From Mytilus californianus (taxonomy: Eukaryota), in contig NW_026262667.1 in the NCBI RefSeq assembly GCF_021869535.1, positions 1,178,001-1,242,000 on the forward strand: a stretch of DNA of 64,000 nt, given 5' to 3'. The notes under the pieces were generated by a model that saw only the letters and a list, made by a program, of their open reading frames with translations, was not told the origin of the DNA and searched no databases. A program made the translations under genes and the position numbers. Within the stretch, counting starts at the first letter, position 1. Each line of letters opens with the position of its first letter. Shown one piece after another: positions 1 through 64,000 of this stretch.

Positions 1-293
1 ACTGCCTTTATATCAGTACAAACTTTTGGTCGTTTTGAACATCTATAGTTGTCTTCGTCTTCTCGCTGTCTCTTGACAGATTTCCTCAAGTTAGGTGTAC
101 ATGTAATATGATCATCCATACCGAGACCAGAATCATCGTCATCACCAGGAAACAGATTTCGTTTGATGTTTGGAGTCATCACAGACATAAGGTCATTAGC
201 CTTTACTGGTGTAGAATCAAAACTCAGGGTAGAAACAGATGCTGGAATGACATTAAATTCATCATATGTGTCAAATAATCGTTTTGAAAGCAT
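1..293 (-). CDS. cdc25: Cdc25 phosphatase, diverged paralog (copy A), N-terminal 98 codons only; truncated by window edge
   Basis: Manual translation from ATG at 293: MLSKRLFDTYDEFNVIPASVSTLSFDSTPVKANDLMSVMTPNIKRNLFPGDDDDSGLGMDDHITCTPNLRKSVKRQREDEDNYRCSKRPKVCTDIKAV. Colinear with the 9421-10296 ORF, with no indels or stops, 22 nt and 15 aa differences. Not in the ORF track because it runs off the edge. Confidence 0.9.
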   Translation of the reverse strand, partial: MLSKRLFDTYDEFNVIPASVSTLSFDSTPVKANDLMSVMTPNIKRNLFPGDDDDSGLGMDDHITCTPNLRKSVKRQREDEDNYRCSKRPKVCTDIKA

Positions 294-1344
294 TTTTGTT
301 GGTGGTCTGAATTTAAACTGTCATGTATAACGAATTAAATGTTAAATGTTTATGTTTGAAATATTACAAATTTTTATATTTATTTTTGATTTGACAATAA
401 GTAAATCCGGTCTCTAATTGGGAACCCGTGCTCATCTCGTTACTCAAGCAGTGTTCAACTCGGGGTCAACGTTGTAAAGCTTTTGTTAATTGTTTAATTA
501 ATCTCCAATCAATGTCTATGATTGAATTTGTTAGATCAAAAACATTTTCAAATAATTACTCTGGGATTTAAGGCTACAAAGATGATTACAATCAATGACA
601 CAAAGTAATAAAGGCACAGAAGTAAGATAAGTGTTCACATAACAATTTTAATTCTAACGATACAAATTAAATCAATGGGGAAAAAGATAAACAAAAGGTA
701 AATGATGCAAAATTTATATAAATAAATACGAAAACAAAAAACGAGGTTGTATTCAAATGTATCACTATGTAAGGTATAAGTATAAAAATAAAATTGATAA
801 AATTCAATTAAATATTTGATTTTAGTCTCCTCTCTCAATTATATATAATACTACAATACATTAAATGTATAGTATAGATATTAAACAGAGAATCATTCTA
901 TACAGATAATAAGAAACTACAACATTAAACAAATAACAACAAATTCGTCTATTATAAAACATGAGTATATGTACATAATATACGTTACAGAATAAAAAAA
1001 TTTACGCCTATTTAATGTAAGATAACAGACTTTGGCACAGCAATGAATTATATTAATATTTGTGAATAAAAACACTTAATTTTGTTAAAGTCATCAAAAG
1101 ACTTAAAGGATCTTAAAATCGTATTATAATAGACACGTTAACATTACATGGGCTTCATCTTCTAAAATATTTTTACAATTATCACAGACTCAAAATCGTA
1201 AATTTTTCAAATCTCCATGACCGATTCTTTTTTTTTTTTTAACGACATTATATATTTATTCACCAAATATGCTTGTTACATTGTTACTACAATAAACCAA
1301 GCTTTTCTTGATGTATCCTGTAATATTCCACTGATTACCAGGTT

Positions 1345-1623
1345 AGTAGTCAGCTACTGATATATATGCAGTAGTTGTCGTTTGTTGATGTGGTTCATAA
1401 GTGTTTCTCGTTTCTCGTTTTTTATATAGATTAGACCGTTGGTTTTCCCGTTTCAATGGTTTTACACTAGTAATTTTTGGGGCCCTTTATAGCTTACTGT
1501 TCGGTGTGAGCCAAGGCTCCGTGTTGAAGACCGTACTTTGACATATAATGGTTTACTTTTATAAATTTTGACTTGGATGGAGAGTTGTCTCATTGGCACT
1601 CATACCACATCTTCTTATATCTA
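1345..1623. mobile_element. Short dispersed non-autonomous repeat (SINE- or HINE-like); array copies at ~11352-11630, ~21365-21643, ~31140-31414
   Basis: Terminus GAGAGTTGTCTCATTGGCACTCATACCACATCTTCTT. Related degenerate copies occur at ~2539-2640, ~43352-43440, ~48485-48678, ~57781-57852 and ~58586-58606, so it is a dispersed family. Class not determined. Confidence 0.65.
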
Positions 1624-2087
1624 TGTATGTACACATTTCTTGAAATACAATTGTACAACTTTTTTATGCATTATGTTTTTATCTATTCAATCTTCTATAC
1701 TTCTTTTTAGTGACTTCAGTAATTGATTAAATTTTATTGTTGTGGTTTCGTTATATCTTTTTATGTATTCTTGAACAAAAACTTGATATACATTTGTCAA
1801 TTTCTGATTAGATACATAATATGATTTTTATAGAAAAACCTAAAATTGTTAGGAAATAGTTCAGACCAAAATAATTTGATCGATTCTTAGTGGTGCTACT
1901 CCATTTGAAATTTTTAATAGAAAATAGATTAAAATAAAACGAGATTGGGTAAAGTTCCTAAACATTTGTATCAATTCATTTTTAAATCGTTTTAGTGTAA
2001 TAAACCTATATGTCTTTTTGTAAAATAATATATTATAGGGTATGATTTTTTAAATATTCAATACATGTGAAAAGGGTGGGGTACTGG

Positions 2088-2222
2088 ATGTCTCAGCTGC
2101 AGACCCCAGCCACAGAAGGATTGAACTGGCCCCGGGGCTTGGTGACCGATGAAGAGCTGGTTGACATGCTGATGGACACAATTCTGCACTGCTATTTTGA
2201 AGAGTTTTTTCTTTACTCGTGA
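2088..2222 (+). other. Candidate 44-aa small ORF in a GC-richer island (copies 12095-12229, 22108-22242, 31890-32024)
   Basis: MSQLQTPATEGLNWPRGLVTDEELVDMLMDTILHCYFEEFFLYS followed by TGA TGA TAG. The frame stays open in the diverged copy. No family recognised. Confidence 0.25.
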
Positions 2223-2998
2223 TGATAGTATTGCAAAACAAGTACTATTTTTAAAAAACTCCGACGCCTTCAGAAGGGGATATTTTGTTAAAACTTATTT
2301 TTTTAAGTCTTTTTTTATTATATGACAAGACAAGTGTCTGGAAAATTATTCTGGTCATTGCACAAGTGTCTCCCTGTACTGGTTTTAAGAGGTTGCTTAA
2401 GAAATCTTCCATAAAGTACAGCCACCGGAACTTCTATAAGAGAAATGGACGGCATAGTTTCATCTCGAGAGTTTCATGTCAGCATGTTTTAGTACTCCGC
2501 TTGCTTTCCGATAGTGTGGTCATTCATTATAAAAAATAAGGAGATGTGATAAGATTGCCAACGAAACTATCCACCAGAGTTGAAATGACGAAGATATAAG
2601 CAATTACTGGTCACAGTACGGCCTTCAACAATGATCTTTATGAACCTGCGAGTGAAACAAATACAAGGGAAATTGACTCTACCTATTTTCTGACTGAGGG
2701 CCGTAGTTGTGTCAAGATAACGAACTTCAAATATAATTGTAATTGATAAAAGAATCTCATAAAAAAATGCATGTTGATGCTTTTGTCCTTCAGAAAATTG
2801 AGTGTTGATGACATATTTTTTTTCATAATTTCTGTTAATTTTATTATACTTATTTCGAGGAAATTTGTGTGCTGATTCGCATATAGACAAGTTAAGATTA
2901 AAAGAGAGACATGTATAATCGAAAAGAACGGAAAATCTTAGACACAAAGAAAACGTTTTTAGTATCTCTGACCAGTCGTGTGCTATTAATCACAAGGA

Positions 2999-3357
2999 CT
3001 AGCGACACAAAATGGTATGAACGTTGTCCATTGTAGTAAGTCTTTTATTGCAGCGACACAAACTGGTATGTACGTTGTCCATTGTAGTAAGTCTTTTGTT
3101 ACAGCGACACAAAGTGGTATGTACGTTGTCCATTGTAGTAAGTCTTTTATTACAGCGACACAAAGTGGTATGTACGTTGTCCATTGTAGTAAGTCTTTTA
3201 TTACAGCGAAACAAAGTGATATGTACGTTGTCCTTGTAGTAAATCTTTTATTACAGCGACAGAAAGTGGTATGTACGTTGTCCATTGTAGTAAGTCTTTT
3301 ATTACAGCGACACAAAGTGGTATGTACGTTGTCCATTGTAGTAAGTCTTTTATTACT
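2999..3357. repeat. 51-bp minisatellite, 7 copies (also 13006-13364, 23019-23377)
   Basis: Unit ACAGCGACACAAAGTGGTATGTACGTTGTCCATTGTAGTAAGTCTTTTATT; it accounts for the 17-aa periodic pseudo-ORFs. Confidence 0.95.
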
Positions 3358-3615
3358 ACCACGTGACAGAATACGAACTAAATCTATTTATTTTGAGCAA
3401 GAAATTAAATCTTACATCTTGTACAGAAAAAAATGTTTACACACACTGATATTAACAAATATTAAAATTATTAAATCAGTTAAACAATTTTTTTTGCACT
3501 AAAACCGAGCACATTTGCGCACTGTTGTTATCACAGCGAGCGCGAGAAGAATGACTTAATTAAGCGACGAAAAGCAAAATATATAGTATAGAAGAAACTG
3601 TAAGTTATTATGTGA

Positions 3616-3790
3616 GGGGGTGGACAGGGGTAAGGCAACATGGGAATGAGGGGCGGGATATGGGGGAAGAGGTGGAGAAAAAATAAGGATATTCTGGGAA
3701 ATATTTCTTTGCCGATTTTCGTCTGTGAGTGATTGGAGGCAAGTGGGAGTTGAGGGTAGGGAAGTAGAAATCAGGGACCCCCCCTTTTCC
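3616..3790 (+). other. G-rich purine tract with G-quadruplex-forming potential (copies +10007, +20020, and ~33345-33510)
   Basis: GGGGG-TGGACA-GGGG-TAAGGCAACAT-GGG-AATGA-GGGG-C-GGG-ATAT-GGGGG in an otherwise very AT-rich region. Confidence 0.55.
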
Positions 3791-4431
3791 ACCCCTCTTA
3801 TGTCGACAAACGATTGTCTGTAATTATTGGTAAAAATAGGACATTATGATAATTGCAGTGACTGCATTTCTAATTAACATGTAGAAATCGTTTACAGTTT
3901 TTAGAAATGCAGTTGTCTCCCTTTCCTCGCAAAATTCGACGAACCGGTTTATTTCAGTTAGTATATTATGTGTACTAACATAAAATGTCCAGCACTAGGG
4001 TTTAAGACTAAAAAGAAGAACACGTCGTCGTAAAGATTTGATGGTAAGAAAGAGTTTCTGATGTTTGTAAGTCTTTTTTTTTATGTGTTTATTGCATCGG
4101 CGATGACGTGGCTAACATTAAGGCAGCGAGTCAACTGCCTCACCAATTTAGATAAAAATAGAAAAGTATATGAATAGATAGATGTATTCCTATGCCTCAA
4201 GCTTTGGTTCTAAACATTTGACTTTTCTGCTCTTCAATATTAAATTTAAGCGTAATTAGTCCATCATTTTTTGTATCATAAAAATGAAAAAGGTAGGTAC
4301 AAATAACTTTTTTTAGGAACGGCCAAATGATAGTTTGTCAGAGGAGAGGAGTCAGAACTAGACGTGAATCTGACATTTTTAACCGGCAGTTTCAATCAAA
4401 TGTAATGACTTAATGAGCATTGGAAATAAGT

Positions 4432-4836
4432 ATTATTACATTGGTAGCATTGAATTACATTGATTTCCCAGTCAAATAAAAACCGATAATTTCACATGTG
4501 AAATAAACGTGGTTATTTCACTCTCTGACGTCATACAACAATAGGCGTTGTCAAGACGTCGAAAACGTCGGATCAAAACAAATTGTGAATGCGTAGAAAA
4601 AAGATATAGTTCCTTACATTTTCTACATTAATTTCATTAAAAAAAAGCCATTTGCCAATGTAATAAAAAGAATAACTAATCAAAGAATTCAAATATCGAA
4701 AAATATTCAACTCGTGACCGAACAACACTGATAATTAACTCATGCGCTACGCGCATTCGTGAATTAATGTGTTGTTCGTCACTCGTTGAATATTTTTCTC
4801 TATTTGAATTCTTCGATTAGTTATTCTATAATTATT
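4432..4836. mobile_element. 399-bp segment containing a ~159-bp hairpin (4669-4827); probable non-autonomous DNA element part
   Basis: Arms AATAACTAATCAAAGAATTCAAATATCGAAAAATATTCAACTCGTGACCGAACAACAC and its near-perfect reverse complement. Bounded by ATTATT at 4432 and 4831; absent at the matching position (~34148) of the diverged copy. Confidence 0.6.
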
Positions 4837-5599
4837 TCATCCGATGATAAAATTATGCCAAAAATCAGAATTTTTCATAGACAAGAACCTTGTGCCATGG
4901 TGTAGCCAATCAAGTCTCTTCTTCCACGCCCACCCCCAAAAAAAGAAAGGAAAAAAGAGGGAGAAACTAGACAATACTTAAATCTTAAAAATAAAAATCA
5001 TGATTCCAATTATAAATACAATGTAGCTGAAATTTAGTTAAAGATACTAATTTGATTTGAAACATTTTCTTTGTCAGTTAATTATTGTATACGACTGCAT
5101 ATTCAGTTTTTCTTAATTATAGGATATCTAGCTAGTTTATTTCTTTATTCTGCATAAGAATGATCCTAAGGTTGTACTGGTGTACAGAAATATTTACCAT
5201 AGATTTCTTCCGGGTGGCAGTATGGTCAATGTCAGGGGAGGGGACGTTTGTTTGGCGTTTCTCGATGTATCGGTACGTATATTATTATACTCAGACACTT
5301 TCCAACATACCCCCTTTTTCCAGTGGCAGTCTGAATTCAGTATCCACCCTTTTCGATCGACCCATTTTGCAGAAACTTTTTAATGGGTATAATGTTGATT
5401 TGTTCTCATTCTAAACCACAAGGATTGACTGACTTATAAAAATGTGGTCATCCATGGACTTCTCCCTTCCTGTACTAAAACCCATGCTTAAAAGGGGGTC
5501 CGTCTGTCTGTGTGGGTTGTATAAATACACAGCCACGTTCGGTCGGAACTAGAACATGTTAAATCCAAGGCCTCATGTACTTGAAAAAAAATCAGATTT

Positions 5600-5884
5600 T
5601 ATGCATAAGGGGCATTTTAAATCCAAAATAGGCATAAACGTATCCTCTGTTAAACTTACTAACATTTTCATAGAGGTTGGGCGATCTTTAAAAATACAGC
5701 TAAATCTAGCCAAAAAAAAAAAAACTGTGACACAAAAAAATGTTGACTCTAACTTGCACTCAATGAGAAAGAATCTTATAAATTATGGAATAATTTACTC
5801 TTCTAATCCGAAAGATCCTCTGGTAAAAAAAAATTATTGCAAATTATATAGAGAATATAACAAATGCAGAAAAAATAAAAAAAT
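5600..5884 (+). pseudogene. Degraded LINE ORF2 fragment (linker between endonuclease and RT); copies +10007, +20020 and ~34830-35083
   Basis: DSNLHSMRKNLINYGIIYSSNPKDPLVKKNYCKLYREYNKCRK. In the diverged copy it continues after the Helentron-type insert as LFKEDILEQLEILHEDIPNRYWKLFNKL. Confidence 0.7.
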
Positions 5885-6467
5885 AAAGTGCTGTGTCATA
5901 AGCGCATGATACGCCCGTCGCATTTCAAAGAATAACGTTCCTCTGGTATCTTTCGTCCCTCTTCCATAACTCCTCAATGTCATATCAGAAATTTCTAAAA
6001 AAAAAACTAAAAGGAGGTTATTTTAATAAATATAAACCAGTCACCAAAGTTTCATAAAAACTGCCTAAAGCACTTTTGAGTTATTGTCCGAAAACTGGAA
6101 ATCACCCCTTTTTAATGAATAAAACCCCATAACTCGGAAACGTAAAATTTAAAATTTATAAAAATCGAAAGGGAGCTCACGTCAATAGACATTAACAATT
6201 CACCAAAGGTGCATGCAAATTAGTTAAAGCGTTTTTGAGTTATTATCCGAAAACTGGAAAATCCCCCTTTTTTAATGAAAAAAACCCATAACTCGGAAAT
6301 GTAAAATCTAAAATTTATAAAAATCGAAAGGGAGCTCACGTCAATAGATATAAACAATTCAACAAAGTTTAATGCAAATTGGTTGAAGCGTTTTTGAGTT
6401 ATTGTCCGACATGTTGACGACGAACGGACGGACGGACAACGAAATACCATAATACGTCCCGTAAAAA
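5885..6467 (+). mobile_element. Helentron-type non-autonomous element (HINE) with central ~155-bp tandem repeats; 3' hairpin deleted (copies +10007, +20020)
   Basis: 5' subterminal ATACGCCCG (5909-5917), about 2.5 central repeats and a (GACG)n microsatellite near the 3' end. Lacks the 16 bp ACTTTTTCGGGCGTAT present in the 35084-35816 copy. Confidence 0.75.
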
Positions 6468-7800
6468 CTTTCCATTTCTAAGTAGCAACATTTTAGCAGC
6501 GCCTACATACGGAGTATATATCTCCCAATTGATACGATATACCAGGGCTTGTGTTTCCTATCAAGATTTCCTTGATAGAGGGTTACTGCTCACAAGAGTT
6601 CCAATGGTTCCAAGTTGAAATCATCCTTTCATGGTTTATGGCGAACTTGGTGTCTATCCCATGGCAGTCTACATTAAACTGCGTATGGTAAATTATTGGT
6701 GTAGAATTGTCCACGGCAAAGAAAATAAGTTGTCACACATTTTGTATAACTTTATGTTTTTTAAATATTCACAGAATAACTGTACGTCTGAATGGGTTAT
6801 TTTTATAAAAAATATTCTTGAAACATGTGGCTATAGTAATATCTGGTTAGCACAAACTGGCTTTAACACAAAATGGCTAAATAATAGTTTAAAACAGAAG
6901 TTATTTGACCAATTTCAACAAAACTGGCGTTCAGATATATGTAATTCGTCAAAAGGTTTATCGTACAGATTATATAAGGATAAGTTTGAATTCGAAAAAT
7001 ATTTAGATATATTACCAGATAGAGATAGGGTTATATTTTGTAGATTTAGAACTGGTAATCATAGATTACCAATTGAAACTGGTAGATGGATAGGTTTAGA
7101 TAGAGAAAGGAGATATTGTAATTTATGTCAATGTCAAGAATTAGGTGACGAATTTCACTTTCTTCTGAATTGTAGATCCCTAGACGACTCAAGAAAACTG
7201 TTTTTGGATAATTGTTATTGTAACAGAGTAAATGTAATTAAATTTTGTAAATTATTACAAACAACACATAGAAATAAGTTAAAAAATATATGTAAATTTA
7301 TAAAGGTTATAAATTCATTAGCAGGTCTTCCTGGTTAGCCTTTGTCTATCTGTTTTTCTATTATAATAACTAAATGATCTTGTATAGTAATTGTAACATT
7401 CATATCTTGTCATGTGCACAATTTATTTTGTATACTATGTATTATTATTTCATTCTTTGTACCAATGTGTATACAATGGTTTTAAAGAATAAAATTGTCT
7501 TGTCTTGTCTTTCGTAAATTTTACGGACGCCTTCACGAGTTGGTTGATCGTTATCGAATATCTGTTTCACAGACGACGACGGACGTGTTCAAATTGTCGT
7601 AACCACAATCCCGTACTCTTTTCCCCGAATGTGACCTACCGAATTAGACTTGTCACTGGGTTTGCACTAAAATGAACAACACGACGGATGCCACATGTGG
7701 AGCAGGATCTGATTACCCTTCCAGGGCATCTGAGATCACCCCGGTTTTTTGTGGGGTTCGTGTTGCTCAGTCTTCAGTTTTCTATGTTGTGTTTAGTGTA
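6468..7800 (+). mobile_element. 3' part of a Penelope-like retroelement split by a LINE insertion (pieces 6468-6630 and 7514-7800; copies +10007, +20020)
   Basis: 6468 onward matches NFPFLSSNI-AAP-YGVYISQLIRY of the 46311-48140 element, and 7514-7800 matches its 3' end (CCACATGTGGAGCAGGATCTG...GGGGTTCGTGTTGCTC). Confidence 0.8.
6631..7509 (+). mobile_element. 5'-truncated non-LTR retrotransposon (ORF2 C-terminus with CCHC zinc knuckle, RTE-X/Proto2-like), ORF 6631-7338
   Basis: FRTGNHRLPIETGRW...RYCNLCQCQELGDEFHFLLNC motif, AATAAA followed by a (TTGTC)3 tail, and CTTTC duplicated at both junctions (6626-6630, 7509-7513). Clade assignment tentative. Confidence 0.85.
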
Positions 7801-9286
7801 CATTGATTGATTAAAAAATAGTGCTTTTTAAAATGTGTTTTCCATGCGAAAAGCTGAGAACCGTTCTGCAATTCATTTCAAATTTTTAAATATGTTTTTT
7901 CTTATATCAAAATGGGGGTGATGCTTGATATTGATACTTGAACTTATAAAATGTGAACAAAATTAAGTTTCAAATATCAGCACATTATTCCTAAAGAGTA
8001 TTGATATTGAGCCAAACAATTTTAGTTTAATGAAAACAAAATTGCAAAATCCCCTTACCGGAACTTTGCTCAATTACCTATAAATGTCTACCGAAATTTA
8101 CAGTATCACAGTTTTATGTACGTCCATTTAGGTTTAAATAAAATGTTACATTATCTCGATTTTTGACGTGTAAATATATTTATAAATACTCACAGATGGC
8201 TTAAAACTCGATTTTAGTAAGTATCCCCCCCCCCCCAAAAAAAAGAAAAAATATAAAAGATTTATAAAACGAAAGCAAAATTTCATATGAGACCATCAGA
8301 GGAGAAAAACTTTGTAAATTGGCTAATCAGTATAAATTATTGCCTCTGGAGGCATCCGATCTGAACATAAGTAGATCATCATGTGTAGAGGATATCCAAT
8401 ACATTATTCTGAGAGGTTTATTCGAGGTGGCCAAGAAGTGGCAGAGAAGATGACAAAAAAAATAATTTCCATGTGATTTCAATGAGAAGTAGGTGCAATC
8501 AATGAACGCCATATGGATAAAAAGACGTGCACGCCAATGAAACACCAACCAAACGACAAAAAAAATCAAATTGCATACAGTCTTAAAAAAAGACAGTTAT
8601 CTACCCAAAATGTCTAGTTTGATAACGTCCATAGTCTATATAAGTTGTGAATTGATTGGACAGAAAAAATCCAATAACTACCGTCGACACCGAATTCTCA
8701 AACATTAAAGGAGGCGTTTGTCGAGAGTCTTTCAATCGCCTAAGGTTTTTAAACATTTCTGCTTCAGCGCAGTTTCAAGGAAGAAGATTGTTTTGAATTG
8801 ACCAAATAGAACCTTCAAAGGTTTTTCATCAGCACTATGTGCCATTAATTCCGCTATGACTGGTAGCCAATCAACATTAAATAAAATGAGGATCTGTGTA
8901 GAGGAGCAACCAATCATAAACATTCAGCTTCAAAACACGTCGTCTTGTTATTTCAGAGCAGAAGATTTTTTTAAATTGATCATTCAGAACTTAAGATTGT
9001 CTCTATATTCATATTTTTCTCCGATCGGAACGAACAGGGGAATTATTAAAGATTTAGATCTTCAATACATTATTCCTGTCAAGTTTAGTTCAAATTTGAA
9101 AGAGATAACGAATTCTGAGTGATAATTGTGAATAGCCCAGAGTGCATTAATAGCTTTTTTTTATGTCATATTTACTGTTTTCAATTTGACATAGGCTTGT
9201 TTAAAATAACTTGAGGTCTTTCTCAGTATCAGCAGTAAAAAAAATATACATCATGACAAAACAAAAACATTTAGATATTGGTAATC

Positions 9287-9349
9287 TTTAATATATGAAT
9301 ACCGTTTTATAACTGATAACAATAACAATAAAATACAGTTTGTATAAAA
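9287..9349 (-). promoter_or_regulatory. Putative cdc25 3'UTR signals: two UUUUAU CPE-like motifs (9328-9333, 9344-9349) and an AUUAAA hexamer (9287-9292)
   Basis: Motif matches 70-135 nt downstream of the stop codon. The AT-rich background makes chance matches likely. Confidence 0.3.
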
Positions 9350-9420
9350 CAAAGCACCGAAATCACTTCTATCATAGATAACTATTAGCACTAGTAAATT
9401 TCTAAATTAATAAGACAGTT

Positions 9421-10296
9421 CTAAAATCTCATTGATTTTTTGGCATATCTTCGTTTTTCACCAGCTGTCCATGACTTTGACTTGACTCGAAAACGTCGCA
9501 AATCTTCTGAGTGGTCGGAATGAAACATTGGTCGATAGCTCACTGGGTCACATAGATCTGGCTGTTCATTGAAGAATGCCTTGTAGCCACCATCTAGTAA
9601 ATAAATTTCTGGAAAGTTCAGTGATGGATAATTTTCTTTATTGAGTTCCCTGTCTTTGCTTCTGAGAAATCGTAACATTTTAGGACCTCTTTCAGACGAA
9701 AACTCACAGTGGAAGATCACAACTTCTTTATCTTTAGTCGGTTGACGAAGCAAAGTTAAAATGGTTTCATGCAAATACATATTCTCCGCTCCTCTAATAT
9801 GTCCACCTTCAAATTCATACGGGTATCGGCAGTCGATGATCCTGTAGTCACTGATTACGTCATCATAGTCTCCATTAACAACACCAGCAAGTGTCTGTGA
9901 AGTGATGCTTTTCAAATCAGAATGCTTTCCAGTGACAGTTGGTAAAGTATGTAATCTACTACCATCGGCTATGAAGTCGTCGTTCTCTTCAAGTTTGGTT
10001 ACCACTGCCTTTATATCGGTACAAACTTTTGGATGTTTTGAACATCTTGAGCTGTCATCTTCTAAACGCTGTCTCTTGGCAGATTTCTTCAAGCTATGTG
10101 TACATGAAATATGATCATCCATACCGAGACCAGAATCATCGTCATCACCAGGAAACAGATTTCGTTTGATGTTTGGAGTCATCACAGACATAAGGTCATT
10201 AGCCTTTACTGGTGTAGAATCAAAACTCCGGGTAGATATAGATGCTGGAATGACATTAATTTCATCATATGTGTCAAATAGTCGTCTTGAAAGCAT
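9421..10296 (-). CDS. cdc25: Cdc25 dual-specificity (M-phase inducer) phosphatase, 291 aa, single ORF without introns (copy B1)
   Basis: Rhodanese-fold Cdc25 motifs IIDCRYPYEFEGGHIRGA, HCEFSSERGP (CX5R), YPSLNFPEIYLLDGGYKAFF and C-terminal FRVKSKSW. In-frame TGA 9 codons upstream of the ATG; A-rich start context CAACAAAAATG. Confidence 0.97.
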   Translation of the reverse strand: MLSRRLFDTYDEINVIPASISTRSFDSTPVKANDLMSVMTPNIKRNLFPGDDDDSGLGMDDHISCTHSLKKSAKRQRLEDDSSRCSKHPKVCTDIKAVVTKLEENDDFIADGSRLHTLPTVTGKHSDLKSITSQTLAGVVNGDYDDVISDYRIIDCRYPYEFEGGHIRGAENMYLHETILTLLRQPTKDKEVVIFHCEFSSERGPKMLRFLRSKDRELNKENYPSLNFPEIYLLDGGYKAFFNEQPDLCDPVSYRPMFHSDHSEDLRRFRVKSKSWTAGEKRRYAKKSMRF

Positions 10297-13200
10297 TTTT
10301 GTTGGTGGTCTGAATTTAAACTGTCAAGTATAACGAATTAAATGTTAAATGTTTATGTTTGAAATATTACAAATTTCTATATTTATATTTTTGATTTGAC
10401 AATAACTAATTCCGGGCTCTAATAGGAAACCCGTGCTCATCTCGTTACTCAAGCAGTGTTCAACTCGGGGTCAACGTTGTAAAGCTTTTGTTAATTGTTT
10501 AATTAATCGCCAATCAATGTCTATGATTGAATTTGTTAGATCAAAAACATTTTCAAATAATTACTCTGGGATTTAAGGCTACAAAGATGATTACAATCAA
10601 TGACACAAAGTAATAAAGGCACGGAAGTAAGATAAGTGTTCACATAACAATTTTAATTCTAACGATACAAATTAAATCAATGGGGAAAAAGATAAACAAA
10701 AGGTAAATGATGCAAAATTTATATAAATAAATACGAAAACAAAAAACGAGGTTGTATTCAAATGTATCACTATGTAAGGTATAAGTATAAAAATAAAATT
10801 GATAAAATTCAATTAAATATTTGATTTTAGTCTCCTCTCTCAATTATATATAATACTACAATACATTAAATGTATAGTATATATATTAAACAGAGAATCA
10901 TTCTATACAGATAATAAGAAACTACAACATTAAACAAATAACAACAAATTCGTCTATTATAAAACATGAGTATATGTACATAATATACGTTACAGAATAA
11001 AAAAATTTACGCCTATTTAATGTAAGATAACAGACTTTGGCACAGCAATGAATTATATTAATATTTGTGAATAAAAACACTTAATTTTGTTAAAGTCATC
11101 AAAAGACTTAAAGGATCTTAAAATCGTATTATAATAGACACGTTAACATTACATGGGCTTCATCTTCTAAAATATTTTTACAATTATCACAGACTCAAAA
11201 TCGTAAATTTTTCAAATCTCCATGACCGATTCTTTTTTTTTTTTTTAACGACATTATATATTTATTCACCAAATATGCTTGTTACATTGTTACTACAATA
11301 AACCAAGCTTTTCTTGATGTATCCTGTAATATTCCACTGATTACCCAGGTTAGTAGTCAGCTACTGATATATATGCAGTAGTTGTCGTTTGTTGATGTGG
11401 TTCATAAGTGTTTCTCGTTTCTCGTTTTTTATATAGATTAGACCGTTGGTTTTCCCGTTTCAATGGTTTTACACTAGTAATTTTTGGGGCCCTTTATAGC
11501 TTACTGTTCGGTGTGAGCCAAGGCTCCGTGTTGAAGACCGTACTTTGACATATAATGGTTTACTTTTATAAATTTTGACTTGGATGGAGAGTTGTCTCAT
11601 TGGCACTCATACCACATCTTCTTATATCTATGTATGTACACATTTCTTGAAATACAATTGTACAACTTTTTTATGCATTATGTTTTTATCTATTCAATCT
11701 TCTATACTTCTTTTTAGTGACTTCAGTAATTGATTAAATTTTATTGTTGTGGTTTCGTTATATCTTTTTATGTATTCTTGAACAAAAACTTGATATACAT
11801 TTGTCAATTTCTGATTAGATACATAATATGATTTTTATAGAAAAACCTAAAATTGTTAGGAAATAGTTCAGACCAAAATAATTTGATCGATTCTTAGTGG
11901 TGCTACTCCATTTGAAATTTTTAATAGAAAATAGATTAAAATAAAACGAGATTGGGTAAAGTTCCTAAACATTTGTATCAATTCATTTTTAAATCGTTTT
12001 AGTGTAATAAACCTATATGTCTTTTTGTAAAATAATATATTATAGGGTATGATTTTTTAAATATTCAATACATGTGAAAAGGGTGGGGTACTGGATGTCT
12101 CAGCTGCAGACCCCAGCCACAGAAGGATTGAACTGGCCCCGGGGCTTGGTGACCGATGAAGAGCTGGTTGACATGCTGATGGACACAATTCTGCACTGCT
12201 ATTTTGAAGAGTTTTTTCTTTACTCGTGATGATAGTATTGCAAAACAAGTACTATTTTTAAAAAACTCCGACGCCTTCAGAAGGGGATATTTTGTTAAAA
12301 CTTATTTTTTTAAGTCTTTTTTTATTATATGACAAGACAAGTGTCTGGAAAATTATTCTGGTCATTGCACAAGTGTCTCCCTGTACTGGTTTTAAGAGGT
12401 TGCTTAAGAAATCTTCCATAAAGTACAGCCACCGGAACTTCTATAAGAGAAATGGACGGCATAGTTTCATCTCGAGAGTTTCATGTCAGCATGTTTTAGT
12501 ACTCCGCTTGCTTTCCGATAGTGTGGTCATTCATTATAAAAAATGAGGAGATGTGATAAGATTGCCAACGAAACTATCCACCAGAGTTGAAATGACGAAG
12601 ATATAAGCAATTACTGGTCACAGTACGGCCTTCAACAATGATCTTTATGAACCTGCGAGTGAAACAAATACAAGGGAAATTGACTCTACCTATTTTCTGA
12701 CTGAGGGCCGTAGTTGTGTCAAGATAACGAACTTCAAATATAATTGTAATTGATAAAAGAATCTCATAAAAAAATGCATGTTGATGCTTTTGTCCTTCAG
12801 AAAATTGAGTGTTGATGACATATTTTTTTTCATAATTTCTGTTAATTTTATTATACTTATTTCGAGGAAATTTGTGTGCTGATTCGCATATAGACAAGTT
12901 AAGATTAAAAGAGAGACATGTATAATCGAAAAGAACGGAAAATCTTAGACACAAAGAAAACGTTTTTAGTATCTCTGACCAGTCGTGTGCTATTAATCAC
13001 AAGGACTAGCGACACAAAATGGTATGAACGTTGTCCATTGTAGTAAGTCTTTTATTGCAGCGACACAAACTGGTATGTACGTTGTCCATTGTAGTAAGTC
13101 TTTTGTTACAGCGACACAAAGTGGTATGTACGTTGTCCATTGTAGTAAGTCTTTTATTACAGCGACACAAAGTGGTATGTACGTTGTCCATTGTAGTAAG

Positions 13201-16200
13201 TCTTTTATTACAGCGAAACAAAGTGATATGTACGTTGTCCTTGTAGTAAATCTTTTATTACAGCGACAGAAAGTGGTATGTACGTTGTCCATTGTAGTAA
13301 GTCTTTTATTACAGCGACACAAAGTGGTATGTACGTTGTCCATTGTAGTAAGTCTTTTATTACTACCACGTGACAGAATACGAACTAAATCTATTTATTT
13401 TGAGCAAGAAATTAAATCTTACATCTTGTACAGAAAAAAATGTTTACCCTCACTGATATTAACAAATATTAAAATTATTAAATCAGTTAAACAATTTTTT
13501 TTGCACTAAAACCGAGCACATTTGCGCACTGTTGTTATCACAGCGAGCGCGAGAAGAATGACTTAATTAAGCGACGAAAAGCAAAATATATAGTATAGAA
13601 GAAACTGTAAGTTATTATGTGAGGGGGTGGACAGGGGTAAGGCAACATGGGAATGAGGGGCGGGATATGGGGGAAGAGGTGGAGAAAAAATAAGGATATT
13701 CTGGGAAATATTTCTTTGCCGATTTTCGTCTGTGAGTGATTGGAGGCAAGTGGGAGTTGAGGGTAGGGAAGTAGAAATCAGGGACCCCCCCTTTTCCACC
13801 CCTCTTATGTCGACAAACGATTGTCTGTAATTATTGGTAAAAATAGGACATTATGATAATTGCAGTGACTGCATTTCTAATTAACATGTAGAAATCGTTT
13901 ACAGTTTTTAGAAATGCAGTTGTCTCCCTTTCCTCGCAAAATTCGACGAACCGGTTTATTTCAGTTAGTATATTATGTGTACTAACATAAAATGTCCAGC
14001 ACTAGGGTTTAAGACTAAAAAGAAGAACACGTCGTCGTAAAGATTTGATGGTAAGAAAGAGTTTCTGATGTTTGTAAGTCTTTTTTTTTATGTGTTTATT
14101 GCATCGGCGATGACGTGGCTAACATTAAGGCAGCGAGTCAACTGCCTCACCAATTTAGATAAAAATAGAAAAGTATATGAATAGATAGATGTATTCGTAT
14201 GCCTCAAGCTTTGGTTCTAAACATTTGACTTTTCTGCTCTTCAATATTAAATTTAAGCGTAATTAGTCCATCATTTTTTGTATCATAAAAATGAAAAAGG
14301 TAGGTACAAATAACTTTTTTTAGGAACGGCCAAATGATAGTTTGTCAGAGGAGAGGAGTCAGAACTAGACGTGAATCTGACATTTTTAACCGGCAGTTTC
14401 AATCAAATGTAATGACTTAATGAGCATTGGAAATAAGTATTATTACATTGGTAGCATTGAATTACATTGATTTCCCAGTCAAATAAAAACCGATAATTTC
14501 ACATGTGAAATAAACGTGGTTATTTCACTCTCTGACGTCATACAACAATAGGCGTTGTCAAGACGTCGAAAACGTCGGATCAAAACAAATTGTGAATGCG
14601 TAGAAAAAAGATATAGTTCCTTACATTTTCTACATTAATTTCATTAAAAAAAAGCCATTTGCCAATGTAATAAAAAGAATAACTAATCAAAGAATTCAAA
14701 TATCGAAAAATATTCAACTCGTGACCGAACAACACTGATAATTAACTCATGCGCTACGCGCATTCGTGAATTAATGTGTTGTTCGTCACTCGTTGAATAT
14801 TTTTCTCTATTTGAATTCTTCGATTAGTTATTCTATAATTATTTCATACGATGATAAAATTATGCCAAAAATCAGAATTTTTCATAGACAAGAACCTTGT
14901 GCCATGGTGTAGCCAATCAAGTCTCTTCTTCCACGCCCACCCCCAAAAAAAGAAAGGAAAAAAGAGGGAGAAACTAGACAATACTTAAATCTTAAAAATA
15001 AAAATCATGATTCCAATTATAAATACAATGTAGCTGAAATTTAGTTAAAGATACTAATTTGATTTGAAACATTTTCTTTGTCAGTTAATTATTGTATACG
15101 ACTGCATATTCAGTTTTTCTTAATTATAGGATATCTAGCTAGTTTATTTCTTTATTCTGCATAAGAATGATCCTAAGGTTGTACTGGTGTACAGAAATAT
15201 TTACCATAGATTTCTTCCGGGTGGCAGTATGGTCAATGTCAGGGGAGGGGACGTTTGTTTGGCGTTTCTCGATGTATCGGTACGTATATTATTATACTCA
15301 GACACTTTCCAACATACCCCCTTTTTCCAGTGGCAGTCTGAATTCAGTATCCACCCTTTTCGATCGACCCATTTTGCAGAAACTTTTTAATGGGTATAAT
15401 GTTGATTTGTTCTCATTCTAAACCACAAGGATTGACTGACTTATAAAAATGTGGTCATCCATGGACTTCTCCCTTCCTGTACTAAAACCCATGCTTAAAA
15501 GGGGGTCCGTCTGTCTGTGTGGGTTGTATAAATACACAGCCACGTTCGGTCGGAACTAGAACATGTTAAATCCAAGGCCTCATGTACTTGAAAAAAAATC
15601 AGATTTTATGCATAAGGGGCATTTTAAATCCAAAATAGGCATAAACGTATCCTCTGTTAAACTTACTAACATTTTCATAGAGGTTGGGCGATCTTTAAAA
15701 ATACAGCTAAATCTAGCCAAAAAAAAAAAAACTGTGACACAAAAAAATGTTGACTCTAACTTGCACTCAATGAGAAAGAATCTTATAAATTATGGAATAA
15801 TTTACTCTTCTAATCCGAAAGATCCTCTGGTAAAAAAAAATTATTGCAAATTATATAGAGAATATAACAAATGCAGAAAAAATAAAAAAATAAAGTGCTG
15901 TGTCATAAGCGCATGATACGCCCGTCGCATTTCAAAGAATAACGTTCCTCTGGTATCTTTCGTCCCTCTTCCATAACTCCTCAATGTCATATCAGAAATT
16001 TCTAAAAAAAAAACTAAAAGGAGGTTATTTTAATAAATATAAACCAGTCACCAAAGTTTCATAAAAACTGCCTAAAGCACTTTTGAGTTATTGTCCGAAA
16101 ACTGGAAATCACCCCTTTTTAATGAATAAAACCCCATAACTCGGAAACGTAAAATTTAAAATTTATAAAAATCGAAAGGGAGCTCACGTCAATAGACATT

Positions 16201-16637
16201 AACAATTCACCAAAGGTGCATGCAAATTAGTTAAAGCGTTTTTGAGTTATTATCCGAAAACTGGAAAATCCCCCTTTTTTAATGAAAAAAACCCATAACT
16301 CGGAAATGTAAAATCTAAAATTTATAAAAATCGAAAGGGAGCTCACGTCAATAGATATAAACAATTCAACAAAGTTTAATGCAAATTGGTTGAAGCGTTT
16401 TTGAGTTATTGTCCGACATGTTGACGACGAACGGACGGACGGACAACGAAATACCATAATACGTCCCGTAAAAACTTTCCATTTCTAAGTAGCAACATTT
16501 TAGCAGCGCCTACATACGGAGTATATATCTCCCAATTGATACGATATACCAGGGCTTGTGTTTCCTATCAAGATTTCCTTGATAGAGGGTTACTGCTCAC
16601 AAGAGTTCCAATGGTTCCAAGTTGAAATCATCCTTTC

Positions 16638-17516
16638 ATGGTTTATGGCGAACTTGGTGTCTATCCCATGGCAGTCTACATTAAACTGCGTATGGTAAAT
16701 TATTGGTGTAGAATTGTCCACGGCAAAGAAAATAAGTTGTCACACATTTTGTATAACTTTATGTTTTTTAAATATTCACAGAATAACTGTACGTCTGAAT
16801 GGGTTATTTTTATAAAAAATATTCTTGAAACATGTGGCTATAGTAATATCTGGTTAGCACAAACTGGCTTTAACACAAAATGGCTAAATAATAGTTTAAA
16901 ACAGAAGTTATTTGACCAATTTCAACAAAACTGGCGTTCAGATATATGTAATTCGTCAAAAGGTTTATCGTACAGATTATATAAGGATAAGTTTGAATTC
17001 GAAAAATATTTAGATATATTACCAGATAGAGATAGGGTTATATTTTGTAGATTTAGAACTGGTAATCATAGATTACCAATTGAAACTGGTAGATGGATAG
17101 GTTTAGATAGAGAAAGGAGATATTGTAATTTATGTCAATGTCAAGAATTAGGTGACGAATTTCACTTTCTTCTGAATTGTAGATCCCTAGACGACTCAAG
17201 AAAACTGTTTTTGGATAATTGTTATTGTAACAGAGTAAATGTAATTAAATTTTGTAAATTATTACAAACAACACATAGAAATAAGTTAAAAAATATATGT
17301 AAATTTATAAAGGTTATAAATTCATTAGCAGGTCTTCCTGGTTAGCCTTTGTCTATCTGTTTTTCTATTATAATAACTAAATGATCTTGTATAGTAATTG
17401 TAACATTCATATCTTGTCATGTGCACAATTTATTTTGTATACTATGTATTATTATTTCATTCTTTGTACCAATGTGTATACAATGGTTTTAAAGAATAAA
17501 ATTGTCTTGTCTTGTC
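16638..17516 (+). mobile_element. Same LINE 3' fragment, unit 2 (ORF 16638-17345)
   Basis: Identical ORF translation in the track. Confidence 0.85.
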
Positions 17517-19434
17517 TTTCGTAAATTTTACGGACGCCTTCACGAGTTGGTTGATCGTTATCGAATATCTGTTTCACAGACGACGACGGACGTGTTCAAA
17601 TTGTCGTAACCACAATCCCGTACTCTTTTCCCCGAATGTGACCTACCGAATTAGACTTGTCACTGGGTTTGCACTAAAATGAACAACACGACGGATGCCA
17701 CATGTGGAGCAGGATCTGATTACCCTTCCAGGGCATCTGAGATCACCCCGGTTTTTTGTGGGGTTCGTGTTGCTCAGTCTTCAGTTTTCTATGTTGTGTT
17801 TAGTGTACATTGATTGATTAAAAAATAGTGCTTTTTAAAATGTGTTTTCCATGCGAAAAGCTGAGAACCGTTCTGCAATTCATTTCAAATTTTTAAATAT
17901 GTTTTTTCTTATATCAAAATGTGGGTGATGCTTGATATTGATACTTGAACTTATAAAATGTGAACAAAATTAAGTTTCAAATATCAGCACATTATTCCTA
18001 AAGAGTATTGATATTGAGCCAAACAATTTTAGTTTAATGAAAACAAAATTGCAAAATCCCCTTACCGGAACTTTGCTCAATTACCTATAAATGTCTACCG
18101 AAATTTACAGTATCACAGTTTTATGTACGTCCATTTAGGTTTAAATAAAATGTTACATTATCTCGATTTTTGACGTGTAAATATATTTATAAATACTCAC
18201 AGATGGCTTAAAACTCGATTTTAGTAAGTATCCCCCCCCCCCCCCCCCAAAAAAAAAAGAAAAAATATAAAAGATTTATAAAACGAAAGCAAAATTTCAT
18301 ATGAGACCATCAGAGGAGAAAAACTTTGTAAATTGGCTAATCAGTATAAATTATTGCCTCTGGAGGCATCCGATCTGAACATAAGTAGATCATCATGTGT
18401 AGAGGATATCCAATACATTATTCTGAGAGGTTTATTCGAGGTGGCCAAGAAGTGGCAGAGAAGATGACAAAAAAAATAATTTCCATGTGATTTCAATGAG
18501 AAGTAGGTGCAATCAATGAACGCCATATGGATAAAAAGACGTGCACGCCAATGAAACACCAACCAAACGACAAAAAAAATCAAATTGCATACAGTCTTAA
18601 AAAAAGACAGTTATCTACCCAAAATGTCTAGTTTGATAACGTCCATAGTCTATATAAGTTGTGAATTGATTGGACAGAAAAAATCCAATAACTACCGTCG
18701 ACACCGAATTCTCAAACATTAAAGGAGGCGTTTGTCGAGAGTCTTTCAATCGCCTAAGGTTTTTAAACATTTCTGCTTCAGCGCAGTTTCAAGGAAGAAG
18801 ATTGTTTTGAATTGACCAAATAGAACCTTCAAAGGTTTTTCATCAGCACTATGTGCCATTAATTCCGCTATGACTGGTAGCCAATCAACATTAAATAAAA
18901 TGAGGATCTGTGTAGAGGAGCAACCAATCATAAACATTCAGCTTCAAAACACGTCGTCTTGTTATTTCAGAGCAGAAGATTTTTTTAAATTGATCATTCA
19001 GAACTTAAGATTGTCTCTATATTCATATTTTTCTCCGATCGGAACGAACAGGGGAATTATTAAAGATTTAGATCTTCAATACATTATTCCTGTCAAGTTT
19101 AGTTCAAATTTGAAAGAGATAACGAATTCTGAGTGATAATTGTGAATAGCCCAGAGTGCATTAATAGCTTTTTTTTATGTCATATTTACTGTTTTCAATT
19201 TGACATAGGCTTGTTTAAAATAACTTGAGGTCTTTCTCAGTATCAGCAGTAAAAAAAATATACATCATGACAAAACAAAAACATTTAGATATTGGTAATC
19301 TTTAATATATGAATACCGTTTTATAACTGATAACAATAACAATAAAATACAGTTTGTATAAAACAAAGCACCGAAATCACTTCTATCATAGATAACTATT
19401 AGCACTAGTAAATTTCTAAATTAATAAGACAGTT

Positions 19435-20310
19435 CTAAAATCTCATTGATTTTTTGGCATATCTTCGTTTTTCACCAGCTGTCCATGACTTTGACTTGAC
19501 TCGAAAACGTCGCAAATCTTCTGAGTGGTCGGAATGAAACATTGGTCGATAGCTCACTGGGTCACATAGATCTGGCTGTTCATTGAAGAATGCCTTGTAG
19601 CCACCATCTAGTAAATAAATTTCTGGAAAGTTCAGTGATGGATAATTTTCTTTATTGAGTTCCCTGTCTTTGCTTCTGAGAAATCGTAACATTTTAGGAC
19701 CTCTTTCAGACAAAAACTCACAGTGGAAGATCACAACTTCTTTATCTTTAGTCGGTTGACGAAGCAAAGTTAAAATGGTTTCATGCAAATACATATTCTC
19801 CGCTCCTCTAATATGTCCACCTTCAAATTCATACGGGTATCGGCAGTCGATGATCCTGTAGTCACTGATTACGTCATCATAGTCTCCATTAACAACACCA
19901 GCAAGTGTCTGTGAAGTGATGCTTTTCAAATCAGAATGCTTTCCAGTGACAGTTGGTAAAGTATGTAATCTACTACCATCGGCTATGAAGTCGTCGTTCT
20001 CTTCAAGTTTGGTTACCACTGCCTTTATATCGGTACAAACTTTTGGATGTTTTGAACATCTTGAGCTGTCATCTTCTAAACGCTGTCTCTTGGCAGATTT
20101 CTTCAAGCTATGTGTACATGAAATATGATCATCCATACCGAGACCAGAATCATCGTCATCACCAGGAAACAGATTTCGTTTGATGTTTGGAGTCATCACA
20201 GACATAAGGTCATTAGCCTTTGCTGGTGTAGAATCAAAACTCCGGGTAGATATAGATGCTGGAATGACATTAATTTCATCATATGTGTCAAATAGTCGTC
20301 TTGAAAGCAT
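19435..20310 (-). CDS. cdc25: Cdc25 phosphatase copy B2, with V30A and active-site-loop S200L substitutions
   Basis: Same ORF as B1 except GTA>GCA (nt 20222) and TCG>TTG (nt 19712), giving HCEFLSERGP. Confidence 0.96.
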   Translation of the reverse strand: MLSRRLFDTYDEINVIPASISTRSFDSTPAKANDLMSVMTPNIKRNLFPGDDDDSGLGMDDHISCTHSLKKSAKRQRLEDDSSRCSKHPKVCTDIKAVVTKLEENDDFIADGSRLHTLPTVTGKHSDLKSITSQTLAGVVNGDYDDVISDYRIIDCRYPYEFEGGHIRGAENMYLHETILTLLRQPTKDKEVVIFHCEFLSERGPKMLRFLRSKDRELNKENYPSLNFPEIYLLDGGYKAFFNEQPDLCDPVSYRPMFHSDHSEDLRRFRVKSKSWTAGEKRRYAKKSMRF

Positions 20311-23300
20311 TTTTGTTGGTGGTCTGAATTTAAACTGTCAAGTATAACGAATTAAATGTTAAATGTTTATGTTTGAAATATTACAAATTTCTATATTTAT
20401 ATTTTTGATTTGACAATAACTAATTCCGGGCTCTAATAGGAAACCCGTGCTCATCTCGTTACTCAAGCAGTGTTCAACTCGGGGTCAACGTTGTAAAGCT
20501 TTTGTTAATTGTTTAATTAATCGCCAATCAATGTCTATGATTGAATTTGTTAGATCAAAAACATTTTCAAATAATTACTCTGGGATTTAAGGCTACAAAG
20601 ATGATTACAATCAATGACACAAAGTAATAAAGGCACAGAAGTAAGATAAGTGTTCACATAACAATTTTAATTCTAACGATACAAATTAAATCAATGGGGA
20701 AAAAGATAAACAAAAGGTAAATGATGCAAAATTTATATAAATAAATACGAAAACAAAAAACGAGGTTGTATTCAAATGTATCACTATGTAAGGTATAAGT
20801 ATAAAAATAAAATTGATAAAATTCAATTAAATATTTGATTTTAGTCTCCTCTCTCAATTATATATAATACTACAATACATTAAATGTATAGTATAGATAT
20901 TAAACAGAGAATCATTCTATACAGATAATAAGAAACTACAACATTAAACAAATAACAACAAATTCGTCTATTATAAAACATGAGTATATGTACATAATAT
21001 ACGTTACAGAATAAAAAAATTTACGCCTATTTAATGTAAGATAACAGACTTTGGCACAGCAATGAATTATATTAATATTTGTGAATAAAAACACTTAATT
21101 TTGTTAAAGTCATCAAAAGACTTAAAGGATCTTAAAATCGTATTATAATAGACACGTTAACATTACATGGGCTTCATCTTCTAAAATATTTTTACAATTA
21201 TCACAGACTCAAAATCGTAAATTTTTCAAATCTCCATGACCGATTCTTTTTTTTTTTTTAACGACATTATATATTTATTCACCAAATATGCTTGTTACAT
21301 TGTTACTACAATAAACCAAGCTTTTCTTGATGTATCCTGTAATATTCCACTGATTACCCAGGTTAGTAGTCAGCTACTGATATATATGCAGTAGTTGTCG
21401 TTTGTTGATGTGGTTCATAAGTGTTTCTCGTTTCTCGTTTTTTATATAGATTAGACCGTTGGTTTTCCCGTTTCAATGGTTTTACACTAGTAATTTTTGG
21501 GGCCCTTTATAGCTTACTGTTCGGTGTGAGCCAAGGCTCCGTGTTGAAGACCGTACTTTGACATATAATGGTTTACTTTTATAAATTTTGACTTGGATGG
21601 AGAGTTGTCTCATTGGCACTCATACCACATCTTCTTATATCTATGTATGTACACATTTCTTGAAATACAATTGTACAACTTTTTTATGCATTATGTTTTT
21701 ATCTATTCAATCTTCTATACTTCTTTTTAGTGACTTCAGTAATTGATTAAATTTTATTGTTGTGGTTTCGTTATATCTTTTTATGTATTCTTGAACAAAA
21801 ACTTGATATACATTTGTCAATTTCTGATTAGATACATAATATGATTTTTATAGAAAAACCTAAAATTGTTAGGAAATAGTTCAGACCAAAATAATTTGAT
21901 CGATTCTTAGTGGTGCTACTCCATTTGAAATTTTTAATAGAAAATAGATTAAAATAAAACGAGATTGGGTAAAGTTCCTAAACATTTGTATCAATTCATT
22001 TTTAAATCGTTTTAGTGTAATAAACCTATATGTCTTTTTGTAAAATAATATATTATAGGGTATGATTTTTTAAATATTCAATACATGTGAAAAGGGTGGG
22101 GTACTGGATGTCTCAGCTGCAGACCCCAGCCACAGAAGGATTGAACTGGCCCCGGGGCTTGGTGACCGATGAAGAGCTGGTTGACATGCTGATGGACACA
22201 ATTCTGCACTGCTATTTTGAAGAGTTTTTTCTTTACTCGTGATGATAGTATTGCAAAACAAGTACTATTTTTAAAAAACTCCGACGCCTTCAGAAGGGGA
22301 TATTTTGTTAAAACTTATTTTTTTAAGTCTTTTTTTATTATATGACAAGACAAGTGTCTGGAAAATTATTCTGGTCATTGCACAAGTGTCTCCCTGTACT
22401 GGTTTTAAGAGGTTGCTTAAGAAATCTTCCATAAAGTACAGCCACCGGAACTTCTATAAGAGAAATGGACGGCATAGTTTCATCTCGAGAGTTTCATGTC
22501 AGCATGTTTTAGTACTCCGCTTGCTTTCCGATAGTGTGGTCATTCATTATAAAAAATGAGGAGATGTGATAAGATTGCCAACGAAACTATCCACCAGAGT
22601 TGAAATGACGAAGATATAAGCAATTACTGGTCACAGTACGGCCTTCAACAATGATCTTTATGAACCTGCGAGTGAAACAAATACAAGGGAAATTGACTCT
22701 ACCTATTTTCTGACTGAGGGCCGTAGTTGTGTCAAGATAACGAACTTCAAATATAATTGTAATTGATAAAAGAATCTCATAAAAAAATGCATGTTGATGC
22801 TTTTGTCCTTCAGAAAATTGAGTGTTGATGACATATTTTTTTTCATAATTTCTGTTAATTTTATTATACTTATTTCGAGGAAATTTGTGTGCTGATTCGC
22901 ATATAGACAAGTTAAGATTAAAAGAGAGACATGTATAATCGAAAAGAACGGAAAATCTTAGACACAAAGAAAACGTTTTTAGTATCTCTGACCAGTCGTG
23001 TGCTATTAATCACAAGGACTAGCGACACAAAATGGTATGAACGTTGTCCATTGTAGTAAGTCTTTTATTGCAGCGACACAAACTGGTATGTACGTTGTCC
23101 ATTGTAGTAAGTCTTTTGTTACAGCGACACAAAGTGGTATGTACGTTGTCCATTGTAGTAAGTCTTTTATTACAGCGACACAAAGTGGTATGTACGTTGT
23201 CCATTGTAGTAAGTCTTTTATTACAGCGAAACAAAGTGATATGTACGTTGTCCTTGTAGTAAATCTTTTATTACAGCGACAGAAAGTGGTATGTACGTTG

Positions 23301-26300
23301 TCCATTGTAGTAAGTCTTTTATTACAGCGACACAGAGTGGTATGTACGTTGTCCATTGTAGTAAGTCTTTTATTACTACCACGTGACAGAATACGAACTA
23401 AATCTATTTATTTTGAGCAAGAAATTAAATCTTACATCTTGTACAGAAAAAAATGTTTACACACACTGATATTAACAAATATTAAAATTATTAAATCAGT
23501 TAAACAATTTTTTTTGCACTAAAACCGAGCACATTTGCGCACTGTTGTTATCACAGCGAGCGCGAGAAGAATGACTTAATTAAGCGACGAAAAGCAAAAT
23601 ATATAGTATAGAAGAAACTGTAAGTTATTATGTGAGGGGGTGGACAGGGGTAAGGCAACATGGGAATGAGGGGCGGGATATGGGGGAAGAGGTGGAGAAA
23701 AAATAAGGATATTCTGGGAAATATTTCTTTGCCGATTTTCGTCTGTGAGTGATTGGAGGCAAGTGGGAGTTGAGGGTAGGGAAGTAGAAATCAGGGACCC
23801 CCCCTTTTCCACCCCTCTTATGTCGACAAACGATTGTCTGTAATTATTGGTAAAAATAGGACATTATGATAATTGCAGTGACTGCATTTCTAATTAACAT
23901 GTAGAAATCGTTTACAGTTTTTAGAAATGCAGTTGTCTCCCTTTCCTCGCAAAATTCGACGAACCGGTTTATTTCAGTTAGTATATTATGTGTACTAACA
24001 TAAAATGTCCAGCACTAGGGTTTAAGACTAAAAAGAAGAACACGTCGTCGTAAAGATTTGATGGTAAGAAAGAGTTTCTGATGTTTGTAAGTCTTTTTTT
24101 TTATGTGTTTATTGCATCGGCGATGACGTGGCTAACATTAAGGCAGCGAGTCAACTGCCTCACCAATTTAGATAAAAATAGAAAAGTATATGAATAGATA
24201 GATGTATTCCTATGCCTCAAGCTTTGGTTCTAAACATTTGACTTTTCTGCTCTTCAATATTAAATTTAAGCGTAATTAGTCCATCATTTTTTGTATCATA
24301 AAAATGAAAAAGGTAGGTACAAATAACTTTTTTTAGGAACGGCCAAATGATAGTTTGTCAGAGGAGAGGAGTCAGAACTAGACGTGAATCTGACATTTTT
24401 AACCGGCAGTTTCAATCAAATGTAATGACTTAATGAGCATTGGAAATAAGTATTATTACATTGGTAGCATTGAATTACATTGATTTCCCAGTCAAATAAA
24501 AACCGATAATTTCACATGTGAAATAAACGTGGTTATTTCACTCTCTGACGTCATACAACAATAGGCGTTGTCAAGACGTCGAAAACGTCGGATCAAAACA
24601 AATTGTGAATGCGTAGAAAAAAGATATAGTTCCTTACATTTTCTACATTAATTTCATTAAAAAAAAGCCATTTGCCAATGTAATAAAAAGAATAACTAAT
24701 CAAAGAATTCAAATATCGAAAAATATTCAACTCGTGACCGAACAACACTGATAATTAACTCATGCGCTACGCGCATTCGTGAATTAATGTGTTGTTCGTC
24801 ACTCGTTGAATATTTTTCTCTATTTGAATTCTTCGATTAGTTATTCTATAATTATTTCATCCGATGATAAAATTATGCCAAAAATCAGAATTTTTCATAG
24901 ACAAGAACCTTGTGCCATGGTGTAGCCAATCAAGTCTCTTCTTCCACGCCCACCCCCAAAAAAAGAAAGGAAAAAAGAGGGAGAAACTAGACAATACTTA
25001 AATCTTAAAAATAAAAATCATGATTCCAATTATAAATACAATGTAGCTGAAATTTAGTTAAAGATACTAATTTGATTTGAAACATTTTCTTTGTCAGTTA
25101 ATTATTGTATACGACTGCATATTCAGTTTTTCTTAATTATAGGATATCTAGCTAGTTTATTTCTTTATTCTGCATAAGAATGATCCTAAGGTTGTACTGG
25201 TGTACAGAAATATTTACCATAGATTTCTTCCGGGTGGCAGTATGGTCAATGTCAGGGGAGGGGACGTTTGTTTGGCGTTTCTCGATGTATCGGTACGTAT
25301 ATTATTATACTCAGACACTTTCCAACATACCCCCTTTTTCCAGTGGCAGTCTGAATTCAGTATCCACCCTTTTCGATCGACCCATTTTGCAGAAACTTTT
25401 TAATGGGTATAATGTTGATTTGTTCTCATTCTAAACCACAAGGATTGACTGACTTATAAAAATGTGGTCATCCATGGACTTCTCCCTTCCTGTACTAAAA
25501 CCCATGCTTAAAAGGGGGTCCGTCTGTCTGTGTGGGTTGTATAAATACACAGCCACGTTCGGTCGGAACTAGAACATGTTAAATCCAAGGCCTCATGTAC
25601 TTGAAAAAAAATCAGATTTTATGCATAAGGGGCATTTTAAATCCAAAATAGGCATAAACGTATCCTCTGTTAAACTTACTAACATTTTCATAGAGGTTGG
25701 GCGATCTTTAAAAATACAGCTAAATCTAGCCAAAAAAAAAAAAACTGTGACACAAAAAAATGTTGACTCTAACTTGCACTCAATGAGAAAGAATCTTATA
25801 AATTATGGAATAATTTACTCTTCTAATCCGAAAGATCCTCTGGTAAAAAAAAATTATTGCAAATTATATAGAGAATATAACAAATGCAGAAAAAATAAAA
25901 AAATAAAGTGCTGTGTCATAAGCGCATGATACGCCCGTCGCATTTCAAAGAATAACGTTCCTCTGGTATCTTTCGTCCCTCTTCCATAACTCCTCAATGT
26001 CATATCAGAAATTTCTAAAAAAAAAACTAAAAGGAGGTTATTTTAATAAATATAAACCAGTCACCAAAGTTTCATAAAAACTGCCTAAAGCACTTTTGAG
26101 TTATTGTCCGAAAACTGGAAATCACCCCTTTTTAATGAATAAAACCCCATAACTCGGAAACGTAAAATTTAAAATTTATAAAAATCGAAAGGGAGCTCAC
26201 GTCAATAGACATTAACAATTCACCAAAGGTGCATGCAAATTAGTTAAAGCGTTTTTGAGTTATTATCCGAAAACTGGAAAATCCCCCTTTTTTAATGAAA

Positions 26301-26650
26301 AAAACCCATAACTCGGAAATGTAAAATCTAAAATTTATAAAAATCGAAAGGGAGCTCACGTCAATAGATATAAACAATTCAACAAAGTTTAATGCAAATT
26401 GGTTGAAGCGTTTTTGAGTTATTGTCCGACATGTTGACGACGAACGGACGGACGGACAACGAAATACCATAATACGTCCCGTAAAAACTTTCCATTTCTA
26501 AGTAGCAACATTTTAGCAGCGCCTACATACGGAGTATATATCTCCCAATTGATACGATATACCAGGGCTTGTGTTTCCTATCAAGATTTCCTTGATAGAG
26601 GGTTACTGCTCACAAGAGTTCCAATGGTTCCAAGTTGAAATCATCCTTTC

Positions 26651-27529
26651 ATGGTTTATGGCGAACTTGGTGTCTATCCCATGGCAGTCTACATTAAACT
26701 GCGTATGGTAAATTATTGGTGTAGAATTGTCCACGGCAAAGAAAATAAGTTGTCACACATTTTGTATAACTTTATGTTTTTTAAATATTCACAGAATAAC
26801 TGTACGTCTGAATGGGTTATTTTTATAAAAAATATTCTTGAAACATGTGGCTATAGTAATATCTGGTTAGCACAAACTGGCTTTAACACAAAATGGCTAA
26901 ATAATAGTTTAAAACAGAAGTTATTTGACCAATTTCAACAAAACTGGCGTTCAGATATATGTAATTCGTCAAAAGGTTTATCGTACAGATTATATAAGGA
27001 TAAGTTTGAATTCGAAAAATATTTAGATATATTACCAGATAGAGATAGGGTTATATTTTGTAGATTTAGAACTGGTAATCATAGATTACCAATTGAAACT
27101 GGTAGATGGATAGGTTTAGATAGAGAAAGGAGATATTGTAATTTATGTCAATGTCAAGAATTAGGTGACGAATTTCACTTTCTTCTGAATTGTAGATCCC
27201 TAGACGACTCAAGAAAACTGTTTTTGGATAATTGTTATTGTAACAGAGTAAATGTAATTAAATTTTGTAAATTATTACAAACAACACATAGAAATAAGTT
27301 AAAAAATATATGTAAATTTATAAAGGTTATAAATTCATTAGCAGGTCTTCCTGGTTAGCCTTTGTCTATCTGTTTTTCTATTATAATAACTAAATGATCT
27401 TGTATAGTAATTGTAACATTCATATCTTGTCATGTGCACAATTTATTTTGTATACTATGTATTATTATTTCATTCTTTGTACCAATGTGTATACAATGGT
27501 TTTAAAGAATAAAATTGTCTTGTCTTGTC
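26651..27529 (+). mobile_element. Same LINE 3' fragment, unit 3 (ORF 26651-27358)
   Basis: Identical ORF translation in the track. Confidence 0.85.
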
Positions 27530-28243
27530 TTTCGTAAATTTTACGGACGCCTTCACGAGTTGGTTGATCGTTATCGAATATCTGTTTCACAGACGACGAC
27601 GGACGTGTTCAAATTGTCGTAACCACAATCCCGTACTCTTTTCCCCGAATGTGACCTACCGAATTAGACTTGTCACTGGGTTTGCACTAAAATGAACAAC
27701 ACGACGGATGCCACATGTGGAGCAGGATCTGATTACCCTTCCAGGGCATCTGAGATCACCCCGGTTTTTTGTGGGGTTCGTGTTGCTCAGTCTTCAGTTT
27801 TCTATGTTGTGTTTAGTGTACATTGATTGATTAAAAAATAGTGCTTTTTAAAATGTGTTTTCCATGCGAAAAGCTGAGAACCGTTCTGCAATTCATTTCA
27901 AATTTTTAAATATGTTTTTTCTTATATCAAAATGGGGGTGATGCTTGATATTGATACTTGAACTTATAAAATGTGAACAAAATTAAGTTTCAAATATCAG
28001 CACATTATTCCTAAAGAGTATTGATATTGAGCCAAACAATTTTAGTTTAATGAAAACAAAATTGCAAAATCCCCTTACCGGAACTTTGCTCAATTACCTA
28101 TAAATGTCTACCGAAATTTACAGTATCACAGTTTTATGTACGTCCATTTAGGTTTAAATAAAATGTTACATTATCTCGATTTTTGACGTGTAAATATATT
28201 TATAAATACTCACAGATGGCTTAAAACTCGATTTTAGTAAGTA

Positions 28244-28275
<32 letters not shown>

Positions 28276-29452
28276 AGAAAAAATATAAAAGATTTATAAA
28301 ACGAAAGCAAAATTTCATATGAGACCATCAGAGGAGAAAAACTTTGTAAATTGGCTAATCAGTATAAATTATTGCCTCTGGAGGCATCCGATCTGAACAT
28401 AAGTAGATCATCATGTGTAGAGGATATCCAATACATTATTCTGAGAGGTTTATTCGAGGTGGCCAAGAAGTGGCAGAGAAGATGACAAAAAAAATAATTT
28501 CCATGTGATTTCAATGAGAAGTAGGTGCAATCAATGAACGCCATATGGATAAAAAGACGTGCACGCCAATGAAACACCAACCAAACGACAAAAAAAATCA
28601 AATTGCATACAGTCTTAAAAAAAGACAGTTATCTACCCAAAATGTCTAGTTTGATAACGTCCATAGTCTATATAAGTTGTGAATTGATTGGACAGAAAAA
28701 ATCCAATAACTACCGTCGACACCGAATTCTCAAACATTAAAGGAGGCGTTTGTCGAGAGTCTTTCAATCGCCTAAGGTTTTTAAACTTTTCTGCTTCAGC
28801 GCAGTTTCAAGGAAGAAGATTGTTTTGAATTGACCAAATAGAACCTTCAAAGGTTTTTCATCAGCACTATGTGCCATTAATTCCGCTATGACTGGTAGCC
28901 AATCAACATTAAATAAAATGAGGATCTGTGTAGAGGAGCAACCAATCATAAACATTCAGCTTCAAAACACGTCGTCTTGTTATTTCAGAGCAGAAGATTT
29001 TTTTAAATTGATCATTCAGAACTTAAGATTGTCTCTATATTCATATTTTTCTCCGATCGGAACGAACAGGGGAATTATTAAAGATTTAGATCTTCAATAC
29101 ATTATTCCTGTCAAGTTTAGTTCAAATTTGAAAGAGATAACGAATTCTGAGTGATAATTGTGAATAGCCCAGAGTGCATTAATAGCTTTTTTTTATGTCA
29201 TATTTACTGTTTTCAATTTGACATAGGCTTGTTTAAAATAACTTGAGGTCTTTCTCAGTATCAGCAGTAAAAAAAATATACATCATGACAAAACAAAAAC
29301 ATTTAGATATTGGTAATCTTTAATATATGAATACCGTTTTATAACTGATAACAATAACAATAAAATACAGTTTGTATAAAACAAAGCACCGAAATCACTT
29401 CTATTATAGATAACTATTAGCACTAGTAAATTTCTAAATTAATAAGACAGTT

Positions 29453-30328
29453 CTAAAATCTCATTGATTTTTTGGCATATCTTCGTTTTTCACCAGCTGT
29501 CCATGACTTTGACTTGACTCGAAAACGTCGCAAATCTTCTGAGTGGTCGGAATGAAACATTGGTCGATAGCTCACTGGGTCACATAGATCTGGCTGTTCA
29601 TTGAAGAATGCCTTGTAGCCACCATCTAGTAAATAAATTTCTGGAAAGTTCAGTGATGGATAATTTTCTTTATTGAGTTCCCTGTCTTTGCTTCTGAGAA
29701 ATCGTAACATTTTAGGACCTCTTTCAGACGAAAACTCACAGTGGAAGATCACAACTTCTTTATCTTTAGTCGGTTGACGAAGCAAAGTTAAAATGGTTTC
29801 ATGCAAATACATATTCTCCGCTCCTCTAATATGTCCACCTTCAAATTCATACGGGTATCGGCAGTCGATGATCCTGTAGTCACTGATTACGTCATCATAG
29901 TCTCCATTAACAACACCAGCAAGTGTCTGTGAAGTGATGCTTTTCAAATCAGAATGCTTTCCAGTGACAGTTGGTAAAGTATGTAATCTACTACCATCGG
30001 CTATGAAGTCGTCGTTCTCTTCAAGTTTGGTTACCACTGCCTTTATATCGGTACAAACTTTTGGATGTTTTGAACATCTTGAGCTGTCATCTTCTAAACG
30101 CTGTCTCTTGGCAGATTTCTTCAAGCTATGTGTACATGAAATATGATCATCCATACCGAGACCAGAATCATCGTCATCACCAGGAAACAGATTTCGTTTG
30201 ATGTTTGGAGTCATCACAGACATAAGGTCATTAGCCTTTACTGGTGTAGAATCAAAACTCCGGGTAGATATAGATGCTGGAATGACATTAATTTCATCAT
30301 ATGTGTCAAATAGTCGTCTTGAAAGCAT
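29453..30328 (-). CDS. cdc25: Cdc25 phosphatase copy B3, protein identical to B1
   Basis: ORF-track translation is identical to 9421-10296. Confidence 0.97.
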   Translation of the reverse strand: MLSRRLFDTYDEINVIPASISTRSFDSTPVKANDLMSVMTPNIKRNLFPGDDDDSGLGMDDHISCTHSLKKSAKRQRLEDDSSRCSKHPKVCTDIKAVVTKLEENDDFIADGSRLHTLPTVTGKHSDLKSITSQTLAGVVNGDYDDVISDYRIIDCRYPYEFEGGHIRGAENMYLHETILTLLRQPTKDKEVVIFHCEFSSERGPKMLRFLRSKDRELNKENYPSLNFPEIYLLDGGYKAFFNEQPDLCDPVSYRPMFHSDHSEDLRRFRVKSKSWTAGEKRRYAKKSMRF

Positions 30329-32540
30329 TTTTGTTGGTGGTCTGAATTTAAACTGTCAAGTATAACGAATTAAATGTTAAATGTTTATGTTTGAAATATT
30401 ACAAATTTCTATATTTATATTTTTGATTTGACAATAACTAATTCCGGGCTCTAATAGGAAACCCGTGCTCATCTCGTTACTCAAGCAGTGTTCAACTCGG
30501 GGTCAACGTTGTAAAGCTTTTGTTAATTGTTTAATTAATCGCCAATCAATGTCTATGATTGAATTTGTTAGATCAAAAACATTTTCAAATAATTACTCTG
30601 GGATTTAAGGCTACAAAGATGATTACAATCAATGACACAAAGTAATAAAGGCACAGAAGTAAGATAAGTGTTCACATAACAATTTTAATTCTAACGATAC
30701 AAATTAAATCAATGGGGAAAAAAGATAAACAAAAAGTAAATTCGTCTATTATAAAACATGTCTATATGTACATAATATACGTTACAGAATAAAACATTTT
30801 TACGCCTATTTAATGTAAGATAACAGACTTTGGCACAGCAATGAATTAAATTAATATTTGTGAATAAAAACACTTATTTTTGTTTATCATCAAAAGACGT
30901 AAAGGATCCTAAAATCGTATTATAATAGACACGTTAACATTACATGGGCTTCATCTTCTAAAATATTTTTACAATTATCATAGACTCAAAATCGTAAATT
31001 TTTCAAATCTCCATGATCGATTCTTTTTTTTTATAAACGACATTATATATTTATTCACCAAATATGCTTGTTACATTGTTACTTCAAGAAACCAAGCTTT
31101 TCTTGATGTATCCTGTAATATTCCACCGATTACCCAGGATAATAATCAGCTGCTGGTATATATGCAGTAGCTGTCGTTTGTTGATGTGGTTCATAAGTGT
31201 TTCTCGTTTTTTATATAGATTAGACCGTTGGTTTTCCCGTTTGAATGGTTTTACACTAGTAATTTTTGGGGCCCTTTATATGTATGCTTGCTGTTCGGTG
31301 TGAGCCAAAGCTCCGTGTTGAAGACCGTACTTTGACCATGTTGACCTATAATGGTTTACTTTTATAAATTTTGACTTGGATGGAGAGTTGTCTCATACCA
31401 CATCTTCTTATATCTATGTATGTACACACTTCTTGAAATACAATTGTACAACATTTTTATCCATAATGTTTTTATCTATTCAGTCGGCTATACTTCTTTT
31501 TAGTGACTTCAGTAATGGATTAAATTTTTTTGTTCTGTTTTCGTTATATCTTTTTATGTATTCTTGAACAAAAATTTGATAAACATTTACATTTGTCAAT
31601 TTCTGATTAGATACATAATATGCTTTGTATATAGAAAAACCTAAAATTGATAGGAAATAATTCAGACCAAATTAATTTAATCGATTCTTAGTGGTGCTAC
31701 TCCATTTGAAATTTTTAATAGAAAATAGATTAAAATAAAACGAGATTGGGTAAAGTTCCTAAACATTTGTATCAATTCATTTTTAAATCGTTTATAGTGT
31801 AATATACCTATATGTCTTTTTGTAAAATAATATATTATAGGGTATGATTTTTTAAATATTCAATACATGTGAAAAGGGTGGGGTACTGGATGTCTCAGCT
31901 GCACACCCCAGCCACAGAAGGATCGAACTGGCCCCGGGGCTTGGTGACCGACGAAGAGCTGGTTGACATGCTGATGGACACAATTCTGCACTGCTATTTT
32001 GAAGAGTTTTTTCTTTACTCGTAATGATAGTATTGCAAAACAAGTACTATTTTAAAAAAACTCCGACACCTTCAGATGGAGGCATTTTGTTAAAAGTTAT
32101 TTTTTTTAAGTCTTTTTTGATTATATGACAAGACAATTGTCTGGAAAATTATTCTGGTCATTGCAGAAGTGTCTCCCTATACTGATTTTAAGACGTTGCT
32201 TATTAAATCTTCCATAAAGTACAGCCACCGGAACTACTATAATTCCGATAGTGTGGTCATTCATTATAAAAAATAAGGAGATGATTGATAAAAGAATCTC
32301 ATAAAAAAATGCATGTTGATGCTTTTGTCCTTCAGAAAATTGAGTGTTGATGACATATTTTTTTTCCTAATTTCTGTTAATTTTATTATACTTATTTCAA
32401 GGAACTTTGTGTGCTGATTCGCATATAGACAAGTTACGATTAAAAGAGAGACATGTATAATCGAAAAGAACGTAAAATCTTAGACACAAAGATAAAGTTT
32501 TTAGTATCTCTGACCAGTCGTGTGCGATTAATCACAAGGA

Positions 32541-33100
32541 CTAGCGACACAAAGTGGTATGAACGTTGTCTATTGTAGTAAGTCTTTTATTACAGCGACA
32601 CAAAGTGGTATGTACGTTGTCCATTGTATTAAGTCTTTTATTACAGCGACACAAAGTGGTATGTACGTTGTCCATTGTAGTAAGTCTATTATTACAGCGA
32701 CAAAAAGTAATATGTACGTTGTCCATTGTAGTAAGTCTTTTATTACAGCGACACAAAGTGGTATGTACGTTGTCCATTGTAGTAAGTCTATTATTACAGC
32801 GACACAAAGTGGTATGTACGTTGTCCATTGTGGTAAGTCTTTTATTACAGCGACACAAAGTGGTATGTACGTTGTCCATTGTAGTAAGTCTTTTTTACAG
32901 CGACACAAAGTGATATGTACATTGTCCATTGTAGTAAGTCTTTTATTTCATCAACACAAAGTGGTATGTACGTTGTCCATTGTAGTAAGTCTATTATTAC
33001 AGCGACACAAAGTGGTGTGTACGTTGTCCATTGTAGTAAGTCTTCTTTACAGCGACACAAAGTGATATGTACGTTGTCCATTGTAGTAAGTCTTTTATTA
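32541..33100. repeat. 51-bp minisatellite, 11 copies (diverged paralog)
   Basis: Same unit; starts at 32541, 32592, 32643, 32694, 32745, 32796, 32847, 32897, 32948, 32999, 33049. Confidence 0.95.
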
Positions 33101-35083
33101 CCACCACGTGACAGATTACGAACTAAATCTATTTATTTTGAGCAAGAAATTAAATCTTACATCTTGTACAGAAAAATTAACAAATATCAAAATTATTAAA
33201 TCAGTTAAACATTTTTTTTTTTGCACTAAAACCGAGCACATTTGCGCACTGTTGTTATCACAGCGAGCGCGAGAAGAATGACTCAATTAAGCGACGAAAA
33301 GCAAATCGTATATAATATAGAAGAAACTGTAAGTTATTATGTGAGGGGGTGGACAGGGGTAAGGCAACATGGGAATGAGGGGCGGGATATGGGGGAAGAG
33401 GTGGAGAAAAAATAAGGATATTCTGGGAAATATTTCTTTGCCGATTTTCGTCTGTGAGTGATTGGAGGGAAGTGGGAGTTGAGGGTAGAGAAGTAGAATC
33501 AGGGACCCCACTTGTCCACCTCTCTTATGTCGACAAACAATTGTCTGTAATTATTGGTAAAAATAGGACATTATGATAATTGCAGTGACTGCATTTCTAA
33601 TTAACATGTAGAAATCGTTTACAGTTTTTAGAAATGCAGTTGTCTCCCTTTCCTTGCAAAATTCGACGAACCGGTATATTTCAGTTATTATATCATGTGT
33701 ACTAACATAAAATGTCCAGCACTAGAGTTTAAGACGAAAAAGAAAAATACGTCGTCGTAAAGATTTGATGGTAAAAAGGAGTTTCTGATGTTTGTAAGTC
33801 TTTTTTTATGTGTTTATTGCATCGGCGATGACGTGGCTAACATTTAGGCAGCGAGTCAACTGCCTCACCAATTTAAATAAAAATAGAAACGTATATGAAC
33901 AGATAGATGTATTCCTGTGCCTCAAGCTTTGGTTCCAAACATTTGACTTTTCTGCTTATCAATATTAAATTTAAGCGTAATTAGTCCATCATTGTATCAT
34001 AAAAATGACCAAGGTAGGTACAAATAACTTTTTTTAGGAACGGCCAAATGATAGTTTGTCAGAGGAGTCAGAACTAGACGTGAATCTGACATTTTTAACC
34101 GGCAGTTTCAATCAAATGTAATGACTTAATGAGCATTGGAAATAAGTATTATTTCATCCGATGATAAAATTATGCCAAAAATCAGAATTTTTCATAGACA
34201 AGAACCTTGTGCCATGGTGTAGCCAATCAAGTCTCTTCTTCCACGCCCACCCCCAAAAAAAGAAAGGAAAAAAGAGGGAGAAACTAGACAATACTTAAAT
34301 CTTAAAAATAAAAATCATGATTCCAATTATAAATACAATGTGGCTGGAATTTATTTAAAGATACTAATTTGATTTGAAACATTTTCTTTGTCAGTTAATC
34401 ATTGTATACGACTGCATATTCAGTTTTTCTTAAATATAGGATATCTAGCTAGTTTATTTCTTTATTCTGCATAAGAATGATCCTAAGGTTGTACTGGTGT
34501 ATAGAAATATTTAACATAGATTTCTTCCGGGGCAGTATGGTCAATGTCAGGGGAGGGGACGTTTGTTTGGCGTTTTTCGATGTATCGGTACGTATACTAT
34601 TATACTCAGACACTTTCCAACATACCCCCTTTTCCCAGTGGCAGTCTAAATTCAGTATCCACCCTTTTCGATCGACCCATTTTGCAGAAACTATTTAATG
34701 GGTATAATGTTGATTTGTTCTCATTCTAAACCACAAGGATTGACTGACTTATAAGAATGTGGTCCTCCATGGACTTCTCCCTTCCTGTACTAAAACCCAT
34801 GCTTAAAAGTGTGTCCGTCTGTCTGTCTGTCATAAACGAAGCCTCAGTTAAACTTACTAACATTTTCATAGAGGCTGGGCGATCTTTAAAAAAACAGCAA
34901 AATCTAGCAAAAAGAAAAAGAACTGTGACACAAAATAATGTTGACTCTGACTTGCACTCAATGAGAAAGAATCTTATAAATTATGGAATAATTTACTGTT
35001 CTAATCCGAAAGATCCTCTGGTAAAAAAAAATTATTGCAAATTATATAGAGAATATAACAAATGCAGAAAAACTAAAAAAAAA

Positions 35084-35816
35084 AAGTGCTGCGCCATAAG
35101 CGCATGATACGCCCGTCGCATTTCAAAGAATAAAATTCCATAACTCCTCAATGTCATATCAGAAATTTATTAAAAAAAAAAAAGGAGGTTATTTTAATAA
35201 ATATAAACCAGTCACCAAAGTTTCATAAAAACTGCCCAATGCACTTTTGAGTTCAATGATTGTCCGAAAACTGGAAATCACACCTTTTTAATGAATAAAA
35301 CCCCATAACTCGGAAACGTAAAATCTAAAATTATAAAAATCGAAAGGGGGCTCACGTCAATAGACATAAACAATTCACCAAAGTTGCATGTAAATTAGTT
35401 AAAGCGTTTCTGAGTTATTGTCTGAAAACTGGAAAATCCCCCTTTTTTAATGAATAAAACCCCACAACTCGGAAACGTAAAATCTAAAAATTTATAAAAA
35501 TTGAAAGGGAGCTCACAGCAATAGTTATAAACAATTCACCAAATTTCATGCAAATTGGTTAAAGCGTTTTTGAGTTATACGAAAACTGGAAAACCCCCCC
35601 TTTTTAATGAATAAAACCCCATAACTCGGAAACGTAAAATCTAAAATTTATAAAAATAGAAAGGGAGCTCACGTCAATAGATATAAAGAATTCACCAAAG
35701 TTTAATGCAAATTGGTTGAAGCGTTTTTGAGTTATTGTCCGACATGTTGACGACGAACGGACGGACGGACAACGGTATATCATAATACGTCCCGTACTTT
35801 TTCGGGCGTATAAAAA
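35084..35816 (+). mobile_element. Intact Helentron-type HINE inserted in a LINE ORF2
   Basis: Subterminal inverted repeat ATACGCCCG (35107-35115) / CGGGCGTAT (35803-35811), (GACG)n, 3' hairpin and about 3.5 central ~155-bp repeats. LINE coding sequence lies on both flanks. Confidence 0.8.
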
Positions 35817-36016
35817 CTGTTTAAAGAAGACATTTTAGAGCAATTAGAAATTCTTCATGAGGACATTCCTAACCGATATTGGAAGTTGTTTAATAAGTTA
35901 CAGGACAAAGATCATGATTCTTCAGTTAACAATATATTATCACTAACTGGCTTCATCATTTTCAAGAATTAAGTTAGGTTAACTTTTTGTAAAGATATAT
36001 AGGGTAAAACATCTTG

Positions 36017-36528
36017 ATTAGAGTTTGAAGTCTGCTGAGATATCTCAGAAATGTTTTAATGAATTAGAGTTTGAAGTCTCCTGAGATATCTCAGAAATGT
36101 TTTAATGAATTAGAGTTTGAAGTCTGCTGAGATATCTCAGAAATGTTTTAATGAATTAGAGTTTGAAGTCTCCTGAGATATCTCAGAATTGTTTTAATGA
36201 ATTAGAGTTTGAAGTCTGCTGAGATATCTCAGAAATGTTTTAATGAATTAGAGTTTGAAGTCTGCTGAGATATCTCAGAAATGTTTTAATGAATTAGAGT
36301 TTGAAGTCTGCTGAGATATCTCAGAAATGTTTTAATGAATTAGAGTTTGAAGTCTGCTGAGATATCTCAGAAATGTTTTAATGAATTAGAGTTTGAAGTC
36401 TGCTGAGATATCTCAGAAATGTTTTAATCAATTAGAGTTTGAAGTCTGCTGAGATATCTCAGAAATGTTTTAATCAATTAGAGTTTGAAGTCTGCTGAGA
36501 TATCTCAGAAATGTTTTAATCAATTAGA
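36017..36528. repeat. 46-bp minisatellite, 11 copies, each with the 14-bp palindrome CTGAGATATCTCAG
   Basis: Unit ATTAGAGTTTGAAGTCTGCTGAGATATCTCAGAAATGTTTTAATGA; starts at 36017 and 36063, through 36523. Confidence 0.97.
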
Positions 36529-36851
36529 TTTTGTTATTACTGATACTGAACTTATCACTGCCATCTCAAAATTAAAATGAAACAAATAACATGATTAACT
36601 GCAGCTATTATTTTAATTGGCTGCTTCAAAAAATATTCAACTCTTGTTTGAGTAATGGCACATATCCTGAAGAATGGGCTGAATGATATATTACACCCTT
36701 ACATAAGGCTAATGAAATTCTTGATCCAAATAACTATCGTGGTTTAACTTTAACTGGTTCAATAGGGAAATTGTTCAATTCTATTTTGAACTCCCGTCTT
36801 GACAAATTTCTAATCGAACACAAAATAATTGATGGCTGCCAAATTGGCTTC

Positions 36852-37257
36852 AAATGTCAAAACAGGAAATAAAAATCCTTAGAAATAAATATATATACCA
36901 CAATATTATACTGCAAATCCAACGGAGTACAAATTAAAATGGTTCATAATATTTAGTAATGTTGAACTTTACAAAAACTTAACAATTTTTTTAAAAATCC
37001 TTACATTATGATTTTTGTTTGTCTTTTTGAGTTGAATGTTGTAATTTGTACATTGACATTTTGCTGTATTTTATTATTCATTCATGATTATCTGGGACTA
37101 TTATATATAGTTCGTATAATAATCCCAGTAATTATGTTTGTGTAAATGTATTGATTAATTTATACAAATGTGTTTTTGTGTATGTAAGGTGTCCTCTTGT
37201 ACACCTACGTGTCTGAGGTTTAGTGATAAAGTATTGTTTATTGTCTATTGTCTATTG
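36852..37257 (+). mobile_element. Second LINE 3' end fragment with (TCTATTG)n tail inserted into the older LINE
   Basis: Interrupts GGCTTCA|ACGAAGAAAG (GF-TKK) and ends ATAAAGTATTGTTTATTGTCTATTGTCTATTG. Confidence 0.6.
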
Positions 37258-37760
37258 ACGAAGAAAGCTAAGACCTCTGACCACATGTTTGTAATCAGGA
37301 CAATTATTGATAAATATTGTAATAATCCTGGTGTTAGAATATAGCAAAGTGCTCTCGACCAATGAAAGTGTAGAATTTGGTGTTCCTTAATTGTGAAGAA
37401 TGAATGTAAATCATGTTCTTAGTAAAAGTTATCCTTTTTTTTTGGCCTATTTAAAGTTCAAAACAAAGGATTTCTATAAATGAGTTACAAAAGGTCATTT
37501 GAGCCTTGAGCACTTTACAATATTCTAAGTTTGTAAGATTACTTCAAAAAGGCCTTTGATACTGTTATTTACACTGGAATTAAACTGAAACTACACTAGA
37601 TATTGGGGTGGGATCTTCATTTTACAACATCATTAAAAACATGTGTGAAGTAAGCAAATTGTGTGTAAAAGTAAATGTAACTTAACAGACAGCTTTTCAA
37701 CACACCTGGAGGTAAACAAGGAGACAACCTTAGTCCAAAACTCTTCAAGATCTTTATTAA

Positions 37761-38347
37761 GGATTATGTACCCTTGTGTTGGCTCAATGCTAAACATATG
37801 GAAATTTTATAGAAAATCCACAGCCTTTCCCCATGTTCTCTCATATTTGGCAATTTAATACTTGATAGATAGATAATTATTGCCTGCCGTGCTAACAATG
37901 ATTTCCTTAAAACAAGTTTATTAATTTAGTTATTGGTTAAAACAAATATAAAAATGGACCAATTCAAGTACACCTTTTAGGGTGCGCTCGACTTTAGTGA
38001 CTCAGCACGAGGTATTTTGGAATTTAAAGGTTGTTTATGACTTTTTGTAAACAATAATCGCTAGCTGATCATAGAAAAACAAGTGAGTAATCTATGTTTA
38101 AAATTTTATAACAAAATTCTCTGTATTAAAGTCTATGGATTTTCTACAAAAATCTTGGTTTTATTTTCACCAAATTCTCTTTTCCTACTAAATGCAATTA
38201 AACTATAAATAATAATGCGTTGCATGAAGTTTCCCCTTGATATATGTATAAAATGGTCCATCTCTTTCATTCATTATCTTTGCTGTTTTTATACTATTGA
38301 AGTTTGAAAATTTCGTAATTGACAGGCCACAGAAGGGGTCATAAACC
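37761..38347. mobile_element. MITE with TTAA target duplication (Kolobok-like GG...CC termini)
   Basis: TTAA at 37757-37760 and 38348-38351; imperfect TIRs GGATTATGTACCCTTGTG / CAGAAGGGGTCATAAACC. Removing it restores the LINE frame KIFINNLTNY. Confidence 0.75.
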
Positions 38348-39677
38348 TTAATAATTTGACAAACTATTTAAAAAACTATGAGGACCCAGTTTCGATAAAT
38401 AATCAAGATTTACACTGTCTTATGTATGCTGACGATATTGTTTTTTTATAAACATCTCCCAACTGCTTGCAAAATAAATTGGATATGTTGCAAAATTACT
38501 GCAATGACTGGTGCTTAAGTATGAATACAGACAGGATAAACCAATAAGACCTAAACAAACTAAGCACATCAGACGGCCTTACTGGAATGACGAACTGAAA
38601 ACACTTTTAAAAAAAACACACGAGTCGGAAATTTTATTTTTGAGATGCCACGGGAACAAACGTCCTCGTGAAGGCTGTCATTTGGTATATCGAGAAAAAT
38701 GATCGTGAAAGAATACGTAACGGTGGTCAAGTATTGCGATCGGATCGTGAATGTAATTAATTGTAGTTCTACTTCAAAATCTATGAAAAATTTGCTGTAT
38801 TTTGAAAACGCGGAACAAATCCGAAAAAAAAAATTATGTCTGTCAAAATGATTCAACTTTCTCAATGATACTGTGCAATAAGATAAAGAAAATATGCAGT
38901 ACTTTAAGAGAAAACAAAAGGCACAACACAAGTCTATGGGATTCATTAAAAAAAAACACGTTTTGTACCTATAATGGTCCCATTCCAATATATAATGATA
39001 TATTTGAAACTGAATCTTTGGTGTGTCAGATAGTATAGTAAAATACAAGTTTTTTCCTCTTGAAACCGTTCATTTTGTTTTAGAAAACATAGAATTTTGT
39101 TGATTTTTCATCAAAATTTATCGTGACAGATCAGGCAACGCATTATCTTGATCGTGAAAGACAAGGCGTGACCAGACGGACGCAGGACGTTCGTGCCTTT
39201 TTACCTGTAACTCTAAAGGACATTTGCGCTTTAAACTTTGATACACCCGAACAAAATTAACAAGACATTAACACTTTTTACCTATAAAAGTTTATCTGTA
39301 ATCTTTAGAAAATTTACAAAAAGGCATGGAAAGATTTTCAACTATTCTTTGAAAGCTCTTTCGAAAAAACAACAAAATCAGAACAAAATATTCGTGTAAA
39401 CTAGACATATTATAAAAAATATAATGAAAGCTCTTCCGAAAAAACGATAAAATCAGAACAAAATATTCGTGTAAACCAGACATATTATAAAAAATATAGT
39501 ATACGTTTCTGGGTAAACGATAGAGAAAACTAAACTTTTATGGATGGAACATATAAATTTTGGCCGAAATTCTTCAATTAGCTTTCTTATTAGTGGAATA
39601 AAATAGGGAACTGTGGTTATTCTGTTGCATGAATAGTTCGAGGAACTGTATCATCATAGTTTTTATAAGCTTTTTAA

Positions 39678-40257
39678 AGGAGTAGGTCCGGTAAGGGCCG
39701 ATTTTGGCCTCAAAATTCAGGTTCATTTGATGAAAGATTTTGGACACTTTTTAAACATTTAAGTGTCTACTTCAGTCGATTTAATTAGTTTATGTGAAAG
39801 ATTTGAACTGATTTAGTCATTAAAGACGCTCAAATTCAAGCTTAAATATGAAAAATCTATCAAATATGCCATAATATGTCACTTTTCAGATGGTTTTTGT
39901 CAAAAACGAAAGTGGCCGCATCCGTGTTCATTCTCAACCTTTATATATGTTATGTATTATCATCAAATACAACTTGCATTTAAATATTAGGAATGAACAC
40001 AAATGCGGCCACTTCCATTTTAGACGAAAACCGTCTAAAAATTAACCAAAATGCTAAAATTTGGAAGATTTCAGTAATGTGACATGACTTAATGATGCTA
40101 TTACCAGATACATGTGCATTGTATTGTCAAAAACAGCCCATGTTTATGTAACAGAAGTATTCTACTTTCTATTAAATAGCTAAAAGTTTACATTTTAACA
40201 ATTTTGTAAAACTGCTATATTTTGGGGCCAAAAAGGGGTCTTACTGGACCTACTCCT
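39678..40257. mobile_element. 580-bp MITE, TIR AGGAGTAGGTCC(G/A)GTAAG, TTAA/TTAT (or TA) flanks; Kolobok-like
   Basis: Left TTAAAGGAGTAGGTCCGGTAAGGGCC, right GGGGTCTTACTGGACCTACTCCTTTA. Confidence 0.8.
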
Positions 40258-40489
40258 TTATAAAGACCGAAATTTTATTTTAAAACCACCTGCTGTACCT
40301 TATAGAAAGAGTCATGATTATTACTCCCATTCACTCTCTTGGAGTGTTGTCGTTTTCATCTAACACAAGCATGATGGGAAAAGGTTGATGCTTTTAGCTA
40401 TATATAAATATATGAATGTTTTGTGGGTTTTTTTTTATATTAAATGATTTGTATGTTATGTTGATACAGCGCAAATGTCCTAAAAATGT

Positions 40490-41065
40490 AAGCGCAAATG
40501 TTCTGCGCCGGACCAGACTTAATAATAAGAAAACAATATTTATTTTACCAATTGATATACTTGCAACTAGTTGAAGCATGTAATTATTTTGATAAGAACG
40601 AACATTTTTCGACAAGAAAGATCGGTGATTGCTCGACTAAGATGCGGACTGTTCCCGCTAGAAATCGAACGGGGACGCTGTCGAGGAATTCATGCAGAAA
40701 GACGCTTATGTAAGCTATGTAAGTCAGGCGCGGTTGAGGATGAGACTCATTTTATACTCCACTGCTCAAAATATGCAACACAACGATTTACCATAAAACT
40801 TAAAACTTTACTCAGTACAGGGATAAAAGTAGTTGCTAAATTCATTATTGATATTTTTAACATTCGAACACAAAATTTATCTGTAACCTAAAAACCAACT
40901 TTTTGCACAAATGACATAGATAAATAAATTTCTTAGAATAATTGATGTTTAATATTTTTGGAACAAAGTGCTTCATAAGCCTATGGAGGCTGGATGATAT
41001 TTGTATTGTAAGTTGTATAACTATAGATATATAATCAGGTTGCACTATAATAAACAAATATATAT
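40490..41065 (+). mobile_element. Third LINE 3' fragment with CCHC knuckle (a related upstream piece at ~38535-38690)
   Basis: RSVIARLRCGLFPLEIERGR...RRLCKLCKSGAVEDETHFILHC (ORF 40571-40891); 38511 ORF contains RPYWNDELK. Confidence 0.75.
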
Positions 41066-42524
41066 TTATAAATATTTAACAAGGCCGGTAGATTGATTGA
41101 AAAAGCCTATTTTAAGTTGTCTACAGATTTTTTATCCTTGCATTCTTCAGTCAAAACAAGCATGCATGTATTCGATCGTACCACCAAACCCATCCTTTTA
41201 TACAGCTGTGAGATATGGGGTGCCTTTAACCCAATGTCTGCTAAATTTAGAAATGGGATTGTTTCATTTGACCTTATTTACTCTAAATTACCTGCTAAAA
41301 AATCTTCATACTAAATTCTGAAAATTTATTCTTGGCGCTCCAATAAGAAGTACTAACTTTGCTGTGTTAACTAAGTTTAACATGAATAAAGCAATGATTT
41401 AATACTATTACAGATTAGAAAAATCTGGCACTAACTTCCATTGTTATACAATGACTTTTTAGAATCTAAGAAATTGTATGAGTCAAAAAAACCGTCGTGG
41501 TACATGTCGTCTAAGAAACCTTTTTCACTTATCAATAATTGTCCAACATCCTCTGACAGGGGTAAACCAATTGACAACAGAAAACTTAAAATTGCCATGT
41601 TGAAAGATTGGGAAAAATCTCAATAATCATCAGAAGGGAAACCATGTACATATGTTACTTTTAAATTCAATTTTGGTTGCGAAAAATATCTTGATATTGT
41701 TAAAAAAATTTGAAGAAAGACTAGAAGAGTCTAACAAGATTTTGCATATCTGCTTTCCATTTACTTATAGAGAGAGGTAGACATAATAATACTCCCCGAT
41801 ACAATAGAGTATGTCAAAGATGTTGTAGTAATGAGGTCGAAGATGATACAGATTTTCTTTTTAACTGTGATAGTCTATCTGACCAACGAAAAGATATGAT
41901 AACAATGATAAATAATTGCTGGAAAAAGTTTTAAAAATCTAGACCCTACCAAAAAACTGATATAGCTAACGAATAATCCGATGAGAAATTGCTTACAGAA
42001 TTGTGCATATTCATTTAGAAATATGAAAGGTTTTGATGGGATTAATCTTCCTTATCTTCTTATCACTTGAACTTTATAATTTGCCCTTAGTGAGTTCTAG
42101 AGCACAGTCCCTTGATGAATCTTGCACAGAAGCAATGTCAACCCTTTACTGCTGTACATTAGTCATGAAAAGAACCACTATTGGGGATAATCTCATTATA
42201 ATTTTTGTAGCTGGTTCTGTATGACCGCCCCTTGATTACCTCTGCATTGTGGTGATGTAGAACTACTACAAAAGGAGAAACTATATTTCTTGTTCTATTA
42301 TTTCCTACTAATAAATTTTATATCTATTTATATATTCGACCTCATTACATTAAACACTTCATACTGTAATAGTATCCTATATTGCTCATATTTTTCTTTA
42401 TCTTCTTTGTGTGTTGTGTATCTTCACTGAAAACTTGCATGTTTTATAATAACTATTGTATTATGATGTTTATGTTTCTTGCCTGACAAGGGCCCATGGT
42501 TGGTAAATAAAAATAAGGTTTAAT

Positions 42525-44194
42525 CACAGTGTAGATACTATTATGTACGCTATCTGGAAGTCGCGATTTTCGAAGCGATGATTTCCTACTGGCTAACAGG
42601 ACGGTATTGCCTACGGTGACTTTTCTCATCATTTGTTTACTCCTATATCTATAAATTGCTTCGAACATCTTCAAGGTATGTATAGCATCATAAATATGAG
42701 TAACTGTAACAAAAACATGCATAAGAATATAAAATATACGTGTGCATCACACCAACTTGATAGAAAAAAGTGAAATCGATGGACAATTTTGCTCTCGTAG
42801 TACAAAGCAAATAATCTTTTATTGCAAATATTTGCATCAGTTTACAGTTAAATATATACTGTTTCAATATTCTTTTCGTATTTAAGTAGAATATTCGTAT
42901 TTCCCATAAAAAATATGTTTTCCTTGAGGATCCCAAAATAAATTACTGTACGATCAGTCTAGAACTGACTGTATTCTAGAAGCGATTTCAGATTTTTTGA
43001 CTGTATGACCAGTCGTGATTTTGAAAAAGAAACAACGGCAATTTGAAGGTATATACGTGTCTATGTGATATTATGAACTGTCCAGGGAACTATAACGTGT
43101 AATTTCTTTCATCAGACAATAAAAATATATTTCTGATGATTTTTGTAGACGGCATTTGTATGGGAACATATATTTGGAATCCCTTTTCTCCTGGATTGGA
43201 CCCCCTCTCCATTTAAAAATGGCTGGAACCCACAATGTATATTAAGTGGTTTATGAGGAGATGCACTTACAAAACCGACGAAACATATTGTACCGGTCCA
43301 ACGGAAAGACGGACTTCATTATCACTATAAACCCCCGCTTTACAAAGTGGTGTACAATTGAGTGTCAAAGAGACAGCTCTACATCCAAAACAAAGTGAAG
43401 GAACTGTGATCAATTATAGGCTACAGTACGGCCTCGAATGTGTGTAAATACATGCATTTTTATATAACAATTAAATCTGTGTGTTTGTACAATTTTAAGT
43501 ATAACGGAGGACATTTCTGAAACTTATATATACAACAAACCTTCCTCTTATTTTAGCAACATTTAAACATCCTTATACTTAATGTAGTAAGTCGAGTACA
43601 CCCCATCAAGCTAAAACATGTTTCATAAGTTTTCAGGATGTGAATTTATTGAAATACATTTGTGTTATTTAGAAAAATGCCACCTTCTAATGTATCGTAA
43701 ATAACTTTGAAATCACCACTAAAATACAGTGAAATAAAGACTGATCATACAGTTTCAAAATATACAAGCGAGACTGATCGTACAGTGAGAAATTCAAACA
43801 AGTGTAATTTTCTTATTTCTGGCTTCAAAGATCTGGTTGAAACTTTTACCACCACTTGAAATATACTTCATTTAGTTAATTACGTCTGGTTTTTACGTTA
43901 ATTTGTACACTAAGAGGGTAAAAAGATTGTTTTTAGGTTCACCGACTGATTTTCCTTAGTGATGCACTTGAAAATCTCTTGATTAAGGCAAAGATACGAA
44001 TAATGAATGTGCTGAATTTAATTCTAAACCATTTGAGAACATCGATGTCAGCTGAATTAATCATTAAGCAATGTAAAGATGATCAACTTACCGTTTAATT
44101 CAGTATATCCATCAAATTTAAAATGTGATCCAAAAAGTTCTCGCTTCGAAAATCGCGACTTCCGGATAGCGTACAGAATAGTATCTACACTGTG
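42525..44194. mobile_element. 1,670-bp non-autonomous DNA transposon, 54-bp TIRs starting CACAGTG, 5-bp TSD TTAAT (Transib/RAG-like superfamily candidate)
   Basis: TIRs 42525-42578 and 44141-44194 match at 52/54. TTAAT at 42520-42524 and 44195-44199; no 2-, 3- or 4-bp TSD fits. No internal transposase ORF. Confidence 0.8.
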
Positions 44195-45415
44195 TTAATG
44201 TCTAAATGTCTAATGTAGGGGTGTCACGCCACGCTCTCTGTATGTAAAACAATCATCGAATTAGGTCCAAAGAGACCACGGATACAAAAGTTCTACCTCT
44301 GTCTCCTAGTCAAGTTCGAAATTCTTGGTATCATTATCGTCGACCCTCTTCGGAAAACCTTTCTATTGGATTATTAATGATTTATTTTTATCCTCAATAT
44401 GCATGAAATGAAATAAGAGAATAAATACTTGCACAAAAACTTGCCTCACTGCTGACGAATTTTTACTTTTTTTAATTTTGTGGATAATGTACAGAAAACC
44501 AAAAAGATTTTGTAGATAATGTACAGAAAACCATAAATCATATTTACGCATAGAAACTCGCACAGTGTTAATAAATAACATATTTAAAAAAAAATCAGAT
44601 GTTAGAGTGGCTTTTTAATCTATCGACAATAAGTCGAAAAATCAACAAAACCTACCCCGGTTTAATTTCTACCCAGGCATAAAAGTTTGAATTGACACCC
44701 GCTAAAAGACATTAATTTTCTTTTCTTTTGTGACTTCGTTGGTGATGCATCAAATGCATTTACTCACGCTTGGATCTATTGAAATTTTTTTTTTAAATTA
44801 TTACAATGTCTGCTATTTTCTTTTTATATTGTTATCGTGAGCGACAAAACATTTAATGTTATTGAAAAGAAAAGAGGACAACTTAGACCACATAGAAATC
44901 TGACCCTTCTATCATATGTTGCAATGTTTTCATTTCCGATGAACAAAACGTATAGTAGTTTCGTGTAGGTGTTTTGTTCCAAATCTTGCAATCTTTTTAT
45001 AAACTATCAAAACAATTTTTTCAATAAATAAAGTTTGAATAGACAAAATATAAAAGTTGTAAGTGATTTGTTTGTTTGTTAATTTGATTTGTTGTTTGTG
45101 TTTGTGTTTTTAGTTTTGGTATTTACAAGTATGACCGTCTATATGAATATACACTGTTGATTTTCCATTCCATCACGTGGTGGAATAAAATGTGACTATT
45201 TCATTTTTCGTGTGATGTGAAGTTGTTCTAGCACATGTATTTGTTAACTCTAGTTTACAAAACATGTTTCAAACGATAAAATTCCCAATCGCTGACTTGA
45301 TGAAAACGCTAAATACATTAATAGAAGCTTATTGTTTAAAAAAACAAACACCTAGTGATGTCTAAATACTTGTTGGTTTATGGATTTTTGTTCGTCAGTT
45401 TTCATAGGATATTTA

Positions 45416-45656
45416 GGGAGCTACCATTTGATTTTTATGGGGCTAGGATGAAAAATTTTATCCTGCATTTTTTTTAGTTGTAATCTCTGTCCTGCCTTTT
45501 TATTTTTCACTCTATTCGGTCCTGCCTTTTTTTTCATTAGTTTATCCGGGCTTTTTTACATTAATTGTCATCCTGCCTTTTTTTTACTCAAAACTCCTGT
45601 CCTGCCTTTTTTCAAAATTCATCCTAGCCCCCCATAAAAATTAAATGGTAGCTCCC
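45416..45656. mobile_element. PIF/Harbinger-type MITE, 241 bp
   Basis: TIR GGGAGCTACCATTT(G/A)ATTTTTATGGGG..CTAGGATGAA, TTA on both flanks (45413-45415, 45657-45659), internal TCCTGCCTTTTT repeats. Confidence 0.85.
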
Positions 45657-45929
45657 TTATACTTCAATTCCCATGTATAAATCATTCATAATGATGAACC
45701 TACCTTAAATATATGCTCCTCTATTTTCCGTCAAATCTGCAAACCCGAATGTCACAAGCCAGAAATTATCCAAAGAAACTTTGTTAAAGGTACATACATA
45801 TAAGCCAAAGTCAACAGCTTCGTTTAGTTGTTTAGTCACGGAACTCTTTGCTCAGTTCAACGCACGTGAAAGAATATTAGATCGCATGTACGGCAAAATT
45901 TCGTTAAAACAGCACTGATAAATTGTTAA

Positions 45930-48450
45930 AACAGAGAAATATAGTTGACATATTGCTTATAGTATCTGATAAACTGACAAAACCATGAAAACTTAATATT
46001 GGCCAATAAACCATGAATATGAGGCCAAGGTCAGATGAACCCCGTCAGACAGACATGTACACCGTACAATCATTCCATACACCAAATATTGTGGCCCTAT
46101 TGATTTAAGTATCTGTGCAATAGACAAAACCACAAAAACTAAACATTGTCCAATGAACCATGAAAACAAGTTCGAGGTCAGATGAAACTTGGCGGTCGGT
46201 CATGTACACCTTACACTCATTCCATACACCGAATATAGTTGACCTAGTGCTTATAGTATCTAAGATTTGACCAAGAGGTCATGTGGACCCTGTATTACAG
46301 ACGTAGACCTTACAAAAGAGAGGAGAAGGATACTAAAGGGACATTCAAACTCATAAGTCGAAAATAAACTGACAACGTCATGGCTAAAAAAGAAAAAGAC
46401 AAACAAAAGTACACAAAACAACATAGAAAACCAAAGATTGAGCAACACGAACCCCACTAAAAAAACTGGGGGTATTCTCATATGCTCCGGAAGGGTAAGC
46501 AGATCCTGCTCCACATGTGGCACCCGTCGTATTGCTCATGTAAGTACAAACCTGGTGATATGTCCAATTCGGTAGGTCACATTCGGGGGAAAGGGGACGA
46601 GATTGTTGTTACGATAATTGGAACATATCCGTAATCATCTGTGAAACAGATATTCCATAACAGTCAACCAACTCGTGATAGCGTCCGTAAAATTTACGAA
46701 GGGATGATTTCAACTTCCCCACATGGAACTCTTTGTTTAATAGCTTTCTTGTGAGCAGCAACCATATACCAAGGAAATCATGATAGGAAACACAAAGCCC
46801 TGTAATATCATATCAACTGGGAGATGTATACTCCGTATGCATGCGCTGCTGGAATGTTGCTACATAGAAATGGACAGTTCACAATTTGGAAGCTGAAATC
46901 ATCTCTTTTGTCGTAAAGTTTTGTTTTCAACCGACCCAAAATGCCAATTTCTAGATGTAAGTCAATATATGAGACAGACTTGACTGTATCTGTATTATTC
47001 TTTATCTCAAGCTCGATGGGATAGATGCGTTCAACATAATCACCAAATGTTGAATTGTTTTGTGATAGAACATCATCTATATAGCGGATAGTAAAGTTAA
47101 AGGAAACTACTAACTTTTTCTTTAATTTCTTCCTAAGAAGTTCCTGTATGAAGACAGTCTCATATGAATAAAGGAACAAGTTGGCAAGAAGAGGAGCACA
47201 GTTGGTTCCCATGGGAATGCCGATTGTTTGTTGAAAACACGTCCTCCAAACGTAACATTTATGTTGTCAATCAAGAAATCTAGCATCTTGATAATGTCGG
47301 TTTCAGAGAATTTTTTGTTTGAATCAGAGTGATTTTTTACAAAGTACGATTTATCCCTCCCTAAGACAAGACACTTGTATCTACGTAAGCCATTCTTTTT
47401 TATGAAACAAATCATCACCAACTCTTTCAATTTGTCTTTTAGTTTGGAATGGGGAATACTTGTGGAAAGCGTAGAAAAATCAAATGTTTTAATACTATTG
47501 CAAGATGAAAGAGTCTTAGATTGTATGTCCTCTAAGAGATCGTTGGAATTTTTTAGTATCCACATCTGATTCACCCCACCTCTAGAATAGGTAGTTTCAC
47601 AATAAGTTTGAAGCCCGGCTTTGATTGCTGATAAAATTGATGTAAATAATTAAGAAAGAGGTTTCGTGGAGCACTTGGAAGACCCAGAAATATAACGTTG
47701 TTTGTAAGGACAAAGGACACTTATGTAGTTTATGTATCCAATACAGTGAAGGAAGATCCAGTTCTTTATCTTTGGTTGAAGTTCCAAAGGAACATAGAAC
47801 AGACCTATGATTATCCAGGATTTCCACCTTGGTAAGTGTCATGGGGGTATATGTTGAGTTTTCAAGTTAATTGTCAATACTTAATTCATTTATCAAGCAG
47901 TTTATGTAATGTGATTTACACACAAAAACGATGTTGTTTGGGGCTTTATCTGCGGGGACAACAACATATTTGTCATGGAGGTAGGACAGGTGTTTTGAAA
48001 CATTTGGGTCTTTAAAGATTGATGTAGCATTTGTGTTCATAGACCCATTCAGTTTTTTTAATTCTGATTTTGTATCAATGACCTCACAGCCTTAATCCAT
48101 TCGGAAAGAGAATCTGCGTCTTCTTTATCGCGTTTAACCTATCGCCTGGCATAGTCCTATAGGATTCAATATATCAAATATATTTATCCTATTACTCATA
48201 AGTGAGTATTTCACATGACAAAAAACTATAGATCACTATACATTTTTTTAAGCAGTCACTGAACCATGAAAATAAATTCAATGACAATGGACATGTGGCA
48301 GACGGAAACTTCGATACATAAGGTATCTTCGTACAAGGCATGAAGCATACAGTTCTTCTACCTCCTGAAATATAAAGCTTTGAACAAATACTTCACGCCG
48401 TCAACACCGGATTGTAATCCCTATGTCTCGCATTCTGAGACTTAAGTTTT
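45930..48450 (+). mobile_element. HINE/satellite-like element with ~150-bp tandem units, split by the Penelope-like insertion (pieces ~45930-46290 and ~48170-48450)
   Basis: Repeated AACCATGAAAA..GAGGTCAGATGAA..CATGTACACC..CATTCCATACACC units on both sides of the insertion. Boundaries approximate. Confidence 0.55.
46311..48140 (-). pseudogene. Penelope-like retroelement, 5'-truncated, frameshifted RT
   Basis: SIKTFDFSTL, MGTNCAPLLANLFLYSYE, RYIDDVLS and LYDKRDDF..NIPAAHAYGVYISQLI spread over three frames (ORFs 46808-47212, 47122-47574, 47597-47842). Confidence 0.88.
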
Positions 48451-48789
48451 TGTTTTTCTCTTATTGTTTCATCTTATATCAGGAAGTTGGTTTTCTCGTT
48501 TGAATTGCTTTACATTTTTTCATGCCAGGGACTTTGATAGCCGACAATACGGTATGAGTTTTACTCATTGTTGAAGACCTACGGTAACCTACAGTTGTTT
48601 ATACATATATATCATTTAGTCTCTTGTGGATAGATGTCTCAATGCCGGTCATACCATATCTCCGTATTTTTGTTATGACAGAAACATAATGCGATGTTCT
48701 CTTTTTCACTTAAATAATTAGAACAGGTCCTTGTTAAGCTTTTTTCTTAATTCAGATATAAACTCAACCTCAACTCTCGTTAAATAGTG

Positions 48790-48885
48790 TTTTTTTTTTT
48801 TTTTTTTTTTTTTTGGAGGGGGGGGGGGGGAGAAGGGTTGTTTGTTTTTGATTTATTTTAATTTTTTTTTTTGGGGGGGGGAGGG
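48790..48885. repeat. Low-complexity poly-T/poly-G tracts
   Basis: Long T runs each followed by G runs, occurring twice. Confidence 0.85.
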
Positions 48886-50127
48886 TTTCTTATCAACATG
48901 CATTTAAAAGAGTCGAATCACCTTGTTTTTACAGATAGAAGATCGTGACAGGTATTTGTAGGTATAAATGAAATATTGAAAGCTTATGATGATCTTCTTC
49001 ACTTCAGTTGTAAATAATTTTAGATTTCATTTAAGTAATTCTGCATATTGTATATTAAACGAATGTGTGGCCCGCCAGTGCAATATTTTTTTCGGAAAAT
49101 CATACTGTTCAGCCAACCTATATCATCAAACTAGTATGGACCAATATTTCATTGTCCTATGCAATTGGTCAATTATGTTTAAAAGGTCGTCGACGTCTCT
49201 CACGATTTCTTCATATGAAATATATATAGACAATCCTTAACTGGTTTTGCAAGGACGGCGATGATATATTAAATCTTATATAGTCATGGATGGATACGCC
49301 ATATCCTTTGTTTTTTCTATTGTTCGTATGTGTGTGAACAGTCAAAACTCCGGAAAAGAGAGTTGTTTATTGTTGTAGAAGAATATTCGGATTCCTCTTA
49401 TAGCCAAAGCAAATGGAAATCACTGTTGTCGAATTCATGTAATGCTTGTTTTGTCTATACGAACAAGAGAAAACAAGATTGCTAGTATATTTTCAAATTT
49501 TAATTTTGATTCTTTTTAAATTTCATACCCTGTTATAAATATATTTTGGTCATATAATTCTTCTGACCAAACTCAAAATATTGCTTATAAGGAATGTCAT
49601 GAACAAATGAAAGTCACATGAATGATATATATATAAAATGTACAATGAATTGAGACAAAATAACCGTACATCATGTTTCAAAAAGTAGAAAAATAACTAT
49701 ACACATTCTCTGTACAAAAACATTAACAAACATAGACAAAACAAATATCAACTTTGGTATAAACGATTCTTCAATAGAAAAAAAAGAGTATTGTAAAAGA
49801 GATTAAGACAAACAAAGAGGGTCTAAACGGGTATTTTATGTATACCAATGTTGTTTTCTGATGTTTCTATGAACACTAACTGCAATATGAAATCCTAAAA
49901 TCAGTAGTTTATCACTGAAAGTGTTCTTCATAACAAATTCTGAAAGTTTTGTAGCCTGGTATCCCGGCCCAATCTCTGGGTTTCGTCGGTAGTGTCAAAC
50001 AGTGAGCCAGGATCCGATACTAGAAGTTTTGCCAATACCATGTACCCGTTTAAATCCTCATCAAGGAGTATATAATGCCACAAAAATGGAACAAGAAAGA
50101 CTAGAGATCTCTGCTCTCAGCAGTATG

Positions 50128-50233
50128 TCATATTCATATGTCGTATGACGGCATAGATTATCATATTCATATGTCGTATGATGGCATAGATTATCATATT
50201 CATATGTCGTATGATGGCATAGATTATCATATT
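50128..50233. repeat. 33-bp tandem repeat, ~3.2 copies
   Basis: TCATATTCATATGTCGTATGAYGGCATAGATTA at 50128, 50161 and 50194. Confidence 0.9.
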
Positions 50234-50346
50234 ATGCAATTGTATTATGCTTGTTTAGCACCAACCCACCAACCACAGTCCCAAATAAACATGTAAATTC
50301 AACAATTCAGCACTGTATGAAATGGAATAATGTCACGTGATATGAA

Positions 50347-50473
50347 CTAGACATCCAGTTCCGACAGAATTATTTCATAGTCTTTGTCATCGTTCATTTG
50401 ATTGAGTTCTATTACAAAGGTAGATTCGTGAGAATAATGTCGTACAATGTTGTCATCTAATCGTACCAGTATT
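50347..50473 (-). CDS. grh: grainyhead-like terminal exon [23 protein letters not shown]...ELDV*
   Basis: TTTTTCAG acceptor; TAG at 50347-50349. Confidence 0.93.
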
Positions 50474-53400
50474 CTGAAAAATAAAACATGCATAATTAAT
50501 GTGAATCAAGCTATAAATGTTTTCACTGAAAAGTTGGTATTTCAAGCAATTTACTATACTTTTATACTGTTTCATGGTGGACAGATTTATTACCGCAGAA
50601 ACTACATTCCTTTAGGGAAATTATCTATCCACGACAATAGTGATTGGTAGTCCATATAAAAACAACTAATTGAGCAATTCTTAAATCTAAATGGTTTGTT
50701 CAAAATACTTTAGTATTTTTCATGTAAATAATTGTTGAGCTTGCTACAAATCCGTATGTTTTTTACTTTCTTTAATAATCTACCGGTAAGCGGTTTTATT
50801 ATCACCTTTGTGTTGCCATTGTAACAAAATAAGAATGTTATACTAGTATAGTCTCTTTTATCGTGATAATTTTTTTAGCATGTGTAAACTTCACAGGGTT
50901 GTAGGAATGTAACCTAACATACCAATGTAATTTTACAAGTATAAAGGTTTTATACATAAAATGAATTTCCATATTCTATACTTAATATGCTGCATTTTTT
51001 TTAATATAAATAAGTTGAATAAGACATACCCCTTCTTTGATCTTTTGTAAGTACTTTTGACTGTGACAGCAGGTATTTTATACTTCTCTTCAACCTTTAA
51101 ATGAAATAAATATCCTTAATTCTTTAATTCACGTAATTCTTTACACACCATCTATATTCTTCTTTTAATAGGCATCATATTGCTAACGATATAATCATCA
51201 CTGACATAATAATACTTAGATGTAATTAGGAAGGCCTATTCAAAAGGTTAACGATTTAAAGATGAAAACACAAAGTAAACTAGGCAAATATGAATGCATT
51301 TGATATTTTATAATTAGTCATGATGATGATGATGATAATAAAAATAGTTTTAAAAGTAACTTACAGCTTGAAGAAGTCCTTGAAGAGTTGGTGTGCGTAG
51401 CATGAGTGCTGTATAGATCGTTTCATGTTGTTCTCGGACATACAATAACACTGAAAGAAAAACACAACAATATAATTGCATAACAGAAAATTAATAACCT
51501 ATATAAGTGTTTTATTGTCATGTTTTTATTTATTTTTTTGTTATTTTCAATTTAGTGATATTTAAGTTCCAAAATTGTATATAAAGATCTTCAACAGCAT
51601 CTTATAATTGGCAATAAGTAAGCTACAACAGAATTAATGGTTATCTCTGAAAAACTGTACCTTTTGGGAGATCGTGATAATATGCATCTGTTCTGCTTCT
51701 CTTTGCAGGCGGACAAAGTATATCTTCAAATCCTTCTGCACTTGTTAAGCTGTAAAGAATTAATAGTAAAATTATATCTAGAACTCATTTGTTTTCCAAC
51801 CTCAAAAACTAAAATCACCGGTTTCCTAGTTTTGTGGTCTAATTATTCTGAACTCTTGAAAAATTTATCGATTTTAACAATTTGTTTACAAGAGCTTCAT
51901 GTTTTATATTAAGGTTATTACTTTTCATTTTCTACAAACCGATAAAAAATTGTCTTTATTTTTGTAACAAATGAAGGTAGATCAAAGTTGTAAAGTTAAC
52001 TGTGCCCTTACCTCGAGTTTCCATCATCATCTGTCACACCAATACTCAAAGGACTTGCCTGGAATAAATAAAAACATTGGTTCATTTATATGTAAGAAAA
52101 AGCACTGATACATTAAATTAGTTGCATGGCATTTTACAGACTTTATGTTCATATCTTCTAAGAATTTCAATATCAGTTTGACTAAGACCAATTCAGACTG
52201 TTAGTGTAACATTTAAATATTGAGACAAATATGGAATACTGAGTAAAAAAACTGGTAAATGTGAAAAATTTCGATTAAATGAAATCTCACTTTTCAAAAA
52301 TACTTCGTTTCTGCATCATGGAAATGGCTATAATTCCTCTTTAGAACTTTAGAATCAAATAACAATGGCTTTGTTCTGACTTACCTTATTGTTGCTGTCA
52401 TCTTGGTCACTGACTGGAGTAAACAAAACCGGAAATGTTTTTGTGTCGGCCATGCTGTAGAAAGCAGATCGTTCGCATGGTGGCCAGTGCATTTCCATCT
52501 CACTCCGTTTTCCTGGTAGAAAAGAAATTGTAAAAAATGTAATCAAAATTCTGAAAAAATTTTACGACTTTTCCCGTTAAATTTTCTTATAGGTCTTTTT
52601 TCAATTGAAGTCCTTTTTATACAAACTTGTATTTAATGAAATAAAATAAAAATATGTATTGAAATGAAAAATAAACTTAAATGTTTAACGACTTGAAATG
52701 ATGAACTTAAAAAGACTGGATTATACTCACGTTTGACAGTTTCTTGTCCGTCTTTAGTCCTAACAGTTCGTCTCTTCTCTTCATCTCGAGTTTTTCTTTC
52801 AGCTCCCTTGTCACAGAACACTTTGATTTGACAATACCCTCTATGGATAGGGTATATATCTTTTTGATTTTCAAATGTATCGATCTGAATGTGTAATGGA
52901 AGTCCCTTTAAAGAAAAATGCAAACATTAAACACAATTGGTTTATAAATTATCTAGCTATATTAAACTAAATCTTCTTCAATTTTTTTAATATGCATTTG
53001 TCATTCTGCACTTTGAAATTGACGAAAAACTTATAACGGCAGCTAATGCGTGAAATACATAAATTGGATTGTACGTAAATTTAAGTGTCCCACTTCAGTT
53101 TTGGTTTGGTTAACAAGTAACATACATATTACAATTCAGATTAGGCATAGATGTATGTTCCAAAAACTAATTTTTAGTTGTGTTAGTATTGACAAAAGTC
53201 TCAATTATATTCATATATTCAATTTCCAACAACTAAGAGCATGAAATTGATTTTGATTGCATTAGTAATTTTTCTTGTAACATCATAAAAACATAATGGG
53301 AAGTTGATCAAGAATAAAACCAATACACACCTTGACACCTTTTTGATTGCTGAAATCTGTGCTGAGACAGTGTACCGCCACATTTACCTGTAATCATTAA

Positions 53401-56400
53401 AAGTTTTATTACTTAAAATGAAAGAAAATCGATGAAAAAGCCATTTATTTTCGTTCAACACTGATGAAATATTGGTGATTAAAGCTTAACATATCAAAGT
53501 GTTTGATGCATCGATGTTGAAGATATAAACTGTCGTATTTCGTATCCAGAAGCTATGTCGTGATAATCTGCATGTGTTAATTTGCATGTGTAAATTACTT
53601 TAAAAAAAGTCTTGACAGAAATCATTCAATTATTTCTGCAACTTACAAAGCAACATTTATTCATTTGAGAAAAATGGCAATGCTGTTTTAATATAAAATC
53701 ATTCTCGTGTGAAATACTGTCGTAAACAGAATCAAGGCGTTATTTAAAATCTTTAAAACAACTAAACATTATAATGTTAATATTGATTGATATGTCTGTA
53801 TACCTTAACATTTGAATCTCTTGGATTCCATTTGACAGCCACGGCGTTAAATGCAATCTCGTTTATATTACTGGCCTGTACACCTTGACTGTCCTTTGTA
53901 TCTGAAAATATCAATACAATGTTTCATCAGTAACACAATCGAAACTATTTCCGACTACGATTTGCTCTTCAAATTCGTATTTGATTTGGCTAAACAGCTA
54001 CTTCCATTCAAGAACCACCGACGCGTCTCATGTAGACGAAACGCGCGTCCGGTGTACCAAATTGTAAGGCTGGTATCTTTGATGAGCGTTTTGCCAAATA
54101 ATTTTACTATCAAGTTTTACAAATTAAATAATATTTCAAGAATGGATTTCCATCTTATTCCATAGTGAGCAACACTTTAAAACTAAAAAGAAGTAATATA
54201 CAACTTTAAACTATATATTTTGCTTACCAATATCAATGACTCTCTGTTTATAGCTATGCTGCCGGGAATGCCAGAACTCCCATGCCTTTCTCTCATCCTC
54301 TAGTGATTTGTCGTCCCTGAACACCACCATGATTACTGACTGTAAAGTTAAAAAAAAATATATTGGTTTCCAGATGAGAGTACTGTTTACAAAAACAACG
54401 AATAGATTTATGGATTCATCAATGAGTCAATACTGAAGATAAGATCTTCTACAAGTGTATCAAGTTCACCTTTTCCGAAGTTAAAGATATTGATTTTCAT
54501 TTTTGTAAAAGAATAACCTATTTCTTCATTTCTTCCGTAAAACCCAATACTGTAACTCAATAAACAAATAACTGGTAATAAAATGTTCTGAAATGTACAC
54601 GTTGCGATGTTTGATAAAAAAAATCACTGATACAAAATAAGATGTGAACTAACTATAACAAGGATATACATGTATGCTCTTACCTTAACCATTTGTGATG
54701 GTGGTAACCTGTCCCCTGCAAACTCCAAGCTTAATGCATAATACTGGCCTGTAAAATATGAAATAAGTTGTTAAATCTATCATTTCCCGTCTTTTCTGTT
54801 TTTCCCTATATTCCAGTTGCCTAGACCTAAGTTAGACTGTGTTCAAACTATTTATCTATGATTCTGACGATTATTCTATCTAAATGTAAAACATAATATT
54901 TTAAAAACGTTTAGAAGTTAAAAAATATACTAAGAATTTTACAAGCGAATAAATCATATCTAGAGTAAGTTTTTACCTTTGTTTACATAGGTGATTCTGT
55001 CTTCATCAAACCGCACGGACGTTGAGATCGGAGTATCCATAAAGTAATTGTAACCAGTCGGATTTATTTCTCTGAAAATAATAATTTGTAAATTATATAC
55101 ATAAAATATCGCTAGAATAATTTAACCTCAAAATGGTTTTTTCATGGAACTTGACTTAAAGGTAAATACTTTTTAAAGTTTTCCTGCAAATACATATATC
55201 GTATAAAAATCACAGTTTTTCCATCAAAATCTTTGAAAATATAGGAACATAACTTTGACTAAATTACTTACAATTTTGGGATCGTTGGGTGATATGCGGT
55301 CAGTTTGTCTGACGCCCATCGTTGTTTAGGATATAACACTGGTGCTGACTTCCGTCTTTTGCCAGTTTTCTGAGGTGCAACAGGAGTCTCTTGGAAATTA
55401 TTGTCCTCCTTACTATAAACCTACAAAATTTAATTTGTCTTCATTAACATATGTGCAATTACTATTTCGATGAATTTTCACTTAATTTTTTTCACTATTT
55501 TATATTTAAGATGAACCCTGAAGTCCTTCAATAATCAAAAATTTGTACAAAATCCCTTGGGTTACGTTTACAAAAACATATCATTTTTATCTCAATTATA
55601 TCATTGGCAATACCAATTACCAAATTATTACATTTAATGAAAATCGTTTAAGATAATAATCAGTTGTCTGATTTTTGTTCTCACGTCTAAACTTTAACAA
55701 TTATATGTTTTCTGATAAAGATCTATGGTGTAAATCTATGTATTAACTTGGTTTAATGAAGAAGAATAAAAAATAATGGAGCTGAAATTTATATTTTGAT
55801 TAAAAATATCGTCGTTGGATTTCCCTATTTTCAATTTTGATTTCTGTTTAGATATAATATACTTGTAATTATTACCTAGAACTGATGTTTCAAAAGTAAA
55901 ATTAAATTTAAAAAAAAATATTGATCTCAATGTTAAAAGATGTGAAAGATGGTTCTCACCAATGAGTTCTGTTGTTCCGTCGGAGATAAGCAAGGTTCGT
56001 GATATCCACTATCAGGAGACTTCATTGTGTAGTTTTCTTTGATATTGGTAGCATACGGGTATGTCTGTGGATGTGTTGGTTGATGATGTTGTTGCTGCTG
56101 TTCTTGATAAAACTGCTGCTGCTGTATAAATCGTTCCATCATTATATCTCTGTCTACTACCTGATTCTCTAATGATGACGTCACTGGCGGATACATATAG
56201 TTGCTGTTCGGAGAGTAGAAATTGTTTGTCGTTACTGGATACGAGTTCTGTCTCATTGGCGTTGTGGTAATTGGTTCTTGAATACTAATGCCAGTAGATT
56301 GTTGTAGACTTGCTAAATGTTGCAAATTATTCACCAGCATATCTGGAAAACAATTTGAATGAGCGACTGACATGTGAAGGGACACAGGGTCCACTTCTAG

Positions 56401-59332
56401 TACTGTATGTGAACCTAAACGATGAGACATGCTTTCACTATCTTGTGTTGTCAACGAAGTTGTGACTGGAGATACCGTATTTGGCGCCGTTAAAGTAGCC
56501 GTTGAGACACTTTGGAAATCCTCGGGTTTTTCTATAGGGTCAGACACACTATCGTCACGTGACATTGCACTTGCTGATATACCGTTATTCTCATTAGTCA
56601 ACGGTACTGTACTGCCCACGGGCATTGTCACGCCTTGTTGACTTACTTTATTTTTCATTATTTTTTCTGAAAGTGCTTTAACAATTGTTCTAGTTGGTCT
56701 TGTTTCATAAATATTTCTTTGTATATCATTCTGATGTTTGTTTCCATTGTTTTTATTTTTAATTGATTCGTTATAATTTGGGAGAATTTTGTCACAGTTT
56801 GTAATGATACATGAATCTGATGGTGGGGATTGCACTATTGATGTGGTATAAATGACTGCATCTGAATCGTGATTTGAAGCACTAGTTGTAATACATGATG
56901 ATAAATCCTCTGCAGATGAGAACACAATGTCATTTTCATTCCTCGCTTCTCTGTTATTCGTTACATTGTCTAAAATTCCCTGAGTATCCACAAGCTCCTG
57001 AAAGTTTTAAAGCACATATAATTGGAGATGCAAAGCATTATGACAATACATATTGTGAAATTTTCTGGAAAAAAAAACAATACAAACATTTTCTAACAGA
57101 ATTTTGATTGCGTTTGTAATTCTACTCATTTATCTGCAGTTCCGTATACTCCAGATCGAATAACCGAGCCTTGTTGTCATTCAAATGTTTATAAGTTAAT
57201 TGTTGTGTTTTTCGTAATACGTGTTCTGTTATTTTAACTTTTGTTTTTATACATAAAGTAATGATAAGCCTCTTTAACAATTAAACAATTATAGAAATAA
57301 TAGAAAAGTCGTTCAAAAATATTAATTTATGAGCAAATTCCTCTTCATTTTTTAAAGAAACATGTAGAGATATCACTGATTGATGAACTTGCTCCTAAAC
57401 ATTATTTCTTTAAATATCCATTCAAAAAGAAGTATGTCATAATATATATAAACTGCATGTTATTTATTATAGCATATTGCTGAGTGATGCACAATTTAAA
57501 AAATTTCCTATGCATCTAAATAGTCATCATAGGGTGGATTAGGTTGAACTGTTAAGAAGCGTTATGATTGAAAACGTTTTAACTTATATCAGTTATCTAT
57601 GTGGTACAATCAAGAAACTAGTACGAATGTTACAAAAAAATGTCAAATTTTACGACTGACTAGGTTACAAACATTCAAGCTATATTGCTTATTATGATGC
57701 ATATTTCTTGGGTGAAATAATATCTTTCTAAAGAAAGAAGCCTACTTCTTATGAATCATTGTATCTATCCAAAAGTATAAAATAAGATGTGGTAACATTG
57801 CCAATGAGACAACTATCCATTAAAGTCCAAGAGACGTGTATATAAGCAACTGTTATTATTATATTTTTAGCTCTTTTTCAGTATATGTGTGATTTTCTAA
57901 TCCAAATGGTCATAGATTTGTTTGGTTTTTTTTACTTAGCTGTTCATAACATTTACAAATTCTGATTAAAAGACAAAACTCATGCTTCAGTTGAAACTGC
58001 CTTTTATTATGAGAAATTATTTTTTTAAACAAATTACAACAAAACATATTAGTCCTTATATTCAAAAGGTATATAAATGTGTCTTGTAAGCTGAAGATAG
58101 TTGGTTTATCCTGCATGTTTAGAAGGAAAGTTTTAGTTCACATTAGATTATGAATGTTTACACAATAAGAGTATTTCAAATAAACTTTGTAATATTGTGC
58201 CTTGCTCAATTACTTAGAAATGGTTTCTTTTCATAAACCTCTAATTTACTGAAGAACTTAAGTTTTCTGCACGGAAGATTTAAATGGAATAGTGTGGTTG
58301 TTTTTCTTACGTAAGAAAGTGTGATGAGGCGTGTTTAAATTCAAATTCATTCCAAATAAGTATAAATGCATAGAAGCTTAATAGAGCAGAGAACCATCAG
58401 AAACACCTTATATTGCTGGAAATAATAAACTACTCCCTAAAAGTATAGCATTCAGCAGATAAACCTACACATAGATGTATTTTATCTCAATATCTATGTC
58501 TACTCCTACAAAACACATTCAGTTTGAATCAACAATCCTAAGCAAATTCTTAGTCTTTTTAACTTTAATGTATGCAATATGTATACGGAGATGTGGTATG
58601 ATTGCCAGTTTGTTTTAAATGGATATTTAGAAATGTTTCTTTCAATTGAATACTTCGATATGGTTTTTTTTTCCCTTCATTTTATATTTTGTTTATTAAT
58701 TAGGAAACATGTTTCATTCCATTTGGAATTGGCAAAAATTGCGTGCATGAAGATATTTAAAAAAAATGTCATTTGAAACCAAAATGACAAACATTTATCA
58801 TCTTTATTAATCTTTCTTGAAGAGATTAAGGTAAACAATACAACAATAGCATGTCAATATTCAATTTTTCCTGTCATCATAATTGAAAATATGTATTTCA
58901 AAATCTTCAAATGAAAGTCATGTATTAATTATTAGATCAATGTCAATTTGATCAGATACGATTCTACATAACATGATGTTACTAATTAACAACCATCTCG
59001 AGGCTAAATTAACTGTACTAATTATCTACAACTTTATTGACTACTATCAGATAATTTTAAGATGGTAGATTTCGATCAATTTCAATATTTTTACCAGACC
59101 GGAAGGTATTTTACCCAAAGTTTGAATTGTAAAATCAATACGATAACTGTATCACTCATAATTATGAAATTAACATCAATTGAGATATTTTACCTGGCTT
59201 GTGGCCACAATGTCCTCTGATTTTGATTTTTCCTGCATTTCTTGCATATTAAAAAATCTGTCAACTTCGGTTTGCAAGACGCTCATGTAGTCATTCGATC
59301 CATCGCTTCCCTGTAAGTCCTCCTTTTTGTCC
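50347..59332 (-). CDS. grh: Grainyhead-like (CP2/GRH family) transcription factor, 15 coding exons, ~810-820 aa in window, 5' end possibly incomplete
   Basis: Exons 59194-59332, 55960-56997, 55272-55420, 54977-55071, 54684-54748, 54228-54339, 53804-53901, 53331-53387, 52731-52905, 52385-52512, 52012-52058, 51661-51749, 51365-51450, 51030-51094 and 50347-50473. All introns are GT-AG with matching phases. CP2 motifs [75 protein letters not shown]; C-terminal [32 protein letters not shown]. Confidence 0.93.
51030..51094 (-). CDS. grh: grainyhead-like exon VEEKYKIP...YKRSKKG
   Basis: GRH C-terminal motif; GTATGT donor. Confidence 0.92.
51365..51450 (-). CDS. grh: grainyhead-like exon [29 protein letters not shown]
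   Basis: GRH C-terminal dimerisation-domain motif. Confidence 0.93.
51661..51749 (-). CDS. grh: grainyhead-like exon [19 protein letters not shown]...DLPK
   Basis: Required to bridge phase 2 to phase 1; TTTACAG acceptor, GTACAG donor. Confidence 0.82.
52012..52058 (-). CDS. grh: grainyhead-like exon [15 protein letters not shown]
   Basis: TTCCAG acceptor, GTAAGG donor. Confidence 0.8.
52385..52512 (-). CDS. grh: grainyhead-like exon [20 protein letters not shown]...PVLFTP
   Basis: Canonical splice sites, phase 1 to 0. Confidence 0.9.
52731..52905 (-). CDS. grh: grainyhead-like exon [11 protein letters not shown]...[20 protein letters not shown]
   Basis: Core of ORF 52633-52923; AAAG|GGA acceptor, C|GTGAGT donor. 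Confidence 0.95.
53331..53387 (-). CDS. grh: grainyhead-like exon [19 protein letters not shown]
   Basis: Conserved CLSTDFS..KGVK motif. Confidence 0.95.
53804..53901 (-). CDS. grh: grainyhead-like exon DTKDSQG...[13 protein letters not shown]
   Basis: Conserved CP2 motif; canonical splice sites. Confidence 0.93.
53945..54092 (+). mobile_element. Short retro-derived repeat with degenerate type I hammerhead ribozyme, in a grh intron
   Basis: CCGACGC-GTCT-CATGT-AGAC-GAAA-CGCGCGTC (54018-54049): stem II, GAAA, stem III and the GUC triplet are present, but the CUGAUGA core is mutated. Confidence 0.55.
54228..54339 (-). CDS. grh: grainyhead-like exon [11 protein letters not shown]...[18 protein letters not shown]
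   Basis: Conserved CP2 motif; canonical splice sites. Confidence 0.95.
54684..54748 (-). CDS. grh: grainyhead-like exon [10 protein letters not shown]...QMVK
   Basis: Canonical splice sites, phase 1 to 0. Confidence 0.92.
54977..55071 (-). CDS. grh: grainyhead-like exon [25 protein letters not shown]
   Basis: Start of the CP2 domain; canonical splice sites. Confidence 0.92.
55272..55420 (-). CDS. grh: grainyhead-like exon VYSKEDNN...KTGKRRKS...PTIPK
   Basis: TTTGTAG acceptor, GTAAGT donor, phase 0 to 2. Confidence 0.88.
55960..56997 (-). CDS. grh: grainyhead-like large N-terminal exon (1,038 bp, S/T/Q-rich)
   Basis: ORF 55933-56991; CTTTCAG|GAG acceptor, TTG|GTGAGA donor. Confidence 0.9.
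59194..59332 (-). CDS. grh: grainyhead-like exon (most 5' found): DKKEDLQ...[15 protein letters not shown]...ATSQ
   Basis: TTTTTTTCAG acceptor and CAG|GTAAAA donor, phase 0 matching the next exon. An upstream exon or the internal ATG may supply the start. Confidence 0.65.
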
Positions 59333-60846
59333 CTGAAAAAAGTATACGGTAATGTCACAGTTTTCTATACGGAAGTTTTAGCATACCATTTGAAGATAGC
59401 TTTTAACATGCAATTTTACATGCTTTACAATTAACATGCATTATACAACAATGTCGATTTCAACCTGAATAATCCGCTACACGAAAACTACAATACAAAT
59501 GATCAATATTTATTTTTCATTTGACTAAAATCTCGACATAGGCTATACTTTCATCATAAAAACTCCAGGCCAACAAGACACTTATGTTGAAATATTTAAT
59601 ATGACAACGATCTTAACTTCACAGTTTATGAGGTCACACTTGACTGGTACCAGAACTATACACGGGAAATTTATTCATATAAGGTTTACTATAATTAACA
59701 TAATATTCACCATTCAAATTTCTAATTCCTCAATTATCGTACTTTAAATCGGAAAGAATAATATTGTATTTCGATTTTATTTGTGGTTAAAAAGTAAAAT
59801 GACCAATTAATGTACGACTCGAAAAGCTGAGTTACATATCGTATGAAGGCAATTTATTTCGACGGAAGAAACGGTTTGTAAGTTTACCTAAGTGATGCAC
59901 CATTACACGTGTTCACTAAAGTATAGCATTTTTTTAATTGAATGTAAATATAACTATTGATTTTCAATGCAATATTAAAAGCATCGATCACGCATGCCCT
60001 CACATGTCAATGTGTTGTGTGTTCGGTATATAAGACGTTAAAATGGCAATAAAGTTCTACATCATACAGTTCTACATTGGTCGCATGATACGGCTGCGGC
60101 ATGCCAAGATTGATTGATTGTTGGTTGCTTAACGTTCAGTGGCAAATATATCATGCCTGTTCAGGACGCCAAGAAAGAGAGTATTAGAGAATGTATGGAC
60201 ACAAATGTGTAAGCTGCCAAAAAAGGACGTGTAAGCTCGTGGCTTATAACGATATATTATAACCGACAAAATTGCATGACATTGGTTTACTTAAGCAACA
60301 CATCAAAAGATGACTTCTCATCCAAGCAAGTGAAAAGACATATTAAACAAATGATTTATCAGACTCATGAGATCGAACAATAAGATGGACATAAAAAATG
60401 GTTTACAAACAAGAAAAACAAAATACGTCTGGTCGTCTTCCTATTGGATTATACATATCCAAACAATGTGTCCACTCGTAGGATATTATTACACACTTAC
60501 ACCTTATTTAAGGTAACATGATGTATAGAATTCAGAAATATATATGGTACTGTTTCTGGCGAAATTATCTTTTTATTTATATTTTCATTAATTTCTTTTT
60601 TTTATTTGTTTCAAAAGAGTCCAGGGGTAACATGAACACTGGAAGTATGTAAGCGGCATAACTTCTTTGAAACAATGATGCAAAGAATCCTTGAAATTGT
60701 TTTTATAATGTCTAGTTTTTAAGGTTTAAAAGTTGCTTTTTAAATCGCCTTGTTGCCACAAAATGTTTATTAAAAAGTCTCAGTATAAAAGCTAACTTAT
60801 TAAATTAAGAGGTTGTTTATGGGTATATTATCTACCATATTAAAAA

Positions 60847-61529
60847 GGGCACAATACATTTGGGCAAAATCATAAGCGTGACCATGGTATCATTTGGGCT
60901 AACACTTTTGGAGTCAAATTTTCATTTGGGCTAATTATTTATTAACCTGTACATGTAAATTACAACTTACATAAAATATGGTCATTGGGAAACCATGCTA
61001 GTTTGAAAAGAAACAAATCTTGAAGTTTTACACCATTTAGTTGAAACGAGTTTACAGAGAAGATTAGCCATTATCACAGTATCACAAGACTTCTGTTTTT
61101 AAAGGCTGTTAGATTTAAATTAAGGATCAGAATCAATCTTTGAGAAAAATCTAAAGAATGTACCTTTTTAAATTTTAGTCTAGCTGTTTTATACCTTCAC
61201 GTTGTACATAGTTTAATCAATATAGTTGTGATATAAAGACTTGTCTTGCTCAAAATCCTACTTTCACAACCCTGTGGTGAGCAGGGAGCAGACACTGTAT
61301 AGCAAATGGAATGGATATATAAAACGATAAATTTTATAAATAGAATGTCATTTATTACATATAAAATATTAATATATAATCAAAATATAAATATTTTACA
61401 TGTAATTTACTTGTGAGGATTAGCCCAAACGTCGACTTTAAAATTAAGTCCAAATGTCGAATTGCCATTGGCCTAAGCGTAATTTTTTTAGCCCAATGTT
61501 ACACCAATTAGCCCAAACGTGCATCTCCC
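60847..61529. mobile_element. 683-bp non-autonomous DNA transposon, 8-bp TSD, subterminal TTTGGGCTAA repeats
   Basis: ATTAAAAA at 60839-60846 and 61530-61537; imperfect GGG-starting TIRs; three TTTGGGC(T/A)AA motifs on the left and inverted copies on the right. Confidence 0.75.
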
Positions 61530-63706
61530 ATTAAAAAAGACGAGCTACGATGGGAGCAACATAATACGACCGCAACATGCGGGCGCATAAAACGATGAAA
61601 AAGTGTGCATTAAAAGCGTGGACAGCATTGTGCACGATGCAGTGGTTCTATACACCGTGTTATGGCACTACTTTCTGTCCATTTTTAAAAACCCTTGTAG
61701 CTTTGGAACTGTGAGATTAAAGGCGAATTTGCTCAATAATTTTGACAGCTCTAATAGAAAATAAAATCGCATCCTTATTTGGAGAAAAAAATCTAAGTAC
61801 CATGTTAGAGTGCAGTTTTTGACCCCTTTGTACATTGTATTTGCGAAGTCAGCGCTGCTATGAATAACATCGAACAATGCAGCGAATATTTTTATAAAGA
61901 ACTCAAAGAAAGAAAACCAAAACAAAATTGATCAGAGACTCTTATTGCCGGATTACACATAATGTTTCTTACGCCAAGGAGAATGGTCTTTACTGAACAT
62001 TTTTATATATTTAAAAATGGGAGGGGGTATCTATAAATACTACATAATGGGAGTTTCACAGATGTAAAAGGTGATCAATCTTTCTGTGCAGTATAAAGGA
62101 CCTTGATTGAACATTGCATGGGAGTTGACTTTAATTTACATTAACACGACTTCCTAATTACTACTTTAGGTTGTAACATTCTATAGTACAGTCGTATTTC
62201 TGAACATATAGTCTACCTTTTAATGCCCGGATACAGTCAAAAAAACTGCACGCGTGACAAAAATGGAAAAATTAATAGCAGGCGCACAAATTTCGGATCT
62301 AGGATGAGTTCATTGCACAAAGTGTTCATAGAATTATCAAAATCATTAAAGCCTTTTGTTATATTAAATGAAATTAATGTGGCTGATTAGAAAAATATTA
62401 GAGGTTACATGGAACCTTCCTTGCACTTGTCATTTACAATATCGAAAATGTTTCAAAAAGGTAATGCTTTCAAAAAATAAATATTCTAGTGATTACTGCA
62501 ATCTTGGTGCCAAAAATGTAGGTTCTCGATTGAAAATAATCACAATTTAAAAAAATAGATGTTTGATTGATATTTTCTTTGTGCTTCATAACTTTGTCGA
62601 CTATATTTTGTAAAAACTATCATTTAAATTAGATGAAATTCAATTCTCATTTGACAGGGTCACTCAACTTTAAACATCTTTAAAATATATATAGGATATC
62701 AAATTTTACCGTGATAAACTGTTTATTTATTCAAGAATATGTATCATATATTAACCTCCTGTTAAATGTGTCCGAGTTTGGAAGAAGTGAGTAATCCAAG
62801 TCTAGTTCACCACCCCAAAATACGAAAAACTGAAAAAAAATTACCTAATTTTACAACTGTTACTATCTTTTGGTGATAAAGCTTCTATGCAACTGGTATG
62901 CAATTCCACACAGAAGAAGTGACTTTAATTTGTTATTAATTTGGCTTTCCAACGGATATGATTCGAATCTGAAGTCTTTAGCGTACAAAATTATAAGCCT
63001 GGTAACTTCGATGACCCCTTTTAATCAAAATGTTTGTCCATAGACGATGTCCGGTTTACAACCAAAATAAGGAAAACGGAAAATTAGTTTTATAAAAAAA
63101 AAAATGTCACGCCTTCTAGACTTCCGGCGTAGGCGAATAAAAAAAGTAGTGTGTCGGTCATAATTTTAAGTTTTATATCCTGGCAAAAAGCAACAACATG
63201 ATATTGAAAATGAATCTTTCATACTTTTTTCAGTAGTTTGCCTTATTTTTAATCAATGTAAGCATCAAATTCGCAAATTAGACTAACCTTACTAATGGCA
63301 TCTTCAGCAGACATAAAAGGTGCACTAATGCATTTTAAAAGAAGATAGATATATGATTCAAATTAATATATAGTTCATGTTCAAATGGTTTAGATCGCGT
63401 ATTCTTTTGCTTCGTCATTACATCTTGTGTAAGATGATTTATATTGTAAATTAAATGTTACGCAATAATTTTGAAACAAATTTGCATAATTTTAATTTGA
63501 AACATGTCTGTTTATTATATAGTATTATAGGTGTAAGAATGTCGAAGCCTTATAGAAATATATATAGACTGCTTTCACATTTGGCAAGAGAAAATGTTAA
63601 AATATATTATGTTCTCAGCATTCAAATACTCTTTTTCTATAGATATTCAAGGTGTCAAGCCTGTATTGATATTCAAGACCAGGTTAATATAATAGAAATA
63701 TTAGCA

Positions 63707-64000
63707 TATACACCGTAAATATCCTTCACAAGTGCATATATATACACCGTAAATATCCTTCACAAGTGCATATATATATACACCGTAAATATCCTTCACA
63801 AGCGCATATATATACACCGTAAATATCCTTCACAAGTGCATATATATACACCGTAGATATCCTTCACAAGTGCATATATATACACCGTAAATATCCTTCA
63901 CAAGTGCATATATATACACCGTAGATATCCTTCACAAGTGTATATATATACACCGTAAATATCCTTCACAAGTGCATATATATATACACCGTAGATATCC
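63707..64000. repeat. 34-36-bp minisatellite, ~9 copies, runs off window edge
   Basis: CACCGTA(A/G)ATATCCTTCACAAGTGCA(TA)n; length varies through the (TA)n tract. Confidence 0.95.

What the first reader, a model, noticed from the sequence alone, without database searches (positions are those of the whole stretch)
1..30541. Recently amplified tandem array of an intronless, compact cdc25 mitotic-inducer gene
Seen: at least four cdc25 copies spaced ~10 kb apart, three of them in units that differ at only about a dozen substitutions spotted by eye plus homopolymer lengths. Each CDS is a single 876-bp ORF. Established: CDC25 activates CDK1/2 and is rate-limiting and dosage-sensitive for mitotic and meiotic entry (String/Twine, CDC25A-C); typical metazoan orthologs are larger (~420-580 aa) and vertebrate ones are multi-exon. 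Inference: this is a retro-derived or intron-lost cdc25 under copy-number amplification, possibly serving oocyte maturation, rapid cleavage or spermatogenesis, or acting as a selfish or neoplasia-associated cell-cycle accelerator. I cannot tell these apart from sequence alone.
Basis: partly seen in the sequence, partly recalled or inferred. Interest (0 to 1): 0.88.

Follow-up and report, generated by a model that had tools for sequence, protein, structure and literature searches.

The report
Young tandem array of compact Cdc25
A California mussel scaffold carries four ~10-kb tandem repeats, three almost identical, each holding an intact intronless 291-residue Cdc25 cell-cycle phosphatase gene; it is a recent local expansion within an old mussel retrogene family that gene predictions already list, so it is real but fairly ordinary.

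Summary
The window lies on Mytilus californianus scaffold JAKFGE010000019.1 (primary assembly GCA_021869535.1).

- **Array:** exactly four tandem units span about 38.4 kb, from 2.6 kb left of the window to position 35796. Each carries one 876-bp single-ORF cdc25-like gene on the minus strand.
- **Young and old parts:** the three repeats of the young block differ at only 14 substitution columns plus a few homopolymer indels. The leftmost gene (92% protein identity, only codons 1-97 in the window) and the rightmost spacer are 5-7% diverged. Both jumps in divergence fall at the same unit coordinate. That fits an older two-unit duplication expanded by unequal homologous crossing-over.
- **Protein:** a complete Cdc25 catalytic domain with an intact HCEFSSERGP motif and a disordered ~90-residue N-terminus.
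- **Constraint:** dN/dS is about 0.2. A ~240-bp promoter block and an ATTAAA signal are conserved across species and paralogues.
- **Origin:** the gene belongs to a mytilid clade, intronless at every locus I could check. That clade nests among 7-8-exon short cdc25-like genes and sits apart from a 612-aa canonical cdc25. An old retroposition is the likely origin, not an event tied to this array.
- **Open points:** expression, true copy number and biological role are untested. No evidence supports a selfish or neoplasia reading.

Other first-stage notes flag more intronless cdc25 arrays elsewhere in this genome.

The parts
1..293 (-). cdc25-like copy 0 (P0001), codons 1-97 only; the rest of the 291-aa CDS lies left of the window (L001:10001-10876)
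   Evidence: tblastn; L001 overlap; 92% protein identity to copies 1-3
9421..10296 (-). cdc25-like copy 1, complete single-ORF CDS (291 aa plus stop)
19435..20310 (-). cdc25-like copy 2; differs from copies 1 and 3 by two nonsynonymous changes
29453..30328 (-). cdc25-like copy 3; protein identical to copy 1
10297..10547 (-). Conserved promoter and 5'UTR block of copy 1 (the same block lies at 20311-20561 and 30329-30579). It holds an inverted CCAAT at 10514..10510, an invariant 16-nt block, a second CCAAT position that reads CCTAT at 10426..10422, and TATAAATA at 10387..10380.
   Evidence: Six-sequence alignment across species and paralogues; sequence read; cross-species DNA similarity ends at about 10529-10547
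9240..9420 (-). Conserved 3'UTR of copy 1, with an invariant ATTAAA at 9292..9287 (129 nt after the stop). A degenerate K-box position lies at 9377..9370.
1..6465 (.). Unit I of the array (starts at L001:12911, about 2.6 kb left of the window). It comprises diverged segment a0 with copy 0, then spacer b at 99.9% identity to units II and III. It has no LINE tail.
6466..16472 (.). Unit II (hybrid): LINE tail, segment a with copy 1, spacer b
16473..26485 (.). Unit III (hybrid): LINE tail, segment a with copy 2, spacer b
26486..35796 (.). Unit IV: LINE tail, segment a with copy 3, then the diverged spacer b' (30742-35796; 90-97% identity to b by piece, mostly about 93%, with large indels)
10620..10708 (.). 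Unit coordinate where divergence switches (equivalent to about 620-704, 20635-20721 and 30655-30741). This is the inferred site of unequal crossing-over.
   Evidence: Sliding-window mismatch table; boundary variants
6622..7514 (+). 5'-truncated non-LTR retrotransposon tail: a 235-aa ORF resembling zf-RVT-bearing Atlas clusters, AATAAA and a (TTGTC)n end. Also present at 16629-17521 and 26642-27534. The matching site in unit I lacks it.
3001..3356 (.). 51-bp satellite with 7 copies (also at 13008-13363 and 23021-23376; 11 copies at 32543-33101 in b'). It produces spurious 112-168-aa ORFs.

Best explanation
This is a real, very young tandem expansion at a locus that already carried duplicated intronless cdc25-like genes.

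**Proposed history**
1. An old, probably mRNA-mediated (retroposition) event in the mytilid lineage removed all ancestral introns from a short cdc25-like gene. The resulting 1.2-1.3-kb single-exon gene carries its own compact promoter and has since multiplied across mytilid genomes.
2. In M. californianus, a roughly 9-kb segment next to an LRR/EF-hand gene was duplicated in tandem. The junction shows no long homology.
3. The two units diverged by 5-7%, and the right-hand unit gained a LINE tail.
4. Unequal homologous crossing-over at one point about 400 bp upstream of the cdc25 start codon then made hybrid units. The result is unit I (a0+b), two hybrids (a+b) and unit IV (a+b').

**Inferred function**
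Each copy should encode an active Cdc25 that removes the inhibitory phosphates from CDK1/2. It has a short disordered regulatory N-terminus that keeps a cyclin-docking-type [RK]xLF motif, S/T-P sites and a DSG degron-like motif. The most likely net effect is a change in Cdc25 dosage. The most plausible setting is germline or early-embryo cell cycles, but that is not shown.
For: **Array anatomy**
- Self-alignment and the per-500-bp mismatch table.
- 14 substitutions between the young units.
- Exact array ends, the LINE-free matching site in unit I and the short junction.
- Both divergence switches sit at the same unit coordinate.

**Enzyme**
- Pfam Rhodanese hit.
- E = 2e-55 to the human CDC25A catalytic domain, with HCEFSSERGP intact.
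- In the AlphaFold model, residues 1-90 are disordered and most of the catalytic core (about 131-250) has block pLDDT 81-94. The top 14 PDB matches are CDC25A/B/C.

**Constraint**
- dN/dS is 0.16-0.27 between species and between paralogues, and 0.11-0.20 in the catalytic half.
- The promoter block and ATTAAA are conserved.

**Derived intronlessness**
- The intronless clade has SH-aLRT 98 and nests inside the multi-exon short clade (99). The canonical clade is separate.
- Single-exon loci.
- Multi-exon relatives.
- Catalytic-domain introns near window-protein positions 135, 167, 207 and 246-250 are shared by canonical and short multi-exon Mytilus genes and are absent here.

**Synteny and youth**
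- The same LRR/EF-hand neighbour and an independent 98%-identical two-copy array occur in M. galloprovincialis.
- Unit divergence of 0.06-0.1% compares with 2.73% heterozygosity in this individual.
Against: - No read-level data were available. A 30-kb stretch of 99.9%-identical 10-kb repeats is hard to assemble from reads with a 14-kb N50, so the copy number could be wrong.
- No retroposition scar (poly-A tract or target-site duplication) flanks the gene. Retro-origin rests only on the wholesale absence of shared introns.
- No expression data exist for these copies.
- The amplified version has lost a conserved CCAAT and a conserved 3'UTR 8-mer. This could mean altered or weakened regulation.
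- The protein tree does not place the syntenic M. galloprovincialis copies as the closest relatives. Orthology within the 291-aa group is blurred, possibly by gene conversion.
Confidence: 0.78

Rival explanations
1. Assembly artefact: the assembler inflated the copy number, or stitched haplotypes into extra units, so the true locus has one or two units.
For: The units are 99.9% identical and about 10 kb long. HiFi read N50 is 14 kb, and the individual is 2.73% heterozygous. The 5-7% divergence of the outer segments is within reach of allelic divergence in mussels.
Against: - Spacer-to-gene junctions can only come from reads of a real tandem repeat.
- The three young units carry distinct private variants: 8 private to the middle one and 6 separating the outer two.
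- Two mixed haplotypes should differ by about 2.7%, not 0.1%.
- The array has clean, integral ends and a LINE tail present in three units but absent in the first.
- M. galloprovincialis also has a tandem pair at the same locus.
Confidence: 0.12
2. The copies are transcriptionally dead retro-derived duplicates on their way to becoming pseudogenes.
For: - The amplified version has CCTAT where five relatives have CCAAT, and CTATGATA where they have CTGTGATA.
- The only two coding changes among the young copies are nonsynonymous.
- A broken fragment lies near the paralogue on scaffold 1.
- In clam IAPs, most retroposed copies were reported silent (PMC7831173).
Against: - All four ORFs are intact.
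- dN/dS is about 0.2 over dS 0.2-0.4 among species and paralogues.
- All catalytic residues are kept.
- The promoter and the poly(A) signal are conserved.
- The young copies are too recent for decay to show either way.
Confidence: 0.08
3. The copies arose by repeated retroposition of a cdc25 mRNA into neighbouring sites, not by DNA duplication.
For: The CDS is intronless, and LINE remains lie within each unit.
Against: Homology between units covers the whole 9-10 kb, including satellite, LINE tail and spacer, in the same order and orientation. No poly-A tract or target-site duplication surrounds the 1.3-kb gene block.
Confidence: 0.02
4. A selfish or neoplasia-linked cell-cycle accelerator, amplified somatically or in a transmissible cancer lineage.
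For: No direct evidence. Cdc25 dosage drives mitotic entry in model systems (established knowledge).
Against: The array sits in the germline reference assembly at a locus that is syntenic and also duplicated in another Mytilus species. The family is under ordinary purifying selection.
Confidence: 0.03

Closest known systems
Human CDC25A/B/C catalytic domains (PDB 8roz, 1qb0, 1c25, 3op3); Drosophila String/Twine
   Same: Same rhodanese-type catalytic domain over about 175 residues. The HCX5R loop (HCEFSSERGP) is identical and the C-terminal helix is kept. Sequence match E = 2e-55, fold match TM-score (by target) 0.76-0.87. The N-terminus keeps an [RK]xLF motif and a DSG-type motif like those described for CDC25A (my own knowledge; motifs seen).
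   Different: The N-terminus is only about 105 residues and has no PF06617 domain. The CDS is a single exon, whereas the canonical Mytilus gene has at least 14 coding exons and 612 aa.
Short multi-exon 'M-phase inducer phosphatase-like' genes of bivalves (for example M. edulis P0088, M. coruscus P0035, C. virginica P0111, Pecten P0045)
   Same: Same mollusc-specific clade of 260-410-aa Cdc25-like proteins (SH-aLRT 99). Often clustered on one chromosome.
   Different: Those genes have 7-8 coding exons and a longer linker after the DSG motif. The window gene lacks every intron.
Bivalve family expansions by tandem duplication plus retroposition (IAPs in the hard clam, PMC7831173; C1qDC, PMC6835236)
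   Same: Same mode of growth: an intronless subclade suggests a retroposed founder, followed by local tandem arrays.
   Different: The family here is a core cell-cycle regulator, not an immune or apoptosis family. I found no paper describing it. The nearest is a remark that C. gigas has seven CDC25 genes and that six CDC25 probes rise in spawned clam oocytes (PMC4254928).

Membership tests
Cdc25 dual-specificity phosphatases | Rhodanese-like catalytic domain | tested here: met
   PF00581, E = 1.3e-12. Predicted fold matches CDC25A/B/C with TM-score (by target) 0.76-0.87; these are the top 14 PDB hits.
Cdc25 dual-specificity phosphatases | Active-site loop HCX5R with catalytic Cys and Arg | tested here: met
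   HCEFSSERGP aligns column for column with the CDC25A/B loops. H196, C197 and R203 are invariant in 46 relatives.
Cdc25 dual-specificity phosphatases | Closer to Cdc25 than to other rhodanese-family proteins | tested here: met
   CDC25 chains score E = 1e-17 to 1e-19. The next fold hits (arsenate reductase, Ygr203w, bacterial rhodaneses) score E = 1e-7 or worse. Only CDC25 chains pass the sequence search.
Cdc25 dual-specificity phosphatases | N-terminal M-phase inducer regulatory domain (PF06617) | tested here: not met
   No PF06617 hit, whereas long mollusc, brachiopod and annelid cdc25 proteins carry it. This domain is typical of long animal Cdc25s and is absent from the whole short mollusc clade, so I do not treat it as defining for the enzyme family.
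Cdc25 dual-specificity phosphatases | Dephosphorylates pT14/pY15 of CDK1/2 and promotes M-phase entry | not testable with these tools
   Needs an enzyme assay or oocyte injection.
Retrogene (processed gene copy) | Lacks all introns present in the parental lineage | tested here: met
   Introns near positions 63, 90, 135, 167, 207 and 246-250 in relatives are all absent here. The intronless clade is nested among intron-bearing genes.
Retrogene (processed gene copy) | Poly-A remnant and target-site duplications at the ends of the copy | tested here: not met
   No A-rich tract follows the ATTAAA signal and no flanking direct repeats were seen. Given dS above 1 between subclades, erasure by age is expected, so this is weak evidence against.
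Retrogene (processed gene copy) | Identifiable multi-exon parent at another locus | tested here: inconclusive
   Multi-exon short cdc25-like genes exist in Mytilus (P0035, P0088), but none is resolved as the direct sister.
Tandem array expanded by non-allelic homologous recombination (NAHR) | Head-to-tail units with hybrid inner units and switch points at one shared unit coordinate | tested here: met
   The mismatch profile switches at about 704, 10708 and 30741, which are the same unit coordinate. The inner units combine the gene segment of the right unit with the spacer of the left unit.

The most novel reading that the evidence does not exclude
The mytilid intronless Cdc25 clade could be a fast-turnover set of germline or early-embryo mitotic inducers. 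This array could be a segregating copy-number variant whose amplified allele has lost a conserved NF-Y-type CCAAT box and a conserved miR-2-type seed match. In that case dosage and regulation of a rate-limiting cell-cycle activator would vary between individual mussels.
Probability: 0.12. Interest if true: 0.6.

Novelty: new member of a known kind. Interest (0 to 1): 0.34.

Why it matters
Cdc25 is a dosage-sensitive trigger of mitosis and meiosis. A mussel genome holding at least eight compact single-exon versions raises the question of why broadcast-spawning bivalves keep so many. One locus here expanded well after the average allelic split in the species.

The array is also a clean, fully resolvable example of how such families grow. 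The order of events is a founding duplication without long homology, then a LINE insertion as a time marker, then unequal crossing-over.

The genes are already predicted and named in public annotation, and the growth mode is well known in bivalves. The value is therefore descriptive unless expression or copy-number data show a phenotype.

Tried and rejected
- **Rfam:** a scan of the whole window found nothing, so no hammerhead ribozyme of the kind noted in another cdc25 array of this genome.
- **K-box 8-mer:** 12 matches, but they reduce to three sites per repeated unit plus three others, and none lies in the proximal 3'UTR of copies 1-3. There is no dense array of miR-2 sites here.
- **Other ORFs in the unit:** Pfam gave only sub-threshold hits. 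BLASTP of the 235-aa ORF against a full LINE from another locus was not significant; only the Atlas feature search pointed to zf-RVT tails.
- **352-aa ORF at 55933-56991:** no family was found.
- **Literature:** five full-text searches for a described bivalve cdc25 expansion or cdc25 retrogene found no dedicated study. Two further searches, on bivalve retrogenes and on the phosphatase name across bivalves, added none. A 2026 Mytilus cell-cycle paper does not mention cdc25.
- **Gene conversion into the N-terminal region:** I considered a conversion tract from another paralogue to explain the extra divergence. Derived changes are split 12 to 8 between the two lineages, and the N-terminus is fast-evolving in all paralogues, so no special explanation is needed.
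- **Scaffold 19 as a haplotig of scaffold 1:** the scaffold-1 paralogues are only 82-88% identical and have different neighbours.
Full report
**Source of the window.** The 291-aa protein P0001 lies on GCA_021869535.1, scaffold JAKFGE010000019.1 (12.5 Mb). Its fetched locus L001 matches window 1-10293 at 100% identity. A paralogue named Mytilus californianus sits in the same assembly. The genome paper gives that accession as the primary M. californianus assembly. It was built from 45x PacBio HiFi reads (read N50 14 kb, maximum 50 kb) from an individual with 2.73% heterozygosity (PMC9710001).

**The observation.**
- Three 876-bp ORFs lie on the minus strand at 9421-10296, 19435-20310 and 29453-30328.
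- The first 97 codons of a fourth copy lie at 293..3.
- Window 1-20722 aligns to 10004-30741 at 99.66% identity.
- The three young repeats (704-10707, 10708-20721, 20722-30741) differ at 14 substitution columns and six small indels, mostly in homopolymers.

**Anatomy of the array.** A sliding mismatch count over the four units shows a mosaic.
- Segment 'a' holds the gene and covers unit coordinates 7515-10707. It is practically identical in units II-IV. The unit I version is 1.5-6% diverged by window, most around the 5' half of the CDS.
- Spacer 'b' covers unit coordinates 704-6465; the LINE tail described below (6622-7514) follows it in units II-IV. The spacer is practically identical in units I-III.
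- The unit IV version of the spacer (b', 30742-35796) is 90-97% identical to b by piece, mostly about 93%, and has large indels.
- Both switches in divergence sit at the same unit coordinate, about 400 bp upstream of the start codon.

Extending leftwards with L001 shows where the array begins. Unit coordinate 6466 corresponds to L001:12911. The array ends at unit coordinate about 6462, which is window 35796. That makes four whole units over about 38.4 kb. The founding junction carries only a few A residues between the spacer end and the unit start, with no long homology.

An 893-bp tail of a non-LTR retrotransposon is present in units II-IV. It comprises a 235-aa ORF resembling clusters that carry the zf-RVT domain, an AATAAA signal and a (TTGTC)n end. 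Unit I lacks it; 6 bp (TGTCCC) lie at the matching site.

The simplest history that fits is:
1. A roughly 9-kb tandem duplication.
2. Divergence of the two units to 5-7%.
3. Insertion of the LINE tail into the right-hand unit.
4. Unequal homologous crossing-over at the a|b boundary, producing hybrid units (gene segment from the right unit, spacer from the left), repeated once more.

The order of events and the crossover mechanism are inferences from the mosaic.

**Age.**
- Young units differ by 0.06-0.1%, about thirty times less than the individual's heterozygosity.
- Copy 0 versus copies 1-3 gives dS = 0.088.
- Comparisons with M. coruscus, M. galloprovincialis and the scaffold-1 paralogue of this genome give dS 0.22-0.40.
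- The last expansion is therefore much younger than typical allelic coalescence and is likely to vary in copy number among individuals. This is inferred, not tested.

**The gene product.**
- Pfam finds only a Rhodanese domain.
- The protein aligns over residues 104-283 with the human CDC25A, B and C catalytic domains (E down to 2e-55). The HCEFSSERGP loop is intact.
- H196, C197 and R203 are invariant in 46 relatives.
- An AlphaFold model gives residues 1-90 pLDDT below 50. The catalytic core (about residues 131-250) has block pLDDT 81-94. The first 14 PDB matches are all CDC25A/B/C.
- The short N-terminus keeps an [RK]xLF motif at residues 4-7, an S-T-P-x-K site and a DSGLGMD motif, all shared with relatives. 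Reading these as a cyclin-docking site, a CDK site and a beta-TrCP-type degron rests on my knowledge of CDC25A.

**Evidence of function.**
- dN/dS is 0.16-0.27 between species and between paralogues. It is 0.11-0.20 in the catalytic half and 0.2-0.6 in the N-terminal part.
- DNA similarity with other Mytilus species is confined to about 1.3 kb: roughly 230-250 bp upstream, the CDS, and about 180 bp downstream.
- The upstream block holds an inverted CCAAT box, an invariant 16-nt element, a second CCAAT box and a TATA box about 90 nt before the ATG.
- The downstream block holds an invariant ATTAAA 129 nt after the stop. Conservation fades after it.
- This fits a compact single-exon transcription unit of about 1.1-1.2 kb. 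No RNA data were available.

**Family context.**
- More than 2,000 proteins match the query. Many are short (260-410 aa) 'M-phase inducer phosphatase-like' predictions from bivalves and gastropods, often several per chromosome.
- Canonical long forms also exist in molluscs. They include a 612-aa M. galloprovincialis protein whose gene spans 19 kb and a 582-aa Tegillarca protein carrying PF06617.
- In a 74-protein tree, the long bivalve proteins form one clade (98). The short mollusc proteins form another (99). Within the short clade, a mytilid group of 33 rows (98) contains the window genes.
- Every member of that group whose locus I could inspect is a single ORF. These are the window copies, P0001, P0002, P0004, P0014, P0023 (on an unnamed ENA contig), the P0026 locus and P0033.
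- Genes outside the group have introns: M. edulis P0088 and M. coruscus P0035 have 8 coding exons, C. virginica P0111 has 7, Pecten P0045 about 8, and the canonical gene at least 14.
- Four catalytic-domain introns map to the same places in the canonical and short multi-exon Mytilus genes: window-protein positions about 135, 167, 207 and 246-250.
- Loss of all introns at once in a nested clade is the classic signature of a processed-mRNA origin. No poly-A or target-site scar remains, so this stays an inference.
- Cluster listings show many 291-aa copies per Mytilus species, mostly on one homologous chromosome. At least eight such genes occur in M. californianus.

**Synteny.** Copy 0 is followed by an LRR/EF-hand gene. 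M. galloprovincialis has the same neighbour, with collinear DNA matches, and its own pair of 291-aa genes 7.9 kb apart in units about 98% identical. The locus has therefore duplicated, or been homogenised, independently in two species.

**Literature.**
- I found no paper on a bivalve cdc25 expansion or a cdc25 retrogene.
- A clam oocyte study notes seven CDC25 genes in C. gigas and six CDC25 or CDC25-like probes more abundant in spawned oocytes (PMC4254928). This is the only hint towards a germline role, and it comes from a different species.
- Growth of bivalve families by tandem duplication plus retroposition is documented for IAPs (PMC7831173).
- The window's proteins are already present in NCBI and UniRef.

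**Verdict.** The retro-origin, however, belongs to an old mytilid clade, and the array itself grew by ordinary DNA-level recombination. This is a new, well-resolved member of a known kind of event in an already annotated gene family. The main open risks are copy-number error in the assembly and the lack of expression data.

Noticed in passing
window 10426..10422 (also 20440..20436 and 30458..30454), minus strand: The second promoter CCAAT box is conserved in copy 0, both M. galloprovincialis copies, M. coruscus and the scaffold-1 paralogue. It reads CCTAT in the amplified copies 1-3.
   Followed up: partly
window 9377..9370, minus strand (3'UTR of copy 1): An 8-mer matching the K-box / miR-2 seed (CTGTGATA) is conserved in the 3'UTR of five relatives. 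It reads CTATGATA in copies 1-3, and copy 3 has a second change at 29405. This is one site only, in a generally conserved UTR.
   Followed up: partly
window 6622-7514 versus L001:12750-12755: A LINE tail is present in three units. The matching site in unit I lacks it and holds TGTCCC, which resembles the element's (TTGTC)n end. No clear target-site duplication is visible.
   Followed up: yes
window 46550-47574 and L001:12600-13116: The left end of the array lies inside a repeat that has an 83%-identical copy at 46550-47083. That copy lies next to ORFs with a reverse-transcriptase-like YIDD motif. The element family was not identified.
   Followed up: no
window 32543-33101 versus 3001-3356: The 51-bp satellite has 11 copies in the old spacer b' but 7 in the young units. 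It creates overlapping 112-168-aa ORFs on both strands that are not genes.
   Followed up: partly
window 36017-36533: A 46-bp tandem repeat, 11 copies at 98% identity, lies just right of the array.
   Followed up: no
window 55933-56991, minus strand: A 352-aa ORF, serine/threonine- and glutamine-rich, has no Pfam family and only weak Atlas leads to disordered transcription-factor regions. It may be an exon of a neighbouring gene.
   Followed up: partly
L003:19275-19794: About 9 kb downstream of the scaffold-1 paralogue P0014 lies a partial cdc25-like copy. It covers only residues 116-291 and is split across reading frames, so it is probably a pseudogene.
   Followed up: no
L002:1-11313: The syntenic M. 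galloprovincialis locus has its own two units at about 98% identity, with a 7.9-kb period. They are separated by a long stretch of 130-290-bp repeats and share only the 1.3-kb gene block with the M. californianus units.
   Followed up: partly
window 63706-64000: A 34-bp tandem repeat runs off the right edge of the window.
   Followed up: no
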